A stretch of DNA of 64,000 nt, taken from the NCBI GenBank assembly GCA_965207455.1, contig CBDBMJ010000001.1, positions 1,811,043-1,875,042 of the forward strand, in the 5' to 3' direction. Numbering within the stretch: position 1 is the stretch's first letter; each line of letters opens with the position of its first letter. Both the position numbers and the translations under genes were made by a program. Under the pieces are notes generated by a model. It was not told the DNA's origin. It ran no database searches and was given only the letters and a program-made list of their open reading frames with translations. Shown here one piece after another: positions 1-64,000 of this stretch. The DNA is from Bdellovibrionota bacterium. Lineage in GTDB: Bacteria; Bdellovibrionota; UBA1018; CAIPTA01; JAALKR01.

Positions 1-593
1 GTATTTGGATATTAGGTTTCGTTTCATAGTAGTTGGAGTTCAATTTCAGGGTTTGAGGAGTTAGTATTGTTATTTTGGGTTTTGGGCGGTGTTATGTTTC
101 CGCTACAAGTCAAGTTCAATCATTCGTTTTATGGGTATTGAGGGAGTTTAAATTTACGGAGGGCATCACTTTCTCGCTCCCACCTTTCACAAAGACAAAG
201 TTACTTCTTCTCACTGATATGCCTAAGGGTGTGTGTTTGTTCTTTAGGGAGGTGTGGTTGTGTTTCTTTTATCAGGCTCTGTGGTTTCATTCTTGTTTGG
301 ATCCTGGGAATCATTCCGACACTCCCCAAGACCACACCCCCGCTTCTTTCCTGATTAGGAGTTAAGCGTTTAGCGTGTGTGGTTTGTTTTGGTCCCTTCG
401 ACGACTGTTTTATTGACTCCTCTCTGAGAATCATTTCGACATATCTCAAGGAACACACTGACGATTCATAACCTTACTTATTGGATTCCCGCACTAAAGA
501 TTACAGAAAATAATTATATCTTTCACAAAAAGACATTAAGAAATTTATAAATGAAAAAATCAGTTCGACTCGCCGTCGCACATGAGGCACATA

Positions 594-2198
594 TCACTTC
601 TGTTGAGATTTGCTCAACTCTTCAATTAAAGAATCGATCATGGCTAGAAAAAATTCTTTATTTTCCTTTTTTTCACTTGAACTTTTCTTATCAATTATTA
701 CATCTCCAATTTTTGATTTCACATTCTCTAAATCTATTTTTATGTTTTTCTTTCTTTCTTCTAAAGATATTTTCAGCTTCTTGTAGTAATCAGAAGTAAA
801 AAACCTCATCTTTGAATCGCGACAAATAAAATAAGCTAGAATCATTTGAATGGTTTTTTGTCTTTCAGATTCATCCCGTTTTTGATCCGCCTCATCACGT
901 CGACTGTGTATTTTTTTCTCGCTTTCTAAATTAGACACGAAAACTGGGCTGACGAAATAACTAGACACATGAAAGTTCTCTTTACTTTCCATTGCCTCAG
1001 CTACAGTGGCTGAAAATTTAAGATGTAAAAATGCGATAAATGTGCGTGAATGTACATCTGGAAAAATTCCTTCGATTATATTCGAGAGATTCACATTAAA
1101 CTTGTCTTTATTTTCAAGATCAGCTCTTTGAGTTTTATAATATTCTTCAAAATAATTCAAAATAAAACAAGAAGAAAAATTATCTTTATTCCCTATCTCT
1201 ACTGTCCACGTTGGAGGAAAATAATATTTCCAAAATTCATACTCCATTCGATGGTCGGCCGACAAGATGGGGAACAGAACATCAAAAAAATTTTTCATGT
1301 AAATAAAGTACTCTCTTCTCTCTTTTTCATCTTCAGGTAATTTTGATTTTCCTTCACTTTCAAGCGATATTAATTTTTTTTCAACTTCACCAATGTGCCC
1401 CTCAAGCCGTGAGAATAAATATTCTATCTTGTCGTTCCTTGAAACAAGCTTCGTGATTGAAGATTTAAAAAGTTCTCTGCCAAAAAGGGCCCAACAATTT
1501 AAATTTCCGTATTTTCTTTGCCCCTCAAGGCTCTCTTTATTCCAGTTAAGCGATTCTAACAATATCTTATGAATTGAATCAGTGCTTCGATTTTTAATAT
1601 TTTTAGAGTAACCTTTTAATAAGGCGCTTAATCCAGTTGAAATTTTAGCATTTATAGAAAATTTAATTTTAGATATGAAGAGTTTTGTTATCTCTAATTC
1701 GTTGGGGATTATTTCTTTGTGCCAAAAAGAAATCCATGCCTCTGTCGCTTGCCTGTGTTCTTTAGATTTTATTTTTGAAAAATCTGATGAATCTAAAAAT
1801 AAAAATTCAAGTTCACCACGTTCCCCTATGGAAAATTTTATTACCTCTTTTAGCATCTTACAAAACACAATAATCAAATATAAGGCTGCAAAAATAAGCA
1901 AAATCTTCAAGCAAACATTAACATCCGTTCCAGAAAAAAATGCAAAAAGGAATATAGAGGGGATCGATAGTGAAAAAAGATAGCTTACTTGTAAGATGTT
2001 TTTATTAAAAATAATTTTATCAAAATCATCATCTTTGTCTGAAATATTTGCATAAGATTTTATTAAAAAAGGCATAAAAATTGCAAGAATACCTAAAATA
2101 ATGGTTTGGAAAAGCGAGGGATCAAGATATTCTAAAAATGAATCTACCTTTTTAAAAATTCCATCTGGCTTTAGGCAGATGCATTCACGCCCTGTCAT
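594..2198 (-). CDS. Hypothetical membrane-anchored protein (534 aa), AT-rich accessory gene
   Basis: Long ORF; about three N-terminal hydrophobic segments, then a charged helical-looking region; no motif recognised. Confidence 0.7.
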   Translation of the reverse strand: MTGRECICLKPDGIFKKVDSFLEYLDPSLFQTIILGILAIFMPFLIKSYANISDKDDDFDKIIFNKNILQVSYLFSLSIPSIFLFAFFSGTDVNVCLKILLIFAALYLIIVFCKMLKEVIKFSIGERGELEFLFLDSSDFSKIKSKEHRQATEAWISFWHKEIIPNELEITKLFISKIKFSINAKISTGLSALLKGYSKNIKNRSTDSIHKILLESLNWNKESLEGQRKYGNLNCWALFGRELFKSSITKLVSRNDKIEYLFSRLEGHIGEVEKKLISLESEGKSKLPEDEKERREYFIYMKNFFDVLFPILSADHRMEYEFWKYYFPPTWTVEIGNKDNFSSCFILNYFEEYYKTQRADLENKDKFNVNLSNIIEGIFPDVHSRTFIAFLHLKFSATVAEAMESKENFHVSSYFVSPVFVSNLESEKKIHSRRDEADQKRDESERQKTIQMILAYFICRDSKMRFFTSDYYKKLKISLEERKKNIKIDLENVKSKIGDVIIDKKSSSEKKENKEFFLAMIDSLIEELSKSQQK

Positions 2199-2624
2199 TT
2201 AACCTTCAATTCTGACTCATGGCTTGATTTCCAAATTATAGCTCATTCGATTATTTCTTTATAAATAGATTTAATTCATTTTAAATCAACAACACTTCAT
2301 CTATTTACTTTATAAACTAAAATAATTTATTTTTCACTATAATTCTATTAAGAAAATAGATTTTTCAGCAATACACTAAACTGTGTATAATGATCTTTCT
2401 CGAAAAAGACTTCTTTAACTTAGGATCATACTACCAAAACTGCCTCTATGAAACTAAGATAAAATCACTGCAACCTACTCTTTTCACTGCCATTGCACTC
2501 TAAGAGTAGATATGCTTGGCGTATTGCCGGGGTGTTAGAGGAATTTAGTGGTATTTATAATATTTAAATTTATCGTTTGATCTTTCTGATGTACCTCAAG
2601 AGCACACCCTCGATTCTTTCCGGC

Positions 2625-2849
2625 TTAGTAGTCAAATTTATAAACGCACCAGTTATTGTTTTCGTTTCTCTCGCTACCAGCACCAGGGAAACACTCATAC
2701 TGTTGAGCAAGAACATTCTCTGCTGCTTGAGCAACAACTTTTGATTTATAATAGCCTAAGATGACCCAATTTTTAAGGTTTGGGTACTGTTTTTCCCAGT
2801 ATTCTTTGCGACCTTTCGGATCAGTTGTCATGCCTACTCTACAAGCCAT
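2625..2849 (-). CDS. Small protein, possibly a minimal GIY-YIG-like domain
   Basis: 74 aa; RVGMTTDPKGR resembles YIGxTxDxxxR and AQAAE resembles the catalytic Glu helix; AAAGGAAA RBS-like sequence upstream. Confidence 0.5.
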   Translation of the reverse strand: MACRVGMTTDPKGRKEYWEKQYPNLKNWVILGYYKSKVVAQAAENVLAQQYECFPGAGSERNENNNWCVYKFDY

Positions 2850-2910
2850 ATTTAATCATTTCCTTTCGACTCAAGTGATACAATATAACTGAACTTTCAC
2901 GCAGACAAAA

Positions 2911-5061
2911 CTACTTCTTCCCACTGATTGCCCTTCGGGCAAGCGGTCTTTCTTTTGCCATATAAAGCGCACTTTGCCAAAGTGCTAGGGCTTTTTGGAT
3001 CATTTCTTTTGCTTTTTTGGGGTAGAGGTGTTTTACGTCTTTATCATAATCTTTCGTTTTATAGCGATACAGGATCGCCAGATTGTCCTCTGGATTAAGA
3101 GCTGCCTCTAAATTATTAACATATTTATTTCTATTCCAATTATTAGTATTAAGCCTAAGCAAAAATTCTTGTCCAATTAATTTCACAAGCATATTTGTAT
3201 GTATAAACATATAATCACTGTCTTTATACGATGAGTGCAAAATATTCCTTCCCAACATGGTGTTTTCTGCAGATATACCCATCATACCAAGCATAATGGG
3301 CATAATATCTATACTGGAAGTTACCTCTTGCACAGTTTTTTGTTTTTTAAACCGGAACTGAGGAGAATAAATAATCAATGGAACCTTTAAAAAAGAAAGG
3401 TTATGATATGTGAACCAATCAGGAACATGCTCGGCTCCTTTCAAACTTATCCCATGATCACCCACTAATACAAAAACTGTTTTATTATAATCCTTTCGCT
3501 TCTTAAAATCTTCAAAAAATACTCGTAGGCTGTAATCAGCAAACCGCAAAGCATTAAGCTCCTCAATGGAAGAAAAGCCATTTTTTTCTAATGTTTTTTT
3601 ATCTACATGAATCGACATAAAGCCTAAATTCTCTTTGGGAATAACATAAGGAGGATGGTGGCTCGCTCCTTCTAAAAAAGTGAGAAATGGTTTGTTTTGA
3701 TTAATTTTTCCTGCTCCATGCTTTTCCTCAATAATACGCTGTACCTCCTTATATAAATGGAAGTCAGAAACCCCCCAAGCATTTACTTCCGGGTATTTAT
3801 AATTTTTTTTTTCAAGCAAGTGGATATTATCTATGTTTTTCACTGTTGTCTTGTAGTCTAACCAAGTGAAATCATGAGATCTAAAAAAATATTTTTCATG
3901 CTTTTTAAGGGAATTTGCTAGGCTTGGCAATGGATAAGAGGGAATTTCAAGAAATGGAATGCTCGCTATTATGGAAAAAACACCATGAATACTAGATGGA
4001 GAGTAAACTGAAGCATGGAAATTTTCAAAAAATATGGCCTCTCTTCTTCGGATAAGTTCCTTCAAAAACGGAGTAGGATTTAGTGGATTTTTCAATGTCT
4101 TATAATCAGAATAAGATTCCAGAAAAATGAATACAATATTGGAATTGGGATCAAGATAAGGCGTCTTTCTTATGGGCCTTTTAAATAAATTGAGTATCTT
4201 TGCTAGATCTACAGACTCACCAGGTTCACCACCCTTTAGTGCTCTAGGATCAGGGGCTTTTAATTTAAGATGACCTTGGACTCCTGCAAATACTTTAAAG
4301 AAGTCACTAGGAAAAAAAGTAGCTTTTTCTTTTATTTTAGTGTCAAGTAAATGTTGAAAAGTATTAAAGCTCATGGGCAAATAAAATGGATCTTGCAATG
4401 AATAACTACGATAAGAATTAAACGGTCGCCTAACATCAATACCAATGACTCCTAAAAATAAAAACTCCAAGCATAATATGGAATAAAGAGCCTTTCGCTT
4501 AGGTAAATAAGAAGTGGTTGTAATCCGATTAAACGACTGAAAACCAAACCTGTCAAATAAACCCTTACCTGTAAATACAAGCCTCTTTAAAATAAAATAT
4601 AAGAAACAGGAAAGGAGCAGCCACCCGAAAACAATCCATACTATAGGATAGGATTTTATCACCATCGATAGAACAGCCAGTGGGCTTTTTAAGATGTAAA
4701 TGCTATCATAACCCAATCTTTTCTCCGTATATCCGTATGTGCCAAAATCAATGAGAAAAAACAAAAATATGAACGAGAAAAGAAAGGTATGAAAAAACAG
4801 AACATTCTTATTGCTATAGATATATTTTTTAGGAAATAAATAATCTCGCCAGAAAAAAGCTAAGCACGGCATGGAAAATAGAAGACTCCAACGCAGATCA
4901 AATCTAGCACCATAGAATAAGCAGTTCAGCAATGCATTCTGATTGCGGAAAAGAGTGCTCAGATCAGCTGAAAAATAAAACAGCATAATAAAGCGAAAAA
5001 CCTGCTGTACAAGAAAAAACAACAAGATAATTTTTATGCAGGAATACAACCTCATGTTCAT
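2911..5061 (-). CDS. LTA synthase family / sulfatase-fold membrane phosphotransferase
   Basis: N-terminal TM helices with GARFDLR; NIVFIFLES, SHHPPY, LRFAD, TVFVLVGDHG, VPLIIYSP and SSIDIMP motifs. Confidence 0.85.
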   Translation of the reverse strand: MNMRLYSCIKIILLFFLVQQVFRFIMLFYFSADLSTLFRNQNALLNCLFYGARFDLRWSLLFSMPCLAFFWRDYLFPKKYIYSNKNVLFFHTFLFSFIFLFFLIDFGTYGYTEKRLGYDSIYILKSPLAVLSMVIKSYPIVWIVFGWLLLSCFLYFILKRLVFTGKGLFDRFGFQSFNRITTTSYLPKRKALYSILCLEFLFLGVIGIDVRRPFNSYRSYSLQDPFYLPMSFNTFQHLLDTKIKEKATFFPSDFFKVFAGVQGHLKLKAPDPRALKGGEPGESVDLAKILNLFKRPIRKTPYLDPNSNIVFIFLESYSDYKTLKNPLNPTPFLKELIRRREAIFFENFHASVYSPSSIHGVFSIIASIPFLEIPSYPLPSLANSLKKHEKYFFRSHDFTWLDYKTTVKNIDNIHLLEKKNYKYPEVNAWGVSDFHLYKEVQRIIEEKHGAGKINQNKPFLTFLEGASHHPPYVIPKENLGFMSIHVDKKTLEKNGFSSIEELNALRFADYSLRVFFEDFKKRKDYNKTVFVLVGDHGISLKGAEHVPDWFTYHNLSFLKVPLIIYSPQFRFKKQKTVQEVTSSIDIMPIMLGMMGISAENTMLGRNILHSSYKDSDYMFIHTNMLVKLIGQEFLLRLNTNNWNRNKYVNNLEAALNPEDNLAILYRYKTKDYDKDVKHLYPKKAKEMIQKALALWQSALYMAKERPLARRAISGKK

Positions 5062-5130
5062 TTTTCCATCATAGCTTATAAAATGATTTTCTCACACTGA
5101 CACCTCTCTGATTAATAAACTCAGACCCAT

Positions 5131-5147
5131 TGTCTAATTTTCAAACA
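5131..5147. repeat. Palindromic motif copy TGTCTAATTTTCAAACA in the divergent sulfatase/pilA intergenic region
   Basis: Resembles TGTCYGA-N3-TCARACA copies at 10804, 13410, 19244 and 20896, with a similar CCCAT left flank. Confidence 0.5.
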
Positions 5148-5352
5148 CCAAAAACTGCCAAAACAATATACAATAAAAAAACAATGTACCGTGTATTATC
5201 TTAATACCCTTTAACGTGAGAAATATTTTATTAAAAAAAGTAAAAAAAACTTTAGTTTTTTATACAAACGTCCGTTTAATCTATATGCAACAAGGTTAAC
5301 TTGTTGTATAATTAAAAGAGTAACAAAAATCAAAAAAGGAGAACTAAAGATT

Positions 5353-5937
5353 ATGAAAATATTGAAAACAAACAAGGGTTTTACCCTAATTGAATTAATG
5401 ATCGTTGTGGCAATTATCGGAATTTTGGCTGCCATTGCGGTACCAAACTTCCAAAGTTATCAAGCGAAAAGTAGACAGTCAGAGGCTAAAATCTCTCTAG
5501 CAACTGTTCATAGCCAAGAGATCGCTTTTAGCGCAGAGTTCGGCGGCTATGTCACTGCACTAGACGCTATTGGTTATATACCAAGCACTTCCGGTGCAGC
5601 TGTTGCAATAGCCAGTACTAGAGGATCGCAGTACTATACCGTTGGTTGGACTGGTGATGCCGCACCTAATTCTATGCCTGCCAATGCTCCATACTCATTC
5701 CTTACAATCCGTTATTGGAGAAACTCAGGGACTAATTCAGGAGATGATGGTGCTACAGGGTGCAAAAATGGTGCTGTTCTTAGCGATGCATTATCGGCAA
5801 TCAACACTGCAAAAGTGAACGGAATAACCCAAGCCTTTACTGTCGGTGCTGCAGGAAAACCCGGAACTAACAATGCTTGCGATGAGTGGACTATAAATGA
5901 AAATAAAGTTCTTGCCAACAACGTACGTAACCTATAA
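5353..5937 (+). CDS. pilA: Type IVa major pilin
   Basis: [26 protein letters not shown] class III signal, then [12 protein letters not shown]-terminal Cys pair; AAGGAG RBS. Confidence 0.95.
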
Positions 5938-5964
5938 CGTCAAGATTCGTACAGTCTAAAAACG

Positions 5965-6014
5965 AAAAGCCAGAACACTCGAAAGCGAAACGCTTCCCTG
6001 TTCTGGCTTTTTTT
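5965..6014 (+). terminator. Rho-independent terminator after pilA
   Basis: Stem AAAAGCCAGAACA / TGTTCTGGCTTTT followed by a T tract. Confidence 0.8.
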
Positions 6015-6059
6015 ATTCTGTCACCCCCATAACACATACAGTGTATCCTATAAACACAA

Positions 6060-6767
6060 ATGAAAATCATCAAACACTCAAAAACCTACCGTGTAAACTT
6101 CCTCCTCTTTCTTCTCGCCCTAATCACCGTCAGCCTATACCAAGAACAACGCCCCCACTTTCCCCTAAAAGATAAAACAACCTTTACCTTCAACGAAGGC
6201 TTCCCCTCCTTTTCCCCAGAATCCATACGCCTCTTAAGTTTTGGCTACCGCTTTGTCTGGAGTAGCCTCCTCTGGATCCGCTTCCTCCGCCACACACCTC
6301 CCAAAAGCATGGGATCCGCAGAAGTAAGCTGGATCTTCGTGGACCTAAACGCCATCTCCGTAATCGATCAAGACTTTTCCCCCGTCTATACCCACGGCGC
6401 ACTCTTCCTCTCCGTCATCACCGAAGATAAAAACGGAGCAAGACTCCTCCTAGAAAAAGGATCGAAAAAATACCCCAACTCCCTGCGAATACATTCTGCC
6501 CTAGCCTACCACTACCTCTTTGAACTCAAGGACCGCAAAAAAGCAGCCCAACAATACCAAATAGCCTCCCGGATTCCAGGAGCACCAGACTACTACGCCC
6601 TCCTTGCCGCAACCACCATGCAAAAAGAAGGGAACACAATGGCAGCTATTGCCTTCTTACAAGATATGCGAGAAAATGCAAAAGACCCCAAAGTACGAAA
6701 AAAGCTCCTACAGAAAATACACAACCTAGAAATGGGCTCAACCGAAAGAAGCACCTATGAAAAATAA
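6060..6767 (+). CDS. TPR-like pilus accessory protein (Myxococcus PilG-like)
   Basis: N-terminal TM; SSLLWIR and ARLLLEKGSKKYPNS TPR-like helices; lies between pilA and the ABC genes. Confidence 0.7.
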   Translation: MKIIKHSKTYRVNFLLFLLALITVSLYQEQRPHFPLKDKTTFTFNEGFPSFSPESIRLLSFGYRFVWSSLLWIRFLRHTPPKSMGSAEVSWIFVDLNAISVIDQDFSPVYTHGALFLSVITEDKNGARLLLEKGSKKYPNSLRIHSALAYHYLFELKDRKKAAQQYQIASRIPGAPDYYALLAATTMQKEGNTMAAIAFLQDMRENAKDPKVRKKLLQKIHNLEMGSTERSTYEK

Positions 6768-7677
6768 ACCAGCCCTAGAATTTATCAATGTCTCCAAAAC
6801 ATACCGCTCCGGATTCCTCGGCGAAAAAAAACAATCCCTAAAAAACTTGACCCTCTCCGTACCCACCGGCTCAGTCTTTGGCTTCCTCGGCGCTAACGGC
6901 GCTGGAAAAACAACGACCATAAAAATCACCCTCGGCCTTCAAAAACCCACGTCAGGCGAAGTAATCGTCCTCGGAAAAAGCAACTCTAGCAATAAAGCCA
7001 AAGCCCTTATCGGCTACCTACCCGAACGACCCACCTTTCATCTGGATCTTACTGGCAACGAATTCCTAAACTTCCACCGTAACCTCTTCGGCAACCGCAT
7101 CCAAAATAAACCCCAACTCTCTAACTCCCATCTGCTAGCTCTTGTTGGTATCCCACAAACCGCCTCCACACTCCTGCGAGAATTCTCCAAAGGCATGCTC
7201 CAACGAATCGGCATCGCCCAAGCCCTCATCAATTCTCCGGATTTGGTCATTTTGGACGAACCCATGAGCGGACTCGACCCCATCGGAAGACGCGACGTAC
7301 GCGAAATCATCTCCCAACTCGCACACGAAGGCAAAACCATCTTCTTTAGCAGCCACATCCTAAACGACGTCGAAAGCCTCTGCGACCAAATCGCCTTCCT
7401 CCAATCCGGCGAACTCAAAGTCCACGGAAAAATAAACGACATCCTGAAAAAAAGATCGTCAAAAGAAATCATCTTCAAAAACATCTCAGCCCACACCATT
7501 AAAAACTCCCCCATCCTACAAAACTCCACCCAATCCGGCGACTCCTGGACCCTACTCCTCCACAACCCCGAACACACCCAATCCACCCTCGAAACCATCT
7601 GGCAACAAAAAGGGGAACTCATCTCCGTAACCAACCAACAAATCAGCCTAGAAGAAGAACTCTTCCCATCACTATGA
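6757..7677 (+). CDS. pilH: ABC transporter ATP-binding protein (PilH-like)
   Basis: Walker A GANGAGKTT, signature FSKGMLQR, Walker B VILDEP, H-loop SSH; pil operon context. Confidence 0.85.
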   Translation: MKNKPALEFINVSKTYRSGFLGEKKQSLKNLTLSVPTGSVFGFLGANGAGKTTTIKITLGLQKPTSGEVIVLGKSNSSNKAKALIGYLPERPTFHLDLTGNEFLNFHRNLFGNRIQNKPQLSNSHLLALVGIPQTASTLLREFSKGMLQRIGIAQALINSPDLVILDEPMSGLDPIGRRDVREIISQLAHEGKTIFFSSHILNDVESLCDQIAFLQSGELKVHGKINDILKKRSSKEIIFKNISAHTIKNSPILQNSTQSGDSWTLLLHNPEHTQSTLETIWQQKGELISVTNQQISLEEELFPSL

Positions 7678-8453
7678 AAAAATACCTACAATCCGCTACC
7701 CTAACCATCGCCCTCACCACCCTCAGAGGCTTCACCCGAGACCGCATCTTCTATGCCGTCCTCCTCGTCGCCCTACTCCTCATCGCCTTCTCCTACTCCC
7801 TCGCCGGACTCACCTTCATCGGCTCCTATAAAATACTCATGGACTTCGGCTTCACCGCCATCTCCCTCTGCGGAATCCTCATCTCCATCTTCGTAGGCAT
7901 CATCTCCGTATCCAAAGAAATCGAAAACAAAACCATCTACACCATTCTCGCTAAACCCGTCCACCGCTCCCAATACATTCTGGGCAAATACCTCGGCTGT
8001 AGCCTCGTAGTCCTCATCGCCCACCTAATAATGTCCCTCTCCCTCCTAACCGTCATCTGGATCATCGGCATAAAAACCTCCACCGGCCTCTACCCCTGCT
8101 TCTACCTCATGACACTCGAAAGCCTTCTTATACTCTCCATCGCCCTGTTCTCCTCCATCTTCTCCTCCAGTGTTCTTGCCACCTGCCTCACCCTTTTGTT
8201 ATTCCTTATTGGAAGGAGTGCTTACTTCTTTCATTCTGCCTCAGAAAAAGCTGAAGGACTCATGCGCTATGTTTTTCGGATTCTCTACGACATTCTCCCT
8301 AACCTCGAACGCTTTAATCTCCGAGAAATGGCTGCCTACTCCAAGCCCTACCCCGACACCCTTCTCCTCGACAGCACCATCTACGCCCTCGCCTACACCA
8401 CCCTCTTTCTCACCCTAAGCACCATTCTTTTCATCCGACGGGACATGCCATGA
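7674..8453 (+). CDS. pilI: ABC-2 type permease (PilI-like)
   Basis: Multiple TM helices; KEIENKTIYTILAKPVHRSQYILGKYLG motif; ATGA overlaps with both neighbours. Confidence 0.85.
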   Translation: MKKYLQSATLTIALTTLRGFTRDRIFYAVLLVALLLIAFSYSLAGLTFIGSYKILMDFGFTAISLCGILISIFVGIISVSKEIENKTIYTILAKPVHRSQYILGKYLGCSLVVLIAHLIMSLSLLTVIWIIGIKTSTGLYPCFYLMTLESLLILSIALFSSIFSSSVLATCLTLLLFLIGRSAYFFHSASEKAEGLMRYVFRILYDILPNLERFNLREMAAYSKPYPDTLLLDSTIYALAYTTLFLTLSTILFIRRDMP

Positions 8454-9241
8454 TCGACCCCCAAACCATCATCCAAATCGCCTTCATCACCTTTGGTTTC
8501 ATCATCGGCAGCTTCCTCAACGTCTGCATCTCCCGCATGCCCAAAGAAAAAAGCGTGGTCTTCCCCCCCAGCGCCTGCATGACTTGCCAAAAAAACATCC
8601 CTTGGTACTGCAACATCCCCATTCTCAGCTACCTCTTCCTCCGCGGCCGCTGCCTCTACTGCAAATCCCGCATCCCCTTCCGCTACCTGCTAGTCGAATG
8701 CATCACCCCCGCCCTATTCCTCCTCTGCCTGCCCTACCCCTATATCCTCTGGCCCTTTTACGTTTACTTTCTCTCCTCCCTCGTCATTGCCACCTTTATC
8801 GACCTCGAACACTGGATCATCCCCGACAAGATCACCCTCCCAGGTATCCCCATAGGAATCCTAAGCTCCCTCGTCCACCCCTACCCTTTTATTTTGGATT
8901 CTGTGCTTGGCATGATATTTGGTGGCGGATCTCTCCTAGTCATTGGCATGATCTACGAGAAGATGAAAAAAACAGAGGGCATTGGTGGTGGCGACATAAA
9001 ATTTCTCGCCATGGGCGGCGCCTTCCTCGGCTTCAAAGGCATCATCCTCACGCTTCTTATTGCTTCCATCACTGGCATGATTATTGGACTCATCACCATG
9101 ATCAAAACAGGAAAAGGCGGCAAAACTGCCATCCCCTTCGGTCCCTTCCTCTCCGCTGGAATGCTCATCACCTTTATCTGGGGCACCCAAATCTGGGACT
9201 GGTACCTCGCCCTCACCAACCCTCAATCCCTCTTCCAATAA
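8450..9241 (+). CDS. pilD: Prepilin peptidase / N-methyltransferase, copy 1
   Basis: GSFLNV, two CxxC pairs, IDLEH and GGGDIK catalytic Asp motifs, IPFGPFL. Confidence 0.95.
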   Translation: MIDPQTIIQIAFITFGFIIGSFLNVCISRMPKEKSVVFPPSACMTCQKNIPWYCNIPILSYLFLRGRCLYCKSRIPFRYLLVECITPALFLLCLPYPYILWPFYVYFLSSLVIATFIDLEHWIIPDKITLPGIPIGILSSLVHPYPFILDSVLGMIFGGGSLLVIGMIYEKMKKTEGIGGGDIKFLAMGGAFLGFKGIILTLLIASITGMIIGLITMIKTGKGGKTAIPFGPFLSAGMLITFIWGTQIWDWYLALTNPQSLFQ

Positions 9242-9294
9242 CACACCCAACAAACCCACGGCGCAATGCCGCACGCAACAAGCTGGACACGTCA

Positions 9295-10731
9295 TTAAAA
9301 TTTTCTAGAAAATTTCCTAAACGATTTAACCAGCTCATAAGTAAGAAACGCGTTTGCTACTATCTGCAAAAAATTCCAGAAACCAAACTCACCTACAGGC
9401 AATTTAATGGGAATCACTAAACGACCAAACAGGTCAAGACAATCCCAAAAACCAACACAACACTCAAAACGAAACATATGGATAAAAAGAAATACAATAT
9501 TAATAGCTAATTGCCAAACAAAAACCCTAAAAAAAGCTGTACCAAAATAACTAAAGAGCTTCTCAATAGATAAAGTAAATTTATCCTGAAGATTGCCACC
9601 CGTCTTCCCCAGTTCATGGAGATATTTATCATGCTCTTTCGTATGAAACATCACGGCAGATATCGTATCATTTTGTTTTATGGCGAAGTGCTTTAATTGC
9701 AAGAAAGTTTCTCTGCTAAATGCATTCTCGCCTTCAATATTTATTAATCCTCTTTTTTCGTTTATATATTTAAGTGTGTTTTCTTCATCAAGAGATTCAT
9801 TCCCTCCAGTAGAAAAATCCGTTCCTTCGATAACGCAATTATCTATCTGAAGTACAAATTCTTTAGTAAAAAAAATATCTCCTAAAAAAATATTTTTTAT
9901 ATTTCCCGACAACTTAAAATGACTCCTAAAAAAAGAAAGGGTGAAATCCAATCGCTCACGAAACTCACTCATTGTAGTGTCTAATTTATTAAAAATACAT
10001 TCCCTGAAATTACAAGACCCGAGGAATTGCGTATTAAAAAATCTTGCATCATCTCGAAAATAAGATTTATAAAATCCAGCATTTTCTGCAAATCTTGTTC
10101 TCTCAAAAGAAACTTTCGATAAAAATATAGTCTCAACAAAATCTACTTCTTTTTCAAACTCTACCTTTTTAAAAAAAGAATCTCCTGTAATAATAGTATT
10201 ACTAACGCTCACTGGTTTCAGAAATTTTTTATCAGACAAATAAATGCCACCTATAATAATGAAATTATCAAAACATACCTTTCTTGAAATTTTCGCACTA
10301 TCCAATATAATATCTCCCACAATAATGCAATTATCTAAAGGCACATCCATTGAAATAAGTTCTTCAACATCAGACTGTCCTATATGAACGAATTTTTTCT
10401 TAGAATCTAGCTCTTCTTCCATGATAATAAATATTTTTTCAGAAAGGATTCCTTTATAATTAAAAATTTCTTTTATATGTGCGCTTATTTCAATCACCTC
10501 ATATTCAACACCATTAAAAACTACTTCTTGCGAGTTCAAGGAAGGATCGGAATACTTGTTTTTACTCTCATCTTCATAACGAAACTCTAACTTACCACTC
10601 GATTTATCAAAAGTAACATTGGTTAATCCCTCTCTATCAACCTTTGATATTCCGTATTTTACCTCGCTCGTTTCTTGTTCCATAAAATATATCTTACAAA
10701 ATACTATTGTAAAAAACAATTCTTTATTCAT
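9295..10731 (-). CDS. Pentapeptide-repeat protein with C-terminal TM region
   Basis: Periodic F-xx-x-F repeats (FKKVEFEKEVDFVETIFLSKVSFERTRF...); hydrophobic C-terminus; start may be MEQET at 10683. Confidence 0.75.
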   Translation of the reverse strand: MNKELFFTIVFCKIYFMEQETSEVKYGISKVDREGLTNVTFDKSSGKLEFRYEDESKNKYSDPSLNSQEVVFNGVEYEVIEISAHIKEIFNYKGILSEKIFIIMEEELDSKKKFVHIGQSDVEELISMDVPLDNCIIVGDIILDSAKISRKVCFDNFIIIGGIYLSDKKFLKPVSVSNTIITGDSFFKKVEFEKEVDFVETIFLSKVSFERTRFAENAGFYKSYFRDDARFFNTQFLGSCNFRECIFNKLDTTMSEFRERLDFTLSFFRSHFKLSGNIKNIFLGDIFFTKEFVLQIDNCVIEGTDFSTGGNESLDEENTLKYINEKRGLINIEGENAFSRETFLQLKHFAIKQNDTISAVMFHTKEHDKYLHELGKTGGNLQDKFTLSIEKLFSYFGTAFFRVFVWQLAINIVFLFIHMFRFECCVGFWDCLDLFGRLVIPIKLPVGEFGFWNFLQIVANAFLTYELVKSFRKFSRKF

Positions 10732-10796
10732 CTATCACCTTAAAAAAAGAGTAAGTGTTTCTCACAAAGAAACCATTAAGTTCTTGGAAAACTAAA

Positions 10797-10985
10797 TATC
10801 TATTGTCCGATTATCAGACATCGCACCAACAGGAACACGCCCCAGAGCAGACCTCATAATCCCTCCAGCAACAAAGCCTACCTCTATTCACACCTCTCAC
10901 AACACACAGACAAACCTCGGAACTCTTCTTGACTAACCCATGGCTTTGGTTTATGTTAAAACATAATCAATCGGCTAATTAACAG
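10797..10985 (+). repeat. Repeated ~190-bp element A (palindrome, C/A-rich spacer, sigma70 promoter)
   Basis: Alignable by eye along its length with 20889-21078; partial copies at 13410 and 19244. Confidence 0.8.
10929..10957 (+). promoter_or_regulatory. Sigma70-type promoter
   Basis: TTGACT-N17-TATGTT; TTGACT is also kept in the second copy at 21021. Confidence 0.65.
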
Positions 10986-11010
10986 AAGGCGTAAGAGAGG
11001 GAACTGAAGA

Positions 11011-11181
11011 ATGAGAAAAAAAAATAACAGCGCAACGAAAAAAGAAGACCCTGAAGAAGTTCAGAGAAGCCTTGAACAGCTCATTATTGACATAAAAAAG
11101 AAGCGACCCAAGTTCCGAAAATTCTCAAAAGAGCAGCGAGAATTCTTTATAAGGGAAGCACTAGAAGAGTATGATTCGTAG
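11011..11181 (+). CDS. 56-aa small protein not in the ORF track; RHH/CopG-like C-terminal helix
   Basis: MRKKNNSATKKEDPEEVQRSLEQLIIDIKKKRPKFRKFSKEQREFFIREALEEYDS; GAGG RBS; homologous relic at 19132-19236. Confidence 0.65.
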   Translation: MRKKNNSATKKEDPEEVQRSLEQLIIDIKKKRPKFRKFSKEQREFFIREALEEYDS

Positions 11182-11189
11182 TACCCATT

Positions 11190-12059
11190 GTGTTAGCAAG
11201 TAAATTAAAAAGAAATAAGAAATACAGTCTTTCTCAAGGAATGATCTTTGAGATACCCAGTTTAAAACTTGATTTTGATAAAGCAAAAAAAACCATTAAA
11301 GAGCTTTATCCCGAGGCAAGTCTTGATAATGTAAAGTATGGACTCATATTAACACAATCATGTGACCTCGTTCATGATAAGTTTTTTGAGCAACAAGGTG
11401 GAACTCTAGATAAAGATGAAAAAAATAACTACAAATATCGACTTCCAAAAATTCCTCACATTACATTTTGCTTGTTGGAGCCAATAAATTCTTATATTTC
11501 AGAATTTTTAAGTAAAAACGAATCAAAATTTCTATTCAAAATAGAAGACCCTGTTCCCACTAACAAAACCACTAATGTCCTTTCCTCGAGCAAAGCATTA
11601 AAACTAGTTTTGAGAGAATTTGGCAGGTTCTTTCAAAATAATCACCCTTGGGCATTTTTCATCACAATTCAATCAAAGGATAGAAAAGAATACTACTTTG
11701 TTAACTTAACAAAAATTCTCCCTCTAAGAATAATTCACTATAGCTCAATCCTCCAGAACTCTAAATTTCAGTTAACAAATGAATTTTCTAATAAATTAGC
11801 ATGGAAATTGGCGACCCTATATGGGAGAATCGGGACTAAGGATTATTCAAGAAAAGCAATCACAGAAATCATCAAGGATATTCTTGAAATCTCCCAAAAA
11901 GAGTTTTCTAGCTTAACCGATGATTCTATAGACATAGAACCTTTAGACTTTGATGCTCTTAAAAAAAATCTAGAAAGAGAACGTAACTTAAAAAAAAGAA
12001 ATGAAATCTTACAAGATCTGCTAGAGGAACACTCCATAACAAATATGAAAGGCATATAA
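11190..12059 (+). CDS. Hypothetical protein with LTQSCDL motif (289 aa)
   Basis: LSQGMIF...GLILTQSCDL...LATLYGRIG pattern; AT-rich. Confidence 0.7.
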   Translation: MLASKLKRNKKYSLSQGMIFEIPSLKLDFDKAKKTIKELYPEASLDNVKYGLILTQSCDLVHDKFFEQQGGTLDKDEKNNYKYRLPKIPHITFCLLEPINSYISEFLSKNESKFLFKIEDPVPTNKTTNVLSSSKALKLVLREFGRFFQNNHPWAFFITIQSKDRKEYYFVNLTKILPLRIIHYSSILQNSKFQLTNEFSNKLAWKLATLYGRIGTKDYSRKAITEIIKDILEISQKEFSSLTDDSIDIEPLDFDALKKNLERERNLKKRNEILQDLLEEHSITNMKGI

Positions 12060-12092
12060 GACCGAAGAACTCATACACTACATTTTTCGGCT

Positions 12093-12606
12093 CATCTACA
12101 CCATTCTCGCCAAACCCGTCCACCGCTCCCAATACATTCTGGGCAAATACCTCGGCTGTAGCCTCGTTGTCCTCATCGCTCACCTAATAATGTCCCTCTC
12201 CCTCCTAACCGTCATCTGGATCATCGGCATAAAAACCTCCACCGGCCTCTACCCCTGCTTCTACCTCATGACACTCGAAAGCCTTCTTATACTCTCCATT
12301 GCCCTGTTCTCCTCTATCTTTTCCTCCAGCGTCCTCGCCACTTGCCTCACCCTTCTACTATTCCTCATCGGAAGAAGCGCCTACTTCTTTCACTCCGCCT
12401 CTGAAAAAGCCGAAGGATTCATGCGCTATGTTTTTCGGATTCTCTACGACATTCTCCCTAACCTCGAACGCTTTAATCTCCGAGAAATGGCGGCCAAACC
12501 CTACCCCGACACCCTTCTCCTCGACAGCACCATCTACGCCCTCGCCTACACCACCCTCTTTCTCACCCTAAGCACCATTCTTTTCATCCGACGGGACATG
12601 CCATGA
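12093..12606 (+). pseudogene. pilI: 5'-truncated copy of the pilI permease
   Basis: Lacks the first ~260 bp of 7674-8453; MAAYSKPY becomes MAAKPY. Confidence 0.85.
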
Positions 12607-13394
12607 TCGACCCCCAAACCATCATCCAAATCGCCTTCATCACCTTTGGTTTCATCATCGGCAGCTTCCTCAACGTCTGCATCTCCCGCATGCCCAAAGA
12701 AAAAAGCGTGGTCTTCCCCCCCAGCGCCTGCATGACTTGCCAAAAAAACATCCCTTGGTACTGCAACATCCCCATTCTCAGCTACCTCTTCCTCCGCGGC
12801 CGCTGCCTCTACTGCAAATCCCGCATCCCCTTCCGCTACCTGCTAGTCGAATGCATCACCCCCGCCCTATTCCTCCTCTGCCTGCCCTACCCCTATATCC
12901 TCTGGCCCTTTTACGTTTACTTTCTCTCCTCCCTCGTCATTGCCACCTTTATCGACCTCGAACACTGGATCATCCCCGACAAGATCACCCTCCCAGGTAT
13001 CCCCATAGGAATCCTAAGCTCCCTCGTCCACCCCTACCCTTTTATTTTGGATTCTGTGCTTGGCATGATATTTGGTGGCGGATCTCTCCTAGTCATTGGC
13101 ATGATCTACGAGAAGATGAAAAAAACAGAGGGCATTGGTGGTGGCGACATAAAATTTCTTGCCATGGGCGGCGCCTTCCTCGGCTTCAAAGGCATCATCC
13201 TCACGCTTCTTATTGCTTCCATCACTGGCATGATTATTGGGCTCATCACCATGGTCAAAACAGGAAAAGGTGCCAAGACTGCCATCCCCTTCGGTCCCTT
13301 CCTCTCCGCTGGAATGCTCATCACCTTTATCTGGGGCACCCAAATCTGGGACTGGTACCTTGCCCTCACCAACCCTCAATCCCTCTTCCAATAA
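12603..13394 (+). CDS. pilD: Prepilin peptidase, copy 2 (intact)
   Basis: 263 aa; differs from copy 1 at two residues (MIKTGKGG vs MVKTGKGA). Confidence 0.93.
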   Translation: MIDPQTIIQIAFITFGFIIGSFLNVCISRMPKEKSVVFPPSACMTCQKNIPWYCNIPILSYLFLRGRCLYCKSRIPFRYLLVECITPALFLLCLPYPYILWPFYVYFLSSLVIATFIDLEHWIIPDKITLPGIPIGILSSLVHPYPFILDSVLGMIFGGGSLLVIGMIYEKMKKTEGIGGGDIKFLAMGGAFLGFKGIILTLLIASITGMIIGLITMVKTGKGAKTAIPFGPFLSAGMLITFIWGTQIWDWYLALTNPQSLFQ

Positions 13395-13606
13395 CACTCA
13401 AAACACCCTTGTCCGATTTTCAAACATCGCACTAACAAACACCCCTCCCAAAGCAAACCTCACAATATTCACACAGCTCAACACAGCAGGTACCAATATT
13501 GCTAGCAGCACGTCTCCTTATATTTTGATATAATTTCATTATGCCGTGGTCATCCGTAAAACAATTTGCTATAAACGTTTTAGTGTATAAATTTACAGGA
13601 TAAACA

Positions 13607-14389
13607 ATGCAAAGCAAACTGGTAAAAAAATGTAAAAACTCAAACCTAATTGAGGCATCGCTGACTCTTCTTGGAGAACCCAAAAAATACCAAAAAGATT
13701 CCCACCTTGGATTCAGGGAACATATTAAAAAATACCTGAGAGAGGAAAATAACTTATCCAACTTAAAATCAGAACGCATCAATAGTGCTCGCCTAACCAG
13801 AGAAGACGAAAACGGAATGGTCCTACCCTATTTAGACAGGCAGTTTACTATAAAAGAGAAAAACAAAACTTACCGAACAGGCCACCAAATCGCAGGATTC
13901 CATACAACTCACGAAGGCGATAATAACCGATACACAACTTATGACAGTGAAATCGCCCCGTATATAGAAAGTTTTATAGAAAAAATAAACGAATTCAACA
14001 ACCGATTTAATGTTATAGAAATGGTTTTCTGCTATGTAAATAATTTTCTATTCCCTCGGAATGGCTTTATGCTGGACAAATATTTTGACCTTGCCATTAG
14101 AACAGGGATCGGCTCACAACATGGAGTCCAAGAGACCTTGTTCTCTTTTTTATATCCTCTGGATGGAAACACCGTGAAAATATCACTCCGCGGATACCCC
14201 CATGATAAGGATCAAATTCGTATCGTAGTTGAAACAACTGGTATAAAAAAGATTGAACCCACATCCATTTCCGATTACAGGAAAATAATGGAGGAATCTA
14301 AAATCCTAAAGGATATAACAAAAGCTCAATTTTTCAACCTTACCAGCGACGAAACAAAACATAAAATACTAGGAGCAAAATATGAGTAA
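13607..14389 (+). CDS. TIGR04255-like protein
   Basis: LIEASLTL near the N-terminus, central CYVNNF (RYIN-like), C-terminal FFNLTSDE; family call from recalled pattern. Confidence 0.5.
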   Translation: MQSKLVKKCKNSNLIEASLTLLGEPKKYQKDSHLGFREHIKKYLREENNLSNLKSERINSARLTREDENGMVLPYLDRQFTIKEKNKTYRTGHQIAGFHTTHEGDNNRYTTYDSEIAPYIESFIEKINEFNNRFNVIEMVFCYVNNFLFPRNGFMLDKYFDLAIRTGIGSQHGVQETLFSFLYPLDGNTVKISLRGYPHDKDQIRIVVETTGIKKIEPTSISDYRKIMEESKILKDITKAQFFNLTSDETKHKILGAKYE

Positions 14390-14879
14390 TCCCATCACAG
14401 CCGAACCAATGCTCCTTCCAAAAACAATTCATAGTGATGCGAAAGGCAACATTAAAGACGACAGCTACTTCTATAGCGAAGCAGACCTCCCCACCCTTCT
14501 CTCTCAACCACTACAGGAGCAAAATTCTCTTTCTGAATCTCCCGAAGCAATTAAAAAATCTGTACGGGATTTTTCTTTTGACACAGAAAAAAACAATCCT
14601 GTAACCATCACATCTTCCGTAGTTGGAAAATGGAATAATTACGAAGAACTCTCTGATTTATTGGCAGGGATTAATTATAATGAATTTTGCAAGCGAGCCA
14701 CTACCAGTGAAATGTACTGGAAACCAATCATTGAAGAACGCCTGGAAGAACTGTATCCAGAAAATATGTCTGAAGAATTAAAGAAACTAAAAAGTATAAA
14801 TAGAGCAACACGAGATATATTAGAGAAAATCAAAAAAGGAACCAAGAGAAATTTTTTTAGAAAAATTTTTCGCAAATAG
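14382..14879 (+). CDS. Hypothetical protein (165 aa)
   Basis: Overlaps the upstream gene; GGAG RBS; operon-like spacing. Confidence 0.65.
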   Translation: MSNPITAEPMLLPKTIHSDAKGNIKDDSYFYSEADLPTLLSQPLQEQNSLSESPEAIKKSVRDFSFDTEKNNPVTITSSVVGKWNNYEELSDLLAGINYNEFCKRATTSEMYWKPIIEERLEELYPENMSEELKKLKSINRATRDILEKIKKGTKRNFFRKIFRK

Positions 14880-14894
14880 AGACTACTGAAGTAA

Positions 14895-15581
14895 ATGGCA
14901 ACGTTAAACTGTGGAGAAAATAAGTCTCCAGCATCTCATTACAGAAATCACATATCAGATTTAAATATTCTTTTCTTCAAAAAATTTTGCGCATACTGCT
15001 GGACAGCCGATAAGGCAGAAACTATTGATCACTATAAGCCAAGGAAACATTTTCCCAATCTTAAAACTGAATTCAGAAATTTACTTCTTGTCTGTGCCAC
15101 GTGCAATTCAAAAAAAGGAGATTATCACCCCGAAGCAAAAAACAGAAAAATATATAAGGACGAAACGCATTACATATTCAATTGTCGCGAGCATGATATA
15201 GGAGAATTTATAAAAGTAAGCAACGATGGGAAGATCTCATCCAAGAAAAATTTACGGAAAGAACGAGAACAAGTTGCTTTTTTTATTCGGATATTTAATC
15301 TAGAAAAAACAGAAACGAAAAGTACAAGAAAGGAACACATAGAAATATTAGAAGCAACAAAAGAAGCGATGCAGTTGTTAAAAAATAGAGCTCGCTGTGA
15401 GAATAAGGCAAGCCTTGAACGGATTTTAGATACAAATATTGGGCTTATTGCTACCAGATTTTTATTCTTTCACCTTTTAAATTTAAAAATACCAAGCGAG
15501 TTAAAGGAAAGAATAGAAAAAAAGAGAAGAGAACTTCTATGCGCACAAAGACTAAACCCAATTATCTCAAAATTGATTTAG
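14895..15581 (+). CDS. HNH endonuclease
   Basis: CAYC...TIDHYKP...NLLLVCATCNSKKG Zn-finger HNH motif. Confidence 0.88.
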   Translation: MATLNCGENKSPASHYRNHISDLNILFFKKFCAYCWTADKAETIDHYKPRKHFPNLKTEFRNLLLVCATCNSKKGDYHPEAKNRKIYKDETHYIFNCREHDIGEFIKVSNDGKISSKKNLRKEREQVAFFIRIFNLEKTETKSTRKEHIEILEATKEAMQLLKNRARCENKASLERILDTNIGLIATRFLFFHLLNLKIPSELKERIEKKRRELLCAQRLNPIISKLI

Positions 15582-15693
15582 AAACTATTTGCAAGCTTAT
15601 CGATGTTGTTGTAATATCAAAGAAGGCTGGATGAAATGCAAACATTATTTTAAACTAGGAATAAACCCTAATTACTTCGGAGGAACGCGATGA
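15575..15693 (+). pseudogene. Relic 3' end of the proteasome-beta-like gene
   Basis: DLETICKLIDVVVISKKAG...KHYFK...NPNYFGG matches the end of 19371-20588. Confidence 0.8.
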
Positions 15694-15887
15694 CTGAAAC
15701 TAAAAAGACAGAAGAAAAGATACACAGACCATCCAAGGAGCATACCGTTGTAGATGATTCTGAGATAACTTTTGAAAAAGACCCCTACAAATACGGACAG
15801 AAAATAGGAAGAATAGCAGTGAGGGAAGCCTATATAAAAACTTTGAGAAAATTTCGTGATGCTAAAAAACTTCAAGCAAAGTCATAA
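15690..15887 (+). CDS. Small protein, paralogue of 20585-20824
   Basis: FEKDPYKYGQKIG vs FHDDPYEYGRQMA; same TTCGGAGGAA RBS context. Confidence 0.7.
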   Translation: MTETKKTEEKIHRPSKEHTVVDDSEITFEKDPYKYGQKIGRIAVREAYIKTLRKFRDAKKLQAKS

Positions 15888-15926
15888 GATGCACTCTCAC
15901 CAAACCTTAAACATGTGTAAATAATT

Positions 15927-16511
15927 ATGCTAAGATTCCCCTGGAAAAAAACCACCATGTTCTCCAAAGATCATTCGTCGAAACACCTCGACGAGATCCA
16001 ACTCCGCAACCGAAAAAACATCCTGAAAGTCGCAGCCATCCTCAGCCTCCTCCTACTCCTCTACCCCGTAATAAAAGAAAAAAGCTACCTCTTCTCCATC
16101 CAAAACCAAGCCCGCACCCTAACCAAAGAAATCCTAAACGCCAGACTCCAAGCCACCAAAACCCGCAACCCAACTTCCCTCACACTCCTCAACCCACAAA
16201 CATGGCAATACAACGAATTCCCACAAAAACACGACTGCGACGGAACACCCAACCCCAACACAAAAAAAAACCTCCCCTTCCCCGACTTCCAATGGCGCGC
16301 CCTCCTCCTCAAATCCAATAACCCCACCGGCATCGGCTCAGACATCCAACAACTCTGCTTCCACCCCATCCACGGCATCACCCTCAACAACCAAAATCTC
16401 TCCTCCCACCAACTCTTCCTACTCGTCTCACCACAAGAAAACACCAAACGACAAAACATCCAACAAATCATCCTCTCCAACTCCGGCATCCAAATCCAAC
16501 CCCTCCAATAA
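15927..16511 (+). CDS. Pseudopilin/FimT-like protein without a canonical prepilin cleavage site
   Basis: One TM helix then ARTLTKEILNARLQA and LCFHPIHG, FimT/GspH-like; same C/A-rich codon use as the pil genes. Confidence 0.5.
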   Translation: MLRFPWKKTTMFSKDHSSKHLDEIQLRNRKNILKVAAILSLLLLLYPVIKEKSYLFSIQNQARTLTKEILNARLQATKTRNPTSLTLLNPQTWQYNEFPQKHDCDGTPNPNTKKNLPFPDFQWRALLLKSNNPTGIGSDIQQLCFHPIHGITLNNQNLSSHQLFLLVSPQENTKRQNIQQIILSNSGIQIQPLQ

Positions 16512-16521
16512 AATAAGTATT

Positions 16522-16578
16522 TCACTGGACCTAAAAACTGTTGGCAAATCTGCTAATATTGCTGTAATATCAAAGAAA
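16522..16578 (+). pseudogene. Second relic of the proteasome-beta-like gene 3' region
   Basis: Translates SLDLKTVGKSANIAVISKK vs SPNLETICEPIDVAVISKK at 20454-20510. Confidence 0.65.
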
Positions 16579-16588
16579 AAGGAACTTA

Positions 16589-17647
16589 ATGGAATTAGAA
16601 AAACATAAGCATCTCAAAAAAAATAATATGCCAATCTCATATTTTGAAAATTATGAGATAAAAGAAATTAATATCAGCAACCTGAAATTCTTGCTAAAAA
16701 GAAGACCTCTAACATTCAAAATTCTTATACCCAAAAATAAAACCAGCCACAGAAAACGTACACTGCAAACAATATTTCAAGAAATAAATTATATGATTGA
16801 AGAAATCGCTGACAATACTATAATTGGTGTCCGTAAAGATATTTTTTTATTGGACTTTAACATAAAAAAATGCCTGCAGCAATATCAGATATACATGAAC
16901 TATCAGTTATAATTGGAATTTCTGAGGAACTCGACTGCTCTCAAACAGCAGAAAAAAAGTTCAAAACCCTCCAAGCATACACGCAGCGCTATGGCTTAAA
17001 TAAAATTAACATTTCAGAAAGCAACTTTCTAAAAAAAATATCGATTTTTAATAGAGGAGTGAATTTAGGTATTCAAATTAAAAGGAAACTGCGGCTTCAA
17101 GGGAAAGACCTAGAATGGTCCGGACTCACAAACCACAAGAAAGATAGCTCCGATATTTATTGCAATGGCCACGGAATATCTCTTAAAGACACAAGTAAAA
17201 TTATTTAACATAAGAAAAAAAATAGTCAAGGAAGTTTCTGATAAAGTCTTAGCTATCTTGAAAGAAGGACTGCTTCAAGATCCAGAACATTTCTCCCATA
17301 AAATGAAAATTATACTTCAATATGGAAATGTTAAAAAATTCTTTGGGTTCAGCAGTTCAGCAATGACTTATGTGGGATGTATAAATAAAGAAAATGATAT
17401 TCATATATCTCCTTTGAACGTATCCTCTGAGAAATCTAAACTAACTCCCACAACTGTTGGGCTGCAAATAAATTTCTACACAACAATGGATATTTCTCTT
17501 CCTTTATCTCAAATAACTATAAAAATTCAAAATCAATTGCGCTACAAGCACCGTACTTTCAGCTGCGCCCCAGAGGCAAACTTTCATTTACTAAGTTACG
17601 GCGATTGGAAGAAAATTTATCCAACTCAGGAATGTCTTGAACGATAA
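16589..17647 (+). pseudogene. Probable fragmented restriction endonuclease (three overlapping ORFs)
   Basis: ORFs 16589-16912, 16870-17208 and 17165-17647 in shifting frames; SSDI...ISLK PD-(D/E)xK-like; convergent with a C5 MTase. Confidence 0.5.
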
Positions 17648-18942
17648 AAAAGCTTAGGCCAAAGGAATTCTATTCTTTTTGCAATATGATATGCCAGCAG
17701 CGGAGGAACTGCATTTCCTATAAGCTTATATGCTTCTGATGTGCTCACTCCATTATCTCCTAAAAAGGAAAAATTATCTGGAAATGTTTGAATTCTTGCA
17801 CACTCCCTAATAGTAAGCCTACGTTCTATTAAATTCATTTTAAGGTCATTCTTACACAAGCCACCATGTTCAGACAATAGCCGTCGGAATTCTATATTCC
17901 CATGGTGCTCTGCTCGAATAGTTGGGCCAATCGTGTCGAGATTAATCTCTCTATTGCCCTGACAGTGTTTCCCATACCATTTTGCCCTTGAGTATGCTTT
18001 TTGATTAATATCACTTGTCTGATCTGGCTCTTTCAAATCTTTAAATATTGTCCTAAGAGGTACAAAGGTTTTTAAATTTTGCAAATTAATTTTCCCCGTA
18101 GCATGTGTTTTTTTCGGCAGTGGTGAATAATTTTCAGGAATTATATCTTTAGATAGCTCCTTCATAGCTTGTGGTCGCAATGAATCTTTTCTAAACCCAA
18201 TAAAGAAAACTCGCTCTCTTGACTGAGGCACACCATATTCTGCCGAGTTCAGCAATTTTCCATCAATAACAATATACCCACCATCTCCAATATTTTTAAA
18301 ATCTTCTTGTATTATTTCTTTTACATCATGTAATGAAATCAATCCCTTAACATTCTCTGCAATAAAAATCTTGGGCTGGACAATATCAATCACCTCTCTC
18401 ATCCAAGTGTAAAGCATCCCTCGATTATCTTCATTTACATGTTTTAAATCACTGCCTTTATGACTCTTATGAGATGAAAATCCCTTTCTTTTCCCTGCAA
18501 GGGAAAAATCTTGACAAGGAAAACCACCTGTAAGTACATCCACATTATTGGGAAATAGATTTTTCTCTCCATCCCAATGCCTTTTCACCCTGTCAACAAT
18601 ACTTTCCAAATGAAAGGAGCCAACCTCATAATGCTGATTGAAGAAATTAGACCAGACCTTCCGAGCCCCTAGCCTGATATCATTGGCAAAAATTGTTTTA
18701 AATCTTGTTGGCTGAAGCCTAACTTGTGATTTTTTTGTTCTTTCCTGCACCCATTGAGCATGGATATTTTCATTTATACATGCTCGATGTACCTCAAATC
18801 CACCCTCAAACCCCAAGTCCATACCTCCACAACCACTGAAGAGACTTAAAACGTTTAAATCTTTTTCATATTTTTTTTTATTATATTCCTGACCGGATTT
18901 TCTCATCCGCAAATCATCTGATATCTTTTGAGCTTTCATCAT
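17626..18942 (-). CDS. dcm: DNA (cytosine-5) methyltransferase
   Basis: LFSGCGG, GFPCQDFS, ENVKG, PQSRERVF, RECARIQTFPD and IGNAVPP motifs. Confidence 0.95.
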   Translation of the reverse strand: MMKAQKISDDLRMRKSGQEYNKKKYEKDLNVLSLFSGCGGMDLGFEGGFEVHRACINENIHAQWVQERTKKSQVRLQPTRFKTIFANDIRLGARKVWSNFFNQHYEVGSFHLESIVDRVKRHWDGEKNLFPNNVDVLTGGFPCQDFSLAGKRKGFSSHKSHKGSDLKHVNEDNRGMLYTWMREVIDIVQPKIFIAENVKGLISLHDVKEIIQEDFKNIGDGGYIVIDGKLLNSAEYGVPQSRERVFFIGFRKDSLRPQAMKELSKDIIPENYSPLPKKTHATGKINLQNLKTFVPLRTIFKDLKEPDQTSDINQKAYSRAKWYGKHCQGNREINLDTIGPTIRAEHHGNIEFRRLLSEHGGLCKNDLKMNLIERRLTIRECARIQTFPDNFSFLGDNGVSTSEAYKLIGNAVPPLLAYHIAKRIEFLWPKLFYRSRHS

Positions 18943-19131
18943 TATAACCTATCTCTATTCCTCCACTATTACAATAATCGCTATCTTCATAACGTTCACT
19001 TAAACTAAATATCTCTCAACCAAGAAAATGCGATGCAAAACCTCCTCCTGAAAAAACCTAACCTCTCCAATAAATGCTCCTCCCATCGCCACGCATCTGA
19101 TGCACAGATCTTTCCGACTCGATGCGCTGAT

Positions 19132-19236
19132 CAACTCATTATTGATATAAAAAAGAAGCAGCCCAAGTTCCAAGAATTTTCAAAGGAATAGAAAGATTTC
19201 TTTATAGAGAAAATACTAGAAGAATATAATTCGTAG
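19132..19236 (+). pseudogene. Relic of the 56-aa small gene
   Basis: QLIIDIKKKQPKFQEFSKE*KDFFIEKILEEYNS*; internal TAG where the intact copy has CAG. Confidence 0.75.
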
Positions 19237-19290
19237 TATCTACTGTCTGATTATCAGACATCACACCAACAAAAACACTCCCCCCAGAGA
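19237..19290 (+). repeat. Partial element A with perfect palindrome TGTCTGA-TTA-TCAGACA (19244-19260)
   Basis: Direct match to 10797-10850. Confidence 0.8.
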
Positions 19291-19370
19291 ACATCTTCCG
19301 CTATCTCCAACGGCTCAAAAATTGCTTCTATAAAGTTCCAGTCAACAAATTTCATAAGAGAGGATTTTAA

Positions 19371-20588
19371 ATGACCGCAGAAGTTTCCATAATGAATAGG
19401 TCAGCAGTAGCCCTAGCCGCCGACAGTGCCATTACCACTATAGACAATAAGGTACATAAAACGGGAAGCAAGCTGTTTGCAGTAAATCATGGAATGCCCA
19501 TTGGAATTATGTTTTACGGAAGCACCACTTTACTCGGTATACCTCTAGAAACAGCTCTATCCTCATTTAGAAAACATATAGATAAAAGAAAATTTAAAAC
19601 AGTAAAAGAATGTGGAAAATCATTTATCAATTTTTTAAGTAGCAATGAAATCCTGTATCCTACTGACGTACAGAAAAAATATTATTTAGATTATCTAAAT
19701 CTTTCTATAAGAAAGCATCTAGATAATATGAATAAAGAAATTATCAGAAATATGTTTCAGGAGGAATTTAAAAAATGGAATAACGCACCCTATGTTGATG
19801 GAATGGTAGAGAACGATAAGGATAAATTACTCATAAAATATGAGATTGATTTTAGCCATATTATCGATAAGGCTTTTAAAAATCACTCTCTGAATGGCAT
19901 GCCCAAAACCGATTTATATAATTTATGCGCAAACTACGCCTGCAAAGCGATTCTCTCTGACGAATATAAAAGTGGCGTAGTGTTCTGTGGGTTTGGCGAG
20001 GAAGAAAACTACCCCAGTCTTTATGCCGTAGAGTTAGAATTAATTGTTCAAAATAAACTGAAATTTATTGTTTCCCATCAATTCAAAACTACAGATTCCG
20101 ACCCAGCTTCAATACATCCATTTGCACAGAGAGAAGCGATAATATCATTCCTCCGAGGAATTGATCCTAAGTTCTTAAATTGCATTCATGGGTATATGAT
20201 AAATATTTTTGGGACGATCGATAGTTCAATAAAAAATGAGTTTCCTGATCAAATTGACGTACAAAAAAAGCTGATGCTTTTGATTGAGCATTTAAAGCAA
20301 AAGTCTATTTCTAACATATTCAAAGAATTAGGCGCAGTAAGTGAGAAAGACTTTATCAATCCCACGATAAACGCCACAGAAACTCTATCTAAAGATGACC
20401 TAGCTCATATGGCTGAAACATTAGTGAGCCTAGCTTCTTTCAGGCAAAAAATGTCGCCGAACTTAGAAACTATTTGCGAACCTATTGATGTTGCTGTAAT
20501 ATCAAAGAAAGATGGATTTATCTGGATTAAACGAAAACATTATTTCAAGCCAGAAATGAATCCCAGTTACTTCGGAGGAATACAATGA
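19371..20588 (+). CDS. Proteasome beta-subunit/HslV-like Ntn hydrolase with large insertion (405 aa)
   Basis: After Met removal: Thr1, Asp17 (AADS), Lys33 (SKLF); C-terminal PIDVAVISK; GAGG RBS. Confidence 0.75.
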   Translation: MTAEVSIMNRSAVALAADSAITTIDNKVHKTGSKLFAVNHGMPIGIMFYGSTTLLGIPLETALSSFRKHIDKRKFKTVKECGKSFINFLSSNEILYPTDVQKKYYLDYLNLSIRKHLDNMNKEIIRNMFQEEFKKWNNAPYVDGMVENDKDKLLIKYEIDFSHIIDKAFKNHSLNGMPKTDLYNLCANYACKAILSDEYKSGVVFCGFGEEENYPSLYAVELELIVQNKLKFIVSHQFKTTDSDPASIHPFAQREAIISFLRGIDPKFLNCIHGYMINIFGTIDSSIKNEFPDQIDVQKKLMLLIEHLKQKSISNIFKELGAVSEKDFINPTINATETLSKDDLAHMAETLVSLASFRQKMSPNLETICEPIDVAVISKKDGFIWIKRKHYFKPEMNPSYFGGIQ

Positions 20589-20824
20589 CTAAAAATAAGA
20601 AAAAAAAAGAAAAGGTATACACATCATACGATCAGTATCTTAGGGAATTTTTAGGTATCGATACTACTCCTAAGGTGAATTTCCACGATGACCCTTATGA
20701 GTACGGTAGGCAAATGGCAGACAGAACAATGAAAGAGGTTCTCAAAGCATTTAACGAATCTAAAAAACGCCTAGAAAAGTCATCAAGCATACAAAAATCA
20801 AAGCCAATTACTTCGAAAAAATGA
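20585..20824 (+). CDS. Small charged partner protein (79 aa)
   Basis: ATGA overlap with the upstream gene; GGAGG RBS; paralogue at 15690. Confidence 0.75.
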   Translation: MTKNKKKKEKVYTSYDQYLREFLGIDTTPKVNFHDDPYEYGRQMADRTMKEVLKAFNESKKRLEKSSSIQKSKPITSKK

Positions 20825-20888
20825 AATAACTAAAAAGAAAAGGGGCGAAGGTATAATGCTAGAAACAAATACTTCTATTAAAACCAGG

Positions 20889-21078
20889 TATCTATCGTCC
20901 GATTATCAGACATCGCACCAACAAGCGCATACCTCAGAGTAGACCTTACAATTTCCCCAGTAGCAAAAAATAACCTCTATTCACACCTTCCGCAACATGC
21001 AGATGACCTCAAGATTTCCCTTGACTAGTCCATAAGTTTAGTTTAATTATAAAGCATATTTAATCAGGTCATTAAGAG
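20889..21078 (+). repeat. Element A, second long copy
   Basis: TATCTATCGTCCGATTATCAGACATCGCACCAACA...CCTCTATTCACACC...TTGACTA, homologous to 10797-10985. Confidence 0.8.
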
Positions 21079-21300
21079 GAAAAGACAAAGGACGATAATG
21101 GAAAAAGGGAAGTACTATGGATCTCTCATAAAATGCCTTTTCTGTGTTTTTTCCTCAGTATTTGCCCTTGTAATTACAAGCATTGCATTCAAAAGTCTTA
21201 TCGGTTTCGATAAACTGGCTCTTCTAAAAAAAATCTTTTTTTATTAATAATAACGCTCTAACAGTCAAGGATTCTCCCATGAGTTTGGAAAAACTTATAG

Positions 21301-22200
21301 AATCCCAAAAAATTAGAAAGACTTCATGAGGTCATGGCAGATATGCCTTTTATTATCGATCTAACTACTGAAAGCACATTTTCAAACAAGGAAATAGACC
21401 GAATGCTTTATGCGGACAGTGACGGTTACCGCGAATAGACCGATTTCTTAAAGAGAATGCGTGAAAAGTTTAATATTATTCCAACAATAAACTACCATCC
21501 ACAAAAAGAGAAGGAAGTAGAGAAGCAAATCAATAATTTAAATATAACCTTTCCTTACCTAGCTATTCGAGTAGAAGTTTTTGAAGAAAAAACAATTGAA
21601 TATATAAAAAATATCCTCTCTTTTTGTGGTAATTTTCTCTTTAAAATAATTTTAATCTTAGATGGAAAATTTATATCTGTAAATGATGAGAAAAAGAAAA
21701 ACTCTTTTAAAACAGAAGTGCAGAAAATAGTTAAATCAACTCAAACAAATAACTATTTTCCTACTATAATATGTGCCTTCTCAAGCTTCCCAAAGTCCGT
21801 TATAGAGTATGGTGAAGATTCTGAAGGTGAATTTGAACTAATTGAACATAAAACTAATCAGGAAATTATCTCATCCCTAAATAATAATAAAATTTACCAT
21901 GGAGATTACGGCACTATCCATCCTGTTAGATATGATACCGGCGGTGGGGGATGGATTCCTAGAATTGATGTCCCACTGGATAATGAGTGCTTTTATTATC
22001 GCTATCGAAGAGATGACGGTTCTTACGCTCGTTGCGCCAAAAAAATCATGGACGATAGTAGATATAAAGCAATAGAAGATGTTAACGCCTGGGGAGACGA
22101 GGAAATTAAATATGCTGCCTGGGTGAACCTAGAGGCAGAAGCCCCTCTCACTGGATATCTGTTAGAGCTAATTTACATATGACAAGACAATACTTTAAAT
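21301..22200 (+). pseudogene. T4 beta-family protein, decayed
   Basis: YHGDYGTIHP, WIPRID motifs; in-frame TAG at 21436-21438; frameshift near 22120 before GRSPSHWISVRANLHM; 5' end missing. Confidence 0.75.
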
Positions 22201-22209
22201 TGAAAAAAC

Positions 22210-22842
22210 TCAAGCAATCTCTATCTCTTTCTTTGTAAGGATACTTATTTCTGAAAAATGAGTCTTTGGACTTCTCTCTTCCAAAAATAATTCAAATCTA
22301 TCCTGATACCTTCTTTTTAAGGCTTTTATTGCCCATTTATGCATATTTTTTTTAGTAGAACACTTTATAACTTCATTTCTTATTGAAATCATAGACTCCT
22401 TGCTATATTTCAATTTAGAGGGCATATCCTCTTTCCAAAGGAAATAACTCAAGTTACTCTTAGACGGAAGAGATTTCTTCTTGGGCTTTCGTTTTAAAAT
22501 AACCTCTTGCTTATCGGTATCAACCCAAAAGTAACCAATGTTTTTAGGTTAGCTTCTATGCTTTCCAATAAATTTTTTCGATAGTACTACATAAACTTCA
22601 TTGAATGTATCCATATAATCAGCTAACTGATCACTTAAATTAACAAGAGAATCCAACTCACTTTTTATCTCATAGGCAACCAATGAATTTTCTTTGAGCT
22701 CCACAATATCGGCCCATCTTCTGCCTCCTAAAAAAGGAACTTCGGCACATATTATATTATTAGAACCCCGACCTTCACGCAGGAGGTAATCAATGAGTGT
22801 CGCTTTAATTTTCTTTTCATTCCATGGTTGAATCATGACCAC
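22210..22842 (-). pseudogene. sce7726-family protein with one nonsense codon
   Basis: ADIV...YEIKSELDSL...QLADY...FNEVYVV; TAA at 22549-22551, frame continues PKNIGYFW... Confidence 0.8.
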
Positions 22843-22970
22843 AAAAGAGTAACATAAGTAGAGTCAAAGGAAAAAAGAAAAGAAAAAAAGAAGCAAAAAT
22901 AATAAATTACAGTGCTGCCACAATCAGAACTCTATCTCTCAGCTAGGATACTGTATGCTACAATAAAGGT

Positions 22971-23333
22971 ATGAAAACAAATACATCCGATAAAGCCCTG
23001 ATTCTCTTCCCGCAATCCACTCCCGGAAAAATCCTTCTTTTTATTTTCTATTTTCTCCTAAGTTTTCCAAGTACCTACTGCCTCGTTGCTGTCTACTTGT
23101 TCTCACAATTCAGATCAGCTGCCGCCCTTCATCCTGTGCTATCCCTGCCGCTTATTATTCTTATCCTCACCGGCCTTCCTCTCCTTTGTCTTGGGGCTAT
23201 TCGCTACGTACTCTTTAAATATAATTATCTTACCGTCAAAAGTGCTCCACAAACCTACTTCCTAGCACTCTTTGGATTCACAACCGTAGTTCATCTTATC
23301 CTAAGCATTTCACTCTACCTTTATGCAACATAG
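22971..23333 (+). CDS. Small membrane protein (about 3 TM)
   Basis: 120-aa hydrophobic ORF with upstream TACAAT and AAGG. Confidence 0.6.
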   Translation: MKTNTSDKALILFPQSTPGKILLFIFYFLLSFPSTYCLVAVYLFSQFRSAAALHPVLSLPLIILILTGLPLLCLGAIRYVLFKYNYLTVKSAPQTYFLALFGFTTVVHLILSISLYLYAT

Positions 23334-23500
23334 GAAAAGGCCGTCTAAAAAACAAGCCTCTTTTTACATGCTTTTTTAACCTTTAAGCAGGTTTTTATCC
23401 CTCTTACCCATAAATAAATTCAATATCTAAAAATACACTTAAAGGTTTCCGTATTTTAACCGTTAGGAAGTATAGATAGAATCAAGGAGGACGTTTTATC

Positions 23501-25929
23501 ATGGAAAATTTAAAAATTCTTGCAATCTCTTGCAATTCATCTTGTTGTCATGGGAAGAGTGTTGCGAGAACTGCTCGTCACACTAAGTGGCTAAATTATA
23601 AAAACTTGCTCCTCTATATAACACTTATTTTCATCACTGGCTGTAGTGACAGCCCCAACAATGGGCGACCTGCTATTCCTAGACCAATAATCACGTTAAC
23701 GGAAGAAACACTTAGTTATTCCACTAATCCCAATCCCAGTTTTTTGGTGTCCAATGTGGAAAATGGGCATACGGTAACTCTGCACACCGATAGCGCTTGT
23801 AGAAGTAAGCCGGTAGCATCCAGCACAGCTTCGAATAATACCGATGCAACTCTAGAGGATTCCAAAACAGCTTCTGAATATCTTGGCAAACCCTCTGACA
23901 ATTCCGTCAAACTCACACTCACATTTACACTTACAACCGGTTTGACCACCAATGGATATTATACCTATTACGCAAAACAAGTGAGCAGTTCAGGAAGATC
24001 TTCCCCTTGCTCCAATCCTGGTGTGGTATATGAATTTATAAATCCGCTTTCCTTTACAATAGCTGAAAGCTATTTTGAGGAGGGCATATACTACTCTAAG
24101 ATAAAAGCAGCAATTTTTAATTTCTCCAATGTGAGGCGTGGAGCAAATATAAGCCTACATAGTGAAAGTTGTAGTGGAACCTCACAGAGTACATTTTCAC
24201 AGCCAATCAACGGCGAACTAAGCATAAGACTAGCTAATCCCATCGAGACAATGAAATTTATACCTATTATGCTAGACATGCGAATGTGGATATGGACGAT
24301 CCTTTTGATTGCATAGAGATAAGCTATGCGTTGGATAGAATTGCAATTGCACCCAGCTTAGCTCTGGATAGACTTAAAAGCCTTGGCAACAATACCAACC
24401 CAGGATTTTTAGTGTCTAATCTGGAAAATGAAGCCACAGTAAGCCTACATACTGATAGTAATTGCGAGGAAGAAAGCCAAGTATCTTCTGGCACATTCTC
24501 TAGCACATCTTCCGAGGCATCTTCCGACGCACCCTCTGATAACTCCATTTTACTGAACGTTGCTCTAAGTAGTGATGGATCAAATACCTATTATGCAAAA
24601 CAAGTGGATAGATTGGGAAATTCTTCCCCTTGCAGTCCCGGTGTGAAATATAAATTAGATACAGTAATTCCCACAACACCAACAATAGCACTTGCCGATG
24701 AAAGCACCACTCCTTCTTATAATTTCAAACCCATCTTTGCTCTATCTGGCATAGAAAGTGGAGCTAGGGTAAGTCTGCATACTGATAGTGCATGCACAAG
24801 GGCAAGTCGGGTAGGTTTAAGAGTAGCTAGAGACAGCTCTATCAATTTAGAAATCCTACTCAACAATGCAGGACCAGCCACCTATTATGTAAAACAAACA
24901 GATATAGCAGGGAATTCTTCCTCATGCTCTATTTCAGGTGTGGAATATGAACTACAGTTCGATGATAATTTTGTTACCGAATGGGAATTCACCAGTTCAG
25001 ACAATCTTGAGCTCGACCTATCTGGAACACTGGATTCTATGAACCATTACTATGACTTCACTGTAAACTGGGGCGATGGAAATTCTGATCGAATTCAAAA
25101 CATAACTATCCCAATAACTATCCCAAACTTTAAACATACCTACCTCAATGTTGGACCCCACACTGTAACCCTTAGTATTGCACCTCTTGATAATGATAAT
25201 TCAAAGAGAGAAGCACCAAGTATACAGTTTGGCCCCTCTTGTACCTCGTACAATGCCAGTCTTAAAAAAGTCATCAATCTTGGAGATATGAATTGGATTA
25301 CTTTTGAAAGTATGTTTGAGAATTGTAGTGACTTAACTACTGTGGGCTTTAAGTTCGGATCGGATATTCTTGGAGTAAAATCTATGAAGAGTATGTTTAA
25401 GGGAGCAACTTCTGCTAACCCGGATGTATCCAATTGGAATCTACATAATGTAACCACTATGGAAAGCATGTTTGAGGGGGCTACTGCTGCCAACCCAGAT
25501 GTATCTAATTGGCGTGTGGCTACTGTAAGCTCTATGAAGAATATGTTTTATGAAGCAACCAGCGCTAACCCGGATGTATCCCATTGGGATGTGAGTAGTG
25601 TAACCACTATGAAGAGTATGTTTTATAGAGCAACCAGCGCTAACCCGGATGTATCCAGTTGGGTTCTAAGCGATATAACTTCTATGAAGAGTATGTTTGG
25701 CGAAGCAAGTGCTTTCTCTAGTGACAACTACAGCAATTTCTTAAAAAAGCTCGCAACAGGCTATCTAGAACTCGACCTTGACCTTGGAACATCTGTTGCA
25801 AAATACAATGCTTGCGGAAAAAAAGCGCAGGATATACTAACAACTGCGGGTTGGACTATTAACGACGGCGGATGTTTTTCTTCAGACTCGGACGATTGCT
25901 CTCCAGACAGTTGTTTGGAAAGCTTTTAG
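23501..25929 (+). pseudogene. Surface lipoprotein with Ig-like repeats and DUF285/BspA repeats, split by a frameshift
   Basis: Lipobox ITG-C; recurring V(T/S)LHTDSxC...YY(A/V)KQ...SSxCS modules; 25-aa PDVSxW...MxSMF repeats; the second frame carries IYTYYARH from about 24247. Confidence 0.75.
25380..25700 (+). repeat. 75-bp tandem coding repeats (DUF285-type)
   Basis: GATGTATC recurs at 25423, 25498, 25573 and 25648. Confidence 0.85.
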
Positions 25930-26077
25930 GGTCTTTACCCGAGTCTCTCACTCCGTTATCCTGCAAAGTCAAAAGCAAGATACCAAAAAATGTATCTTTC
26001 TTGCTCTTATACATTGACGCAGCGCAAATATTCCTGTACACTTCAACAAAATAACAAAAACATAAAAAAGGAAGACT

Positions 26078-26242
26078 ATGAAAAATGAAAAAATGGGAAC
26101 AGTCGAAGCCCAACCAAATCGTAGAACCCAAGAGGATCGCAGGGATCCGCAGAATCGCAGAGATTCCCAAGATCGCAGGCAGCAGGGAGAACGCAGGGAT
26201 CCCCAAGATCGCCGAGGCCCACAGGATCGCAGGGATCCATAG
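26078..26242 (+). CDS. 54-aa DRR-repeat microprotein not in the ORF track
   Basis: MKNEKMGTVEAQPNRRTQEDRRDPQNRRDSQDRRQQGERRDPQDRRGPQDRRDP; AAGGAAG RBS; RR kept by four different codon pairs. Confidence 0.6.
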   Translation: MKNEKMGTVEAQPNRRTQEDRRDPQNRRDSQDRRQQGERRDPQDRRGPQDRRDP

Positions 26243-26272
26243 GATCGCAGGGATCCATAGGATCGCAGGAAT
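26117..26272 (+). repeat. 18-bp tandem repeat (about 9 units, consensus GATCGCAGGGATCCNCAG)
   Basis: Directly visible periodicity. Confidence 0.9.
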
Positions 26273-26362
26273 TAAGTTTGCCGTAGCGACCAATAGACCC
26301 TTGCGCCCTTGGATTTTTCGTCCTATCGTAGCTCATTATAGCTGAACAAAAGGAGTAAAATT

Positions 26363-27427
26363 ATGGAAACAACCACAACCCACGACGATGTAAAAAAATA
26401 CTACGGAGAATCCTTGCAATCTTCCAAGGATCTAAAAACAGGAATTTGCTGTTCCATGGAGGCCATGCCCATCCACAGTCGCGAAGCCCTGAAAAATGTT
26501 CACCACGAAGTCCTGGACCGTTTCTATGGTTGCGGATCTCCCATCCCACCCCTTGTAAAGGACGCACAAGTCTTGGATCTTGGCTGCGGCACTGGACGGG
26601 ATTGCTATATATTAAGTCAACTCGTTGGACCCAACGGATTCGTAACGGGCGTGGATATGACCCAGGAGCAACTCCAGGTAGCCGAAAAGTACATTCCATG
26701 GCATATGGAAAAATTTCAATATTCCAAACCAAACGTGGCCTTTAAGCATGCCTATATTGAGGACTTAAAAGCAGCGGATATCGCCGATAACAGTATGGAT
26801 TTGGTGGTATCCAATTGTGTAGTGAATCTTTCACCGAACAAAGAAAAGGTACTGGCAGAGATATTTCGAGTGCTAAAGCCTGGGGGAGAGTTATATTTTT
26901 CCGACATTTTCACCAACCGAAGGGTTCCAGAAGAGTTGAAAAAAGACCCCGTTCTTAGAGGTGAGTGCCTAAGCGGTGCTCTCTATATAGAAGATTTCCG
27001 ACGACTCCTACGAAATAATAATTGTCTGGACTACCGAACAGTAAACACTGCTCTCGCTCCCCTAATGGATCCGAAGATTATTGCCAAACTGGGTATGATA
27101 GATTTCTACTCGCTCACGATTCGCGCCTTCAAGTGCAACTTTGAAGATGTCTGCGAAGACTACGGTCAGGTGGCATGGTACAAGGGCACCATACCTAGCA
27201 ACCCCCATAGTTTTGTCCTGGACGACCACCACGAATTTAAAACGAACCAGCCCATGCTCGTGTGTGGCAATACAGCAAAGATGATTAGCGAAACTCGCTA
27301 TGGAAAGCATTTCCGGGTGGAGGGAAACACGGACACGCACTACGGTGCCTTTGATTGTGCTCCCCTCGGTTCTAGCGAAAAACACTCTAACGAAAAATCA
27401 TCGACCACAACCAGCTCTTGCTGCTAA
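26363..27427 (+). CDS. arsM: Arsenite methyltransferase-like SAM methyltransferase (AS3MT/ArsM type)
   Basis: VKKYYG, CC, FYGCGSP, VLDLGCGTGRD, SNCVVNL, GECLSGAL, CEDYGQ and terminal CC. Confidence 0.85.
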   Translation: METTTTHDDVKKYYGESLQSSKDLKTGICCSMEAMPIHSREALKNVHHEVLDRFYGCGSPIPPLVKDAQVLDLGCGTGRDCYILSQLVGPNGFVTGVDMTQEQLQVAEKYIPWHMEKFQYSKPNVAFKHAYIEDLKAADIADNSMDLVVSNCVVNLSPNKEKVLAEIFRVLKPGGELYFSDIFTNRRVPEELKKDPVLRGECLSGALYIEDFRRLLRNNNCLDYRTVNTALAPLMDPKIIAKLGMIDFYSLTIRAFKCNFEDVCEDYGQVAWYKGTIPSNPHSFVLDDHHEFKTNQPMLVCGNTAKMISETRYGKHFRVEGNTDTHYGAFDCAPLGSSEKHSNEKSSTTTSSCC

Positions 27428-27436
27428 CATATAGTT

Positions 27437-28072
27437 GTGCCTAAAATATCTGCTATTATTCCTTCCTACGGAGACAACAAACAGACGGGCGTTCTCTCCT
27501 TTCTCCACTCCCTAAACGATCCTGATTTGGAGATAATAAAATGCGAGGGAAAAAGCCGACCCCACTCCCTTAACTCTGGAGCGCAAAAGGCCACAAGCCC
27601 CTTTCTATGGTTTATCCATGCGGACACCACTCTCGACAAGCGCCACGTCCATGCGCTAAAAAAATCCTTGGAAGAAAATCCCCACTGCCTACACTACTTC
27701 GACCTAAACTTCGACACCACGGACGGAGGAAAACTCACCAAGCTCAATGCATGGGGAGCGAACTACCGATCCCGCATTCTTGGTATTCCCTGGGGAGATC
27801 AGGCACTATGCCTGTCCAGTACAATTTTTCAACAGTTAGGTAAATACCCAGAGGACGCTTCCTATGGAGAAGATCATCTTTTAGTCTGGCATGCGCACCA
27901 AGCCCTAGTGCCTTTGCGACGAATTCCTCTATCCGTAACCACGAGTGCAAAAAAATATAAGGGAAGCAAGTGGCTGCCGCTGACTGTTCATCGTCAGTAT
28001 AAATGGATAAAGCAAGCCATCCCAGAGTTCGCAAAGTTGGTGGCGATACGGGGGAAGAGAATCTTTAAGTAA
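27437..28072 (+). CDS. GT2-like glycosyltransferase (TIGR04283-like)
   Basis: ISAIIP, LNSGA, LWFIHADT, PWGDQAL, GED and TTSAKKY motifs. Confidence 0.8.
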   Translation: MPKISAIIPSYGDNKQTGVLSFLHSLNDPDLEIIKCEGKSRPHSLNSGAQKATSPFLWFIHADTTLDKRHVHALKKSLEENPHCLHYFDLNFDTTDGGKLTKLNAWGANYRSRILGIPWGDQALCLSSTIFQQLGKYPEDASYGEDHLLVWHAHQALVPLRRIPLSVTTSAKKYKGSKWLPLTVHRQYKWIKQAIPEFAKLVAIRGKRIFK

Positions 28073-28083
28073 ATACGGTTCTC

Positions 28084-28620
28084 CTAGAACCGTGAACAGA
28101 ACTTTGGAAAATCCTTTAACATTTTCTCCAAGAGACCCTTTAAAAATGGATCATCCACTTCAGTACCATCCACACTGAGCTTGTCGTTAACCCTGGGAAA
28201 TAAAACAAATTGATTAAATAAAAACGCATTTCGGTATTGGTAGATAGCCTGTAAATGGTTGACGGATCGAGCGGCTCCTGCCATGCCTGCAGCCACACCC
28301 ACAAAAGCACAGGGCTTGCCATTTAAACTCTCAGGGAATTTCAATAAGTCTATGAAATATTTTAAAGCACCTGGGAAAGAGCCGTTATACTCAGGAACCA
28401 CCGTAATAATCCCCTTGGCTGCCAGTATCTTCGTCTGAAGAGGTTCGATCTCTTTGGGTTGCGTGTCGTAGGACTCAGGTTCAAAAATTCCTTTTGGCAA
28501 TGTGCTTAAATCAATCAAAGACACTGTTGTATCGTTTTTTTCTAAGTAAGCTTCAACAATTTTTGCCATCTTTAGCGTATTGGATCCTTTGCGATTAGTG
28601 CCTGAAATAATTGCAATCAT
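28084..28620 (-). CDS. NADPH-dependent FMN reductase
   Basis: ISGTNRKGS and PEYNGSFPGALKYFID motifs. Confidence 0.9.
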   Translation of the reverse strand: MIAIISGTNRKGSNTLKMAKIVEAYLEKNDTTVSLIDLSTLPKGIFEPESYDTQPKEIEPLQTKILAAKGIITVVPEYNGSFPGALKYFIDLLKFPESLNGKPCAFVGVAAGMAGAARSVNHLQAIYQYRNAFLFNQFVLFPRVNDKLSVDGTEVDDPFLKGLLEKMLKDFPKFCSRF

Positions 28621-28634
28621 ACTCTCCTCTTACA

Positions 28635-30020
28635 CTACAGTAGCGAAAACAAAAACTTTATATCTTGATCGTTGAAGTGAATTCCCGCTCCAAAGAAAAA
28701 GGGAATGGAGCCTTCATACTCCCTAAGATCATCCACACCGGCTATTACATAAGCACTCATAAACACCTGAGCACGGGCATAGATTCGGAAGGAAAGGGAA
28801 CCCTCTTTCGACGATTCTCCATACAACTCTCCATGCACTCCGTAACGACGTTCTTCATCCCACCAAAACCCTGCACCCAACATGCCTGCATCCTCCAACA
28901 AACCGACCCTCAGATCCAAAGGACCAAAATACCTTCCCAGCACTGCTGTGATTTTTAATCCAGATTCCTTGTTCACCACTTCTTCCTTCACAGTGGCTTG
29001 TCCTCCATCCACCACAGTGGTAGTGGTAGTACGCTTTTTCCTACCACGAACATCAGTGGACAAACCCAGTAAATAATAACGATCAGGGTGGGGTTGGATA
29101 TTAAAAAATATGCGGCTCTTTGCTCCACCATAGGCATTCACCTGCCATGCAGACAAGTCCACAAAGAGTTGTAATCTCCCAGCCTTTCCCAGCAGTTCGT
29201 TTAGACTCTTGAGTGCAGCCACGGCCTCTTCATACAATCCTTCCTCGTTCACAAGTTTTCCGATGTTCCCTTTATTGCTATTCATTTTTCTTAAAATACG
29301 TTCCAGCTGGCGCATGGAATTCTTTAAGGCTTTCACGGAAATTGTAAGGTTTCTTTTTATTCCTCCCTTTCCGCCCAACATTTCGGCCAGATCCTTGGAT
29401 GCACGGTTAAGGTTCTTTCCCATCCGATCAAAGTCAATTTTACTCGTTACTTTTCTTAAATCTCCTACTAAAAAAGAAAGCTCGTCCAATAGTTTCCCCA
29501 CTTTTCCCAGAGTGTCTGAAAGTCGCATTTCTCTGGACGCACTTAAAACCTTATTTTTTCTAATTTTGCTTTGAGCTTGTGCCGATGGAATGAGGAAATT
29601 CCAAAAGGACTGCTCCTTCTCAGAAGCGGCAGGAATTCGGTTACGCTTCTTTATTTTTTGGTTCTGTAGTTCACCTGACGGTGTGGCGTCCAATGGCTTT
29701 AACTCCAGGAAACGATCCCCAAGAAATCCCGACGATCGCAAATATGCTTTTGTATCCGGACGCAGCTTCACTGGCGACGTAATGCACACATCTAATAAAA
29801 CTTTTTCACCATCTAAGCTAACAGCATTAATATAGCCAATATCTAGACCCAGTGTTTTTACCGCAGATTTTCTTCGCAAGCCAGTGGCGTCATCCACAGT
29901 AATCACCACGTTATTGCAAGCTCGGTACCAAAAGGGCTTATCATTTACAAAAATACTCATCCCAACGATAAACGCCAAGCCGAGTAAAGTAAAAATGCCT
30001 AGTCTAATTTTTCGATCCAT
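28635..30020 (-). CDS. mlaD: MCE/MlaD family protein
   Basis: N-terminal TM, DATGLRRKSAVKTLGLDIG and GFLGDRFLEL MCE motifs; next to mlaEF. Confidence 0.85.
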   Translation of the reverse strand: MDRKIRLGIFTLLGLAFIVGMSIFVNDKPFWYRACNNVVITVDDATGLRRKSAVKTLGLDIGYINAVSLDGEKVLLDVCITSPVKLRPDTKAYLRSSGFLGDRFLELKPLDATPSGELQNQKIKKRNRIPAASEKEQSFWNFLIPSAQAQSKIRKNKVLSASREMRLSDTLGKVGKLLDELSFLVGDLRKVTSKIDFDRMGKNLNRASKDLAEMLGGKGGIKRNLTISVKALKNSMRQLERILRKMNSNKGNIGKLVNEEGLYEEAVAALKSLNELLGKAGRLQLFVDLSAWQVNAYGGAKSRIFFNIQPHPDRYYLLGLSTDVRGRKKRTTTTTVVDGGQATVKEEVVNKESGLKITAVLGRYFGPLDLRVGLLEDAGMLGAGFWWDEERRYGVHGELYGESSKEGSLSFRIYARAQVFMSAYVIAGVDDLREYEGSIPFFFGAGIHFNDQDIKFLFSLL

Positions 30021-30036
30021 TTGCTCTCTCTCCTAT

Positions 30037-30813
30037 TCATAATTCAGGTTGGTCGTAAGAAAAAAATTCATGAATATCCTGGTCCTCTAGTTTAAAAATA
30101 TCCTTCGGCTTTCCAGAAAACTGAACCTTGCCATCCTTTAAAAACGCTAACTCCTCTGCCACATTAAACGCCACCCGAACATCGTGACTAATAACAATGC
30201 TGGTTAAATTATACTTCTTATTCGTATACTTAATCAACTGAGAAACCATCCGAGTGGTAATCGGATCGAGACCCGTGGTTGGCTCGTCGTACATAATAAT
30301 GGAAGGTTTCAACGCTATGGCTCGAGCTAACGCCACTCGCTTGCGCTGTCCACCAGAAAGCTCTGAGGGCATCTTGGAAGAGTGCTCTGCAGAGAGTCCC
30401 ACGGAATCCAAAAGCCTCTCCACGTCTTCCCGGATCTCTCTTGTGGTTAACTCCAATTGCTCCACCATGGGGAAGGCGATATTGTCGTAAACACTCATGG
30501 AATCAAACAAAGCTCCATGCTGGAATAAAATACCCATATCCCTGCGAATTTCTTTTATCGTCCTTCTGTCCGCATTATGCATGCCCACACCGTTGATAAA
30601 AATGCTTCCACTATCAGGACGAATAAAACCCATAATTTGCTTCAGGAGAAGGGATTTGCCCGCACCTGATCCGCCCATGATATAAGTAATTCTCCCTTTT
30701 TTTATTTTTAAGTTTACTCCTCGGTGAATATGAAACTCCCCAAAACTTTTGTACAAGTCTTGAATTTCGATCCCATGGGATTCTTTATTGATAGTAGAGG
30801 TTGCTGGGGTCAT
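30037..30813 (-). CDS. mlaF: MlaF-type ABC ATPase
   Basis: GGSGAGKS, FQHGALFDSM, LSGGQRKRVALARA and YDEPTTGLDP. Confidence 0.9.
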   Translation of the reverse strand: MTPATSTINKESHGIEIQDLYKSFGEFHIHRGVNLKIKKGRITYIMGGSGAGKSLLLKQIMGFIRPDSGSIFINGVGMHNADRRTIKEIRRDMGILFQHGALFDSMSVYDNIAFPMVEQLELTTREIREDVERLLDSVGLSAEHSSKMPSELSGGQRKRVALARAIALKPSIIMYDEPTTGLDPITTRMVSQLIKYTNKKYNLTSIVISHDVRVAFNVAEELAFLKDGKVQFSGKPKDIFKLEDQDIHEFFSYDQPEL

Positions 30814-31573
30814 AGGGTAAAAACGCGGTTAAAATATAGTCACTAAATAGTATCAGCAGGCAACTCACTACAACAGCCTTATTCGTAGCCACACCCACAC
30901 CTTGGGCACTATTGCCCGCAAAATAACCGTAGAAGCAACCCATAAAACTAAGGAAAAAACCAAAGATGGCAGCCTTAACACCTCCCTGCCAAATATCATT
31001 TACATCCACTCCCCAGGCTAGGCTGTCCCAGTAGACTGCTCCGTCCACTCCCAGTATTCCAGTGCCGATAAAATATCCTGAAACGCAGCCGACGAAAAGA
31101 AAATATCCATACAATAGGGGCATGCTCACCACACCAGCCAGTATTCTTGGCGTCACTAAGTAATTATGGGGTTCCGTGCCCAGCGCTTCCATTGCGTCCA
31201 ACTGTTCAGTCACCCGCATGGTAGCAATTTCAGCGGCAATAGCTGCTCCTGCCCGTCCTGCCACCATAATGGAACCCACAACGGGAGCTAATTCACGGGA
31301 AAGGGCCAAGCCCACCGAGGTGCCCAAAAAACCCTCCATACCAAAGCGACTCAATACCACAAAGGACTGAAACGCCATCACTGCTCCAATAAAACAAGCG
31401 CTCCAGGTAATAATCGACAAAGACTGAAAGCCAATGAAATCCACCTGTGCTATAAAAATCCCAAAGCGTTTATGAATTTTTCGCAAACCATAGAAGGACT
31501 GGACGGCAAAATCGGTGATTTCGCCCAACAGGTTCAATTTTTTTTTCAGAAGGAGAATAGGCGAGTGGAGCAT
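30785..31573 (-). CDS. mlaE: MlaE-type ABC permease
   Basis: RELAPV, AGRAGAAIAAEIATMRVTEQLDAME and GVGVATNKAVV. Confidence 0.92.
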   Translation of the reverse strand: MLHSPILLLKKKLNLLGEITDFAVQSFYGLRKIHKRFGIFIAQVDFIGFQSLSIITWSACFIGAVMAFQSFVVLSRFGMEGFLGTSVGLALSRELAPVVGSIMVAGRAGAAIAAEIATMRVTEQLDAMEALGTEPHNYLVTPRILAGVVSMPLLYGYFLFVGCVSGYFIGTGILGVDGAVYWDSLAWGVDVNDIWQGGVKAAIFGFFLSFMGCFYGYFAGNSAQGVGVATNKAVVVSCLLILFSDYILTAFLPYDPSNLYYQ

Positions 31574-31679
31574 ATCCTATAGTCTGGCACTACGCATTTG
31601 TTTTGTCACATAAAAATAAAAAATCGAGAGGATTTCCTTGGTTTTTTGAAAAGATATGATACCTTGCATAAATAGAAAG

Positions 31680-33476
31680 ATGAATATTCAAAGAGTTCGA
31701 AATTTTTCTATCATTGCCCATATCGACCACGGGAAGTCGACCCTAGCCGATCGACTCCTGGAATTCACCGGTTCCGTAAGCAAGCGAAATATGGAGGAAC
31801 AGATCCTGGACTCCATGGACATTGAGCGAGAGCGAGGAATTACCATCAAAGCCCAAACCGTGCGAATGCACTATAAAGCAAACGACGGAGAAACCTATAT
31901 TCTAAATATGATCGATACGCCAGGGCATGTGGATTTTTCCTACGAGGTATCCCGTAGCCTTGCTGCTTGTGAGGGGGCTATTCTCATCGTGGACGCTGCC
32001 CAAGGTGTGGAGGCTCAGACCTTAGCCAATACATACTTAGCCCTGGAAAACGATCTGGAAGTGTTTCCCGTTATTAATAAGATCGACCTGCCCAATGCAG
32101 ACCCTAAAAGCGTGATGGAGGAGATCGAAGATGTGATCGGTTTGGACGCATCCGACGCTCCACAAATTAGTGCAAAAACGGGTTTGCATATAGAGAAAGT
32201 TTTAGAAGCTATTGTGGAAAAGATTCCTGCTCCCAAGGGTGAGGCAAAGGCTCCTCTCCAGGCGCTGGTGTTTGATTCTTGGTTTGATAATTACTTAGGT
32301 GTTATTGCCTTGGTACGGGTGTTTTCGGGAATCATAAAAAAGGGGCAACGAATCCGTACGTACCACACGAATATACAAATGGAGGTAAGTCGTCTTTCTT
32401 TTTTCACTCCTGCCACGACAGAGACGGAAAGCATTTCCTGTGGCGAAGTGGGAGCTGTAATTACAGGACTGAAAAATCTAAAAGACATTCAAGTGGGAGA
32501 GACAATCACCTGTGCACAAAATCCAACAAAGACTCCCCTGCAAGGTTTTCAATCCACTAAGCCCATGGTTTTTTCTGGAATTTATCCCATCGATTCAGAC
32601 GCCTACCCTGCCCTAAGGGAAGCCTTAGAGAAATTACAACTCAACGATAGTTCTCTTTCCTTTGAGCCAGAGACATCGAAAGCCTTGGGGTTCGGATTTC
32701 GTTGTGGTTTTCTGGGGCTGCTTCATATGGACGTGGTCCAGGAGCGCCTAGAACGGGGCTTTGATCTGAATCTTATTACTACGGCACCGTCGGTGGTGTA
32801 TAAAGTAACCACAAGATCAGGCGAGGTTTTATCCATATCCAATCCCACTGAAATTCCGCCGGTCGGAGAGATCGAAAAAATAGAGGAGCCCTATATTCAA
32901 TGTGTGGTACACACTCCCAACGATTATGTGGGACAAATTTTGGGTTTATTTCAAGCGCGACGGGGAACACAGGTTGGAATACAGTACTTAACCCGGGATA
33001 GGGTATCCATTACTTATGAGATGCCTCTCAACGAGATGGTTTTTGACTTTCACGACAGGTTAAAGAGCGCCACCCGTGGTTACGCTTCCATGGACTATGA
33101 GCCCATAGAGTACCGGGTGGGAGCGCTGGTGAAGTTAGATATTATGCTCAACGGAGATGTGGTGGACGCACTCTCTATGATTGTACACAAAGACAAATCC
33201 TATAACCGTGGACGAGAGATAACCAAAAAGCTCAAAGATATTATTCACCGACAGATGTTTGAAGTGGCCATTCAAGCCACCATTGGTGCAAAAATTATTT
33301 CCAGAGAAACGCTCAAGGCGCTCCGAAAAAATGTAACGGCTAAGTGCTACGGTGGAGACATTACAAGAAAAAGAAAGTTATTAGAAAAACAAAAAGAAGG
33401 AAAAAAACGAATGAAGCAGATTGGATCCGTGGAGATACCTCAGGATGCCTTCCTTGCCATACTAAAGGTGGACTAG
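31680..33476 (+). CDS. lepA: Elongation factor 4
   Basis: [30 protein letters not shown] and [18 protein letters not shown]. Confidence 0.98.
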
Positions 33477-33479
33477 AGG

Positions 33480-34121
33480 GTGAAAAAAGGAATTCTCAAA
33501 AAAATCATTATCACCATTTTGTTAGCTCTTTTGCTGCGTTCCTGTGTTTTGGAGACGTTCAAAGTTTCTGGTACCACAATGGCTCCGTCCGTATTTCCTG
33601 GAGATAGTATTATTATACAAAAGATGGCCTACGGCCTACGCACTCCTGGCCCAGGCACTCTGCTCATACAATGGTCTTCTCCTAAAGTGGGCGACATTGT
33701 GGTTTTAAACAACGTGAAAAAAACATCTATCATCTTATTGCGAAAAATCGTTGCCCTACCTGGGGAATCTGTGCGCGTGGATAAAACAACGGTGTCCGTA
33801 CTACGCAACAGAAGGTGGTTACCCATTCATTGGCCAAACAACACAAGTGCCACAGACACAAGTGCCACAGACACCAGTGTCACAGACACCAGTGTCGTGG
33901 ACACCAGTGTCGTAGACATCCCCATCACAATTTTAGGCAAGGGAGAGTATTTTGCTCTTTCCAACAAAAGGCTTGGGGGTCCGGACAGTCGAGATTTTGG
34001 TCCCATTCGCTTACGTAATATTGTGGGGAGGGCCTCCCACATATGGATACCCTCTTCGGAGAAAAAATTGTATAATGGGAAGGAAAGGAAAGCACGTCAC
34101 TTTCTTGAAAGGTTAAAATGA
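33480..34121 (+). CDS. lepB: Signal peptidase I homologue with atypical active site
   Basis: Follows lepA; boxes SGTTMAPS, GDIVV, LRKIVALPGE and DSRDFGPI. Confidence 0.75.
   Translation: MKKGILKKIIITILLALLLRSCVLETFKVSGTTMAPSVFPGDSIIIQKMAYGLRTPGPGTLLIQWSSPKVGDIVVLNNVKKTSIILLRKIVALPGESVRVDKTTVSVLRNRRWLPIHWPNNTSATDTSATDTSVTDTSVVDTSVVDIPITILGKGEYFALSNKRLGGPDSRDFGPIRLRNIVGRASHIWIPSSEKKLYNGKERKARHFLERLK
33841..33917 (+). repeat. 15-bp tandem coding repeat x5 (TSATD/TSVVD)
   Basis: ACACAAGTGCCACAG-like units. Confidence 0.9.
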
Positions 34122-35065
34122 ACCAAGCTCCAATAAAAGATCTGCTGGGAATTGAATCCTTGGACCTGGATACCATTCATTTATTTTTAGATCGTGGGCG
34201 AAAATATTTAAAAGCGATGAACTCTGGGCAAAAAAAATATGATCTTTTAAAAAATAAAACGGTGGTGAATTTATTTTATGAACCCTCCACTCGCACCCGG
34301 AGTTCTTTTGAAATGGCAGCCAAGCGCCTTGGTGCGGATATTATTAATATTTCAGCCGACGCTTCCTCCAGTGTGATTAAGGGAGAAAGTTTAGTGGACA
34401 CAGCACAGACCCTTGCAGCCATGGATTTGGATTTCCTTGTTCTACGCCATGAATCTGCGGGAACGCCTCAGCTATTGGCGAAAAAATTGGCCATTCCCGT
34501 AATTAATGCAGGCGACGGTTTCCACGAACACCCCACCCAAGCCCTCCTCGATGCCCTCACCATCCAAGAGCACTATAAAAGAATCGAGGGTCTACGGGTA
34601 ACCATTGTGGGAGATATTGCCCACTCCAGGGTGGCTCGATCCAATATATATTTGTTAAAAAAATTAAATGCAAAGATAACGGTATGCGGTCCTCCCACCC
34701 TGCTCCCCTCCTGCATGGAAAAATTAGGTGTGGACGTGGAATATAATTTAGAGCCAGCTGTTCAAGATGCGGATGTGGTGATGATGCTTCGCTTACAATC
34801 CGAGCGACAAAATATAAACTATATGCCAAGAAACAAAGAATACCATCGCTTCTTTGGTCTCCACAAAGGTAGTGAAAAGTTTTTAAAAAAGTCTGCCATC
34901 ATCATGCACCCTGGTCCCATCAATCGAGGTGTGGAAATTTCCCCCGAAATTGCCGACGGTGAAAACTCCGTAATCTTGCATCAAGTAAGTAATGGCGTGG
35001 CTGTGCGTATGGGTGTGCTGGACATACTCAACGAATTTTCCAACAAAAAAGAGGCAAGATCATGA
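34118..35065 (+). CDS. pyrB: Aspartate carbamoyltransferase catalytic subunit
   Basis: FYEPSTRTRSSFE, HPTQALLD and MHPGPINRGVE. Confidence 0.97.
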   Translation: MNQAPIKDLLGIESLDLDTIHLFLDRGRKYLKAMNSGQKKYDLLKNKTVVNLFYEPSTRTRSSFEMAAKRLGADIINISADASSSVIKGESLVDTAQTLAAMDLDFLVLRHESAGTPQLLAKKLAIPVINAGDGFHEHPTQALLDALTIQEHYKRIEGLRVTIVGDIAHSRVARSNIYLLKKLNAKITVCGPPTLLPSCMEKLGVDVEYNLEPAVQDADVVMMLRLQSERQNINYMPRNKEYHRFFGLHKGSEKFLKKSAIIMHPGPINRGVEISPEIADGENSVILHQVSNGVAVRMGVLDILNEFSNKKEARS

Positions 35066-36333
35066 AAGATATACTCATCTCCAATGGTCACCTCATTGAT
35101 CCTCTTATGGGCACAAGCACACCAGGCGACCTGCTTATTTCCAATGGCACTATCTCAGGTAAAGCTAAGCCGGGTGCTTTGAAAAAAACTAAATATCAAG
35201 TTTCCATCGACGCAAGCAACTGCATTGTATGCCCAGGGTTTATTGATCTCAATGCAAGGATGAGGGAACCGGGACCGGACTCCGTAGATTCCCTTAGTTC
35301 CAGTTCCTTAGCTGCAACCGCTGGTGGTTTTACTACTGTGGCTTGCATGCCAGACCCTCTCACCACTAACGATAATCCCACAGATTATTTTCTACGGCAA
35401 GCAATAGAGCAATCCTCCATTGAGCTTCTTCCCATCGGGCCCATCACCCAAGGATCTAGAGGAGAGCAATTAGCCGACATTGGTTCCATGCTATACGAAG
35501 GGATTGTGGCCATTGCCGATGACGGGCGACCTCTAATGAACGCCCACCTAATGCGAAAAGTTCTGGAATATACAAAATTATTTCCCGTACCTGTGTTTTC
35601 CTTTCCTCAGGATTTAAACTTAACTCGAAACGGAGTAATGGACGAGGGAGTGCAGTCCTATCGTTTGGGTTTGAGAGGAATTCCCTCCATTGCAGAAAAA
35701 ATTCTAGTGGACCGGGACATATCCCTTGCCAAGCATACCAACAGTAGCCTTCATTTTTCTTCCATCAGTACCCGTGGTGCAGTGGAGTCCATTCGTCAGG
35801 CGAAAAAGCAGGGCATGCTTATAACAGCAGAAACCAACCCTCCTTACTTCACATTAACCTCGGACGCTATTGCCTCCTATGATTCTCGCTACAAATGTTT
35901 TCCCCCACTTCGTGCAGAAAAACACCTTCTTGCCATTCAAGAAGCTTTAGGTGACGGCACCTTGGACGCCATCAGTTCCATGCATACGCCAAGAAGTGCT
36001 GCCAGTAAGGATTTAGTTTTTGAGCACGCCTCCTACGGTATGATTTCTTTTGAAACCACCCTTGCCCTCAGTTTGAATCTTGTTCGCAAAAATATTATCT
36101 CCATGGACCGCTTGGTTTCGCTCCTTTGCTGGGCGCCCGCTAAAATTCTTCGCTTGGAGGAAAAGGAATATGCTTCCTTAGAGGAAAAAACTAGAGCTAA
36201 TATTACGGTTTTCGATCCCAATGCCTCCCACCCCCCTGTACATTCCTTGGCAAAAAACACACCCTTTCTTGGAACGAAATGTAAGGGAGCAGTAAAAGCC
36301 ACTATTTTTAATGGGAAGCAAGTGTATGGTTAA
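35062..36333 (+). CDS. pyrC: Dihydroorotase-like protein, probably inactive PyrC'
   Basis: Amidohydrolase pattern, but DLNARMREPG replaces DxHxH. Confidence 0.85.
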   Translation: MKDILISNGHLIDPLMGTSTPGDLLISNGTISGKAKPGALKKTKYQVSIDASNCIVCPGFIDLNARMREPGPDSVDSLSSSSLAATAGGFTTVACMPDPLTTNDNPTDYFLRQAIEQSSIELLPIGPITQGSRGEQLADIGSMLYEGIVAIADDGRPLMNAHLMRKVLEYTKLFPVPVFSFPQDLNLTRNGVMDEGVQSYRLGLRGIPSIAEKILVDRDISLAKHTNSSLHFSSISTRGAVESIRQAKKQGMLITAETNPPYFTLTSDAIASYDSRYKCFPPLRAEKHLLAIQEALGDGTLDAISSMHTPRSAASKDLVFEHASYGMISFETTLALSLNLVRKNIISMDRLVSLLCWAPAKILRLEEKEYASLEEKTRANITVFDPNASHPPVHSLAKNTPFLGTKCKGAVKATIFNGKQVYG

Positions 36334-37498
36334 CGGGATAGACAACAAGCAACCTTCGGGCGCTTTGGTTTTAAGCGATGGAACGGTCTTTCCTGGTTAT
36401 TCCTTTGGTGCTGTAAAAACAAGCCCTATTCTCGGAGAAGTGATTTTTAATACGGCCATGTCCGGTTATCAGGAGATCATTACCGACCCTTCTTACTATG
36501 GGCAGTTTGTGGTGATGACCTATCCTCAGATTGGAAATTATGGAATAAACTTAGAGGATTGTGAATCTCTTACCCCTTCCATTTCTGGACTGATCGTACA
36601 TGATTATTCCGTCACTGCTTCCAACTGGCGCGCCAATCAGAGCCTAAAAGAATATTTGGAGAAAAATGAAATCCCTGCTCTTTGTAATGTGAACACAAGG
36701 GCACTTACTCAACACATCCGAGAAAAAGGCGCCATGGACGCTATACTTACCTTCCCTAGTCCTAAGACCTCAGAAATAAACACCCTTGTTTCTGAAATTC
36801 ACGCTGCCACTCCCATGGACCAGCAAGACCTAGCAGCTAAGGTCACTTGCCCCAAACCCTATCGCTGGAAAACACCTCTAGATCAATGGCACCAACAATG
36901 GCGCCAACAACAACAAACAAAACAAGAAACAAAAAAGCCCTCTCCCCTAGTGGTGGTTCTTGATTTTGGGTGTAAGCAAAATATTTTACGCAATCTTTAT
37001 TCCCGCGGCTGCAATGTACATGTGCTTCCAGCCCAATCCACTCCTGAGCAAATTCTTGCACTCAAGCCCAATGGGCTCCTCCTAAGTAACGGTCCCGGCA
37101 ATCCAGCCGTGCTGGACTATGCTATACAAACCGTGCGTTCGCTCCTAGGAAAAATGCCTATCTTTGGTATTTGCATGGGTCACCAAATACTGGCCTCTGC
37201 CATAGGTGCCAAGACCTATAAAATGAAGTTTGGCCATCACGGTGTCAATCAACCCGTTCTTAATACGGAAACAGGAAGAATTTTTATCACTTCCCAAAAT
37301 CACAGTTACGCTATTGAAGAAAAATCCATACCTAGTTTCGCAAAAGTTACTCAAATAAACCTCAACGACAAAAGCATAGAAGGTATTAATATTCCAAAAT
37401 ACAACGCCTTTTCCGTACAGTACCACCCGGAAGCATCCCCCGGACCTAGGGACGGAAATACACACTTCGATCATTTTTTAAATGCTATATCACAATAA
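36326..37498 (+). CDS. carA: Carbamoyl-phosphate synthase small subunit
   Basis: GEVIFNTAMSGYQEIITDPSY, SNGPGNP, GICMGHQ and QYHPEASPGP. Confidence 0.97.
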   Translation: MVNGIDNKQPSGALVLSDGTVFPGYSFGAVKTSPILGEVIFNTAMSGYQEIITDPSYYGQFVVMTYPQIGNYGINLEDCESLTPSISGLIVHDYSVTASNWRANQSLKEYLEKNEIPALCNVNTRALTQHIREKGAMDAILTFPSPKTSEINTLVSEIHAATPMDQQDLAAKVTCPKPYRWKTPLDQWHQQWRQQQQTKQETKKPSPLVVVLDFGCKQNILRNLYSRGCNVHVLPAQSTPEQILALKPNGLLLSNGPGNPAVLDYAIQTVRSLLGKMPIFGICMGHQILASAIGAKTYKMKFGHHGVNQPVLNTETGRIFITSQNHSYAIEEKSIPSFAKVTQINLNDKSIEGINIPKYNAFSVQYHPEASPGPRDGNTHFDHFLNAISQ

Positions 37499-37735
37499 AC
37501 GCTAGGGAATAAAAAAGGATTGATCTTTCTCGAAAAAACGGACGCTTTTATGGCGTGCATTATAAATATAACTTGAGGGAGGGATATGTAATGAGAACAG
37601 AATCGCTTGGTAATCACAGTAAGCAACTTTTACGGTTACAAACTAAAAAAAGGTATGCAACAATAAGTGGTAGTGAATTTTCCGTTTGAGGAAATTTACC
37701 TTTGATAAGCGTATTAACAATTAGGAGAAAATATC

Positions 37736-37948
37736 ATGGCATATCGAGAGTACAAAATTTTATATATTGCTGAAAGCGGACTTTCAACTATCTTCTTAGG
37801 TTCTGCGGGAATGCCAATTAAAAAAATGGAGTCTGTTCTCAACAGGGAAGCAGCCGATGGCTGGAACTTGGCGTTTCAAGTGATCGAGCAAAAGCGTTTC
37901 CTGTTATTCTGGACGCGTGAAGCCGCAATAATCACTTTAGGGCGCTAA
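37736..37948 (+). CDS. DUF4177-like small protein
   Basis: REYK...LNREAADGW pattern; AGGAG RBS. Confidence 0.7.
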   Translation: MAYREYKILYIAESGLSTIFLGSAGMPIKKMESVLNREAADGWNLAFQVIEQKRFLLFWTREAAIITLGR

Positions 37949-37963
37949 GCCTATTTAACTAGC

Positions 37964-38455
37964 GTGAGGCATGCTGCTTATAAAAATCTGCATAATAAGG
38001 AGTCTAAAAACATTATATCCAAAGAAACAACACAAACCGAAGAAGAACGTATTCGCAAGCTCATCGGTCACTTACCTGATGAACAACGGCGTGCGCTCTA
38101 CATAGAAATCGAAAAACAAATCAAAGATCCAGACACCTATGCTACCCTCGCTACTTGCTTCATTGTTGGCATACATCACTTTTATCTGAAGAAATGGCAA
38201 CATGGACTAATCAACATAGCCATCTTTTCAACAGGTTTCACATTATTGATTATTGATTTGCTCGGAATCTATACGCCAAGTACAGATCAGAGTCCCTTCT
38301 TCTCCTTTTTAATTAGTTGGCAGCTAGGTCTAGTGCTAATTCTTGGACTTAGCCTCTCTGAATTATACGAGCTGTTTAGTTCGCAAAGCACCGTCGAGGA
38401 TTACAATAATAAAATAATGGAAGCCATTTACAATGAGAAGAAAATCCTCTCATAA
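37964..38455 (+). CDS. TM2-domain-like membrane protein
   Basis: KDPDTYATL...GIHHFYL motif followed by TM helices. Confidence 0.7.
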   Translation: MRHAAYKNLHNKESKNIISKETTQTEEERIRKLIGHLPDEQRRALYIEIEKQIKDPDTYATLATCFIVGIHHFYLKKWQHGLINIAIFSTGFTLLIIDLLGIYTPSTDQSPFFSFLISWQLGLVLILGLSLSELYELFSSQSTVEDYNNKIMEAIYNEKKILS

Positions 38456-38850
38456 AGTCAACTCAATCTTCCAGAAACTAAATAATAGTAAAATTTCTAT
38501 TGAGGTAAGTCACAGATTCTCTTAAGCCTCGCTGAAATCGATGCCTTATCGCCAGCACTGCTGGTTAAAGTAAGCTCGGTATCGGTTGGTCCATTAGTAT
38601 TGAAGAAAGGCTTATTAGTATTAGTAGTATCATGCGAATCTAGTGGTGCACTTTCGTGCTATCGGACATTCCTTCATGGCTGCTCTGTTTCTCCTATCCT
38701 CTCTTGTTGGCTTGACGATAATAAATTTCTACGCGATATCCGTTCGCATAAAGTCTATGGATCATATAAAAAACGAGCAACTCTCCTATTTTTAATACGG
38801 AAACAGGAAAAATTCTTATTGATTCTTAAAAAAATGCTATAATAAAGTAA

Positions 38851-39276
38851 ATGCCAAAGAATGAAAAGGGTCAGATTGAAATCTTGCTAATTACAAGTTT
38901 CTTATTACTATCTGTTACTCATGTGGGAACAGTCTCACATCCCCCATACTTCCTATCATTCTATCTTTTTTGCCTGGTCTATTCTGCAGTTGCTGCTATA
39001 CTAGCATTTTTGATAGCCTTATTCTTCTCCACTGTTGTTCCTCCTTTTTCCTTGGCTGCCTTCTGCCTCTCCCTTTTAATGCTTATCTCCCCACTCACAG
39101 CTGCAGCAGCATTTGCCATGATTACAAGTGCGTTTTTTGACCAAAGCCCCTTATCTTTCTTCTCCGGTTTCTCTTGTTTGCTAATAATAAATTTCTACAT
39201 GCTATCCAGAGCTATAAAATCCCGAGCACAAAAATCAGGAAAGATGGAACCGCCTCCTGTTCTTATACAGAAATAA
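38851..39276 (+). CDS. Hypothetical membrane protein
   Basis: 141-aa hydrophobic ORF; TTGATT...TATAAT upstream. Confidence 0.55.
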   Translation: MPKNEKGQIEILLITSFLLLSVTHVGTVSHPPYFLSFYLFCLVYSAVAAILAFLIALFFSTVVPPFSLAAFCLSLLMLISPLTAAAAFAMITSAFFDQSPLSFFSGFSCLLIINFYMLSRAIKSRAQKSGKMEPPPVLIQK

Positions 39277-39390
39277 GAAGAACTTTTATCAATACCCAAA
39301 AATCACGGTTGCGCTATTTAGGAAAACCCCTAGGCTTTTTGATCCATTTCCCAGATACCATGCTACAATAGACGTTAAGGAGTAAAAAAA

Positions 39391-40035
39391 GTGGCAGCAA
39401 CTTATCAGCACTATTTAGAGTCATTAACGGAAAACTACACCACTGGAGATTTCTACCGAGAGACCTATAACGCTAAACAAGAGTATTTCAGCGAATTCGG
39501 CGCCATTAGCGAAGACGAAGTGGATTTTGAAAATCAAATGGATATTTTTATGAGTTGGTATTTGTTCGATCGGAATCTATCCACATACGAATTATCTCCT
39601 GTAAAATTATTTTTTCACAAACAACAGGGCAAGCTCACCCCGGAGCAGCTCGTTTATTATGAAAACCTCACAAAAACCGTTCATTCTATTTTTGAATTGA
39701 CGAAAAAAAAAGAAGATCATCTTTTGCTCAAGGAGTTGGGAACCAAAAAGAAATTTAAAATAAAAGACCCGTTTTACCACAACAGCTTCTCAGTGAAGGA
39801 TATTTTTGAGGCGCGAGTTATTCCCAACGAGGAATTCTTTTGCTTTGCCAATGGTTTTTGCCTCCATCCGTCGGAAGCAAAAGAATTCATCTCCGATAAG
39901 ATTAAGAAAATTCGATACCAGGACACAAACCAGCGAGATAAATTCCTTTTACGCCTCAACCACATGAAAATAAAGCATCTTCGCTATCCCCACATTGACG
40001 TGAAACATGTCTATACCCTAGACCCCTACTTCTAA
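39391..40035 (+). CDS. Hypothetical protein
   Basis: 214-aa ORF; AAGGAG RBS before GTG; WYLFDR and HSIFE motifs. Confidence 0.75.
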   Translation: MAATYQHYLESLTENYTTGDFYRETYNAKQEYFSEFGAISEDEVDFENQMDIFMSWYLFDRNLSTYELSPVKLFFHKQQGKLTPEQLVYYENLTKTVHSIFELTKKKEDHLLLKELGTKKKFKIKDPFYHNSFSVKDIFEARVIPNEEFFCFANGFCLHPSEAKEFISDKIKKIRYQDTNQRDKFLLRLNHMKIKHLRYPHIDVKHVYTLDPYF

Positions 40036-40052
40036 ACAAACCAGAGAAAGCC

Positions 40053-40574
40053 TTGTTAAAATTTATAAAAAAGCATGGCTATATATTCACAATTATAACT
40101 TGTTTTGTCTCACTTGTCCTTAGCGAGTTAATAAAAATATCAAGCCTGGGGCGTGAGAAACCGATCTTAAATTTATTCTTCGAGCTCTGTTTGGCTCACT
40201 TAGTTATTTCTGCGATCTATGTGATGTTTGCCCTTGCAGTGGCGTTTATTGCAAGTACCCTGCTGTTTGTAATAGACATGATACTAAAGCGATCCAATCC
40301 TGAAATACATCTTATGAAATTTTTTAGCCATCGTCCCTATTCTGCCACCCTTCCCCTTTCCATTGCAGTAACTCTGACTACATTTGTAGCAGTTCCAGAT
40401 TCACTGTTACTGTATGATGCCTCCATATTGATACGATATCACCTGTCTAACTACGATCCGCTCACCATCTCTGGCCAACTTGCCTATATTTATTTTATAG
40501 TGCTGAATTCCTACATACTTTTCCTCTGCATAAAATTCTTGGACCGGCTAAAATCCCCTAATCACGAAGCCTAG
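40053..40574 (+). CDS. Hypothetical membrane protein
   Basis: 173-aa ORF with about 4 TM segments. Confidence 0.55.
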   Translation: MLKFIKKHGYIFTIITCFVSLVLSELIKISSLGREKPILNLFFELCLAHLVISAIYVMFALAVAFIASTLLFVIDMILKRSNPEIHLMKFFSHRPYSATLPLSIAVTLTTFVAVPDSLLLYDASILIRYHLSNYDPLTISGQLAYIYFIVLNSYILFLCIKFLDRLKSPNHEA

Positions 40575-41295
40575 CTCTTAAGAAATTCCTACCCGCTTCG
40601 TTTGCAATTTTGTAAATATTCCGTTCAAGCTTGGCAGGAAAATCAAATACGGAAAATCCCAACTTACACATCTTCACTTTCTTTTTTCCTTTTTCGACTG
40701 TAACTTCTCCCTTGAAAGCAACCTTTGCTTCCAGTAAAGCCTTCATCCCTTCCAAAGAAAACTTTACATCACTTAAACATTTTCCTTCCCAGTGTTTTTC
40801 CCCTTGACTCGTAGGGATCAATACGGAAAATCCAGCCAAGCTAATATCGAAGCAAGGGAAAACACTGGACGTGGGGCTGGTAAGCTGCACAGTGCACTTC
40901 ATTTCCTTTGTGCACAGTACACGCAGACCTGCTCTTTTCTGTAGTTTATATATCGGCGGCTGAACAGCTAGGATTATATTTTGATCGGAAATGGAAAGTA
41001 CTTTCGTATTTGCAAAAATAAGAATATTCTCCAATAAATACCTTAAATTTACTTGTTTCTTTGTTGTTCCGTTCACTCCTGCTAATAGCTTTTTTTGCGA
41101 CGGATCGTTGGAGATTTTATTTAAATAGATTTTTCCTGTTTCGTCTACTTTTTCAGCCAATGCTTCAAAATAAATCTCTCTCTCAGAGACTTTGCAAAAA
41201 ACAGTCAACTGGAGTTCCTCTATATAGCGAATATAACGTTTCCAAACCCTCTCATTACTGATGGGTTCTAGGGTCTCTTCCTGTAATTTTATCAT
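40558..41295 (-). CDS. PilZ-domain protein (YcgR/flagellar brake-like)
   Basis: QKRAGLR (RxxxR) and DISLAG (DxSxxG); start set at MIKLQ just after the mreB stop. Confidence 0.8.
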   Translation of the reverse strand: MIKLQEETLEPISNERVWKRYIRYIEELQLTVFCKVSEREIYFEALAEKVDETGKIYLNKISNDPSQKKLLAGVNGTTKKQVNLRYLLENILIFANTKVLSISDQNIILAVQPPIYKLQKRAGLRVLCTKEMKCTVQLTSPTSSVFPCFDISLAGFSVLIPTSQGEKHWEGKCLSDVKFSLEGMKALLEAKVAFKGEVTVEKGKKKVKMCKLGFSVFDFPAKLERNIYKIANEAGRNFLRARLRD

Positions 41296-41297
41296 TA

Positions 41298-42332
<1,035 letters not shown>

Positions 42333-42360
42333 TTATCTACTCCTTATACCTGTTTTCCCT

Positions 42361-43170
42361 CTACCAACGGTAGTGGCGAATTTGCTCCCCTGCCTCTTGC
42401 ACTTCGCTCATGGCCTGTATACCAATTTCGAGGTGCAAATTGGTATATTCCTGAAAAACTTTTTTCCCGCTCATCTTAATGCCATTTTTCTGTAAAGGCA
42501 AATCGCTGACCAATAGAAGTGCTCCGTTAGCTACTTTACTGGCAAACCCAGCCACAAAGACAGCGGACGTTTCCATTTCAATGGCAATAACTCTCTGCAT
42601 ATACAGCTTTTTGACGAAGGAGTCATTAAATTCCCAAAACCGATAATCCGTAGTATGCACCACGCCAGTGCGATAATCCAAGCCTTTTCGTACTAAAATT
42701 TCCGAAACAAACTTTTGAATCTTAAATGTGGGTAATGCGGGTACTTCTTTGGGCATAAAATGCTCCGTCACCCCTTCTCCTCGAATGGCCGCTGCGGGAA
42801 TAATAAAATCCCCAATCTTTAGGGTTCGGTGGAGTCCTCCACACATTCCAAGCAGGAGCACTGCCTTCGGGGAAACAATGGAGAGTACCTCTATGATGAG
42901 CGCCGCTGTGGGTGCTCCAATATTGAAGTTAATAAGGCTCACGCCCCTTTTTTTACAATGTACTACGCGCATGGCCGTACCCGATCGAACCACACCGCCC
43001 ACTTTTTTCTCAAACTGCTCTAAATAATAGTTGAAGTTTGTTAAAAGGATACTGGGCTGAAAATCCTTAGCTGTGGAACCGGTGTATCGTTCCAAAATGG
43101 CATGGGCTATTTTTTGTTTCTCCGCATTGGAAAAAATGCGGTTTTGATGAAATCCTGGTGTTTTTTGCAT
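42361..43170 (-). CDS. amn: AMP nucleosidase (short PNP_UDP_1 type)
   Basis: LERYTG, ILLTNF, LGMCGGL, AAIRGEG, IEMET, LLLVSDLP; start uncertain (43170 or 43200). Confidence 0.88.
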   Translation of the reverse strand: MQKTPGFHQNRIFSNAEKQKIAHAILERYTGSTAKDFQPSILLTNFNYYLEQFEKKVGGVVRSGTAMRVVHCKKRGVSLINFNIGAPTAALIIEVLSIVSPKAVLLLGMCGGLHRTLKIGDFIIPAAAIRGEGVTEHFMPKEVPALPTFKIQKFVSEILVRKGLDYRTGVVHTTDYRFWEFNDSFVKKLYMQRVIAIEMETSAVFVAGFASKVANGALLLVSDLPLQKNGIKMSGKKVFQEYTNLHLEIGIQAMSEVQEAGEQIRHYRW

Positions 43171-43233
43171 GCTAATGTAACAAGATTGCACAAAGAACAT
43201 AAAAGGGGTATGCTATGTGCAGTAATTTAATAA

Positions 43234-43788
43234 ATGGAACGATGGAATTATATGGATTTTGAAGAACAATTTTATTCCTACATGAAAGCCGACGAAGTGG
43301 AATGTCTCACGCAAACCCTTGCGGATCAGATAAACAAAGACTATGGAGTAAAGGATAGGTTGCTGTTAGTGGGCATGCTCAAGGGTTCCTTTATTGTGAT
43401 GGCAGACTTGATACGAAAACTCCACTCAGACGTGCGAGTGGATTTTGTTCGCACCAAAAGCTACGGGAGAACCCTTACAAAGCCCGGCACAGTGGCGCTC
43501 CTCAAGGATATTTCTTCCGACCTGCACGATACCCACGTTCTTATCGTAGAGGAAGTGACCGATAGTGGGCGAGCCCTAAAATTTTTATTCGACCGTATCG
43601 ACTCTGCCCAGCCCAAGAGCCTCAAAGTACTTGTTCTGTTGGATAAGCGATCCAGTAGCACAACCGATGTACCCGTACACTATGTGGGAAAAGTTGTGGA
43701 CGCTCCCTTTCTCGTGGGATACGGAATGGACTTAGAGGAAAAGTTCCGAAACCTCCCTGAGTTGTACGCCCTGAAATATCCCCAATAA
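43234..43788 (+). CDS. hpt: Hypoxanthine phosphoribosyltransferase
   Basis: LKGSFIVMADL, KSYG, VLIVEEVTDSG, LLDK, FLVGYGMD and RNLP. Confidence 0.88.
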   Translation: MERWNYMDFEEQFYSYMKADEVECLTQTLADQINKDYGVKDRLLLVGMLKGSFIVMADLIRKLHSDVRVDFVRTKSYGRTLTKPGTVALLKDISSDLHDTHVLIVEEVTDSGRALKFLFDRIDSAQPKSLKVLVLLDKRSSSTTDVPVHYVGKVVDAPFLVGYGMDLEEKFRNLPELYALKYPQ

Positions 43789-43795
43789 TCGTATT

Positions 43796-44410
43796 CTACT
43801 GTTTTTTTCTTTCCAATTCTGGTTTTAAGATTCCAGCCTTGGCTAATTGTTTTTCCAGACGAACACTTCCCGTCTGCACCCACATATTATAAACCTTTAA
43901 AAGCGACTTATTGTCTCCCCTTAAATTCATTTCAATACTCACCTGTCCCAGCACATCTACCAAGGAATCAAACTTGTCTCCCAGTTCCTCGAAGAGTTCA
44001 TTCTGAGAGGAATATTTCGGCGACTGGGCCACCATTCGATAAGCAGTTCTGCCCATGTTTATATAGTAGGAAATATCCACAACCTTACCCTTTAAGCTCT
44101 CATGAAAAAAACCAGCGATGTACAAAGAAAAGTCCCCCAGTTGTCGGAACTGTTCCTGATCTATTTGTCCAAATTCATCGTTTAAGGCGTTTAGAAATCG
44201 TAGGGCTAGGGTAGTTTCCTCTTCCTTGTCTTCACTTTGACATTTAGGATATAAATTATCTGTGGAAATAAAATGGGATAAAAGATTTGTTACATATGCT
44301 TCTGCTTGGTCTGAGGTTTCCACTTTAAGTTCACTGATCGCGCTGGAAACCGCTTGATGGAAATACTCTTCTGGAGAGACAACTAACATTTCTGTAGACA
44401 CTTTTTTCAC
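43796..44410 (-). CDS. Hypothetical protein
   Basis: 204 aa; RQLGDFSLYIAGFF and YYINMGRTAY; GGAGG RBS. Confidence 0.75.
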   Translation of the reverse strand: MKKVSTEMLVVSPEEYFHQAVSSAISELKVETSDQAEAYVTNLLSHFISTDNLYPKCQSEDKEEETTLALRFLNALNDEFGQIDQEQFRQLGDFSLYIAGFFHESLKGKVVDISYYINMGRTAYRMVAQSPKYSSQNELFEELGDKFDSLVDVLGQVSIEMNLRGDNKSLLKVYNMWVQTGSVRLEKQLAKAGILKPELERKKQ

Positions 44411-44515
44411 AAAGCCCTCCCCTTACTATAGTATAGCTATAGATTATTCCATAATAAAGCCCCCTTAACTTATTTAACAGTGTTTAACGAAATTAGACCT
44501 CAATTACGATACACT

Positions 44516-45628
44516 TTAACGGGAATGTGAGCGAACTCCCTCTGGGGAGTACCTGTCCGGGTTAAAGTATTCACTGAAATTTGCTCCTCCCAGTACAGAG
44601 ACAAAGTCCTCAAAGTTAGTGTCTGTTACTGCGATAGCGCTTAATTCGCTGGGAATATTGCTAGTGATTTCCTCGTTGTCTGCATTGAAATATTTGGTAG
44701 AACTGGGCGACGACTCCACGTCACAGGCTTTGCTTAGCTTATCTTCCGAGCTCCCCACATCACATATCTTCACAAACACAACAGAACCAATAGATTTCTT
44801 GGTGTAGGTCCGTATTGCTATAATGCTGTTTTTGTCACTTCCCCAATTAGCTGCCCAAATAAAAGAAGAAATATAGTGCTCCGTGGTCACATCGTTTTCC
44901 AACTTTTCTTTAAATATTACTCTAGCGATATTTCTATCCGCAAAGGGCGAAGTGCTTTGAAATATTGTTGTGACATCGATTGTTTTTGCACCACTAGACC
45001 TTGTTAAATTCACCCTTAACTTTGTTCTGTGACCATCATCTTGAAGGTATTTGTTAATCATTTGTCCTTCAAGATCACTTTCTATAACGGATGAGCTACC
45101 GGGATCCATTGTCCATGCAGTAAATCGAGTAAAGTCTTCCGTATTGCCTTTTACTGTATAATTGTACTGGAGCTTATGGGTGGTTGACTCAGACTCATCA
45201 CAAACCAGCCCATCGCCAATGTCTCCTCCAGTGCCCACTCGTAACTGACAGGATTTGGAAATTCCATCCTCTTGAACCTGTTGGCGAGCATTGCAATCGT
45301 AGAACTGAGATATGGCATAAGCACTGAGTGCATGCCCTATACTTCCCGCTGGGCAGACCACATCCCCAGCACAGCTAAATGAAAAATTACCATTAAAGAA
45401 ATAAGCCTGTGGAGCATCGTTAAGTTTCACCAACTGACTCTCACAGCTGATGGGATCGAGGTTAGATTCACTCTCCTCCATTTCTTTTGCCAGGAGAGAT
45501 GAGACAGACAAAGCGTCTTCAAATTCAGGAAGGGAGAAATGGGGAATGTATCCAGTATACCGCAAAGAGCCTCCATCATCTGCTGCACAAGATACCATGA
45601 ACATAGCTAGTAAAATTTTATTTTTCAT
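44516..45628 (-). CDS. Hypothetical lipoprotein
   Basis: MKNKILLAMFMVS-C lipobox-like start with AAGGA RBS. Confidence 0.7.
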   Translation of the reverse strand: MKNKILLAMFMVSCAADDGGSLRYTGYIPHFSLPEFEDALSVSSLLAKEMEESESNLDPISCESQLVKLNDAPQAYFFNGNFSFSCAGDVVCPAGSIGHALSAYAISQFYDCNARQQVQEDGISKSCQLRVGTGGDIGDGLVCDESESTTHKLQYNYTVKGNTEDFTRFTAWTMDPGSSSVIESDLEGQMINKYLQDDGHRTKLRVNLTRSSGAKTIDVTTIFQSTSPFADRNIARVIFKEKLENDVTTEHYISSFIWAANWGSDKNSIIAIRTYTKKSIGSVVFVKICDVGSSEDKLSKACDVESSPSSTKYFNADNEEITSNIPSELSAIAVTDTNFEDFVSVLGGANFSEYFNPDRYSPEGVRSHSR

Positions 45629-45710
45629 AATCGAATCCTTTCTTTTAAAAAATATTTTCTCTGCCTGCTCCATCATACTAAATAGGCAGCATGAAATTCT
45701 AGTAAAAAAT

Positions 45711-46448
45711 TTAACCGGATATTTTTTTAGTGAGAATCTTTTCCGAACCCGTGTCACACACGGCATAGAGCAACGCCTTGTGGGAAAATCCAAGATTTAC
45801 ATACTGACCGGTACAGGAAGGCGTTTGAACCTCATGATTATCCTCTATATGGGAATGCCCCAGCAAAACTAGATGGAACCCTTTTTTTATTTTTTCTTCC
45901 GCGTAGTTTCGAAATATTTTTTTTACAAAAGAAATTTTATCCAATGGCAGGCGAGAAATATCGTTATACTTATGACTGGATTTTTTTAAGTAACTGCCCA
46001 AGCTCGACAACCATCCCCCCGGCAACGCTCGAATCAAAAGAACAGCAAGCCAGCTTCGTGTAAAAAACCGCCAGAACCTATAGGAGTAATCTTTTTTATT
46101 GATACTGTCTCCGTGAGCGATCCAAATTTTTTTATTTTCCCATAGCAATAGAAAGCTGTCTGTTTTTAACGTTACCGCTGAAAAAACTCCCTTCATGTGA
46201 AAATCATGGTTGCCCTCCAAATAATAAACATTGCATCCGGATTGAGCAAGGCTTTCCATTTCCCTTAGCAGTGAGGAAAATTTATTTTGAAAAAACAATT
46301 TATCTCCCAGAAAAAGATCAAACACGTCGCCACCAAAAACAACCGTGTCTCCAGGCTTGGGCACTGTTTGCAAAAAATTCTTTAAGTACTTGCCGATGGA
46401 CTCGTCCATGGAAGAAATATGTAGGTCGGAGAGATAGTACAGGGACAT
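45711..46448 (-). CDS. lpxH: UDP-2,3-diacylglucosamine hydrolase-like metallophosphoesterase
   Basis: SDLH, GDVFD, GNHD, HGD and GHSH motifs. Confidence 0.85.
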   Translation of the reverse strand: MSLYYLSDLHISSMDESIGKYLKNFLQTVPKPGDTVVFGGDVFDLFLGDKLFFQNKFSSLLREMESLAQSGCNVYYLEGNHDFHMKGVFSAVTLKTDSFLLLWENKKIWIAHGDSINKKDYSYRFWRFFTRSWLAVLLIRALPGGWLSSLGSYLKKSSHKYNDISRLPLDKISFVKKIFRNYAEEKIKKGFHLVLLGHSHIEDNHEVQTPSCTGQYVNLGFSHKALLYAVCDTGSEKILTKKISG

Positions 46449-46503
46449 TTGTTAGATACTATAGCAAAAGCAGGAAATGTTCCATACCAGCGCTCCAACC
46501 CAA

Positions 46504-47337
46504 TTATAATAGCTTTAAGACACTGGCCGGCGTGGCATTGGCCTGAGCCAAAACCGCTAGGGCAACATTCTCCTGAATCGTGCTTTTTACTAGAGCAGCC
46601 GATTCCTTAGCCACATCCGTATCCAAAATCACAGATTTTGCAGCGGATAGGTTTTCAATACTCAAACTTAAATGATTGGCAGCCGAATGCATTCTACTCT
46701 GGAGAGCTCCCAGACCTGCCCGGTTCTCGTTCAGCCTTATGATGGACTCGTCAATCTGAGATAAAGAGTCTACGGCATCATCCCTATCCTCAATACTTAA
46801 ACCGTCCACATCCAATCCTTCTGCCGTGGCATTGATCCCTGAAGCGTCGAAACGAATGATACTTTCCTCCCCCGAACTGGCACCCACATAAAAGGTGAAA
46901 TCACTGCCACCCTCTCCGTTAATAAGTTTTTTACCATTAAACTCTGTACTGTTTGCAATGCGTGTAATCTCTTGTTTTATTTGCTCGAACTCCTGGCCTA
47001 AAAGACCTCGCTCCCTCTCTCCTCCCACCGTGTCTGAGGCGGATAAAACACTCAACTCCCGCATACGGATCAATATATTGGATACTTCATTAAAAGCCCC
47101 TTCTGCCACCTGTATAAAGGTGATCCCCATATTGGTATTTTTTTGAGCTTGCTCCAAACCACGGACTTTTGCCGTGAGCTGGCTTCCCATGCTTAGGCCA
47201 GCAGCATCGTCACCCGAGTTTACAATTCGCTCCCCTGAGGCTAGCCGTGAAAGGCTTTTCGTTTTTTCCTGACTGGCTCGCTCTAAATGTCTCCTTGCCA
47301 CAATGCTCGCTGTATTGCTATTAATCCGTATTCCCAT
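46504..47337 (-). CDS. fliC: Flagellin (277 aa)
   Basis: MGIRINSN, RLASGERIVNSGDDAAGL, RAGLGALQSR and LAQAN. Confidence 0.95.
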   Translation of the reverse strand: MGIRINSNTASIVARRHLERASQEKTKSLSRLASGERIVNSGDDAAGLSMGSQLTAKVRGLEQAQKNTNMGITFIQVAEGAFNEVSNILIRMRELSVLSASDTVGGERERGLLGQEFEQIKQEITRIANSTEFNGKKLINGEGGSDFTFYVGASSGEESIIRFDASGINATAEGLDVDGLSIEDRDDAVDSLSQIDESIIRLNENRAGLGALQSRMHSAANHLSLSIENLSAAKSVILDTDVAKESAALVKSTIQENVALAVLAQANATPASVLKLL

Positions 47338-47388
47338 AAGCTCTTAATCTCCCTTTTTAAAAATAACCAATAAAGTTGGTTATTAAAC

Positions 47389-47415
47389 TTATCGGCAGCC
47401 GATAGCAATACTTGA
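47389..47415 (-). promoter_or_regulatory. Sigma28 (FliA) promoter
   Basis: TCAA-N15-GCCGATAA on the minus strand upstream of the flagellin. Confidence 0.85.
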
Positions 47416-47459
47416 GTAAAATATTTTATTTTTTTGATTTATTTTAGGCTATTTACACG

Positions 47460-48935
47460 TTAGCGGTCAGTCTTGTTGCCTCTGATCCGTGAAATTATCT
47501 TACGATCGACTTGATTCTTTTTTCGATTATACTCGTGAGGAGCTATCTCTCTTATTCTGCTGTCGACGACGACCGGCCGGGGAGGACCGAATAAAATTGG
47601 ATGCTCATCGCATTCCAAGGTCTTAGTCTCCTCATCAACAAAAGGCTCTTCACAAAAAACAAGCCTCCTCGCTTCTTCCCCTTCGCCTGCCTCATTTTCC
47701 ACGGTTGCCGTAGGGGTGCTAGCAGCCTCATCATATTTCGTTTCTTCTGGCATATCCTCGTCCGTTTGCTTATCCGTATTTTCCGTCTCAAAAACAGAGA
47801 GCAACTCTTCTATCATAGATCCGTCCGCTTGCTCATCCGTATTTTCTGCTTCAACAACAGGGGATGTTTTAACAACAGGAGGAGCGTCTACTTTGCCACA
47901 AACAGAACCTAGGTTCCGTTCATCTCTACGTTCCACATAAGTAGTATTCTCGAACTCCTTTTTTTCGCCAAAAATGTCATAAACAGAAATTATCTTTTTC
48001 TCTTCTGAAATTTCAATCCCCCTACAAATTTTCTTTATGTATTTACTGACTGCGGATTTGGCATTCTTTTCCTTCGATCCGGGCTCAATCGCCTGGCGCC
48101 AGTCATAATCGCTTTTATAGACGAAGTCAGCAAAGGCTATATTGTCTTGTTCTGAGTGTGAGTCTCCAATTTTATGTTTATAATAGTAAAACCCGGCAAT
48201 AAATTTAACTAATATTTCTGACTGGTAGGTTAAGAGCGTAGTCCCGATAATAAATATTGTAGTGAACGCTCTTTTCTTGTTTCCAAAGAAAAGAGAAATA
48301 GGCCCTTTATATATTTTTGCTAAACGTACTTTATTTTTTTTGGCATCCGAGAAAGCAGCACCTCCAAAAGCTGCTCCTCCTCCAGCGACTACAAGCCATG
48401 GATTTATACCCTCACTCGTCCATCCCCACATTTTCTTCAACTCCCTCTCTGCTAAATCTAGGACATCGTTCACACTCTTTTTTATAACCTCTTCTTGAAA
48501 ATAATGCGCCTTTTCCCAATACGGATCGGGAAACATGCGCTCAAAATCTTTTGCAGGGATATTGAAAGTTAGCTTCATGCACTTACTCTTATGGAGGCAC
48601 TCCCACTCTGGTCTTTTCTTGGGTTGTTCGCATAAATCTCCTTCACATAGCGTTTCTTCTGGTGAGTCTGTTTCTTCCACCTCTACTATGCATACCTCCC
48701 CCACTAGAGCCACACAAAACCAAAGGTTAATGCTGCCATCTAAGTTTGTTCTTTTGGCAATTACAATATCCAACGCCAGTAGTTCTTCCTCGCTAGCAGG
48801 TTTAAAGACAGATTTTGGGGAGTCTAAATTTACTTTTGGAGTGGCAACCTCTCCCTGAGCAATTGGTTGAAAAAAAAGAACTAGCGATAGAGCTAGAAAA
48901 TAAGAAAAAATATTTTTACTATTCACTGATCGCAT
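47460..48935 (-). CDS. Hypothetical exported/membrane protein with acidic C-terminus
   Basis: Signal-peptide-like N-terminus; internal ENTDEQAD/ENTDKQTD duplication. Confidence 0.65.
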   Translation of the reverse strand: MRSVNSKNIFSYFLALSLVLFFQPIAQGEVATPKVNLDSPKSVFKPASEEELLALDIVIAKRTNLDGSINLWFCVALVGEVCIVEVEETDSPEETLCEGDLCEQPKKRPEWECLHKSKCMKLTFNIPAKDFERMFPDPYWEKAHYFQEEVIKKSVNDVLDLAERELKKMWGWTSEGINPWLVVAGGGAAFGGAAFSDAKKNKVRLAKIYKGPISLFFGNKKRAFTTIFIIGTTLLTYQSEILVKFIAGFYYYKHKIGDSHSEQDNIAFADFVYKSDYDWRQAIEPGSKEKNAKSAVSKYIKKICRGIEISEEKKIISVYDIFGEKKEFENTTYVERRDERNLGSVCGKVDAPPVVKTSPVVEAENTDEQADGSMIEELLSVFETENTDKQTDEDMPEETKYDEAASTPTATVENEAGEGEEARRLVFCEEPFVDEETKTLECDEHPILFGPPRPVVVDSRIREIAPHEYNRKKNQVDRKIISRIRGNKTDR

Positions 48936-49080
48936 CCCGTCATTAACTTTTATTTAACTCAAATCAAAAGTGTTATAACACGGACGGCTGGTGCGATGCA
49001 AGACAATGTTACTGACGTGAAGCATCATTATTTAGGTGCCACATAAGTAGTGAAAAATATGGAGAAATGAAGAAAGACTC

Positions 49081-49105
49081 CACTTGGGCGCCAAAAACCC
49101 AAGTG
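49081..49105 (-). terminator. Hairpin after the second flagellin
   Basis: CACTTGGG-N9-CCCAAGTG; weak U tract. Confidence 0.5.
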
Positions 49106-49118
49106 AAGCGATTTATTA

Positions 49119-49949
49119 CTATACTAGCTTTAGTACGCTGGACTGCCTCTGGTTTGCCTGAGCCAAGACAGAGATACCTGCTTGTAACAGAATAGACTGT
49201 TTTGCTAACTCCGAAGTTTGGATCGCAAAATCCGCATCCCTTATCCGAGAGACCGCTGTGCTGTAGTTTTCCTCAGCCACACTGATATTTCGAACAGTGG
49301 CACTTAGGCGGTTTTGTAAAGCACCCAAGCTGGACCTGTTTTCGTTGATGTTCAGCATGGCTTGGTCAATAATATCCAAGTTTTCCTGAGACTCCTCCTT
49401 CGTTCTAGCACTTCTGCCGTCTAAGTCTAGTTTTTCAGCAGACACATTATACGATTGAGGGGAATAGGATAGACGATCCACTCCATCCACGTTATGTATT
49501 CCAACCTGAATATCCACAGATTCCCCCGATCCATTCAGGAGCTTTCTACCGTTGAATTCCGTTACTTCAGAAATTCGAGTAACTTCTTCTAAAAGTTGCT
49601 GGAATTCAAAGTCAACATAGCTCCTTTCTTTATCACCTAAGGTATCGGATGCGGATTGCACACTTAGTTCCCTAAGGCGCACCAGTATATTCGATACCTC
49701 ACTAATGGCACCTTCCGCTGTTTGAACCAGGGAAATACCATCGTTAGAGTTTCTTTTGGCTTGAGCTAAACCCCGAAGATCGGAGCTTATTTTTTCAGAT
49801 ATAGCCAGTCCAGCAGCATCGTCACCGGATTTATTAATCCGGTAACCACTCGACAGCCTTTCAATTGCAGTTGACTGCTTTAAACGTGCAGCACTGATAT
49901 TACGTTGCCCTTTTAAGGCATCTACATTTGTTGCGATTCTTAGTCCCAC
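49119..49949 (-). CDS. fliC: Flagellin (276 aa)
   Basis: RLSSGYRINKSGDDAAGLAISE, LGALQNRL and SRIRDADFA; GAGGAGG RBS. Confidence 0.96.
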   Translation of the reverse strand: MGLRIATNVDALKGQRNISAARLKQSTAIERLSSGYRINKSGDDAAGLAISEKISSDLRGLAQAKRNSNDGISLVQTAEGAISEVSNILVRLRELSVQSASDTLGDKERSYVDFEFQQLLEEVTRISEVTEFNGRKLLNGSGESVDIQVGIHNVDGVDRLSYSPQSYNVSAEKLDLDGRSARTKEESQENLDIIDQAMLNINENRSSLGALQNRLSATVRNISVAEENYSTAVSRIRDADFAIQTSELAKQSILLQAGISVLAQANQRQSSVLKLV

Positions 49950-50060
49950 GACTTACCTCCTCATAATCACCTTTCCAGTGGTATATTTGGAGATTCGCCG
50001 CCGTGCGAACCTACTATTTTTTTTATGAAGGAAACATTATGCTCCCCACACTTATTGTAT

Positions 50061-50087
50061 CTTTCGGCGTGCGTGGAATTTTTCTGA
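50061..50087 (-). promoter_or_regulatory. Sigma28 (FliA) promoter
   Basis: TCAG-N15-GCCGAAAG on the minus strand. Confidence 0.7.
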
Positions 50088-50147
50088 GTCTTTTTTAAAA
50101 AAAAATTTTTAGAGGTAGGATAACAATAAACAGTAACTTAATTTAAT

Positions 50148-50183
50148 AAAAAAAACCCCTTTCCCGGAGGTATGGGAAAGGGG
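50148..50183 (-). terminator. Rho-independent terminator
   Basis: CCCCTTTCCC-N8-GGGAAAGGGG with a T8 tract on the minus strand. Confidence 0.85.
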
Positions 50184-50218
50184 GGGTATAGCGTGGGACT
50201 ATAAATTTGAATTTCGTT

Positions 50219-50869
50219 TTATCTTATGGAATTCATGTGCTTATTAATCTGCTTTTGTATGCGCTTGTCTACGTTAATCAGTACTAACAACCCACCGTTC
50301 TCTCCTTCTGCATCACTATTAACAAGGGAAATATTACCTGCTCGAATTCCCATGACGTCATAGAAGCGATGTGTAATCGTTACACCAAGAAAATCCATTT
50401 TGAACGGCACGAATACACCAAAGATCTTATTTCCCACATAGAAAATAGTGTCGTTTAATTCCGGCACCGTTATAGCTATAGCGGGTAGTGCGCCATCAGC
50501 AACTGATGGAAGAGGCCGTCCGCCTGGTAACGATTGTGGATTCATTTCAATATTCTCTTTCTCCACAAAATCTTCAATTGCAATGTTAAATGTTAGCAAC
50601 ATACCATCGCTCTCAAAATCTGGACCAACAGAAATACTGGAATTTGGATAATTCTTTATGGGAATTGTAACTCCACCATCAAAATGTATGTGTCTAAAGG
50701 TCATTGAGAGTATAAAATAACCGTTAACGATATTTACGTCGGGTCCGCTTATACCTGCAATACTTGGGTTTTCTCCACCACCTCCACCACAACCCACAAG
50801 GACTACTGCCAGTGCAGGGAGTATGGTTAAGGTAATTTTTTTCTTCATTTTCTGTATATAGTTCATCAT
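50219..50869 (-). CDS. Hypothetical lipoprotein
   Basis: LVG-C lipobox; GPDFESDG and LPGGRPLP shared with the neighbour. Confidence 0.75.
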   Translation of the reverse strand: MMNYIQKMKKKITLTILPALAVVLVGCGGGGGENPSIAGISGPDVNIVNGYFILSMTFRHIHFDGGVTIPIKNYPNSSISVGPDFESDGMLLTFNIAIEDFVEKENIEMNPQSLPGGRPLPSVADGALPAIAITVPELNDTIFYVGNKIFGVFVPFKMDFLGVTITHRFYDVMGIRAGNISLVNSDAEGENGGLLVLINVDKRIQKQINKHMNSIR

Positions 50870-50896
50870 TATAGACTCCTTTTTATTTATTATTAT

Positions 50897-51583
50897 TTAC
50901 GATTTATTTTCCTCGCTGTTTGTAAACTCACTCTCTGTATCGGCGCTGTCAACGGGGAATAGGAACAAAGCTCCACTACTTGTTTCATCACCTGCTTTAG
51001 CTACTGCAGTGAACACACCTAATAAATTGCCAAATTGATCCCGCATTTTTACGGAAATATTAATTCCATGCAGAGGAAGACTTACGGGTAGAAATATACC
51101 AAATATATCCTTACCTTGGTATAAGAGGCTGTTTCCAAAGAGAGGTAATTTTAAAACACGTGCGGGCAGGTATCTACTTCGGATACCAGGAATGGGCCGA
51201 CCATCGGGCAATCCCCATTTAAGTAGATTTTTTCGATTTCCAAAAATTTCCTTAAGACTTGCATGGGCAACAAACAGACTGCCACCCGATTCAAAATCCG
51301 GACCTATTTCAATATAACTTTCACCTCTTCCAAAAATAGGAACACGCACTCCATTATCTATATTGAGACCTGTAAAGGCAACGGAAAGTCGAGCGCTGCC
51401 AGATTCTATGGAAAATTGAAAACCACCCACTCCATCTACGGAACCGTCTCCACTACTGCTACGGTCATTACCGCAGGCGGAGACTAGAAGTGCTGTAGTT
51501 AGGAGAAGTCCCTGGATTCCGCCAAGGGTATTTCCTTTTTTTCTACTCACTTTATTTTTTCCACACTGTACAATCATAATCAC
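50897..51583 (-). CDS. Hypothetical lipoprotein, paralogue of 50219-50869
   Basis: VSA-C lipobox; GPDFESGG, LPDGRPIP and IFGIFLP. Confidence 0.72.
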   Translation of the reverse strand: MIMIVQCGKNKVSRKKGNTLGGIQGLLLTTALLVSACGNDRSSSGDGSVDGVGGFQFSIESGSARLSVAFTGLNIDNGVRVPIFGRGESYIEIGPDFESGGSLFVAHASLKEIFGNRKNLLKWGLPDGRPIPGIRSRYLPARVLKLPLFGNSLLYQGKDIFGIFLPVSLPLHGINISVKMRDQFGNLLGVFTAVAKAGDETSSGALFLFPVDSADTESEFTNSEENKS

Positions 51584-51833
51584 CTTTATAAATTTAGTTA
51601 AGAAACATTTACATATTTAAGTTTACTAAACATTTAGAAAATTGTAAAGGGTTTCAGTCAAACAATCTTAGCAACTCTGAAAAAAAGTGTGTGTGGCGCG
51701 TGAAAGAACTATAAGTTCTGGGGCTTTAGAGGGTGCTTACCTGTTATTTTTTTTTTTGGTTATTTTTTGGTTTGTTTGTTGTACCTGTTTTCGTTACCTG
51801 TTTTCTGGTCTTGTTTTTGCACAAACACAACTA

Positions 51834-53096
51834 TTACGTGTCTTTCTCTCTATAAATGTTCGCACCCAAGGAACGTAATTTTTTCTCCAACCCCTCATAC
51901 CCTCTATCCAAGTGGTACACTCTTCGAACAGTGGTGCTACCTCTTCCCACTAATCCCGCTAACACTAAAGAGGCGCTAGCTCGAAGATCGGTTGCCATTA
52001 CCGTGGCACCACGGAAACAATTTTTTTGGCCAAACACCCAGGCCTTGCCATTTTTAATACGAATATCAGCACCCATACGCAATAACTCCGGCACATGCAT
52101 AAAACGATTCTCAAAAATCGTCTCCTCTATTTCACTCTTACCCTCTACAGTAGAAAGAAAAGCCATAAACTGAGCTTGTAGGTCCGTGGGAAATCCGGGA
52201 AACGGTGCTGTGGAAATTTTTAACGGCTTGTAAGAATCTCCACTAACTAATTGTATACTGCTATCCGTAACCGTTATCCCCAAACCGCACTCCTGAAGCT
52301 TTTCCACAACTAGGGTCAAAGCCTGAGGTTGAATACCGGTTATCTGTATGGATCCATCGGTGATAGCTGCTGCCAACAACAGTGTGGCTGCTTCGATTCG
52401 ATCAAACATAACCTCCATGGTGGCACCCTTGAGTTTATTCACACCCTCTATAGTTATGGTACTGGAACCTTCTCCCTGTATTTTCGCTCCCATTTTTTTC
52501 AGTAAGTTCACGAGGTCCGTGATCTCAGGTTCTCTAGCCGCACCAGAAATTGTGGTTATACCTTTGGCAAGGGTCGCTGCTAAAAGAATATTTTCCGTGG
52601 CCCCCACGCTCGGAAAATCTAGCTCAATGTTTGCCCCGACTAAACCATTAGGGCAGGTTCCTTCCACATAACCATCCCTTAAATCCAACTGGGCACCCAT
52701 TTTTCTTAATCCCATAAGATGGAGATCCACGGGTCGAGTGCCAATGGCGCATCCTCCGGGCAAAGACACTCTTGCTCTTCCAACACGAGCTAACAGGGGA
52801 CCCAACAATAAAATAGAGGCACGCATGGTGCGCACTAAATTATAGGAGGCCTCCACGCTGGAAATATTTTTTGTCTCCAAACAAACGCCATCCTGTGTGC
52901 GCTGTACTTTTGTGCCCAAGCCTTGGAGTAATTTTAGGCTGGTGCTAACGTCTAAGAGTTTGGGAAGTCGCTTTAATACCACGCACTCATCGGTGAGAAT
53001 AGAAGCAAAGATCATTTTTAATCCAGAGTTTTTACTGCCGCTGGCCCGAACCTCCCCTCGTATGGAGTTCCCTCCCTCAATTATAATCCTATCCAT
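51834..53096 (-). CDS. murA: UDP-N-acetylglucosamine 1-carboxyvinyltransferase
   Basis: MRASILLLGPLL, LPGGCAIGTRPVDLH, PGFPTDLQAQ and TDLRASA. Confidence 0.98.
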   Translation of the reverse strand: MDRIIIEGGNSIRGEVRASGSKNSGLKMIFASILTDECVVLKRLPKLLDVSTSLKLLQGLGTKVQRTQDGVCLETKNISSVEASYNLVRTMRASILLLGPLLARVGRARVSLPGGCAIGTRPVDLHLMGLRKMGAQLDLRDGYVEGTCPNGLVGANIELDFPSVGATENILLAATLAKGITTISGAAREPEITDLVNLLKKMGAKIQGEGSSTITIEGVNKLKGATMEVMFDRIEAATLLLAAAITDGSIQITGIQPQALTLVVEKLQECGLGITVTDSSIQLVSGDSYKPLKISTAPFPGFPTDLQAQFMAFLSTVEGKSEIEETIFENRFMHVPELLRMGADIRIKNGKAWVFGQKNCFRGATVMATDLRASASLVLAGLVGRGSTTVRRVYHLDRGYEGLEKKLRSLGANIYREKDT

Positions 53097-53952
53097 TCTC
53101 CCATTCTATCAGGAGGAATCGAGCCATCCCATTCAAATCTTTTTTTCGAAAGATTTTTTTTACCCTGTCATGCCCTCCCCACTTTTGCTCCAAAGAGTGG
53201 GCAACAGTGGGACTGAGTTCTAAAATAGTTTTTTGTATGCCCAGGGAACAACAACATTGTTCCAATAGCCGGTGGGCCGTCCATCCACCGCCTGCTGCTG
53301 CATCCGCTAAAACCGCCACATCCTCTGAAACCGCAGAAAAGAGCGCGCCCGCCGGCTCCCAAAGCAAAACCTCATCGGGCAAATCACTTGCCTGGGGATC
53401 CACATAGGGTAAATTTGCCACTACTACATCCACGGGGGTTTCTTTTTTATCCTCCGTCCAAGGTGCAAGCAAATCACCCTCTCGAAACACAATAGCCAAA
53501 TCCAGGGCATTTTTTCTTGCCACCTCCAAAGCCCCTGCACAGGAATCACTGGCCAGTACTTTCCATTTTTTTCTTTCCTCCTGAACGCTAACGGCAATGT
53601 TTCCACTGCCCGTTCCCATATCCAATACCGTAATATTATCTCCCAAAAGATCTCCTTCCTTGAGAACAAGCTCCACAAGTATCTCCGTCTCCGGTCGGGG
53701 GATTAAAACTCTGGAGTCCACAAAAAACTCCCTTTTCCAAAAGGGTGCTTTGCCCACAATATACTGCAATGGCTCCCCTTTTTTTCTACGCTCCACCCAT
53801 TGATTAAGTTGTTCTTCTTGCCTTTGGTTGAGGAAAACCTCTCGCATAAGAAGCTCGGATGTTTTTTCCTCTAAAAGATAGCCCAAGAACCAAAGTAATT
53901 CTTTGTCCGGTAATACCTGGCTTTCCATCACTGCACGCACGGAACGAGCCAT
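53089..53952 (-). CDS. prmC: Release factor glutamine methyltransferase
   Basis: GEPLQYI, VLIPRPETE, DMGTGSG and ANLPY; follows prfA. Confidence 0.93.
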   Translation of the reverse strand: MARSVRAVMESQVLPDKELLWFLGYLLEEKTSELLMREVFLNQRQEEQLNQWVERRKKGEPLQYIVGKAPFWKREFFVDSRVLIPRPETEILVELVLKEGDLLGDNITVLDMGTGSGNIAVSVQEERKKWKVLASDSCAGALEVARKNALDLAIVFREGDLLAPWTEDKKETPVDVVVANLPYVDPQASDLPDEVLLWEPAGALFSAVSEDVAVLADAAAGGGWTAHRLLEQCCCSLGIQKTILELSPTVAHSLEQKWGGHDRVKKIFRKKDLNGMARFLLIEWENG

Positions 53953-55019
53953 TAGATCACGCTATCACTATTTTTCATTTGTTCTGCTTGCACATGGGCA
54001 ATTAAAGCATCTATCACCGGGTCCAAGTCTCCGTTTACAACTGCGGATAGGGAGTGGAGGGTAAGACCGATTCTATGATCAGTTAACCGTCCCTGAGGGA
54101 AATTATAGGTTCGCACACGCTCGCTCCTATCTCCAGTGCCTATCATGGATTTTCTACTGGCAGATTGTTCGGCCTGAACCCGGGCAACTTCTCCCTCTAA
54201 AATTCGGGAGCGGAGAATCTTCATGGCCTTATCCTTATTTTTATGTTGGCTTTTTTCGTCCTGAATACTCACCACAATTCCCGTGGGAAGGTGGGTAATT
54301 CGTACAGCACTATCGGTGGTGTTTACATGCTGTCCTCCAGCGCCACTGGAACGATACACATCAATACGCAATTCTGCTGGATTAATTTTCACATCCACCT
54401 CCTCAGCCTCAGGCAAAATAGCCACCGTGGCAGTGGAAGTATGCACCCTCCCCTGAGATTCCGTATCCGGCACCCGTTGCACTCGGTGCACGCCTGCTTC
54501 ATTTTTTAATCGGGAATAAACTTTTACTCCTGTAATAGAAGCAGAAACTTCCTTTACACCACCAATGCCAATGCCGCTAATATTCATTACCTCCACCCGC
54601 CAGTTGCGCTTTTCTGCGTATTTTTGGTACATGCGAAACAGTTCGGCAGCAAAGAGTGCGGCTTCATCACCACCCGCACCGGCACGAATTTCTAAAATAA
54701 TATTTTTGTCGTCGTTGGGATCCTGTGGGAGGAGCAAGGTGTTTAATGTTTTTTTTATTTCCTTAATCCGGGGTTCCAGCATGGAAACCTCCTCCTTGGC
54801 CATACTTCGAAGTTCTTCGTCGTTTTCCCTGAGAATTTCCTTGGCAGATACCAGATCCTTTTCCGCTTGACGGAACTCACGAAAACAATGAACTATTCCT
54901 TGGAGATTGGAGTGCTCCTGAGAGAGCTTTCTTAGATCGTCCCGTGTGATTGTACCATCCTGTAGTTTGCCTTCTATCTCAAGAAATCGGCGCTCCACGG
55001 CTTCAAGTTTTTTAAACAC
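53952..55019 (-). CDS. prfA: Peptide chain release factor 1
   Basis: [22 protein letters not shown] (PxT) and GAGGQHVN. Confidence 0.98.
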
Positions 55020-55034
55020 AACGAACCTTCTATG

Positions 55035-55247
55035 CTACTTTTTCTTTTTGATATTGGCGTAACGCTTACGAAAACGCTCTACTCGGCCTTCCGTATCTAC
55101 TAAATTTTGCTTTCCTGTATAAAACGGATGGCAACTGGAGCAAATATCCATGGTTTGGTTGGGTACAGTACTTCCTAACTCATGGGTGGCACCGCAAACA
55201 CAGGTTACAACTGTATCTGTATAAAGTGGGTGGGTTGCTTTTTTCAT
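55035..55247 (-). CDS. rpmE: 50S ribosomal protein L31
   Basis: MKKATHP, CVCG and [12 protein letters not shown]. Confidence 0.97.
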
Positions 55248-55269
55248 GGTCTTCCTTTCTATTCTGCGA

Positions 55270-56793
55270 TTAGCCGTTCATACTATCAATAAATTCCCGA
55301 TTACTGGTAGTGTTTTTTACCTTTTCTAATAAAAATTCCATGGCACTCACCGTATTCATGGGAGAAAGCACCCGGCGAAGTATCCAAATACGCTGTAAGT
55401 CCGCGTCGGGAATGAGCAACTCCTCCTTACGAGTGGAACTCTTGTTAATGTCCATACAAGGAAAGATACGTTTTTCCAATAACTTACGGTCCAGAACAAT
55501 CTCACTATTTCCCGTGCCCTTGAATTCCTCAAAAATAACCTCGTCCATCCGAGAACCCGTGTCGATTAGAGCTGTGGCAATAATGGTAAGGGATCCACCC
55601 TCCTCCACCTTTCGAGCGGCACCGAAAAATCGCTTGGGCTTATGTAAAGCATTGGAATCCACACCACCTGAAAGTATCTTTCCAGAGGAAGGAACCACCG
55701 TATTATAGGCTCGCGCTAGCCTGGTGATGGAATCCAAAAGAATCACCACATCTTTGCCCGTCTCCACCAGTCGCTTGGCTTTTTCTAAAACAATTTCAGA
55801 GACCTGAACGTGACGAACCGCTGGCTCATCGAAGGTGGAACTCAAGACTTCTCCTGCCACATTACGAGCCATGTCCGTAACCTCTTCTGGACGCTCATCA
55901 ATCAATAAAACAATGAGGTAACATTCGGGATTATTGGCAGTGATCGCTTGAGCTAAATTCTGAAGGAGCACTGTTTTTCCTGCCTTCGGTGGTGCCACCA
56001 CTAAACAACGCTGACCCTTTCCTATGGGAGAAATCATATCGATCACCCGGGTGGAATAATTTTTTGCGTCCTCTCCTAAGTTCAAACGATCCGTTGGATA
56101 CAGGGGTGTAAGATTGTCGAAAAGAATTTTATTTTTTGCCGTCTCAGGCGGAGCGAGATTAATTTTATTTGGCTTTAACAGCGCAAAGTATCGCTCACTA
56201 TCGCTGGGGGAACGAATCTGCCCACTAACCGTATCTCCCGTACGTAAACCAAAGCGACGTATTTGAGAAGGAGATACATAAATATCATCAGGTCCAGAAA
56301 GATAGTTATGGTCCGCAGAACGCAAAAAGCCGTAACCGTCGGGCAAGCGCTCTAAAACCCCATCTGTAAATACTGCATATTCATTTTTAGCCGTGGTCTG
56401 CAAAATGTGAAATAATAACTCCTGCAACGGCATTCCAGGTGCATTCTCCACACCCATGGATGTGGCAAGCTCGGCTAACTCCTTGGGACTTTTCTTTTTC
56501 AAGTCGGCCATTTTTAAAATTTTCACGTCACTGTCGTTAGGATCCACCGCAAGGCGATCCTCTAACTCGATTTCCGACTCTCTCATCTGTGCAGCGTTTT
56601 TATTTTCCGAATACTTATAGTTTGGATTGTGAGACTGGCCACCCCGATTCCCTTTATTATAACGGGAACGGTTGTTACGATTATTCCTGTTCTGGGAACT
56701 CTTCCCTCTCCCACTGCCTTCGTTATGAGGACGCTCTGTTTGCTCCTCTGGTTTACTCCGATGCCCCATTGAAGAGGATTCTCTTTCACCCAT
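55270..56793 (-). CDS. rho: Transcription termination factor Rho with N-terminal low-complexity extension
   Basis: [32 protein letters not shown] and [10 protein letters not shown]. Confidence 0.98.
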
Positions 56794-56923
56794 ATTATTG
56801 ATTTTCCTATCTCTATTTGAATTATGATTTTTACAACCTAGCTGGTAGGCGCCTTTATGTAACTGTAATAGTACAGGTCAACAGGTATTGTCAATATTGT
56901 TTTTCAAAAAGTGAAATAGTCCA

Positions 56924-59353
56924 CTACTTTCTCGCATCCTCACAGGTGTATTGGGGGATATTTCGTGCCGTGAAATACTTCTCCATCGTATTAGGGGCCT
57001 CACACCCCTCCGTAGCCCTACCCCCTGTGATAATATCCACAGGTATTTTTTTCAGTAACCCCTGAGGTATGGCGATCGGTGTGGGCTGTATGCCCTTGTG
57101 GGCAGCCTTCATAATACTCACCCAGATGGGAAGCGCTCCTGAGGCTCCTGTAATTTTTTGAATCTTTTTTTGCTCTGCCACCTGCTCGTTATCCCGGTCA
57201 TAACCCACCCAAGCAACACCCAGTAGGCGGCTCGTAAAACCAGCAAACCAGGAGTCCCGGTACTGATTCGTGGTGCCCGTTTTTCCCGCAGCAGGGTAAA
57301 TAAAACCCATTTGTCTGGCCCCCTTGGCAGTGCCCTCTGTAAACACACCCTCCATCATCTTCACAATATTGGCTGTTTCCGCTTGAGGAAGGCGCTGCTC
57401 CTCTCTGGGAATAAACTGAGCCACGGGATTTCCATTGCGATCCGTGATGGCAAGCACTGAGGTGATTTCCCGATAGTGACCCATATTCGCCAGTATCGAA
57501 TAGGCCACAGCAATTTCCATGGGAGAGGCCTCCAATGCTCCCAAGGAAAGGCTGGGTAGTGATTCATTTTCCCCCATCCCCGCAAGCCTTAGTGTGTCCA
57601 CTAGTCGGGGAATGCCCGTTTGTGTAGCTAGCCTTGCCGTGGCTGTGTTGATGGAGTTTGCCAGTGCATATTCGAGAGTGACCACACCTAGGTATTTCCC
57701 AGAATAATTTTTCGGCTCCCACTGTTTGCCGTCGTAATCATATACAAAGGGAGCGTCCTCAATCTTGCTGATTGCATTCAAGGGATGTTTTTTTTCATCT
57801 TCTCCAAACAATAAACCCGTGAGGAATACAAAGGGTTTCACAAGGGAACCTATTTGACGTCGCATAAGGAGCGCCCGATTATACGACGAGCTTTTAAAGG
57901 ATCTCCCACCCACAACAGCGAGCAATTGATTGGTTTTTGGATCCACTAGGAGAAAGACTGCCTGCAAGGGGTCGTGCTCACCTTGAATCACTAGTTTTTT
58001 TAGTAAACTGTTTTCCAATCGCTTCACACCAGATAGTACCTTCTCGTCCACTATTTTTTGGTAATAAGTGTCCATGGTACTAAAAATTTCATAACCAGAT
58101 CCTAGGAGTTGCTCGTCGGGAATTTCCTTTAAAACCTGAGTTTTTATAAAATCAGTGAAGTAGGGGTAACGATCAATTACAGAAGAATGCTCCACAAAAG
58201 TTAATTTTTCTTTCAGCGCTTTTTCATAATCCATCTCCGTGATAAGTCCATACTCCAATATTTTTTCCAATACCGCTTCCTTGCGCTTTTTTAACCGGTC
58301 CGGGTAACGGTAAGGCGAATAATAAAAAGGCCCTCGAATAAGTGCGGTGAGCACACTCTGCTCCGCAATGGAAAGTTCTGTCAGTTTTTTATTAAAGTAG
58401 TGTTTGGCTGCTTGCCCCACACCATGAACCTCCAGACTTCCAATTTGACCAAAGTACACTTCATTCAAGTATTTCTCCAAAATAGTATCCTTGGAATACC
58501 GAAGCTCTAAGAGAAGAGCCATAATCATTTCTTTTATTTTTCTCTTCAACGTTTTGGATCGTTCCAAATAAATATTGCGGATCAGTTGTTGTGTGATAGT
58601 GCTAGCACCTTGCCGGTAAGCGCCCGCACGGATATTTACCCAAATCGAACGAAGAATACCAATGGGATCGATTCCACCATGCTCTAAGAACCGCCTATCT
58701 TCCACGCTCACAATAGCTTGGAGTAACGTATAGGGTATTTCTTTAATGGGAATGTTTTCCCTCGTTTCCGTATCATTACTATTTAGGCGTGCCACCAAAA
58801 CGGGTTCCAGGGCTAGGCCCGAAATATCTTCCTTTTCTTCCCTTCCCACCCGGCTCACCTGACTAATACCTCCCTGAACCCAAATAATGGAAAAAACATG
58901 CCCCTTATCCACACCCACATTCTCCTCGTCAAAAAAAAGTTTTTTGATGGAGGGAGGATAGGAGAATGGCTTGAGGAATAGTAAAAGACGACGCCAGCGA
59001 TCTGCCGAGGGAAATAATTTTGATTCCTCTTCGTCGGGACTATAGTCGTCCCAACGATACATACCCGGACTTAGTTTTTCACCCTCAGCAATCTCCCCGT
59101 AATCACGCTCCTGGAGTCGCGCCTGGATTTCCTCCTCCAGAACGGATTGACCCGGACGCAGCCAAAATAAACGAGAATAGACCTTTGTGGGCACCGAATC
59201 TGGGGTGGTATGAAACTGTTCATCTAACTCTAAGGAAAGCCGGTGGATCATATAGACAAAAAGAACGGACAGTAATAGAAAGCAAACCAGCGTATAGCGA
59301 ATCCATTTTTTTTTATACCAGCTCATTTTTTCCACCTGCCCATGACGCCCCAA
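56924..59353 (-). CDS. mrcB: Class A penicillin-binding protein (PBP1B-like)
   Basis: EDRRFLEHGG and GASTITQQL (transglycosylase); SLVK, SIN and KTG (transpeptidase). Confidence 0.9.
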   Translation of the reverse strand: MGRHGQVEKMSWYKKKWIRYTLVCFLLLSVLFVYMIHRLSLELDEQFHTTPDSVPTKVYSRLFWLRPGQSVLEEEIQARLQERDYGEIAEGEKLSPGMYRWDDYSPDEEESKLFPSADRWRRLLLFLKPFSYPPSIKKLFFDEENVGVDKGHVFSIIWVQGGISQVSRVGREEKEDISGLALEPVLVARLNSNDTETRENIPIKEIPYTLLQAIVSVEDRRFLEHGGIDPIGILRSIWVNIRAGAYRQGASTITQQLIRNIYLERSKTLKRKIKEMIMALLLELRYSKDTILEKYLNEVYFGQIGSLEVHGVGQAAKHYFNKKLTELSIAEQSVLTALIRGPFYYSPYRYPDRLKKRKEAVLEKILEYGLITEMDYEKALKEKLTFVEHSSVIDRYPYFTDFIKTQVLKEIPDEQLLGSGYEIFSTMDTYYQKIVDEKVLSGVKRLENSLLKKLVIQGEHDPLQAVFLLVDPKTNQLLAVVGGRSFKSSSYNRALLMRRQIGSLVKPFVFLTGLLFGEDEKKHPLNAISKIEDAPFVYDYDGKQWEPKNYSGKYLGVVTLEYALANSINTATARLATQTGIPRLVDTLRLAGMGENESLPSLSLGALEASPMEIAVAYSILANMGHYREITSVLAITDRNGNPVAQFIPREEQRLPQAETANIVKMMEGVFTEGTAKGARQMGFIYPAAGKTGTTNQYRDSWFAGFTSRLLGVAWVGYDRDNEQVAEQKKIQKITGASGALPIWVSIMKAAHKGIQPTPIAIPQGLLKKIPVDIITGGRATEGCEAPNTMEKYFTARNIPQYTCEDARK

Positions 59354-59458
59354 GTATTTTTATAATGGCACAAAGAACCTCTCGGTTTTACCTTGACTTG
59401 AGGCCCCTTCCCAGCCTTTACTATATAGTAAGTACGACCAATTGACGAAGGAGCAACC

Positions 59459-60964
59459 ATGAAATATCAAAAATTTTTTACAAAAGCCCTACTAGGACTC
59501 ATCCTTTTACTCAGTCCCAGCGTCCATGGCGCCACCCTAGATTGGGAAGGCTACTTTCGAGCCGACTTCAATTACCTGAACAACTATTCCAATACGGACA
59601 GCGCACCCAACACAAACAACGAGGACAACACAGATACGACAGATCCGGGGGAATCAGTCGCCAATGAAGGCAGTAGTTCGACCTCTTTCTTCACACTTTT
59701 TGCCAAACTAAAACCCAGCCTTTTAATCAATGACAATATTATTTTCCGCTCCGAATGGAATCTGGGCGATCCCTTACTAAGTTTTTGGGGTGACAACACT
59801 GGGAATCGAGTATGGGAATCCCGCAATCCCAACACTACGCTCAAGGGTTCCCTCCCCTTGCGAGCAGCACGCCTTTGGTTAGATTTTCATACGAACTTTG
59901 GTCTTGTACAGGTGGGACGTGCTCCCATGGACTGGGGTCTTGGTATTGTATTCCACTCCGGCGACAGGCCCATGGATCGTTTCCAAAGCACAAGCGACAC
60001 CATACGTTTTATTTCTAAATTTGGTTATCTCGCCATCATGCCTTTTTATTCAAAGGTGGGTCTGAGAACAAACATAGACGGTTCACGAATTGGGAATGGT
60101 AGCGACGATGTTACAGACTACGGCATTGCCCTGAAATTTCATAATCCAGAGGAAGAACTGGAAGCAGGAATTTTATTTTCTAACCGTAGAGGAGACTCAT
60201 CACAGACTACCTTCGCCCATCCCGATAACAGCACACCAAGTAATTCAGAAACTGAAACACTTCCAAGCTCTGAAGCTCTCTCTCTAACCCTTTTCGATCT
60301 CTATTTGAAAAAAACATGGCACCGAATAACTGTGCAAGCAGAACTACCCATTTACTTCGGAAAAATCCCTTGGGGCACGGACGCAGGCTTTTCCACCAAC
60401 GAGTATAGCGCCACGGGTTTTGCTGGAGAGGTGAGCTTTAATTTAGAGGAATGGAAACATACTGTTCGCTTAGGTATGGCTCCAGGGAGCGCTTCGGATA
60501 ATTATACGGCCCTGTATTTCCACCCGAACTATAAGTTAGGACAAATTCTTTTTCGCTATAACTTTGGAGGTTTTGGGGATTCTTCATCCTACGGTCCCTA
60601 CGATACCTCCATTGTAAACGCCCAATACATTATGGTGGCAACGGAAAACAAGGGCGACCAATGGTCTTGGAATGGAGGCATTATCTGGGCCCAGGCAGCG
60701 CAAGCGGCTGAAAGTGGAAAGAGATTTTTCAATCACCGCACCCAGACCCTCTCCTCTAATAATGCTGCCGGAGATCAGTCCAGCGCCCTAGGGCTGGAGT
60801 TCGCGTTAGGCGGGAACTATGCTTGGGACGAAAATATTAATATTCGAACGGACGCAGGCTTGTTTTTCCCAGGATCTTTTTTTGACTTTGCGGGAAGCGC
60901 CGTTGGAGAGAATGCCACGGGCACAATGTTTGCCCTGAGCCTATCCCTGCATACTTTCTTTTAA
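59459..60964 (+). CDS. Outer-membrane beta-barrel/porin-like protein
   Basis: Signal peptide, GRAPMDWGLG, alternating strands and C-terminal Phe. Confidence 0.75.
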   Translation: MKYQKFFTKALLGLILLLSPSVHGATLDWEGYFRADFNYLNNYSNTDSAPNTNNEDNTDTTDPGESVANEGSSSTSFFTLFAKLKPSLLINDNIIFRSEWNLGDPLLSFWGDNTGNRVWESRNPNTTLKGSLPLRAARLWLDFHTNFGLVQVGRAPMDWGLGIVFHSGDRPMDRFQSTSDTIRFISKFGYLAIMPFYSKVGLRTNIDGSRIGNGSDDVTDYGIALKFHNPEEELEAGILFSNRRGDSSQTTFAHPDNSTPSNSETETLPSSEALSLTLFDLYLKKTWHRITVQAELPIYFGKIPWGTDAGFSTNEYSATGFAGEVSFNLEEWKHTVRLGMAPGSASDNYTALYFHPNYKLGQILFRYNFGGFGDSSSYGPYDTSIVNAQYIMVATENKGDQWSWNGGIIWAQAAQAAESGKRFFNHRTQTLSSNNAAGDQSSALGLEFALGGNYAWDENINIRTDAGLFFPGSFFDFAGSAVGENATGTMFALSLSLHTFF

Positions 60965-61187
60965 TTCTCTGTCGGTGATTTTTAACTAATCTATAAGGCT
61001 TTGGAGTAAAACAATCAAGAATTTAGCGACCCTCCTCTTTTAAATGCCTATTATTATTGAATGATGCAATTCAAAATGCGAAAGTCGGGAAAAATCGGAC
61101 CTGAGGGGAGGTTTTGCCCCTACACAGCACAAAAAAAGTAATTGACATACCAAGCTCTTTCTTTTAAAAAGTCAAAGTCAAGCAATT

Positions 61188-61802
61188 GTGCTTAGCAAAA
61201 TTAAAAAAAGGAGAATGATAATGATAAAAAATAATATAAAACACTATGTACTAATCTTTTTATGTACTTTTTCCGTAACAACAATAGCAGCAATGCAGGA
61301 GCGAGATAATGGTCCGCTAGATAGACTCGATGGATACACTTACTACGAGACACTAGAAAGTTATTTTAATAGCTCAGCAGCAGCAGAGAGGAGCAATGTT
61401 CTTGGTTGGACAAGTGGGCGGTGCTATAGCTTAGAAGATCAAAACTCTCCTAAAGCTACAATGCTTGTTGGATTCCAACTCGGCCCTAAACCTACTCATC
61501 ATAAATTTGCTATCCTTAACTCCGTCACCGAAAGTCCAAAATATTATGACACTTTTGACTCCAATAACGGGGATAGTGTAGGAAGCAGTCTCGCAAGGTT
61601 CTCAAGTCTGGAAGATGGAAGCCTTGTATATAGAAATAGCTTTGCTTTTTCAACCGATACTAAGTATAGCCTTAGAAAGAACGTAATGCCAGGATCAGGC
61701 ATGCCATATCTTCTATCAAAAACTACTCTTCTAACGTATCCAGGCGGAGTTATTAACAATGCGTTCACACATTACTGTTACTACTTTAAGAAAATTAGAT
61801 AA
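61188..61802 (+). CDS. Hypothetical secreted protein
   Basis: Signal-peptide-like segment; AGGAG RBS suggests a start near 61216-61222. Confidence 0.7.
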   Translation: MLSKIKKRRMIMIKNNIKHYVLIFLCTFSVTTIAAMQERDNGPLDRLDGYTYYETLESYFNSSAAAERSNVLGWTSGRCYSLEDQNSPKATMLVGFQLGPKPTHHKFAILNSVTESPKYYDTFDSNNGDSVGSSLARFSSLEDGSLVYRNSFAFSTDTKYSLRKNVMPGSGMPYLLSKTTLLTYPGGVINNAFTHYCYYFKKIR

Positions 61803-61835
61803 CAGAACTACCTAAAATAATAATAGTAATAAATG

Positions 61836-61872
61836 AAATCCTCTGCTTAGTATAATAGGCAGAGGATTTTTT
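61836..61872 (+). terminator. Rho-independent terminator
   Basis: AAATCCTCTGC / GCAGAGGATTT plus T tract. Confidence 0.85.
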
Positions 61873-62064
61873 GTTTCATCGCCTATGGAAAGCTAAATCT
61901 ATATTATGCGTGATCTGATCGTGATCAAATGGTTAAATTGGGGGAATTAGCGGAACTAGTCGGTGCTATGCAGCAATGGCACTAGGTTTTTGTTTGTGTT
62001 TCTTTAATTTCAACAAGTTATATTTTTTTTTCTAACTATTGCGCCTACAAAATGAAAAAAAATA

Positions 62065-63691
62065 TGTAGGGGCAAAACTAAAAGATCACACCACGGTGTA
62101 GCATTTTTTGAAGTCAAAATCCAGTTTCCGACTTGTTTTCTTTTATATTTTCCCTTATTCAACTCCTTGCGACATAGAGGTATTCCCTCGCTTTATGAAG
62201 GATGTCCGTTGAACGATCTCCGTGGGTCCAATCGACTTTTCGTGATAGCTCTGATTTCAGTGAGGCATAGGTGTCTGTGAGGCATCCGCTCCCAATGATG
62301 ATAGTGAGGCGAGGTCTGTGGTGTATCCACCCCTAAATGATATTAGTGAAGCATGGGTTTGTGGGACAACCCTATTTTTAACAGCCGGTCTACTTCCTGG
62401 TTTATGGTTTTATCACTACTTAGAGCTGGTCTTGGCTTCCTATTAATAATCTCATAGTCTAATGGCTTGCCTTTAAAATCTAATTCTACTCTACCATCAC
62501 GATAGGTGAGGACAGTTATTCTTTGACCCTTGAGGTGATGACCTCCACCATTACTTTTAATTTGGTATAAACAACTGTTATGTTGGATTGAAAGATTTTT
62601 ACTTATAATTCTTTCCTTCTTCCATGTAAGCAGTCTATCCAGTCCTCCGTTTACCCAACCTCTTGCATTTCTATGAACATCTTCAGTGACCTCATAACCC
62701 CAACGCCTATTGTATCCCTCTATGAATTCTGGAAGATAAGCATTGGCCTCCTCGATAGTACTAATCTGTTGTAAGCGCATAGCTTTTAGCAAGCGATCCT
62801 GTAGGGTTCTATTCACTCTCTCCACTCGACCCTTAGCTTGAGGAGAATAGGCATTAATAGACTTAATACCTAGCTCATGTAAAACAGAACCAAACTGAGT
62901 GTACTTAACACCTTGGTTCCTTTTTTCAGAGGTAGCTACCGAGAATATTCCATGTCTATCGTGGTAAAAAGCTCTGGGAATCCCATATTTTTTTATATAT
63001 TTTTCCAAACACTCCATGTATGCAAAGGCTGTTTCAGCAGGAGAAAAATGGCATATTATCTTGCTGCTAGCATCGTCTACAAAAACAATCAAACAGCACT
63101 TAGGACCTCTTTTCTCAAACCAAGCATGATGGGTTCCATCTATTTGCACCAATTCACCACTCCCTTCTCTCCGTTCACGATAAGAGTGTATTCGTTTTGA
63201 TTTCGATTTACGAGGTTCCCATAAACCCCAATCCGTCATCCATTCTCTTAAAGTTTCCTTGGAAATTTTAATTCCAAATTTCTCTAACAAAGTCTCCGAC
63301 ATCAAAGTGGGTCCAAAGCCCTTATATTTCTTTTCACTAACAACCTTATTTATACAATCCTTAAAATCATCCGTGAGTTTTCTCGTGTTTGGCTTTCCAA
63401 CTCGCTTCGGAGCTAAAGCGGCAATACCATCATTGTCATACCTCTTGAAAAGGCGATTCACCCATTTTCGGCTTAAACCAAGCCTTCTAGCAGCCTCTGA
63501 TTGTGTTATCAGACCTGACGCAATGTCCCACATCGCCTTCTCCCTATCCCTGATCTTTTTCATCATCTTAATCTCCATTTCCATTTCCATTGATGCGTCC
63601 TCCCTTAAATTGTTGATAATAAAGAAGATTATACACCGTGGTGTGAAGTTTTAGTTTTGCAGAGGTGTGATCTTTTAGTTTTGCGCCTACA
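62065..63691 (-). mobile_element. Insertion sequence, IS1202-like (ISNCY)
   Basis: Terminal IRs TGTAGG(G/C)GCAAAACTAAAAGATCACACC; subterminal repeat at 63632-63660; imperfect ~15-bp flanking direct repeat. Confidence 0.88.
62343..63590 (-). CDS. DDE transposase (ISNCY/IS1202 group)
   Basis: N-terminal HTH, GELVQIDG, VDDASS, YHDRHGIF and SPQAKGRVERVNRTLQDRL. Confidence 0.93.
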   Translation of the reverse strand: MEMEMEIKMMKKIRDREKAMWDIASGLITQSEAARRLGLSRKWVNRLFKRYDNDGIAALAPKRVGKPNTRKLTDDFKDCINKVVSEKKYKGFGPTLMSETLLEKFGIKISKETLREWMTDWGLWEPRKSKSKRIHSYRERREGSGELVQIDGTHHAWFEKRGPKCCLIVFVDDASSKIICHFSPAETAFAYMECLEKYIKKYGIPRAFYHDRHGIFSVATSEKRNQGVKYTQFGSVLHELGIKSINAYSPQAKGRVERVNRTLQDRLLKAMRLQQISTIEEANAYLPEFIEGYNRRWGYEVTEDVHRNARGWVNGGLDRLLTWKKERIISKNLSIQHNSCLYQIKSNGGGHHLKGQRITVLTYRDGRVELDFKGKPLDYEIINRKPRPALSSDKTINQEVDRLLKIGLSHKPMLH

Positions 63692-63808
63692 AGAGTGAAA
63701 AAAATATTGACAGTAGATAGCAAGTGAGATTATTGTGTCCTTATATAAAAGAGGTACGCAGTGTGTCTCTTAATAATTAAATTAATAATCAAAGAAAGAA
63801 GGTAAATT

Positions 63809-64000
63809 ATGAGAACTATATTAAAATCAACAAAATTAACTTTAGCATTGACTATAGTTTGCGCTTTATGGAGTGCTCCAGTTTTTGCTCACGAAACTCC
63901 ACCACCTGTGGACGGAGATAATCAATGGGTGTGGGCAGAGTGTCAACCTCTTGATTCCTCTAACTCCTTTAGACAGCATACATCTTGCACTCTAAAGGAA
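63809..64000 (+). CDS. Secreted protein, truncated by the window edge
   Basis: MRTILKSTKLTLALTIVCALWSAPVFA-HETPP signal peptide; AAGG RBS; TTGACA at 63707. Confidence 0.65.
   Translation, partial: MRTILKSTKLTLALTIVCALWSAPVFAHETPPPVDGDNQWVWAECQPLDSSNSFRQHTSCTLKE

Follow-up and report, generated by a model that had tools for sequence, protein, structure and literature searches.

Genes and repeats at the pilin locus

At its left edge the window (the whole 64,000-nucleotide stretch analysed) takes in the right end of an 87-kb island, in which lineage-specific direct repeats separate defence genes. The relevant features of the window are the following, with negative positions lying left of the window:

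−709 to ~390: mosaic linker, 486 bp of which recur at 97% identity 15 kb further left (BLAST)
1–308, plus strand: G/T-rich patch, the right part of this linker (HMM segmentation, linker profile, BLAST)
410–500, minus strand: repeat L of the left array, ~90 bp (nhmmer over the genome, folding, alignment); a partial copy lies at 290–346
594–2198, minus strand: AT-rich cargo gene of 534 aa, with no Pfam or PADLOC family
2625–2849, minus strand: 74-aa ORF, with two more full copies in the left array (83–89% identity)
2911–5061, minus strand: sulfatase/LtaS-like membrane protein of ordinary polarity (−0.63); the 3′ tail of the gene recurs seven times in the left array
5131–5147, plus strand: degenerate copy of the 17-bp palindromic repeat R of the right array, with further copies at 10804, 13410, 19244 and 20896
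5353–5937, plus strand: pilA, type IV major pilin (Pfam N_methyl; best NCBIfam match typeIV_PilA_Myxo, under cut-off), with ordinary third positions (C3 0.22)
6060–6767, plus strand: pilG-like gene (C3 0.47, polarity −3.6), its name presumed by analogy with Myxococcus pilGHI
6757–7677, plus strand: pilH-like ABC ATPase (C3 0.53, polarity −3.7), with a T/G-rich patch at ~7100–7250 that is C/A-rich in a co-occurring allele
7674–8453, plus strand: pilI-like ABC-2 permease, with the genome's highest C3 (0.65) and a T/G-rich patch at ~8170–8260
8450–9241, plus strand: pilD prepilin peptidase (C3 0.63), with a T/G-rich patch from ~8867
9295–12059: cargo slot with a pentapeptide-repeat gene (9295–10731, minus strand), the repeat R at 10804, which carries a C/A-rich tail, and an unknown gene (11190–12059, plus strand)
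12093–13405, plus strand: direct duplicate of the 3′ part of pilI and of pilD (pilI′/pilD), 96.9% identical to 7934–9252
13607–15581, plus strand: three-gene cargo slot with a weak C/A shift, the last gene an HNH nuclease
15927–16511, plus strand: native gene X (polarity −5.7; C3 0.62, T3 0.03), found directly 3′ of pilD in relatives from the same taxonomic order
16589–23333: rest of the right array, with a cytosine methyltransferase, beta/cII-like genes and repeats R
31656–33476, plus strand: lepA, a control gene of ordinary composition

The pil block is separated from its usual neighbours, pilB/T/C being located at C1:543–547 kb and the downstream genes at 324–329 kb.

Third-position skew of the pil block

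The strand skew beside the pilin locus is real. The base counts of the preliminary description are exact (18 G and 4 C at 1–60; 30 C and 6 G at 7741–7800; 27 C and 2 G at 16381–16440), and the bias lies, as it proposed, at third codon positions, where pilG, pilH, pilI, pilD and X have C 0.58, A 0.25, G 0.06 and T 0.11 (lagging-strand genes: C 0.22, A 0.32, G 0.15, T 0.31). In a per-gene ranking of C3, the top seven of 1,922 genes are accounted for by pilG, pilH, pilI, pilD, the pilI′/pilD duplicate and X (0.47–0.65; 99th percentile, 0.35). As had been stated, nothing unusual is seen in pilA (polarity index −0.54) or lepA (+0.08), but the AT-rich inserts right of pilA, described as unskewed, carry a weak shift of the same sign (nine plus-strand cargo genes versus 198 AT-rich lagging-strand genes, p = 0.002). 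The skew follows the strand and not the sense, a plus-strand gene in the left flank being G/T-rich in sense, and it is local, orthologues at the loci of 14 relatives having no such excess of C over G and of A over T; in the nearest relative, the polarity index of 188 genes (about one fifth of that genome) covers only −2.0 to +0.6. Non-coding keto skew of 5938–17000 is −0.21, lower than in all 1,449 blocks elsewhere, and on the right it weakens with distance (−0.26, −0.20, −0.12, −0.04), having weakened to −0.12 in 16589–23333 and to −0.04 beyond. Gene X, the most skewed in the genome, occupies the outer end of the block, with a cliff beyond it.

At four-fold sites the minus strand has G 0.67 and C 0.04, and C is about threefold above A on the plus strand. 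Over 4.5 kb the shift affects nearly all silent sites, irrespective of context. Both transitions are displaced by ~2 logits (~sevenfold), in a proportion shared with the normal leading/lagging contrast of the genome (0.59 and 0.50); the C/T shift amounts to 1.9–2.25 logits across all eight neighbour classes and T→C is context-free, so that the neighbour-base preference of a sequence-specific ssDNA deaminase is absent in 8/8 classes. The plain deamination invoked earlier is incomplete, since GC3 rises from 0.35 to 0.64 in the skewed genes and four-fold sites also lose A to C; cytosine deamination in its simple form does not suffice because the context-free change involves both transitions and GC3 rises. 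The A→C drain is left unexplained by deamination. A diversity-generating retroelement or retron was considered and rejected: a genome search for reverse transcriptase (PF00078) was negative, and the shift spans T, G and A sites instead of being adenine-specific.

The amino-acid composition of the skewed genes has drifted towards T (1.46), Q (1.43), H (1.32) and P (1.15) and away from V (0.58), G (0.79) and W (0.79), part of which reflects the higher GC of the comparison genomes; the proteins are still 45–59% identical to their orthologues.

Polarity across the island and at its slots

The genome-wide minimum and maximum of gene-run polarity coincide with the right block and the left flank of the island in 12/12 settings. 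The switch of polarity anticipated from the window exists, with G/T enrichment, on both sides, of the strand whose 5′→3′ direction leads to the variable region. The reversed bases 1–60 are genuine, but they are part of a G/T patch of 378 bp (−69 to 308), and the mosaic linker around it also has C/A-rich patches 70–500 bp left of the window start. Opposite polarity on the left holds for native genes 64–71 kb left of the window and for the right halves of linkers, but, taken together, left-array non-coding DNA has no extreme keto skew (−0.005 to +0.043). The idea of a single centre fails because the pattern recurs around individual cassette slots over ~65 kb. Ten of the 11 linkers of at least 350 bp are more keto-rich (G/T) in their right half, with a p-value (4e-4) that is overstated because the linkers were delimited by hand after the pattern was known and several share homologous pieces, so that perhaps half are independent; 92 control spacers have a mean right–left difference of −0.001. 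As the linkers mostly gain G/T from left to right, the left flank of a slot is G/T-rich and its right flank less G/T-rich or C/A-rich. Repeat R marks no switch, keto skew being negative on both sides of all five copies. Genes are oriented away from the centre (36/46 on the minus strand on the left, 18/20 on the plus strand on the right). pilA and the sulfatase gene, although nearest to the supposed centre, are ordinary, and frequent replacement is assumed for them.

Duplicate, alleles and comparison with GRINS

The two copies of the duplicate align over 1,319 columns with 35 clustered differences, 27 of them at third positions, and share 661 identical bp. In the pilI part, the copy lying after a slot has the higher C/A content (transitions 16:6); in the pilD end, before the next slot, it has the higher G/T content (0:6; p = 0.002). 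pilG, pilH and X are single-copy in the genome. PilGHI groups in a tree with a same-family genome (support 100/99), on which evidence the pil block looks vertically inherited and recoded in place. Both the defence array and an allelic mosaic are present at the locus: one public sequencing run contains many alleles of the region. Its contigs leave none of the 30 bins uncovered, some of them match with 0 differences, and one allele is C-richer still.

Among known elements GRINS come closest: in the available part of PMC8256042 they share kilobase-scale third-position skew in intact genes, sign changes, a long near-identical duplicate, conversion-like tracts and the T/Q/H/P drift. That text describes abrupt sign changes on one strand, mentions single-copy skewed regions and leaves the mechanism open. 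The pilI′/pilD duplicate exceeds the GRINS thresholds for duplication (>500 bp, >80% identity; 1,319 columns at 96.9%) and GC skew (mean absolute value >0.15 in 150-nt windows; 0.40 in both copies), with the highest summed skew of 117 duplicated regions, and narrowly misses that for TA skew (>0.15; 0.14 in both copies). pilG (0.23), pilH (0.25) and X (0.39) exceed the TA threshold but, being single-copy, miss the one for duplication. GC and TA skew are anticorrelated in the duplicate (r = −0.27 and −0.29), whereas in GRINS the correlation is typically, not obligatorily, positive. A duplicate under the TA threshold, anticorrelated skews and mostly single-copy skewed genes thus separate the locus from GRINS as described there, and relative to the same text the mirror-image arrangement around a defence-cassette array is new.

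Relation to chromosome replication

The preliminary description offered, beside a recurrent break, a terminus or fork-fusion site between about 400 and 6000. The terminus reading is unsupported: dif, a single match at C1:721,621, lies 1.09 Mb from the locus and near the global maximum of cumulative skew (C1:745,047), where genes are unamplified; the dif pattern occurs in 24/31 genomes and a reversed control in 5/31. The island is only a secondary switch, plus-strand polarity being mostly leading-like at ~1,545–1,750 kb, weak and mixed over 1,545–1,745 kb (GGGNAGGG 21:18, versus 90:26 and 30:81 in the main replichores), and lagging-like from 1,816 kb. Rearrangements separate the genome from its nearest relative, so this broad switch may be an inversion relic. 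Replication models explain a replichore-scale switch at the island more directly than recombination at slots does.

As reported in the available part of Foster et al. (10.1101/346874), the frequency of transitions doubles when A and C are in the lagging-strand template. The locus has in common with this asymmetry the G/T-then-C/A sign, the same two transitions and their similar proportion; unlike it, the skew is three- to tenfold stronger, repeats per slot, leaves the real terminus unamplified and extends over only ~20 kb to the right and 7 kb to the left.

Possible origins of the skew

We tentatively favour, at a probability somewhat short of even, recurrent recombinational processing at cassette slots that exposes the strand running towards the slot. 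The pilA–pilGHID–X block would sit within an 87-kb hot spot of repeated defence-gene gain and swap, where conserved DNA beside each variable slot would act as a homologous anchor. Recurrent breakage or gaps at slots, together with resection (the genome encodes a fused AddAB) and repair of the RecA type, would prolong the single-stranded state of the strand running 5′→3′ to the slot far beyond that of a normal lagging-strand template; this strand would gain A→G and C→T, plus further changes to G, and therefore G/T would build up on the plus strand left of a slot and C/A right of it. Long-resident anchors (pilGHID, X) would be near saturation, and genes that are young or frequently exchanged (the cargo and probably also pilA and the sulfatase gene) little skewed; the old left neighbours may have been displaced 64 kb by array growth, keeping a weaker relic, and the short T/G-rich patches in pil genes may derive from other alleles by conversion or be imprints of the downstream slots. 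We infer the breaks, the exposure of single strands, the chemistry and the order in which events took place. The presence of two uracil glycosylases and of MutS counts against this reading, and neither a Y-family polymerase nor a second DnaE was found when the genome was searched for an error-prone polymerase. Strand-coordinated mutation at resected yeast breaks and heavy-strand deamination in animal mitochondria reportedly place G/T on the strand with its 3′ end at the break or on the long-exposed strand, mitochondrial third positions being said to be C/A-rich with G near 0.05; the locus differs in lying on a bacterial chromosome, lacking a deaminase context signature and having about threefold more C than A at four-fold sites.

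It is unlikely, though worth some weight, that replication geometry is responsible, with forks stalling or converging in the island and lagging-template exposure prolonged each generation; the island would then either be a second zone where forks meet or combine an inversion breakpoint with head-on collisions at strongly transcribed pilA. The local signature is a scaled-up normal strand contrast, the broad polarity has the appropriate leading-like and lagging-like sides, the outward-pointing genes are head-on to converging forks and a per-generation process would most easily saturate; however, dif is distant and the real terminus unamplified, the leading-like side is weak and mixed and possibly an inversion relic, and one fork trap cannot flip polarity slot by slot. 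GRINS-like conversion or polar uptake, meaning a strand-biased error-prone step of natural transformation or gene conversion at anchors that prefers one donor strand beside heterologous cargo and requires no chromosome break, is unlikely to a similar degree; the drift is GRINS-like and GRINS, in the available part of PMC8256042, change sign on one strand, but the drift stems in part from the GC of the comparison genomes. The genome encodes ComEC and type IV pili, the differences between the duplicates are clustered and mostly silent, and these duplicates and the seven sulfatase tails resemble additive, anchor-dependent insertions. Yet only one copy each of pilG, pilH and X exists in the genome, a search of it for an error-prone polymerase was negative, and the mirror polarity needs a further directional rule, because either strand can enter in transformation.

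Import of the whole pil block from an unsampled relative with extreme strand-specific codon usage, the left signal being coincidental, is very unlikely: the block is detached from its usual neighbours and its skew ends abruptly after X, but the tree places it with a same-family genome, right-hand cargo and spacers share its polarity, the left flank is the opposite genome-wide extreme and the nearest relative's 188 genes remain within a narrow polarity range. Selection for a G-rich, C-poor minus strand that forms G-quadruplexes or R-loops and promotes recombination, as an upstream G4 reportedly does at Neisseria pilE, would suit the minus-strand composition at four-fold sites and the draining of A as well as T; it is highly improbable, the shift of nearly all silent sites in any context suiting mutation better. 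An assembly or base-calling artefact has a negligible probability: the stretch occurs in one public run only, possibly the source sample, but the bias respects codon position in genes with recognizable orthologues, and the contigs of that run cover 30/30 bins and include identical sequence and a more C-rich allele.

Bacterial strand skew is normally a modest, chromosome-wide effect of replication; here it is several-fold stronger and tied to a recombination hot spot with definite geometry. The locus offers a testable rule for GRINS skews, whose mechanism the available part of PMC8256042 leaves open, and a natural time series of young cargo, older linkers and saturated anchors. Such regions may mislead terminus calls, detection of alien genes by codon usage and estimates of synonymous rates.

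Repeats of the cassette array

Repeat L recurs as 18 direct copies or part-copies (nhmmer, E ≤ 2e-7), all within C1:1,746,940–1,811,542, of which 410–500 is the last. It holds a dif-like core with the inner bases of both dif arms, a motif that was defined after the repeat was known and that occurs on C1 outside the island once, at dif; the spacer has 5 bp instead of 6 in 3/13 cores and XerD-side bases are altered in 4/13. Elements that integrate at dif-like sites are also comparable, given the extra dif-like cores in a cargo island. No attC-like imperfect hairpin appeared in 20 folds of 10 copies (z −1.6 to +1.6), nor any Rfam match in 144 kb. An integron integrase was not found in the genome (94.7% complete), TIGR02249 scoring at best 82 bits in six frames and 128.5 on a XerD-like protein (cut-off 265). 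The XerC (C1:1,058 kb) and XerD (C1:178 kb) homologues best match XerC/XerD slightly under the equivalog cut-offs and over that of the tyrosine-recombinase subfamily.

As far as the available sources describe them, integrons and integrase-less arrays share a long co-oriented cargo array, many defence genes and a lineage-specific direct repeat after cargo stops; unlike sedentary chromosomal integrons, the array has no integrase above cut-off, a non-folding repeat, often multi-gene cargo, long mosaic linkers and host sequence duplicated with its units. Xer/dif module islands of Acinetobacter, in the available part of PMC12907356, likewise combine extra chromosomal dif-like cores clustered in a cargo island with XerC and XerD homologues; here, in contrast, the cores are all direct, both arms diverge from the genome's dif, three cores have a 5-bp spacer, several alter XerD-side bases and conservation runs ~60 bp past the core.

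The array, a store of defence genes with species-specific repeats and no integron integrase found, is a candidate route of gene capture. Judged from its sequence, it may be, though this is distinctly unlikely, an integrase-less cassette array with degenerate Xer direct repeats, at which abortive cleavage would cause recurrent breaks that drive both defence-gene capture next to the pilin locus and the slot-centred strand-polar signature. If so, break and recombination hot spots would be readable from sequence alone, and GRINS skews would acquire a rule of geometry by which G/T marks the strand that leads to the variable site. For 11 of the 13 L cores, the distance to the stop codon of a minus-strand gene is −1 to 214 bp.

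Third-position skew of the pil block

Genes of the genome (2.38 Mb in three contigs, 94.7% complete) were called with a custom ORF script, on which the gene counts depend. Among 1,922 genes of at least 100 codons, the seven highest third-position C fractions belong to the pil genes, their duplicate and gene X, against a 99th percentile of 0.35.

6060-9241, plus strand: pilG, pilH, pilI and pilD
12093-13405: duplicated pilI' and second pilD
15927-16511: gene X

Third-position C fraction of the genes of the pil block
pilI, 0.65 (rank 1 of 1,922 genes)
pilI' (duplicated), 0.63
pilD, 0.63
gene X (15927), 0.62
second pilD, 0.61
pilH, 0.53
pilG, 0.47

In the five distinct skewed genes, 79% of two-fold Y codons end in C and 95% of two-fold R codons end in A, compared to 35% and 72%, respectively, in lagging-strand genes; the base composition at four-fold sites is C 0.67, A 0.20, T 0.09 and G 0.04. 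The base counts quoted in the preliminary description proved exact upon recounting and, as it also stated, pilA and lepA are unskewed, both having ordinary polarity. The skew is local, its C-over-G and A-over-T components being absent from orthologues in the loci fetched from 14 relatives, and it is not a sequencing artefact, because the encoded proteins are intact. Contigs of one public sequencing run, possibly from the source sample, span 30 of 30 bins of positions 1-20000.

Gene X matches no Pfam or NCBIfam family, comes after pilD in the loci examined and is present in 10/10 other genomes of the order and 0/20 beyond; it is possibly an order-specific pilus accessory protein.

A relocated block within a defence-cassette island

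The AT-rich island extends from about -64,000 (negative coordinates lie left of the window) to 23,400, and the window, C1:1,811,043-1,875,042, begins at its right end. In relatives pilA-G-H-I-D-X forms a single block, with pilB/T/C on one side and a ubiE-aroC-like cluster on the other; here these former neighbours sit at 543-547 kb and 324-329 kb, and the pil block has therefore been relocated into the island, in the right part of which pilI'-pilD is duplicated. In the nearest relative the contig ends 188 bp upstream of pilA (L030, the locus extracted from its contig C16, 1-188), and the same site beside pilA may be variable there too.

PADLOC models were matched by 22 of the 46 island proteins scanned (1e-8), one of the 22 being a Sel1-repeat protein whose match is partial and probably spurious. 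The defence genes include CBASS cyclases with E1-E2 and JAB, two ABC-three-component sets, ShosTA and Avs2, with further matches to PDC-S06, PDC-S39, PD-T7-4, AbiEi, a methyltransferase and others. At the CBASS locus (L018:2524-4516, in an extracted island locus), two adjoining cyclase-like genes accompany E1-E2 and JAB. Left of pilA 36/46 genes lie on the minus strand, and right of it 18/20 lie on the plus strand.

C1:1,746,940-1,811,542, with window 290-500: left array of defence genes, in which the lineage-specific repeat L has 18 direct copies
window 5131, 10804, 13410, 19244 and 20896: five copies of repeat R, a 17-bp palindrome

An nhmmer scan with repeat L (~90 bp) yielded 20 rows. Of these, 18 (E<=2e-7) all lie on the minus strand and in the left array; the two others are weak, one of them lying outside it. 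The cores of L fall within 214 bp past a minus-strand gene's stop codon in 11 of 13 cases, and L carries a dif-like core in which spacer length varies and the XerD-side bases are altered. One frame displays codon-like variation across about 16 codons. Readings of repeat L as attC, structured RNA or an Rfam family were unsupported, with no folding and no Rfam family matched. Outside this genome, collections of genomes, metagenomes and viruses gave no exact match, L was found in none of the 10 genomes of the order searched, and no integron integrase matched above the cut-off. On the minus strand, the best R copies match all nine conserved positions in the XerC arm of this genome's dif and lack the XerD arm; repeat R may be an operator, or else a degenerate Xer site.

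Other elements also recur: the sulfatase tail has seven recurrences, and a 74-aa ORF without family (2625-2849) has further full copies at -54487 and -27295, plus array fragments. An IS66 (L019:16738-19045) and an IS21 (L018:7069-9347) lie inside the array on the strand opposite to the cargo; IS66 also occurs at C1:657 kb and 1,521 kb. A 170-bp linker piece is found also at C1:237,123-237,294 and C3:36,805-36,969, beside small secreted-protein genes.

Mirror polarity at the scale of the island and of its slots

Each gene received a polarity index, the sum of log(C/T) and log(A/G) over its degenerate third positions, with the sign referred to the plus strand. Gene runs reach their genome-wide minimum in the pil block (-2.6 to -3.8) and their maximum in the native left flank at -70,800 to about -64,000 (+1.4 to +1.9; maximum elsewhere, +1.4), and all 12 pairings of window with GC3 filter recovered both extremes. 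The opposite polarities previously described on either side of the locus are thus upheld, as genome-wide extremes at the two flanks of the island. Since the sense sequence of one plus-strand gene in the left flank is G/T-rich, the bias tracks strand and not transcription. A few isolated short genes at C1:917,139, 759,628 and 428,402 have polarity of -2.3 to -2.9.

Within the island, right-hand cargo is shifted past the lagging baseline (p=0.002) and left cargo has no strand difference (p=0.34); right-hand non-coding skew declines from -0.26 to -0.04 across about 20 kb. Pooled left linkers have a skew near zero because they are mosaics, segmented into C/A patches and then G/T patches. The right half of long linkers is more keto-rich in 10/11 cases, against 55% of 92 control spacers (p=4e-4), a test that excludes three short linkers and is suggestive, not clean, given hand-set limits and homologous pieces shared between linkers. 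Taken together, patches and right-half keto excess indicate that slots, the cargo positions between linkers, tend to be G/T on the left and C/A on the right; slot polarity thus tends to have the same sign as that of the whole island. The second copy of the duplicate fits this pattern, being C/A-richer at the end after one slot and G/T-richer at the end before the next (16:6 versus 0:6 transitions). Counter to it, pilA and the sulfatase have ordinary polarity, and both flanks of the R repeats are negative at 5/5, on which account these were rejected as switch points. The single centre previously proposed is better replaced by a slot-centred pattern across the array.

Mosaic alleles

By permutation, G/T third positions are clustered into patches in pilH, pilI, pilD and X (p 0.0002-0.02) and not in pilG (p=0.96). 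The two pilI'-pilD copies have 35 differing sites, 27 of them at third positions, around an identical 661-bp tract. From the public run, 276 contigs aligned to the region at 82% likeness and showed 841 variant places, 611 being transitions, counts that include repeats and possibly other organisms; among the variants listed, one contig has C or A at 15/15 differences in the pilH patch (7131-7252). Joints in the run at the edge of repeat L (491/492 to 2625/2909) were discounted, having sides of <30 bases and possibly stemming from other repeat copies.

Substitution chemistry and repair genes

On the plus strand, T->C and G->A are each shifted by ~2 logits (sevenfold), in the proportion of the genome's normal leading/lagging contrast, and the T->C shift has no neighbour preference. 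GC3 rises from 0.35 to 0.64 and A is depleted at four-fold and Ile sites, so that cytosine deamination alone is insufficient. In E. coli, the frequency of both transitions doubles when A and C are on the lagging-strand template (10.1101/346874), an asymmetry consistent with long exposure of the template, irrespective of the lesion.

The sulfatase-tail and 74-aa ORF copies have weakly keto-directed changes (C>T 26, A>G 28 versus T>C 18, G>A 13), a polarised spectrum that was set aside for want of a true ancestor; the repeat L copies run in the opposite direction (T>C 20, G>A 7 versus C>T 14, A>G 5).

Genes are present for two uracil glycosylases, MutS, alkyladenine glycosylase, ComEC, XerC/D homologues and fused AddAB; in the latter apparent fusion, AddB-like and AddA-like parts share one 1,951-aa frame (C1:1,688,964-1,694,819; L095:2964-8819). 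Searches of the 94.7% complete genome gave no endonuclease V, no reverse transcriptase, no Y-family polymerase and no second DnaE. Lack of endonuclease V as the source of A->G carries little weight, because alkyladenine glycosylase is present and Nfi loss was not mutagenic in E. coli in the same study (10.1101/346874).

Replication, recombination and other explanations

The preliminary description suggested that the asymmetry fits a recurrent break or a fork-fusion/terminus site at about 400-6000. A terminus at the pilin locus is rejected: replichore polarity on C1 has its maximum at 745 kb, C1:721,621 carries a dif-type site (pattern in 24/31 genomes of the class, versus 5/31 for the reversed control), and there is no amplification around dif, whose flanking genes have polarity near the usual 0.5. 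The gene dnaA is on C3, with neighbours whose sequences are dnaN-, gyrase- and mnmE-like. Replication stalling or fork convergence at the island, which ranks below recombinational processing and appears unlikely, would agree with a second, weaker polarity switch that coincides with the island; however, the segment left of this switch is mixed in polarity and gene order is rearranged relative to the nearest relative. From an insertion-sequence fragment onwards, C1:1,542,000-1,750,000 has weak opposite replichore polarity and is likely an inversion or scrambled region. When inversion and a second origin were compared by a KOPS-type test, the best octamer reached a polarity of <=84% in the training replichores; no DnaA-box cluster was found, and conserved gene order with the nearest relative, compared at 20 contig starts out of about 50 contigs, was too fragmented to locate an inversion.

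Our tentative preference is repeated recombinational processing at the slots of the cassette array, which would leave a single strand exposed for long. Import of the pil block is improbable: PilG-H-I clusters with the sole same-family genome (support 100/99, tree of 13 rows) with ordinary branch length. Selection for a G-rich, C-poor minus strand is more improbable still. Polar transformation or GRINS-like conversion, also ranked below recombinational processing and level with replication stalling, appears unlikely. In metagenome contigs pilG has no close DNA relatives, and PilG has four protein relatives besides itself at 50-58% identity. Literature searches, covering mainly the main texts of openly available papers, turned up no report of mirror-image polar skew flanking an array of defence cassettes, and GRINS, known duplicated elements with strong third-position skew, are the closest described. 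The locus behaves like one of them; however, by their published description (PMC8256042), the duplicate here is narrowly under the TA threshold and most of the skewed genes are single-copy, and the locus is therefore not classed as GRINS.

Follow-up and report, generated by a model that had tools for sequence, protein, structure and literature searches.

A TGT-N11-ACA palindrome heading cargo modules in a strain-variable pilD island is a probable sigma-54 upstream activator sequence

The palindrome TGTCYGA-N3-TCARACA recurs at the heads of unrelated gene blocks in a 64,000-nucleotide stretch of a Bdellovibrionota bacterium genome (the window). Our sequence analysis favors, at a probability of roughly 0.7, a reading in which the palindrome is a sigma-54 upstream activator sequence and copies of the module that carries it head the cargo of a strain-variable island, probably reshuffled by homologous or microhomology recombination. 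Sigma-54-type boxes at core genes, an aggregate spacing signal in relatives, and boxes at copies 19244 and 13410 make it most likely that the TGT-N11-ACA palindrome serves a sigma-54 DNA-uptake/recombination regulon as its upstream activator sequence. The patchy 97% pilI'-pilD duplicate, shared cargo relics, and joints lying off the motif in a strain-mixed run, X1, indicate that the island probably reshuffles by ordinary recombination, and not as an integron-like cassette array. The earlier note on this DNA had proposed a recombination or capture site that supplies a promoter to incoming genes. Its view that the palindrome marks module starts in a strain-variable island holds, and promoter supply to the cargo is likely, but recombination or capture at the site is not supported. 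An operator of the enhancer-binding-protein type, TGT-N11-ACA, had been listed there as an alternative, and the spacing to −24/−12 boxes at core genes makes it the best reading.

All five claimed copies of the palindrome are present, at 5131, 10804, 13410, 19244, and 20896, and all are in direct orientation. Copies 10804, 13410, and 19244 fit the 17-base pattern exactly, those at 5131 and 20896 carry one mismatch each, and 19244 is the sole perfect palindrome among the five. TATCTAY precedes three of the five, in agreement with the remark that most follow TAYCYAY-like bases. The pattern gives 10 strand-matches in the window versus a shuffle mean of 1.53, and 0 of 100 shuffles reach 10, a post hoc test in that the pattern was derived from the tested sites themselves. 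The repeat is better supported by shared flanking DNA: the flanks of 10804, 13410, 19244, and 20896 are 81–89% identical over 37–60 nt, the island-copy homology spans about −7 to +45–50, from the palindrome through the box position, and 10768–10985 aligns with 20861–21078 at 72.7% identity over 220 columns. Each of these four copies begins a shared module. Copy 5131 (5131..5147), upstream of pilA and a divergent sulfatase gene, has no flank in common with them and a class-A score of 18.6. It is probably outside the module family and may belong to the second TGT-N11-ACA class of this genome, which is found 87–129 nt upstream of numerous other sigma-54 promoters. No further copy of the 220-nt element was found in the genome or in 30 relatives, and a search of 30 relatives for a 421-nt element likewise gave no match. 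Among relatives, the 17-mer occurs only in G017, as tandem repeats, and the extended 22–28-nt pattern has zero matches in genome_contigs, metagenome_contigs, and viral_contigs.

The four modules, all on the plus strand, differ in their promoter elements. Module 1 (10797..10985) comprises TATCTAT, the palindrome at 10804–10820, and a C/A-rich spacer; it lacks a GG-N10-GC box and contains sigma-70-like TTGACT (10929) and TATGTT (10952) elements. Module 2 (13410..13503) opens with the palindrome at 13410–13426 and has a sigma-54-type box at 13488–13503, 61 nt away, and a decayed box at 13474, 47 nt away. In module 3 (19237..19326), TATCTAC and the perfect palindrome (19244–19260) are followed after 50 nt by a sigma-54-type box at 19311–19326. 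Module 4 (20889..21078) carries the palindrome at 20896–20912 and TTGACT at 21021, with no GG-N10-GC box. A pairwise alignment, judged by eye, suggests that 9242..9294 (plus strand), after the first pilD copy, is possibly a decayed module start that has lost its palindrome. The earlier note had missed the boxes at 13488 and 19311 and had ended its ~190-bp elements in a TTGACT promoter. The two TTGACT sites exist, but as promoters they match weakly: each is a 9/12 sigma-70 match, of which 47 were found versus 35.9 expected by chance. The tail-to-head joint reported near 19132–19260 was recovered, with 11073–11191 matching 19128–19246 (plus strand), a relic of the 3′ end of the 56-aa gene that abuts module 3, at 79.8% identity.

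Outside the window, only two sites match the original pattern with at most one mismatch: one precedes comEC and the other comM, each at exactly 48 nt from a −24/−12 box, and the earlier note had mentioned neither. The palindrome stands 48–49 nt upstream of a sigma-54-type −24/−12 promoter at comEC, comM, recQ, recA, and a second ssb gene, which goes part of the way toward the common core-gene placement that the earlier note regarded as incompatible with its cassette array. The gap is also 47–50 nt at copy 19244, at C1:585161/587515, a duplicated promoter ahead of a methylase island, and at C3:362626, where palindrome and box precede an HTH/DUF4411 pair. A ranking of 2094 ORFs used two matrices, one built from the five palindromes of the window alone and one for sigma-54 built on 24 other promoters; comM ranked 2, comEC 3, recA 8, recQ 10, and ssb 13. 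The recA and ssb sites were paired with boxes after the spacing had been fixed, and both fall at 48 nt. Because the 47–50 window was chosen after comEC, comM, and recQ had been seen, the hypergeometric values (3e-7 to 5e-5) overstate the association. Four further genes, dprA, comF, pilB, and pilA, fall outside the set, at ranks 294–1888 of the 2094 ORFs (pilA, 333). One top-ranking joint match, present in two copies, falls within an IS and is probably spurious. A GG-N10-GC box is present downstream of 13410, 19244, comEC, comM, recQ, and 585161/587515; none occurs at the right distance from copies 10804, 20896, and 5131, and recA, ssb, and C3:362626 lack the −24 GG. Even without the box, copies 10804 and 20896 retain conserved flanks and an almost perfect palindrome. 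The genome encodes rpoN and eight activators, seven with an HTH_8 domain.

The spacing was also examined in relatives. Of 105 distances, the best is 48 for recA (26 genomes) and 47 for both recQ (9 genomes) and comEC/comM (12 regions). For ssbB, which was left out of training, it is again 48 (10 genomes), and the housekeeping ssb, the ssbA control, shows no such 47–48-nt peak in relatives. In the order's other genomes, the 47–48-nt spacing is an aggregate signal over four gene sets that is weak per genome: all 19 control windows are beaten in 1 of 12 comEC/comM regions, 1 of 9 genomes for recQ, and 3 of 10 for ssbB. The corresponding recA counts are 5/9 at the order level and 0/17 at the class level; coding conservation is a confounder here, since an upstream ORF contains the recA site. 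A search for a same-genus genome for strain alignment found none, the best metagenome PilD being 58% identical.

The inverted repeat fits the TGT-N10-12-ACA class, a common type of activator site whose gap to the promoter is usually 100–250 bp (PMC6615313). Like the FhlA/NifA-like Fis-type sites in that account, it has inverted TGT/ACA halves, here with an 11-nt spacer, upstream of a −24/−12 box, in a genome that encodes rpoN and Fis-HTH activators (PMC6615313). It is unlike them in being a single site at a short, fixed gap of 47–50 nt versus 100–250 bp, in having DNA-uptake and recombination genes as targets, and in copies that head foreign cargo (PMC6615313). We infer that one of the eight enhancer-binding ATPases binds the palindrome, centered near −83, and opens the sigma-54 complex. 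This promoter class is predicted to switch on comEC, comM, recQ, recA, and the second ssb, and cargo behind the intact modules (13410 and 19244) would be co-expressed with the DNA-uptake and recombination genes. Modules 10804 and 20896, having lost the sigma-54 box, may use the downstream sigma-70-like promoter.

Sigma-54 and an activator are tied to DNA uptake elsewhere. In Ralstonia solanacearum, RpoN1-PehR controls pilA and natural transformation (PMC4371752), and Xanthomonas uses RpoN2-PilRX (PMC7170775). Control in those systems, as described there, runs via pilin genes, whereas the module here stands at comEC, comM, recQ, recA, and ssb; pilA has no module, and no clear PilR orthologue was found (best 40%). 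A literature search, which covered few subscription papers and no supplements, found no published sigma-54 regulon covering comEC/comM/recA and no description of the palindrome motif. If the sigma-54 reading is right, it would define a DNA-uptake/recombination regulon (comEC, comM, recQ, recA, and ssb) with its motif and spacing in an uncultured Bdellovibrio-like order. It would also suggest that foreign restriction- or defense-like genes at three genome loci are wired to this regulon, which would link the uptake of DNA to protection against it in a way that can be tested.

The island interrupts a conserved pilD operon and differs between strains. After copy 5131 come pilA, a type IV pilin gene that varies between strains (5353..5937, plus strand), and the core genes for a pilG/pilH/pilI-like ABC module and pilD (6060..9241, plus), which have the same order in G001; the pilGHI names follow Myxococcus usage. 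A pentapeptide-repeat cargo gene (9295..10731, minus), a minority haplotype in X1, follows. Behind module 1 come a 56-aa gene of no known family (11011..11181, plus), with one relative at 93%, and a 289-aa QSCD-motif gene (11190..12059, plus) that is weakly related to the cargo following the second promoter pair (C1:587854). The next block, absent from the earlier note, is a duplicate of the pilI 3′ part and pilD (12093..13405, plus) that is 96.9% identical to 7934–9252, with the differences in patches. The cargo after module 2 (13607..15887, plus) consists of a TIGR04255-like gene, whose match is below the cut-off, a 165-aa gene, an HNH nuclease gene, a 3′ relic of a 405-aa gene, and a 65-aa gene. 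A core gene (15927..16511, plus) that directly follows pilD in 13 of the 13 relatives' loci listed comes next; a weak GspH match in 3 of 12 members of its family, the sole Pfam indication, hints faintly that it might encode a pseudopilin. Then come a fragmented restriction-endonuclease-like gene (plus) and a C5 methylase gene (minus), also counted as cargo, in 16589..18942. Module 3 precedes a gene for a widespread unnamed 405-aa protein with faint proteasome-beta likeness and its 79-aa partner (19371..20824, plus); module 4 precedes a 49-aa ORF and relic beta-family (plus) and sce7726 (minus) genes, both broken, in 21098..22842. Of the unrelated genes that the earlier note described after the copies, TIGR04255, HNH, and the beta relic were recovered, and its proteasome-like pair reduces to a PDB match at E~0.4.

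The locus resembles integrase-less hotspots of horizontal transfer in that core genes flank variable cargo, an integrase is lacking nearby, the flanking genes have mosaic alleles, and the host has competence genes. It differs from them in holding a duplicate of a flanking core block within the island and in the repeated host-regulon promoter borne by its cargo units. The hotspot features, namely interrupted core order, the mosaic duplicate, and divergent pilG-H alleles (the last from X1), come from one genome plus that run. The module may have arrived downstream of pilD in this lineage and then risen in copy number via duplication and strain-to-strain replacement, the presumed homology being provided by pilI-pilD, by cargo relics held in common, and by module sequence. 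The X1 joint 13470-CT-19309, with 22 letters on its short side and a depth of 6, gives the 13410 copy an intact box at exactly 48 nt. Runs X2 and X3 yielded small pieces only.

Repeated short direct sites between unrelated cargo genes also characterize integron attC arrays and dif/pdif modules, and the island shares this arrangement. One rival, to which we assign a low probability, takes up the main idea of the earlier note: the extended palindrome would also serve for site-specific crossover, perhaps as a one-armed XerC-type site with an 11-6-11 frame, where cassettes are inserted and excised while the module gives the promoter. Copies 10804, 19244, and 20896 match the XerC arm of a candidate chromosomal dif (C1:721619) at 10 of 11 positions, but the three share ancestry and count once. 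The place of a second arm, 6 nt away, is taken by the conserved TATCTAY flank, yet this agrees with the XerD arm at only 2–3 of 11 positions, which is chance level, and a full dif site was rejected. Also in favor of the rival, homology begins sharply near the site, the 56-aa tail changes partner right after TGT, the match of one QSCD allele in X1 begins at 11196, immediately past the would-be spacer, the palindrome is retained where the sigma-54 box is lost, and a dif-like cargo array adjoins. Against crossover near TGT, as claimed earlier, none of 14 X1 contig joints (contigs drop rare forms) falls there. The joints are located at the ends of genes or some tens of bases off the motif; the loose ends listed include −18 and −7 from the site. 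The best match to the IntI profile TIGR02249 reaches 82 bits versus a cut-off of 265 in this 94.7%-complete genome, and core promoters carry the same motif alone, at fixed sigma-54 spacing. As the earlier note had observed, no recombinase lies in the window (zero Pfam tyrosine or serine recombinases; nearest, 89 kb away). An integron attC was rejected after folding of four elements gave −5 to −13.1 kcal/mol (z 0.74 to −2.25) and short local stems only. Unlike integron and dif arrays, the island lacks IntI, a long attC-type hairpin, an XerD arm, and joints at the site; if the sigma-54 reading is right, the case for a new integron-like system at pilD is lowered.

A combined form is just as doubtful: a dual-use cassette head, in which the activator site of a competence-state sigma-54 promoter doubles as a one-armed XerC-type crossover and imported DNA is captured behind it. 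If true, defense or restriction genes would be turned on at the very time that foreign DNA is being imported and recombined, and the pilus operon would contain a promoter-capture array without its own integrase.

It is slightly less probable still that the palindrome is an operator for a repressor or for a DNA-damage regulator substituting for SOS, with the −12 TTGC read by sigma-54 or another sigma factor. The presence of recA, recQ, and ssb among the targets, the failure to find LexA in the 94.7%-complete genome, the absence of the module from pilus genes, dprA, and comF, and the degenerate −24 box at several targets fit such a regulator. However, comEC and comM take the highest ranks, the site stands some 50 nt before the promoter and does not overlap it, and the geometry fits the Fis-type activator sites of PMC6615313. 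This rival would, in any case, change what triggers the site more than what kind of site it is.

Relic coding fragments or the ends of a small mobile element are very improbable: two copies share an identical minus-frame peptide and TGT...ACA ends resemble transposon termini, but in three copies the minus frame stops within 1–12 codons of the motif and the peptides differ, all copies are directly oriented, the 220-nt element was not found elsewhere in the genome or in 30 relatives, and solo motifs occur at core promoters.

Two further candidates were rejected. The 56-aa protein is not favored as the palindrome binder, since genomes in which it is not known also conserve the arrangement. A PilR site for pilA was ruled out by the lack of a clear PilR and of a sigma-54 box before pilA in this genome; in G001, a sigma-54 box does precede pilA.

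All five copies of the 17-nt palindrome TGTCYGA-N3-TCARACA described in the earlier note are present, at window positions 5131, 10804, 13410, 19244 and 20896. All map to a locus of type IV pilus genes, comprising pilA, an ABC module and pilD, on the terminal part of contig C1 of a 2.38-Mb genome that is 94.7% complete; none of the 30 relatives searched is from the same genus. Four copies share flanking DNA, and the 5131 copy has no flank in common with them. Homology among the four starts 0-7 nt before the TGT and fades 45-50 nt past the palindrome, at the expected position of a sigma-54-type -24/-12 promoter (GG-N10-GC, here the box). Copy 19244 is followed by a box at 19311, and copy 13410 by one at 13488 plus a decayed one at 13474. 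Copies 10804 and 20896 keep the palindrome without any box and run on into a common stretch of ~100 nt with a weak sigma-70 match.

Scanning the genome with at most one mismatch yielded only two more matches, one in front of comEC and the other in front of the gene for the YifB/ComM ATPase; in each case a -24/-12-type box follows at a distance of exactly 48 nt. When a site matrix built from the five window copies alone was used, site-box pairs clustered at 47-51 nt: 47 nt at C1:587515; 48 nt at C1:585161, comEC and comM; 49 nt at recQ (identified by Pfam); 50 nt at window 19244; and 51 nt at one weak genic match. The gap at window 13410 is 61 nt. With the gap fixed at 45-52 nt, the best new matches all fall at 48 nt, namely an HTH/DUF4411 gene pair, recA, the second ssb (ssbB) and an IS-internal sequence, the last (one sequence in two copies) likely being false. 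All 2094 ORFs were ranked at 47-50 nt using matrices without the comM, comEC, C1:585247, HTH, recA, recQ and ssb promoters. The window 405-aa gene, part of the training set, ranks first, followed by comM (2), comEC (3), the C1:585247 methylase gene (4), the HTH gene (7), recA (8), recQ (10) and the second ssb (13); strong sigma-54 promoters from training fill the remaining top-13 places. The genes dprA, comF, pilA and pilB fall outside this set (ranks 294-1888). Because the 47-50 nt range was picked after comEC, comM and recQ had been seen, independent support comes from recA, ssb and the relatives only.

Relatives were scored with this genome's matrices over 105 distances. The best distance is 48 for recA (26 genomes, 3 more being left out for too little upstream DNA), a set confounded because the site falls within an upstream ORF; it is 47 both for recQ (9 order-level genomes) and for comEC/comM (12 regions). 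The second ssb, excluded from training, peaks at 48 in 10 genomes, and the housekeeping ssb, its control, has no peak there; the paralogues were told apart by score and contig context. Genome by genome the signal is mostly weak: all 19 control windows are beaten in 1 of 12 comEC/comM regions, 1 of 9 recQ, 3 of 10 second ssb and 5 of 9 order-level recA cases, and in none of 17 class-level recA cases. The arrangement is thus conserved within the order while the motif itself drifts. Each of the 11 order members gave a ComEC match; with this query ComM reached E<1e-60 in just 3 of the 31 genomes, from which absence elsewhere does not follow.

The palindrome most likely works like a sigma-54 upstream activator sequence; the feature is real and would be mostly a promoter, not a recombination site. 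The enhancer-binding-protein operator (TGT-N11-ACA), offered earlier as an alternative, is supported by the site lying 48-49 nt before a -24/-12-type box at comEC, comM, recQ, recA and the second ssb. The genome encodes rpoN and eight AAA+ activators; neither LexA nor a clear PilR was found in the 94.7% complete assembly. PMC6615313 gives TGT-N10-12-ACA as a frequent kind of activator site, found as a rule 100-250 bp from the promoter; the kind is alike here, but the short, fixed gap is unusual. In PMC4371752 and PMC7170775, sigma-54 governs transformation or pili via pilin genes, whereas this motif precedes comEC, comM, recA, recQ and ssb. Our literature search returned no description of the motif or of a sigma-54 regulon covering those five genes.

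A second TGT-N11-ACA class lies 87-129 nt before ~18 other sigma-54 promoters, and the 5131 palindrome scores well on it. Such TGTCTA-N5-TAGWCA-type sites, spread over the genome (for example C1:160089, 124445, 236995 and 1101708; C3:36671, 70492 and 356531), look like marks of a second sigma-54 regulon, mostly before genes resembling small secreted proteins. One lies between two activators without regulatory domains (C3:457405/458550). The stretch in front of pilA (window 5148-5352) is without the box that precedes pilA in the relative G001, and in it a 19-nt inverted repeat stands immediately before a TATAAT (~5290-5312); with no clear PilR, pilA control seems rewired.

A sigma-54 promoter whose activator site doubles as a XerC-type crossover point is an unlikely reading. 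Three palindrome copies match the XerC arm of a candidate chromosomal dif (C1:721619-721646, near the cumulative-skew maximum at 746266) at 10 of 11 positions on the minus strand, and the XerD arm at only 2-3 of 11. The non-integron cassette array proposed in the earlier note, with crossover near TGT, was not supported: 0 of 14 joints in X1, a strain-mixed sequencing run whose contigs were aligned to the window, fall at a TGT, although contigs omit rare forms. Its statement that the window holds no recombinase agrees with the Pfam search. Integron or dif-module membership failed on the features tested, with no IntI in the 94.7% complete genome, no long attC-like hairpin in the elements and the poor XerD arm.

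A homologue of window 15927-16511 lies directly 3' of pilD in 13 of 13 relatives' loci with ORFs listed (11 aligned); here cargo interrupts that junction. The pilI 3' part and pilD are duplicated (7934-9252 and 12093-13405; 96.9% identity, differences patchy), possibly an assembly join of two strains; both junctions are supported by contigs in some form. X1 joints include 11204-20552, 12100-8295, 20588-11000, 20595-15760 and 13470-19309. The last, via two letters, gives an intact box 48 nt past the 13410 palindrome; this short joint has 22 letters on one of its sides and a depth of 6, and was placed at 80% likeness. X1 may be the source sample and so lends no independent support. It carries divergent pilA and pilG-H alleles and the pentapeptide gene at low depth. 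Its summed depth over the motif (~215) exceeds the sum over those reference copies that could be read off, and among the loose ends displayed, those at 10786 and 10797 lead to other upstream neighbours, so further module alleles likely exist. Relics (the 405-aa gene tail twice, the 56-aa gene once) could serve as homology. Island turnover would proceed by homologous and microhomology recombination, which the joints and relics fit, much as PMC5635113 suggests for hotspots without an integrase in bacteria capable of transformation.

The C-skew of the modules (-0.47 to -0.75) resembles that of pil core genes, most cargo being near -0.1, which suggests long residence; the ssb spacer, though, is C-rich as well. 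The pilG, pilH, pilI, pilD and pilD-adjacent genes (6060-9241, 12603-13394, 15927-16511) have the top five C-skews of 1762 genes, with third-position values of -0.70 to -0.86 (genome first percentile, -0.52); the orthologous locus of G001 has no such skew. At a second locus of like design (C1:585131-589115), a duplicated 130-nt site plus sigma-54 promoter flanks a C5 methylase and endonuclease relic, and the duplicated promoter also stands before a gene weakly related to the QSCD gene; an HTH gene and a gene for an MqsA/SocA-like antitoxin are neighbours.

A separate minus-strand array (C1:1746991-1811530) has at least 10 same-direction dif-like sites (11-6-11) between defence-type cargo genes, the last at window 461-488. 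Xer-type modules are therefore plausible in this genome, though they look unlike the palindrome modules; as a Xer-type cassette array, this one is a stronger candidate than the palindrome. It contains two additional DprA-family genes (C1:1749506 and 1789393), apart from core dprA. An inverted-repeat pair (window 62039-63707) encloses a 415-aa ORF. In G017, a class-level relative, three to four tandem 20-nt repeats holding the 17-mer (C2:446450-446530) look like iterons or transposase-binding repeats.

Follow-up and report, generated by a model that had tools for sequence, protein, structure and literature searches.

Organisation of the locus

The window, that is the whole stretch of 64,000 nucleotides analysed from a Bdellovibrionota bacterium, carries a pil locus that borders a 70-kb defence island on its right side; the island lies upstream of the pil genes at about 1.747-1.816 Mb of contig C1. 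The features of the locus are summarized in Table 1. The names pilG, pilH and pilI for the genes at 6060-8453 were taken from the Myxococcus operon. A direct repeat of 1319 bp, with 96.9% identity, encloses the cargo. The conserved flank stands beside variable content, as the gene order is kept in the nearest genome (G001) and a public run (X1) holds divergent sulfatase alleles and alternative cargo joints. The island repeat gave 19 co-oriented nhmmer matches, every one inside the island; its motif had no exact match across the collection of genome contigs, and Rfam gave no match in 139,700 bases. The non-coding linkers listed in Table 1 showed GC skew of -0.42 to -0.58.

Table 1. Features of the locus in window coordinates. 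Skew pairs are C3/(C3+T3) / A3/(A3+G3) at third codon positions.
Feature	Position	Strand	Evidence or remark
Last two copies of ~70-bp defence-island repeat	297..492	-	nhmmer
Sulfatase-family membrane protein, unskewed	2911..5061	-	alleles ~81% identical in X1
pilA (N-methyl motif), ordinary codon use 0.37/0.75	5353..5937	+	edge of variable region
pilG-like gene	6060..6767	+	skew 0.81/0.91
ABC ATPase (pilH-like)	6757..7677	+	skew 0.85/0.89; T/G islands 7036-7053, 7120-7149, 7231-7254
ABC-2 permease (pilI-like)	7674..8453	+	skew 0.83/0.85; T/G island 8169-8300
Copy 1 of direct repeat: 3' two-thirds of pilI-like gene, and pilD	7934..9252	+	alignment, Pfam
Tract 1, T/G allele	8169..8252	+	alignment; in X1 the 33x contig, 1 difference
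6 bp in copy 1, missing from copy 2	8335..8340	+	alignment; same gap in X1's divergent pilI fragment
661 bp without difference between copies	8346..9006	+	alignment; includes first 557 bp of pilD
pilD, prepilin peptidase	8450..9241	+	skew 0.81/0.76; T/G islands 8885-8989, 9050-9085
Tract 2 (copy 2: 13241-13277)	9088..9124	+	5 differences, 2 non-synonymous
Cargo: pentapeptide-repeat protein, AT-rich	9295..10731	-	Pfam
C/A-rich non-coding linker	10790..10930	+	related linkers ~13410, ~19240, ~20880
Cargo: AT-rich gene, neither Pfam nor PADLOC match	11190..12059	+	
Decayed or divergent pilI fragment	12061..12100	+	matches 8250-8288, 10 differences
8-bp microhomology, also at 7934-7941	12093..12100	+	alignment
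Copy 2: 5'-truncated pilI, intact pilD (12603-13394); chimera of population alleles	12093..13405	+	alignment, public run X1
Tract 1, C/A allele	12328..12411	+	alignment; X1 16.3x contig, same 20 differences over 8141-8259
Conserved gene, directly after pilD in relatives	15927..16511	+	skew 0.96/0.94, genome's most skewed ORF

Sequence comparison of the two copies

The differences between the copies were analysed by exact alignment. The first-pass annotation had claimed 16 differences in tract 1, all synonymous and 14 of them T>C or G>A in copy 2, and the alignment confirmed every part of this (12 T>C, 2 G>A, 1 C>T, 1 A>T). The clustering is far beyond chance; when the 32 substitutions were permuted over third positions, 16 substitutions in 84 bp or a gap of 662 bp arose in none of 200,000 permutations. 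The transitions of tract 1 run in one direction at 14 of 15 sites (p=0.001), and polarity along the duplication comes in runs (p=0.007 in the runs test that had been proposed as a check). Taken as a whole, the 1.3-kb duplication is without net direction, with 16 transitions one way and 12 the other (p=0.57). Outside tract 1, the polarity is opposite at 11 of 13 transitions (p=0.02). The lack of net bias, this opposite polarity and the 6-bp gap in copy 2 are additional to what had been noted before.

In tract 2 the C/A alleles lie in copy 1 at four of the five sites, as had been claimed, with T/G in copy 2 at those four, but two of the five differences alter an amino acid (I/V, G/A). The absence of any difference over the first ~550 bp of pilD also held in the alignment, and the identical stretch fits conversion or recent shared ancestry of the strain alleles. 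The sites of tract 1 open to T>C or G>A were changed at 14 of 16 synonymous and at 0 of 30 non-synonymous positions (p=5e-10); the all-synonymous status of the 16 changes gives p=5e-10, or 1e-5 by direction. A one-off mutational shower in tract 1 is excluded.

The joint of copy 2 was located at the 8-bp microhomology; there the sequence leaves the short pilI fragment and resumes within pilI, some 350 bp upstream of register. The fragment carries five G>A and three T>C changes, that is 8/8 transitions toward C/A. Its G>A changes are non-synonymous, and G001 retains an R at the place of the fragment's H.

Alleles in the public runs

Both versions of tract 1 were found in X1 as alternative contig paths, that of copy 2 letter for letter and that of copy 1 with one difference. 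The tracts can therefore be read as population alleles, probably shuffled by recombination, with copy 2 as a chimera whose joint lies at the microhomology. This result is in accordance with the short gene conversions or recombination with divergent alleles that the first-pass annotation had offered as one of its explanations. A match of the tracts to the alleles of a co-assembled strain had been named there as evidence against its reading, and such a match is now found in part, for the two versions of tract 1.

The two tract-1 contigs (16.3x and 33x) lead into one contig for 8260-8370 without the 6-bp gap (48x). The summed depth over pilI/pilD was about 49-61x against 51-61x in the neighbouring unique contigs, which points roughly to a single gene copy in each cell, contig depth being no copy number. 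A further X1 contig has C/A at no fewer than two other T/G islands (7131-7146, 7233-7252), together with G>C and one non-synonymous change; the 40 of 1138 differences listed covered 3 of the 7 T/G islands. Dense synonymous tracts occur in the genes bordering the island, between the copies as well as between X1 contigs. The public run X2 gave short low-depth pieces only, and X3 one unrelated piece.

Strand skew at the island edges

Seven genes of the pil locus occupy ranks 1-7 of 1991 ORFs for C/A-ending codons. At the left island edge a minus-strand gene holds rank 8 and a plus-strand gene rank 1980, a mirror skew which indicates that the skew follows the genome strand and not the coding strand. 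At both edges the G/T-rich strand is the one pointing into the island. Genome-wide, the skew was confined to the pil locus and the island edges, and it was seen in none of 19 relatives' pilD genes. T>C and G>A have shifted equally (lnOR 1.85 and 2.04), and the C/T shift is 1.7-2.1 for every one of the four 3' neighbours, the 3' side being the one tested. At four-fold sites the excess of C over A was 1.22 (0.98-1.47) against ~0.75-0.8 expected from a scaled-up replication bias. The gene at 15927-16511 has cargo on both sides, yet it is purely C/A, and the conserved 5' part of pilA is without skew. The idea of a directional C/A pressure, postulated earlier, holds good for this locus, as indicated by the one-strand skew, its mirror image and the uniform transitions of the pilI fragment. 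The T/G-rich islands had likewise been described correctly as persisting in both copies (e.g. 8885-8989); their composition was best fitted by a shift of -0.4, values from -1.5 (actively G/T-enriched) to 0 (ordinary) fitting about equally well.

Several candidate causes of the skew were rejected. GC-biased conversion was ruled out, as G drops while C climbs and the two transitions have shifted to the same extent. Translational selection is opposed by the ordinary codons of pilA and two ribosomal-protein genes, by the skewed non-coding DNA and by the opposite skew of the left-edge plus-strand gene. The same ordinary-codon genes, non-coding DNA and left-edge gene, together with a wrong direction, rule out transcription-linked deamination.

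The paralog pairs of the island had an elevated whole-pair keto/amino imbalance (29.9 on 13 df, p=0.005). Compared with the remainder of the genome the elevation was marginal (F p=0.053), and the concordance of adjacent sites did not reach significance (46/500 shuffles). Polarisation with an outgroup was attempted with G001, the only other member of the family, whose proteins are 48-58% identical and whose synonymous sites are saturated. The PilI metagenome scan gave no close relative, only 4 loci at 27-29% identity.

The enzymes that the first-pass annotation had suggested looking for were searched in the genome, which is 94.7% complete (control families matched in 3/14). Reverse transcriptases (0 RVT_1 matches) and Y-family polymerases (no IMS match) were not found, and the deaminases comprised two PF00383 proteins only, neither at the pil locus. 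Genes for ComEC, DprA, MutS, MutL and two uracil-DNA glycosylases are present. Two extra DprA-like island genes were set aside as recombination factors, since they match the ShosA defence model.

Interpretation of the tracts and of the skew

The tracts themselves are ordinary mosaic alleles, and the point of interest is the skewed background; the tract differences are one-directional because the pil genes carry an extreme one-strand C/A skew. On balance we favour, with a little better than even confidence, the explanation that the copies differ by short pilI/pilD blocks coexisting in the population and shuffled by homologous recombination, the C/A skew having come from repeated strand-biased recombination at the island edges. 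DNA of another strain would have joined the pilI fragment left behind the cargo gene, giving copy 2 and a partial diploid whose copies are two strain alleles. The pil operon may act as the anchor for exchanges, the invading strand lying mostly with its 3' end toward the island. The hybrid would keep G.T-type mismatches, tolerated or unrepaired, and reject those of A.C type. Over many rounds the invading strand would gain G+T and its partner C+A, while selection purges amino-acid changes, and the T/G islands would be imported, or still unreplaced, blocks of ordinary or opposite-polarity sequence. The excess of C over A at four-fold sites fits this, as G-containing mismatches are the best tolerated. 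Against it, a G.T mismatch is normally well repaired.

According to PMC4824099, which cites Pasta and Sicard on this point, recovery of pneumococcal markers is ~4-fold higher 5' of a heterology; transformation of B. subtilis is non-polar (PMC4824099). The pneumococcal polarity is the one that the proposed model requires. Several observations count against strand-biased recombination, namely the presence of MutS/MutL, the non-polar B. subtilis system, the purely C/A gene 15927 between cargo, the unskewed 5' part of pilA and the limitation of the effect to this locus; further, no event was polarised, the nearest genome being saturated, and the paralog-pair signal is weak.

An alternative, rather unlikely but deserving weight, accepts recombined tracts and takes the skew as mutational: breaks in the nuclease-rich island are resected and the 3' single-stranded tails are deaminated C>T/A>G site by site over many cycles. 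This predicts the polarity observed, with a G/T-rich 3' end toward the island, as well as the equal shifts without sequence context, and it accommodates the pilI fragment with its non-synonymous changes and the H against R in G001. It is opposed by an excess of C over A at four-fold sites larger than transitions alone predict, by the two uracil-DNA glycosylases and by the skew not declining steadily away from the large island: of the pil-operon genes, the most distant one is the most skewed. Local amplification of the replication strand bias, by forks converging or stalling at the island as a second terminus-like zone and leaving lagging-strand templates single-stranded, appears improbable. 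From the left of the island to its right the replichore polarity does switch, from weakly plus-leading to minus-leading, and the direction on each side is that of the local replichore; but the main terminus-like switch at ~0.73 Mb is without comparable skew, the effect, within a few kb, amounts to 3 times the difference between lagging and leading strands in the genome, and the spectrum is no simple multiple of replication bias. The dif scan gave degenerate matches only.

Mutagenesis of 50-100-bp patches in single events after an internal duplication, by a deaminase, an error-prone polymerase or cDNA patching, had been the other proposal of the first-pass annotation, and it has become highly improbable. 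The strong clustering, the polarity runs and the clustered G>A changes of the decayed fragment would suit it; however, synonymous sites in tract 1 are saturated with no non-synonymous site touched, the same haplotypes occur in X1, a 3'-neighbour preference is lacking, and the enzymes were not found in the 94.7% complete genome or, for the deaminases, are encoded elsewhere. There is also a small chance that the assembler made copy 2 by fusing haplotypes of co-occurring strains, which is compatible with any explanation of the skew. Both alleles occur in one population, the exact copy-2 arrangement was not seen in the X1 contigs, and there the cargo end leads to the short pilI fragment and not to an extended copy, a 21.9x contig running from 12100 onward to 8295 instead of making the jump. 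Against this, the assembly consists of 3 contigs, overlap assembly would not usually produce a jump at an 8-bp microhomology, the pilD-to-cargo joint (9215-10837) is found in X1 with 0 differences at 7.6x, and an X1 contig ends at 7963, as expected if a path joined at 7934, although a neighbouring SNP would have the same effect.

Returning to strand-biased recombination, a wider conjecture may be put forward tentatively, with belief well short of even: that hot-spot recombination has its own strand-specific base bias, distinct from GC-biased conversion, in which the strand that invades in the direction of the variable DNA keeps G.T and rejects A.C, and the anchors are rewritten in tracts as mirror C/A and G/T ramps. 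This would explain GRINS too. If so, the pil locus would be a natural case of strand-specific recombination bias with both alleles still segregating, and skew could mark exchange hot spots, with position and direction, from a single sequence.

Comparison with known systems

In vertebrate mitochondria and ssDNA mutation clusters, one strand has C>>T and A>>G, as would come from C>T/A>G on the exposed strand. A mitochondria-like one-strand skew is here restricted to the two margins of a defence hot spot in the chromosome; it differs from the vertebrate asymmetry in covering a few kb of a bacterial chromosome, in having much more C than A at four-fold sites and in showing no enzyme motif. The absence of changes at the 30 non-synonymous sites of tract 1 and of a 3'-neighbour preference does not agree with a kataegis-like deaminase shower. 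Nor do T/C and G/A transitions in both directions, which are not adenine-specific, agree with a diversity-generating retroelement or cDNA patching.

The joints of homology-facilitated illegitimate recombination typically show 3-10 nt of microhomology; Prudhomme 2002 and de Vries 2002 reportedly studied this process and transformation merodiploids. The present repeat has its pattern of one short microhomology joint, the 8-bp shared word, beside a homologous anchor. Merodiploids made by transformation (PMC3784515, as far as available) are alike in being partial duplications with one joint at a short microhomology, and the genome here has predicted ComEC and DprA; the pneumococcal duplications of that source are 100-900 kb long and IS-repeat-bounded, unlike the 1319 bp here.

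According to PMC4033161, recombination leaves peaks of synonymous SNPs at the borders of replacement flexible genomic islands, and the likeness extends to conserved genes beside a variable surface/defence region with dense, mostly synonymous differences via divergent relatives. Here the differences are, in contrast, directional and mirrored on two flanks, and cassettes are also added to the island, which thereby grows; the word 'skew' does not occur in the main text of PMC4033161. Among the papers listed in the literature search, in which subscription journals were thinly covered, none dealt with a mirror skew at the flanks of bacterial islands.

The closest likeness in base composition was examined with the GRINS thresholds (duplication >500 bp, identity >80%, absolute GC skew and TA skew each averaging >0.15 in 150-nt windows with step 30). 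The length and identity of the repeat and its GC skew (0.399 and 0.404 in the two copies) lie above them, and its TA skew (0.141 and 0.138) falls narrowly below, whereas single-copy neighbours exceed the TA cut-off (0.23, 0.25, 0.39) though not repeats. GC and TA skew in the repeat gave r = -0.27 and -0.29 against the positive correlation usual, though not a formal criterion, in GRINS. The parts available of PMC8256042 describe long near-identical repeats in coding DNA, C+A vs G+T recoding strongest at third positions, abrupt patches, a link to gene conversion and a cause left unexplained, all resembling the present locus, and mention single-copy skewed regions. Here, by contrast, most skewed DNA is single-copy, the repeat consists of two strain alleles and not paralogous modules, and mirror symmetry about a variable island is a feature that the available GRINS description does not contain. 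Skews of GRINS type have thus been published without explanation; at this locus they are mirror-symmetric, lie in single-copy core genes and have alleles segregating in a public run, which lets biased heteroduplex acceptance, ssDNA deamination and fork stalling be told apart.

Strand skew at the island edges

The codon endings of 1991 ORFs from a simple ORF caller were ranked. Ranks 1-7 for C/A-ending codons were occupied by five pil-operon genes and two duplicated parts, with a C3 share of 0.80-0.96 against a mean of 0.36; pilA and the AT-rich cargo genes showed ordinary codon endings. The names pilG/H/I for the operon 3' of pilA follow Myxococcus usage. An AT-rich island some 70 kb long (contig C1 of this genome, 1.747-1.816 Mb) has the pil operon as its right edge. 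The left edge shows the mirror image of this skew: genes on the minus strand ranked 8, 18, 22, 37 and 81, and a plus-strand gene among them ranked 1980. The skew tracks the genome strand, the G/T-rich strand being the one with its 3' end toward the island, and non-coding linkers are skewed likewise. The nearest related genome conserves the gene order without cargo and without skew, and its left-edge orthologues are also unskewed. Both shares were high in none of the 19 pilD genes of relatives, found in 19 of 40 genomes searched. The mirror-image hyper-skew is real and local, and is not accounted for in the literature examined.

Compared to lagging-strand core genes, the log-odds shifts at two-fold sites were 1.85 (C/T) and 2.04 (A/G), roughly threefold the difference between lagging and leading strands (0.58); their similarity indicates that G+C content is not the favoured quantity. 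At four-fold sites C over A was 1.22 (0.98-1.47), above the 0.75-0.8 that simple arithmetic gives for a scaled replication bias (0.23). A decayed pilI fragment carries five G>A and three T>C changes and zero reverse transitions; the G>A changes are non-synonymous, so the pressure extends beyond silent sites. The keto/amino imbalance of island paralog pairs was marginally above that of 140 outside pairs (p=0.053), which speaks against generality. Within these 140 pairs, adjacent transitions shared keto/amino polarity at 0.523 versus 0.502 when shuffled, a value reached in 1 of 500 shuffles, codon effects being possible; the AT/GC axis gave no such excess.

Differences between the repeat copies

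By Pfam matches, the direct repeat (96.9% identity) contains pilD, which encodes the prepilin peptidase, preceded by the 3' part of a gene for an ABC-2 permease. Exact alignment reproduced what the first-pass annotation had read from the sequence: 16 synonymous differences in tract 1, 14 of which are T>C or G>A changes when copy 2 is read against copy 1, an identical stretch covering the part of pilD described as free of differences, and C/A alleles in copy 1 at four of the five tract 2 sites. Two tract 2 differences are non-synonymous. The cluster of differences or the identical gap was reproduced in 0 of 200,000 permutations, and the runs test which that annotation had proposed supported runs of polarity (p=0.007). 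Net direction was absent across the whole repeat (16 versus 12, p=0.57); outside tract 1, 11 of 13 transitions give T/G in copy 2, which is also without 6 bp that copy 1 has. In a background with this C/A skew, any stretch of ordinary sequence is bound to appear polarised.

Features of the repeat and the island (window positions unless C1 is stated)
Feature	Position	Counterpart or context
Direct repeat, 1319 bp	7934-9252 (copy 1)	12093-13405 (copy 2)
Tract 1	8169-8252	12328-12411
Identical stretch	8346-9006	
Tract 2	9088-9124	copy 2
Decayed or divergent pilI piece	12061-12099	matches 8250-8288; directly after second cargo gene
C/A-rich linkers, second family	10768-10985, 13410-13510, 19237-19330, 20861-21078	upstream of plus-strand cargo genes, right of pilD
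Repeat of about 70 bp, 19 co-oriented copies	C1 1,746,922-1,811,534	last ones at 297-492
Duplication, 486 bp, 97%	C1 1,796,064-1,796,547	C1 1,810,976-1,811,460
Sulfatase-family gene and pilA	2911-5937	
Decayed repeat	15578-15890	3' end of gene 19371-20588 and short downstream ORF (20463-20790); just before gene 15927
Short ORF with tandem 'R-R-D-P-Q-D'-like repeats	26080-26270	followed by 27-bp repeats, then a methyltransferase gene

Of the 16 tract 1 sites at which T>C or G>A would be silent, 14 differ, compared to 0 of 30 non-silent sites (p=5e-10; reverse direction 1e-5). Changes restricted to silent sites imply long selective filtering and hence two old alleles, and this silent-only saturation rules out a one-off mutational shower as the source. 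Tract-wise mutagenesis, one of the two explanations offered earlier, is likewise unsupported for these tracts: the C/T shift is equal across all four 3' neighbours, and no RVT_1 or Y-family polymerase match was found in the genome (94.7% complete). The two PF00383 deaminases encoded are both distant from the repeat locus.

The other explanation, short conversions or recombination involving divergent alleles, gained support from X1, a public sequencing run containing 0.69 of the sampled words, in which both tract 1 versions exist. Eight X1 contigs aligned to 8090-8420. Of two alternative 179-nt contigs at tract 1, one carries the copy 1 allele with one difference (33x) and the second has all 20 copy 2 differences and no others (16.3x); they converge on a single contig without the 6-bp gap (48x). 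The summed pilI and pilD depth (about 49-61x) resembles that of adjacent unique contigs (51-61x), which points to alleles of a gene mostly present in one copy, contig depth being a rough guide. A two-state model gave seven T/G islands, short T/G-ending patches spanning 9% of codons, and all three compared have a C/A counterpart in X1. An X1 contig at 7043-7963 has 24 differences; the 19 listed include C/A at two T/G islands, G>C substitutions and one amino-acid replacement. The tracts are alleles present in the population, likely recombined ones, which is an ordinary phenomenon.

Origin of the second copy

Two AT-rich cargo genes separate the copies. The pilI piece behind them is extended in register, including the 6-bp gap, by a 21.9x X1 contig, and a 21x X1 path departs pilI at 8384. 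In the genome under study the piece joins pilI at 7934 through an 8-bp microhomology, after which the C/A allele, with the 6-bp gap retained, continues through pilD. Copy 2 would derive from two or more recombination events between strains, of which one had an illegitimate joint; the genome encodes ComEC and DprA. The junction of copy 1 pilD with the cargo occurs in X1 with zero differences (7.6x). The extended copy 2 was not found among the X1 contigs, so there is a small chance that its arrangement is an assembly chimera.

Defence island and cassette turnover

A PADLOC scan of 50 proteins encoded in the island and at its edges matched 24, including CBASS, ShosTA and Avs2. The defence genes comprise CBASS with two cyclase-like genes, two ShosA (DprA-like) genes, Avs2, PDC-M68, PDC-S06, PDC-S39, PD-T7-4, a ThsB-like TIR and AbiEi; IS21 and IS66 genes are also present. 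The repeat of about 70 bp mostly sits just beyond the ends of minus-strand cargo genes; it gave zero Rfam matches, and its motif had no exact match in genome_contigs.

Joints among the C/A-rich linkers in X1 (11204 to 20552, 20588 to 11000 and 13470 to 19309) reveal cassettes in other orders, and the decayed repeat before gene 15927 is another scar of cassette turnover. The 486-bp duplication, the second recent one in the island, holds adjoining strongly C/A-rich and G/T-rich non-coding patches. The sulfatase-family gene and pilA look to have been replaced as a unit; in X1, sulfatase alleles share about 81% identity and one contig skips the variable half of pilA. Between 1.54 and 1.75 Mb of C1 the replichore polarity is opposite to both neighbours, suggesting an inversion that has one of its ends at the island; dnaA lies on contig C3.

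Possible mechanism of the skew

We infer that the skew is a footprint of strand-biased recombination. If the invading strand were directed into the island, and if the hybrid tolerated G.T and the remaining mismatches with G better than any others, that strand would accumulate G and T; together these steps would account for the signs seen, for transition shifts of equal size and for the excess of C. PMC4824099 states that in pneumococcus a donor marker is recovered about four-fold more often when it lies 5' of a heterology, and describes B. subtilis transformation as non-polar.

In its simple form the recombination model is strained by gene 15927, the most C/A-skewed ORF, which is purely C/A despite cargo on both sides, and by the MutS and MutL encoded in the genome. 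Deamination of resected 3' tails may also have caused the skew, as may stalled converging forks, and both predict the same signs as observed. Strand-biased recombination is the favoured reading of the three.

Comparison with known systems

Peaks of synonymous SNPs are known at the borders of replacement islands, and skew is unmentioned in the main text of that source (PMC4033161). A search of largely open-access literature brought up no description of mirror skew at bacterial island flanks. The closest published phenomenon to the repeat is GRINS (PMC8256042), a class of skewed repeats. Three of its four formal criteria hold here and the absolute TA skew is 0.14 where >0.15 is required, so the repeat is classed not as a GRINS but as GRINS-like.

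Follow-up and report, generated by a model that had tools for sequence, protein, structure and literature searches.

What could a proteasome-like protease do that opens on its predicted catalytic threonine and is encoded together with a protein of only 79 residues? This question is raised by a locus in a 64,000-nucleotide stretch of contig CBDBMJ010000001.1 from a Bdellovibrionota bacterium (the window). The protease ORF spans positions 19371-20588 on the forward strand (405 aa, with Thr right behind the start codon). The partner ORF follows on the same strand at 20585-20824 (79 aa, two predicted helices, net charge +9), and the protease stop and the partner start overlap in ATGA. An earlier, sequence-only reading had described a protease of 405 residues; the length was correct, whereas the motif quoted as its end comprises residues 367-379 and is followed by 26 more residues. 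Purine-rich stretches resembling ribosome-binding sites were found upstream of the protease (19357-19363, forward strand) and, for the partner, within the last protease codons (20574-20578, forward strand). The latter suggests that protease and partner may be translationally coupled. Promoter-like sites were not commoner at the module than in shuffled sequences, a terminator was not found there, no Rfam family matched within 9000-23500, and no RNA data covering the region were listed.

Chance ORFs were excluded. Homologues of the protease were abundant, with 5,395 of 8,000 scored candidates at E<=0.001, and one close homologue was labelled Bdellovibrionia. The window partner scored 29.2 bits against a profile of 51 motif-selected partners from which it had been excluded, as compared to a maximum of 7.8 bits for 500 shuffles.

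The AlphaFold model of the enzyme (pLDDT 89) predicted the core fold of a beta subunit. Foldseek retrieved proteasome subunits with this model (best E 4e-5), and the best structural match was a proteasome beta subunit (Z 16.0, rmsd 3.6, 186 residues aligned, model range 1-390), followed by Anbu (Z 15.2), BPH (12.5), HslV (12.0) and connectase (9.2). Thus, the Ntn fold that had been proposed from the sequence was recovered at the level of the model. Sequence searches of the PDB gave weak matches to archaeal proteasome beta at both ends of the protein, and hhalign against archaeal beta subunits did not place the middle of the core. The inserted helical domains expected from the length of the protein were present in the model as two insertions, at about residues 92-200 (after H2) and 263-338 (between H3 and H4). 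The first comprises five modelled helices at 98-191, in a segment of 97-133 residues across the family, and the second consists of helices 266-290 and 295-337. These insertions are the least conserved parts of the enzyme (0.52 and 0.51 vs. 0.68-0.90 in the core). An insertion between S3 and S4 is absent, the region of residues 20-34 being 15-22 residues long across the family.

After removal of Met, Thr1, Asp17, Lys33 and Gly49 occupy the positions assigned to them in the sequence-only reading. Among 142 distinct loci, of which 3-6 are truncated at these positions, the triad was invariant where aligned (T 136/136, D 139/139, K 139/139), as expected for a catalytic Thr1. In all 136 intact homologues, the start codon (ATG, TTG or GTG) directly precedes Thr1, with no propeptide, and Thr1 would be exposed by Met removal. 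A propeptide is also described in PMC8665760 as generally lacking among proteasome homologues other than beta and HslV. Gly49, which that reading had set near the position of Gly47 (oxyanion hole), is weak evidence, as the column is Gly in only 97 of 142 homologues. A second set of residues, Ser129/Asp166/Ser169, was defined by Huber et al. (PMC4792962), in which Ser129 and Asp166 are reported to set the protonation of the Thr1 amine. In the family studied here, the T367 column is Thr or Ser in 142/142 and was aligned with Ser169 in a low-probability hhalign profile alignment, and E366 may stand in for Asp166. The Ser129 position, which was assigned to A252 by manual register only, is Ala in 139/142. 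Ser was likewise missing there from five connectase sequences and one Anbu-like sequence taken from genomes, whereas ten archaeal beta and two HslV-like sequences kept it. The Anbu-like sequence is one that we take to be Anbu. Thus, the family appears to lack Ser129, like Anbu and connectase. Anbu is reported to bind inhibitors and yet to be inactive on standard substrates (PMC5666114), and connectase to ligate without hydrolysis (PMC7980362). Because of the Ser129 position and the parallels with Anbu and connectase, a narrow-specificity enzyme would be likelier than a general protease.

The enzyme family itself is already known, having been catalogued by computer in 2021. The enzyme matched PHROG 5990 over its full length (E 1e-85), an entry to which no function, fold or partner is attached; five partners and the orphan partner paralogue described below had no match in PHROG. 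From its predicted architecture and its distribution, the enzyme fits PMI-4, PMI denoting 'Proteasome homolog with Multiple Insertions' (Fuchs, Alva and Lupas 2021, PMC8665760). In that paper, PMI-4 is the largest of 22 proteasome homologue families, and the architecture of PMI-3 and PMI-4 is described computationally, the former being small and narrow and the latter large and widespread. Its accessible text offers no genomic context, co-occurring gene or functional clue for the 22 families. The features in common are the proteasome-beta fold, Thr1/Asp17/Lys33, insertions after H1/H2 and between H3/H4, the absence of a propeptide and of an AAA+ partner, and the spread of a large family over many bacterial phyla, archaea and phages, as given for PMI-4 in Table 1 of PMC8665760. 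In contrast, the near-universal coupled microprotein and the mobility of the pair as cargo are not reported in the accessible text of that paper. The missing S3/S4 insertion separates the enzyme from PMI-5, PMI-6 and connectase. The published PMI-4 representative HDY66466.1 was not among the members of 10 clusters, and a literature search on PMI-4/HDY66466 found only PMC8665760.

Other known members of the clan were considered and set aside. 20S proteasome beta and HslV share the catalytic triad and are among the best structural matches, but are half as long as the enzyme and have a propeptide, an alpha ring or HslU, and Ser129/Asp166. The whole genome (2.38 Mb, 94.7% complete) contained no PF00227 subunit, Pup ligase or HslU above cut-off, and the enzyme had no PF00227 match; the canonical proteasome and HslUV were therefore rejected. 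The earlier remark that no alpha subunit, HslU or Pup genes lie nearby thus holds genome-wide, and the description as a stand-alone enzyme stood, since a conserved third gene was missing as well: the largest cluster of neighbours was found in 5 of 80 loci. Anbu (PDB 5LOY, 5NYW) shares the fold, the lack of an ATPase and, in the one Anbu-like sequence fetched, a similar Thr-Val-Gly loop before strand S10 and the missing Ser129. It differs in having no long insertions and in its operon of transglutaminase, ATP-grasp and Alpha-E genes (PMC5666114). None of these was found among the 270 ORFs neighbouring the pair, and membership was rejected on both counts. Connectase (PF09894; PDB 6ZW0) is likewise stand-alone, lacks Ser129 and has one specific protein substrate, but it lacks H1/H2, carries an S3/S4 insertion and occurs only in methanogens. 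It recognises KDPGA, a motif not carried by the partner. Since the enzyme had no PF09894 match, kept H1/H2 and lacked the S3/S4 insertion, membership was rejected here, too.

No Pfam, PADLOC or NCBIfam model matched the enzyme or the partner above cut-off, and at E<=0.1 no PADLOC model (library of 2023) was found for the enzyme, the partner or four homologues. The pair had been proposed as a candidate for an uncharacterised antiphage system, which agrees with this lack of models and not with the listing of the enzyme family as PMI-4/PHROG 5990. A search of 7,999 proteins between 817 and 2,330 aa in length gave no fusion of the enzyme at E<=1e-10, which is weak evidence and applies to this range of lengths, not to intermediate ones. 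The long C-termini of L051, L060 and L089 represent deeper overlaps and not fusions.

The partner gene accompanies the enzyme almost without exception. In a strict, deduplicated test, a coupled small ORF followed 123 of 133 homologues compared with 117 of 501 other genes; thus, the overlapping 79-aa gene pointed out in the sequence-only reading is a feature of the family. A looser test accepted any ORF of 40-120 aa starting -50 to +60 nt from the stop. It used the 80 best matches each from GTDB (564 in total) and IMG/VR (149 in total), and a small ORF was present at 77 of 78 and 71 of 75 scorable loci, respectively. Among other long ORFs, the corresponding values were 137/338 and 94/196, and 271/1,203 in the host genome. 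Seven of 162 loci were misses, six of which showed, by eye, a shorter or more deeply overlapping small ORF. Only one of the 162 enzyme loci (L033) lacked any intact small ORF. A profile of 47 partner sequences retrieved 1,186 clusters, the best 150 matches being 48-113 aa long. In distant clades, small ORFs of the same size and place did not match the partner profile, so a single partner family is unproven there. In 201 genomes of one class, the full enzyme occurred in two, both with the partner, and strong partner matches occurred nowhere else; a weak partner match was contained in a 317-aa frame, and one enzyme-like match of shorter length came without a partner match. A 297-aa frame (G265:C69:848-1678) matched both ends of the enzyme profile at a much shorter length and is possibly a related PMI type with smaller insertions.

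The predicted structure of the partner consists of a basic tail, a short helix (15-23), a loop and a long helix (37-71), and the model has no core of its own (pTM 0.40). A structure search gave no Foldseek match and no usable Atlas match, and a sub-threshold Pfam match was treated as noise. Of 18 hand-picked pairs, 14 could be computed, and all of these gave dN/dS values between 0.04 and 0.64, which indicates from the sequences that the partner is under purifying selection; five related loci contributed six of the pairs. Mean identity was 24% among partners and 43% among enzymes. The distances of enzyme and partner correlated (rho 0.53, shuffle maximum 0.31), which is what co-inheritance predicts. 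A tag protein had been offered as one role for the partner. A Pup- or ubiquitin-like tag was rejected: the partner carries no conserved C-terminal GG, GGE or GGQ, the commonest C-terminal dipeptide (11 of 149 partners) is not GG, and no Pup ligase was found in the genome. Since the partner has no conserved C-terminal motif, a role of this kind is unlikely.

Conservation within the partner is found before the second helix, where Asp (74%) and Pro (71%) form an Asp-Pro position in 149 profile-selected partners; the window partner was the only one of them without the conserved Pro. The partner might be a dedicated substrate that is either cleaved or held as a connectase-like covalent intermediate, possibly at this position, with a toxic helix being freed or transferred to another protein. 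Connectase is reported to act on an Asp-Pro bond via an amide intermediate (PMC7980362), the missing Ser129 (in the inferred register) is shared with connectase and Anbu sequences and concerns the set governing Thr1 protonation, and 5 of 89 loci, which represent three lineages, have genes of the Ubl-E2-JAB/E1 type next to the pair. However, since the Asp-Pro lies at the start of a predicted helix, it may be explained by helix capping, and it is neither invariant nor present in distant clades. Moreover, the partner has no conserved C-terminal tag, the enzyme keeps H1/H2 without the S3/S4 insertion of connectase, and ubiquitin-like genes are missing at most loci. A substrate role of this kind was considered somewhat unlikely.

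The most conserved stretch of the enzyme is W385-F392, with W385, K389, Y391 and F392 present in 142/142. The same motif was poorly predicted in the monomer (pLDDT under 50 at 390-392), which suggests an interface. Together with a partner that lacks a core of its own, this would suit a structural or assembly subunit of an ATP-independent protease serving quality control or stress response, with no role in conflict. Several modules lie in housekeeping operons, and protein degradation is the function favoured for the structurally close Anbu (Fuchs et al. 2017, PMC5666114). The patchy spread of the pair, found in none of 60 relatives searched and in only two full copies in the 201 genomes, its low GC content, its positions as prophage cargo and the decay of copies are unlike core quality-control genes. 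We regard a purely structural role as improbable.

The pair is mobile, as is apparent from its low GC content, its patchy occurrence and its carriage on prophages, satellites and plasmids. Compared with its flanks, the pair had a lower GC content at 75 of 76 and at 52 of 52 loci, and matches comprised 13 phage records, 10 plasmid records and 149 IMG/VR entries. Of the 13 phage records, six were examined. The pair formed the last genes of two streptococcal satellites; in the other phage records, it lay after the lysin, between methylase and holin, or antisense between lysis and tail genes. Among 39 viral loci, for which 75 of 194 neighbouring ORFs were scanned, an endolysin was near in 9, an integrase in 2, a repressor in 2 and a head or tail gene in 4. 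In L059 (4261-5898), the pair stands directly behind a P2-type phage replication gene A, a slot which we take to be a defence hotspot. Pairs without mobility genes were observed inside housekeeping operons, between nuoD and nuoE (L057) and between fabD and fabG (L013), as well as among CO dehydrogenase genes (L007, L011 and L032). The Ubl/E2/JAB-ThiF neighbours belong to L056 (3999-5986), L061, L063, L066 and L089 (4733-6922), and those of L056 share the strand of the protease and end 14 nt upstream of it; the labels E2, JAB and Ubl are in part our presumption.

With two coupled genes, a small charged partner, mobility, patchy occurrence and orphan small genes, the pair resembles type II toxin-antitoxin systems, some of which are toxin-first modules, e.g., HigBA and HicAB. 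It differs from them in that the partner has no recognisable DNA-binding domain and toxicity is a proposal here. We know of no toxin of the proteasome family, and none was found in literature searches. The same anatomy would be expected of a selfish addiction module whose effect is to keep its carrier (prophage, satellite or island) stable, with no part in phage defence, and insertions amid housekeeping genes without mobility genes as well as the modest enrichment of defence neighbours are in line with it. Against it speaks the repeated use of prophage and satellite cargo slots and of restriction loci, which commonly carry defence genes, and addiction without defence was judged quite improbable.

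Defence genes were enriched around the pair. Pfam analysis of the 270 nearest ORFs from 78 GTDB loci detected restriction, toxin-antitoxin or TIR genes in 12 loci and ThiF in 4 more. When PADLOC was applied to the leading 150 ORFs of this set, from 45 loci, it matched 20 of 150 neighbour ORFs vs. 8 of 132 control ORFs (p 0.047 for any match), the control being 19 stretches from the host's class that were not taxon-matched. Nearly all control matches were generic domains; when generic domains were set aside by judgement, 18 specific matches stood against 1 (p 8e-5). The enrichment is therefore real but modest. A specific PADLOC neighbour was present in 12 of 45 loci and absent from 33. The call of an antiphage candidate thus finds support in the 12 loci, but not in the several loci within housekeeping operons. 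The defence link, which is drawn from genomic context alone, is suggestive only. Literature searches, which left subscription journals mostly outside their coverage, found no paper on the partner or on a defence role of a proteasome-like pair; in two defence-prediction preprints, 'proteasome' was absent from the main text, while their supplements could list the family.

Within the window, a decayed copy of the module was found in which the protease is broken and the partner ORF survives, which is new here. It consists of a second protease remnant at 15578-15689 (forward strand; frameshifted 3' end only, tblastn E 3e-7) and, behind it, an orphan partner paralogue at 15690-15887 (forward strand; 65 aa, open frame), in which the first-helix motif is eroded and which scored 3.0 bits against the partner profile, a value equalled by 17 of 500 shuffles. 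Positions 15578-15743 are 74% identical to 20463-20638 over 176 nt (E 1e-26). A probable third remnant of the protease 3' end, more decayed, lies at 16519-16606 (forward strand); it was detected by self-blastn (72% over 90 nt, E 5e-9) and was not above shuffles in a second test. In G062, a partner frame probably survives behind a broken protease as well, the partner match there containing one TGA. If the partner were a harmless substrate, orphan copies of it would be just as likely to occur.

Overall, the pair was read as a toxin-antitoxin-like, probably anti-phage module in which a narrow-specificity threonine peptidase would be restrained by its partner (probability about 40%). The start codon directly precedes Thr1, and removal of Met would mature the enzyme; the prediction is a threonine peptidase that is ATP-independent and narrow in its specificity. 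The insertions would block canonical rings and select substrates; blocking of rings by the insertions has been argued for PMI-4 (PMC8665760). The co-translated partner (about 60 residues) would fold on the enzyme and restrain its activity, and loss or displacement of this brake would allow the enzyme to act. It might be freed by a phage signal or by a stop in synthesis, and a host or phage protein would be cut. A restrained enzyme is favoured by the near-obligate coupling together with the cargo positions, by partners that survive alone while unpartnered enzymes hardly ever do, and by a fast-drifting partner that keeps only its size and helices. The 33 of 45 loci without a specific defence neighbour and the modules inside housekeeping operons count against it. 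A brake is not strictly required, since isolated proteasome subunits that lack a propeptide are described as inactive (PMC8665760). A further-reaching version, a widespread anti-phage system in which a proteasome-family effector is held shut by the microprotein or carries it covalently on Thr1 as in connectase, infection freeing the enzyme or the tag, is put forward as a doubtful possibility.

The near-universal presence of the coupled microprotein, a candidate inhibitor or substrate, gives a direct experimental handle on PMI-4 function; in the further-reaching version, one of the 22 families of orphan homologues would gain a partner of its own. If the pair protects against phages, a threonine-protease effector would be added to bacterial immunity, and the proteasome fold would have a role in defence; a role of this kind was not found in the literature searches. 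If it conjugates, it would be the second ligase-type enzyme of the family after connectase, which is already a tool.

The AT-rich island that carries the module is located downstream of a pilin-ABC-pilD operon with a duplication of its final 1.3 kb, and GC content decreases from 0.40 in the genome to 0.36 in the island and 0.34 in the module. The duplicated segment (7934-9252 and 12093-13405; 97% over 1,319 nt) comprises all of pilD together with the end of the ABC permease gene. The two copies are followed by different cargo, which gives the island an accordion-like appearance at the pilD 3' end. A dispersed repeat of about 95 nt with a near-palindromic core and no Rfam match occurs in four copies, two of which flank the module, upstream at 19221-19315 and downstream at 20873-20967; the other copies lie at 10781-10875 and 13387-13481. 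A blastn search of the rest of the genome gave no further copy. In one contig, 13470 is joined to 19309, close to two of the copies, with a short side of only 22 letters; this is a weak hint of repeat-mediated deletion.

The neighbours of the module are a C5 methylase, an HNH nuclease, an REase-like fragment and beta- and cII/sce7726-like genes, in agreement with the defence island proposed from the sequence; the REase-, beta- and cII/sce7726-like genes are truncated or interrupted. At 16589-18942, the intact C5 methylase and three short ORFs that overlap one another face each other; the last of the three matched a type II REase weakly (E 4e-4), and together they are probably a restriction gene in pieces. 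The convergent beta-protein and cII/sce7726-like genes at 21098-22842 (PADLOC beta and cll models), truncated or stop-interrupted, represent a decayed gop-beta-cII-like locus. Three coupled genes at 13607-15581 encode a weak TIGR04255-family match, a 165-aa protein and a PtuB-like HNH nuclease, with no adjoining ATPase.

At conserved columns, none of 118 enzymes diverged more than the window enzyme (33 of 120 deviating; median 3, clade mates 24-26), which carries V368I, G369C and G370E adjoining the inferred active site. This divergence, a first insertion of 109 residues (median 126), the broken neighbours and the broken sister copies could mean that the family is functional while the window copy drifts to a pseudogene in a decaying island. 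Both frames are intact, though, and the triad is kept. Many deviations are common to clade mates, W59L occurs also in P0006, and the substituted Ile-Cys pair is also found in the older remnant; the extent of divergence is about that of the clade mates, to which a few private changes close to the active site are added. In contigs of the one run containing the region, which possibly is the source sample, no indels were found relative to the window, and module depth equalled flank depth. A drifting copy was judged highly improbable. A metagenome scan for close relatives of the window copy returned three distant loci only.

Elsewhere in the window, contig depth was 8-11 at 9268-10968 compared with 51-67 further right, so that only a fraction of the population may carry the pentapeptide-repeat gene at 9295-10731. 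Two adjacent ORFs at 23501-25929 contain a DUF285 repeat and Ig-like segments that recur, and have the appearance of a single surface-protein gene that was split. Finally, seven copies of an 18-nt tandem repeat were observed at 26118-26287, upstream of a methyltransferase gene.
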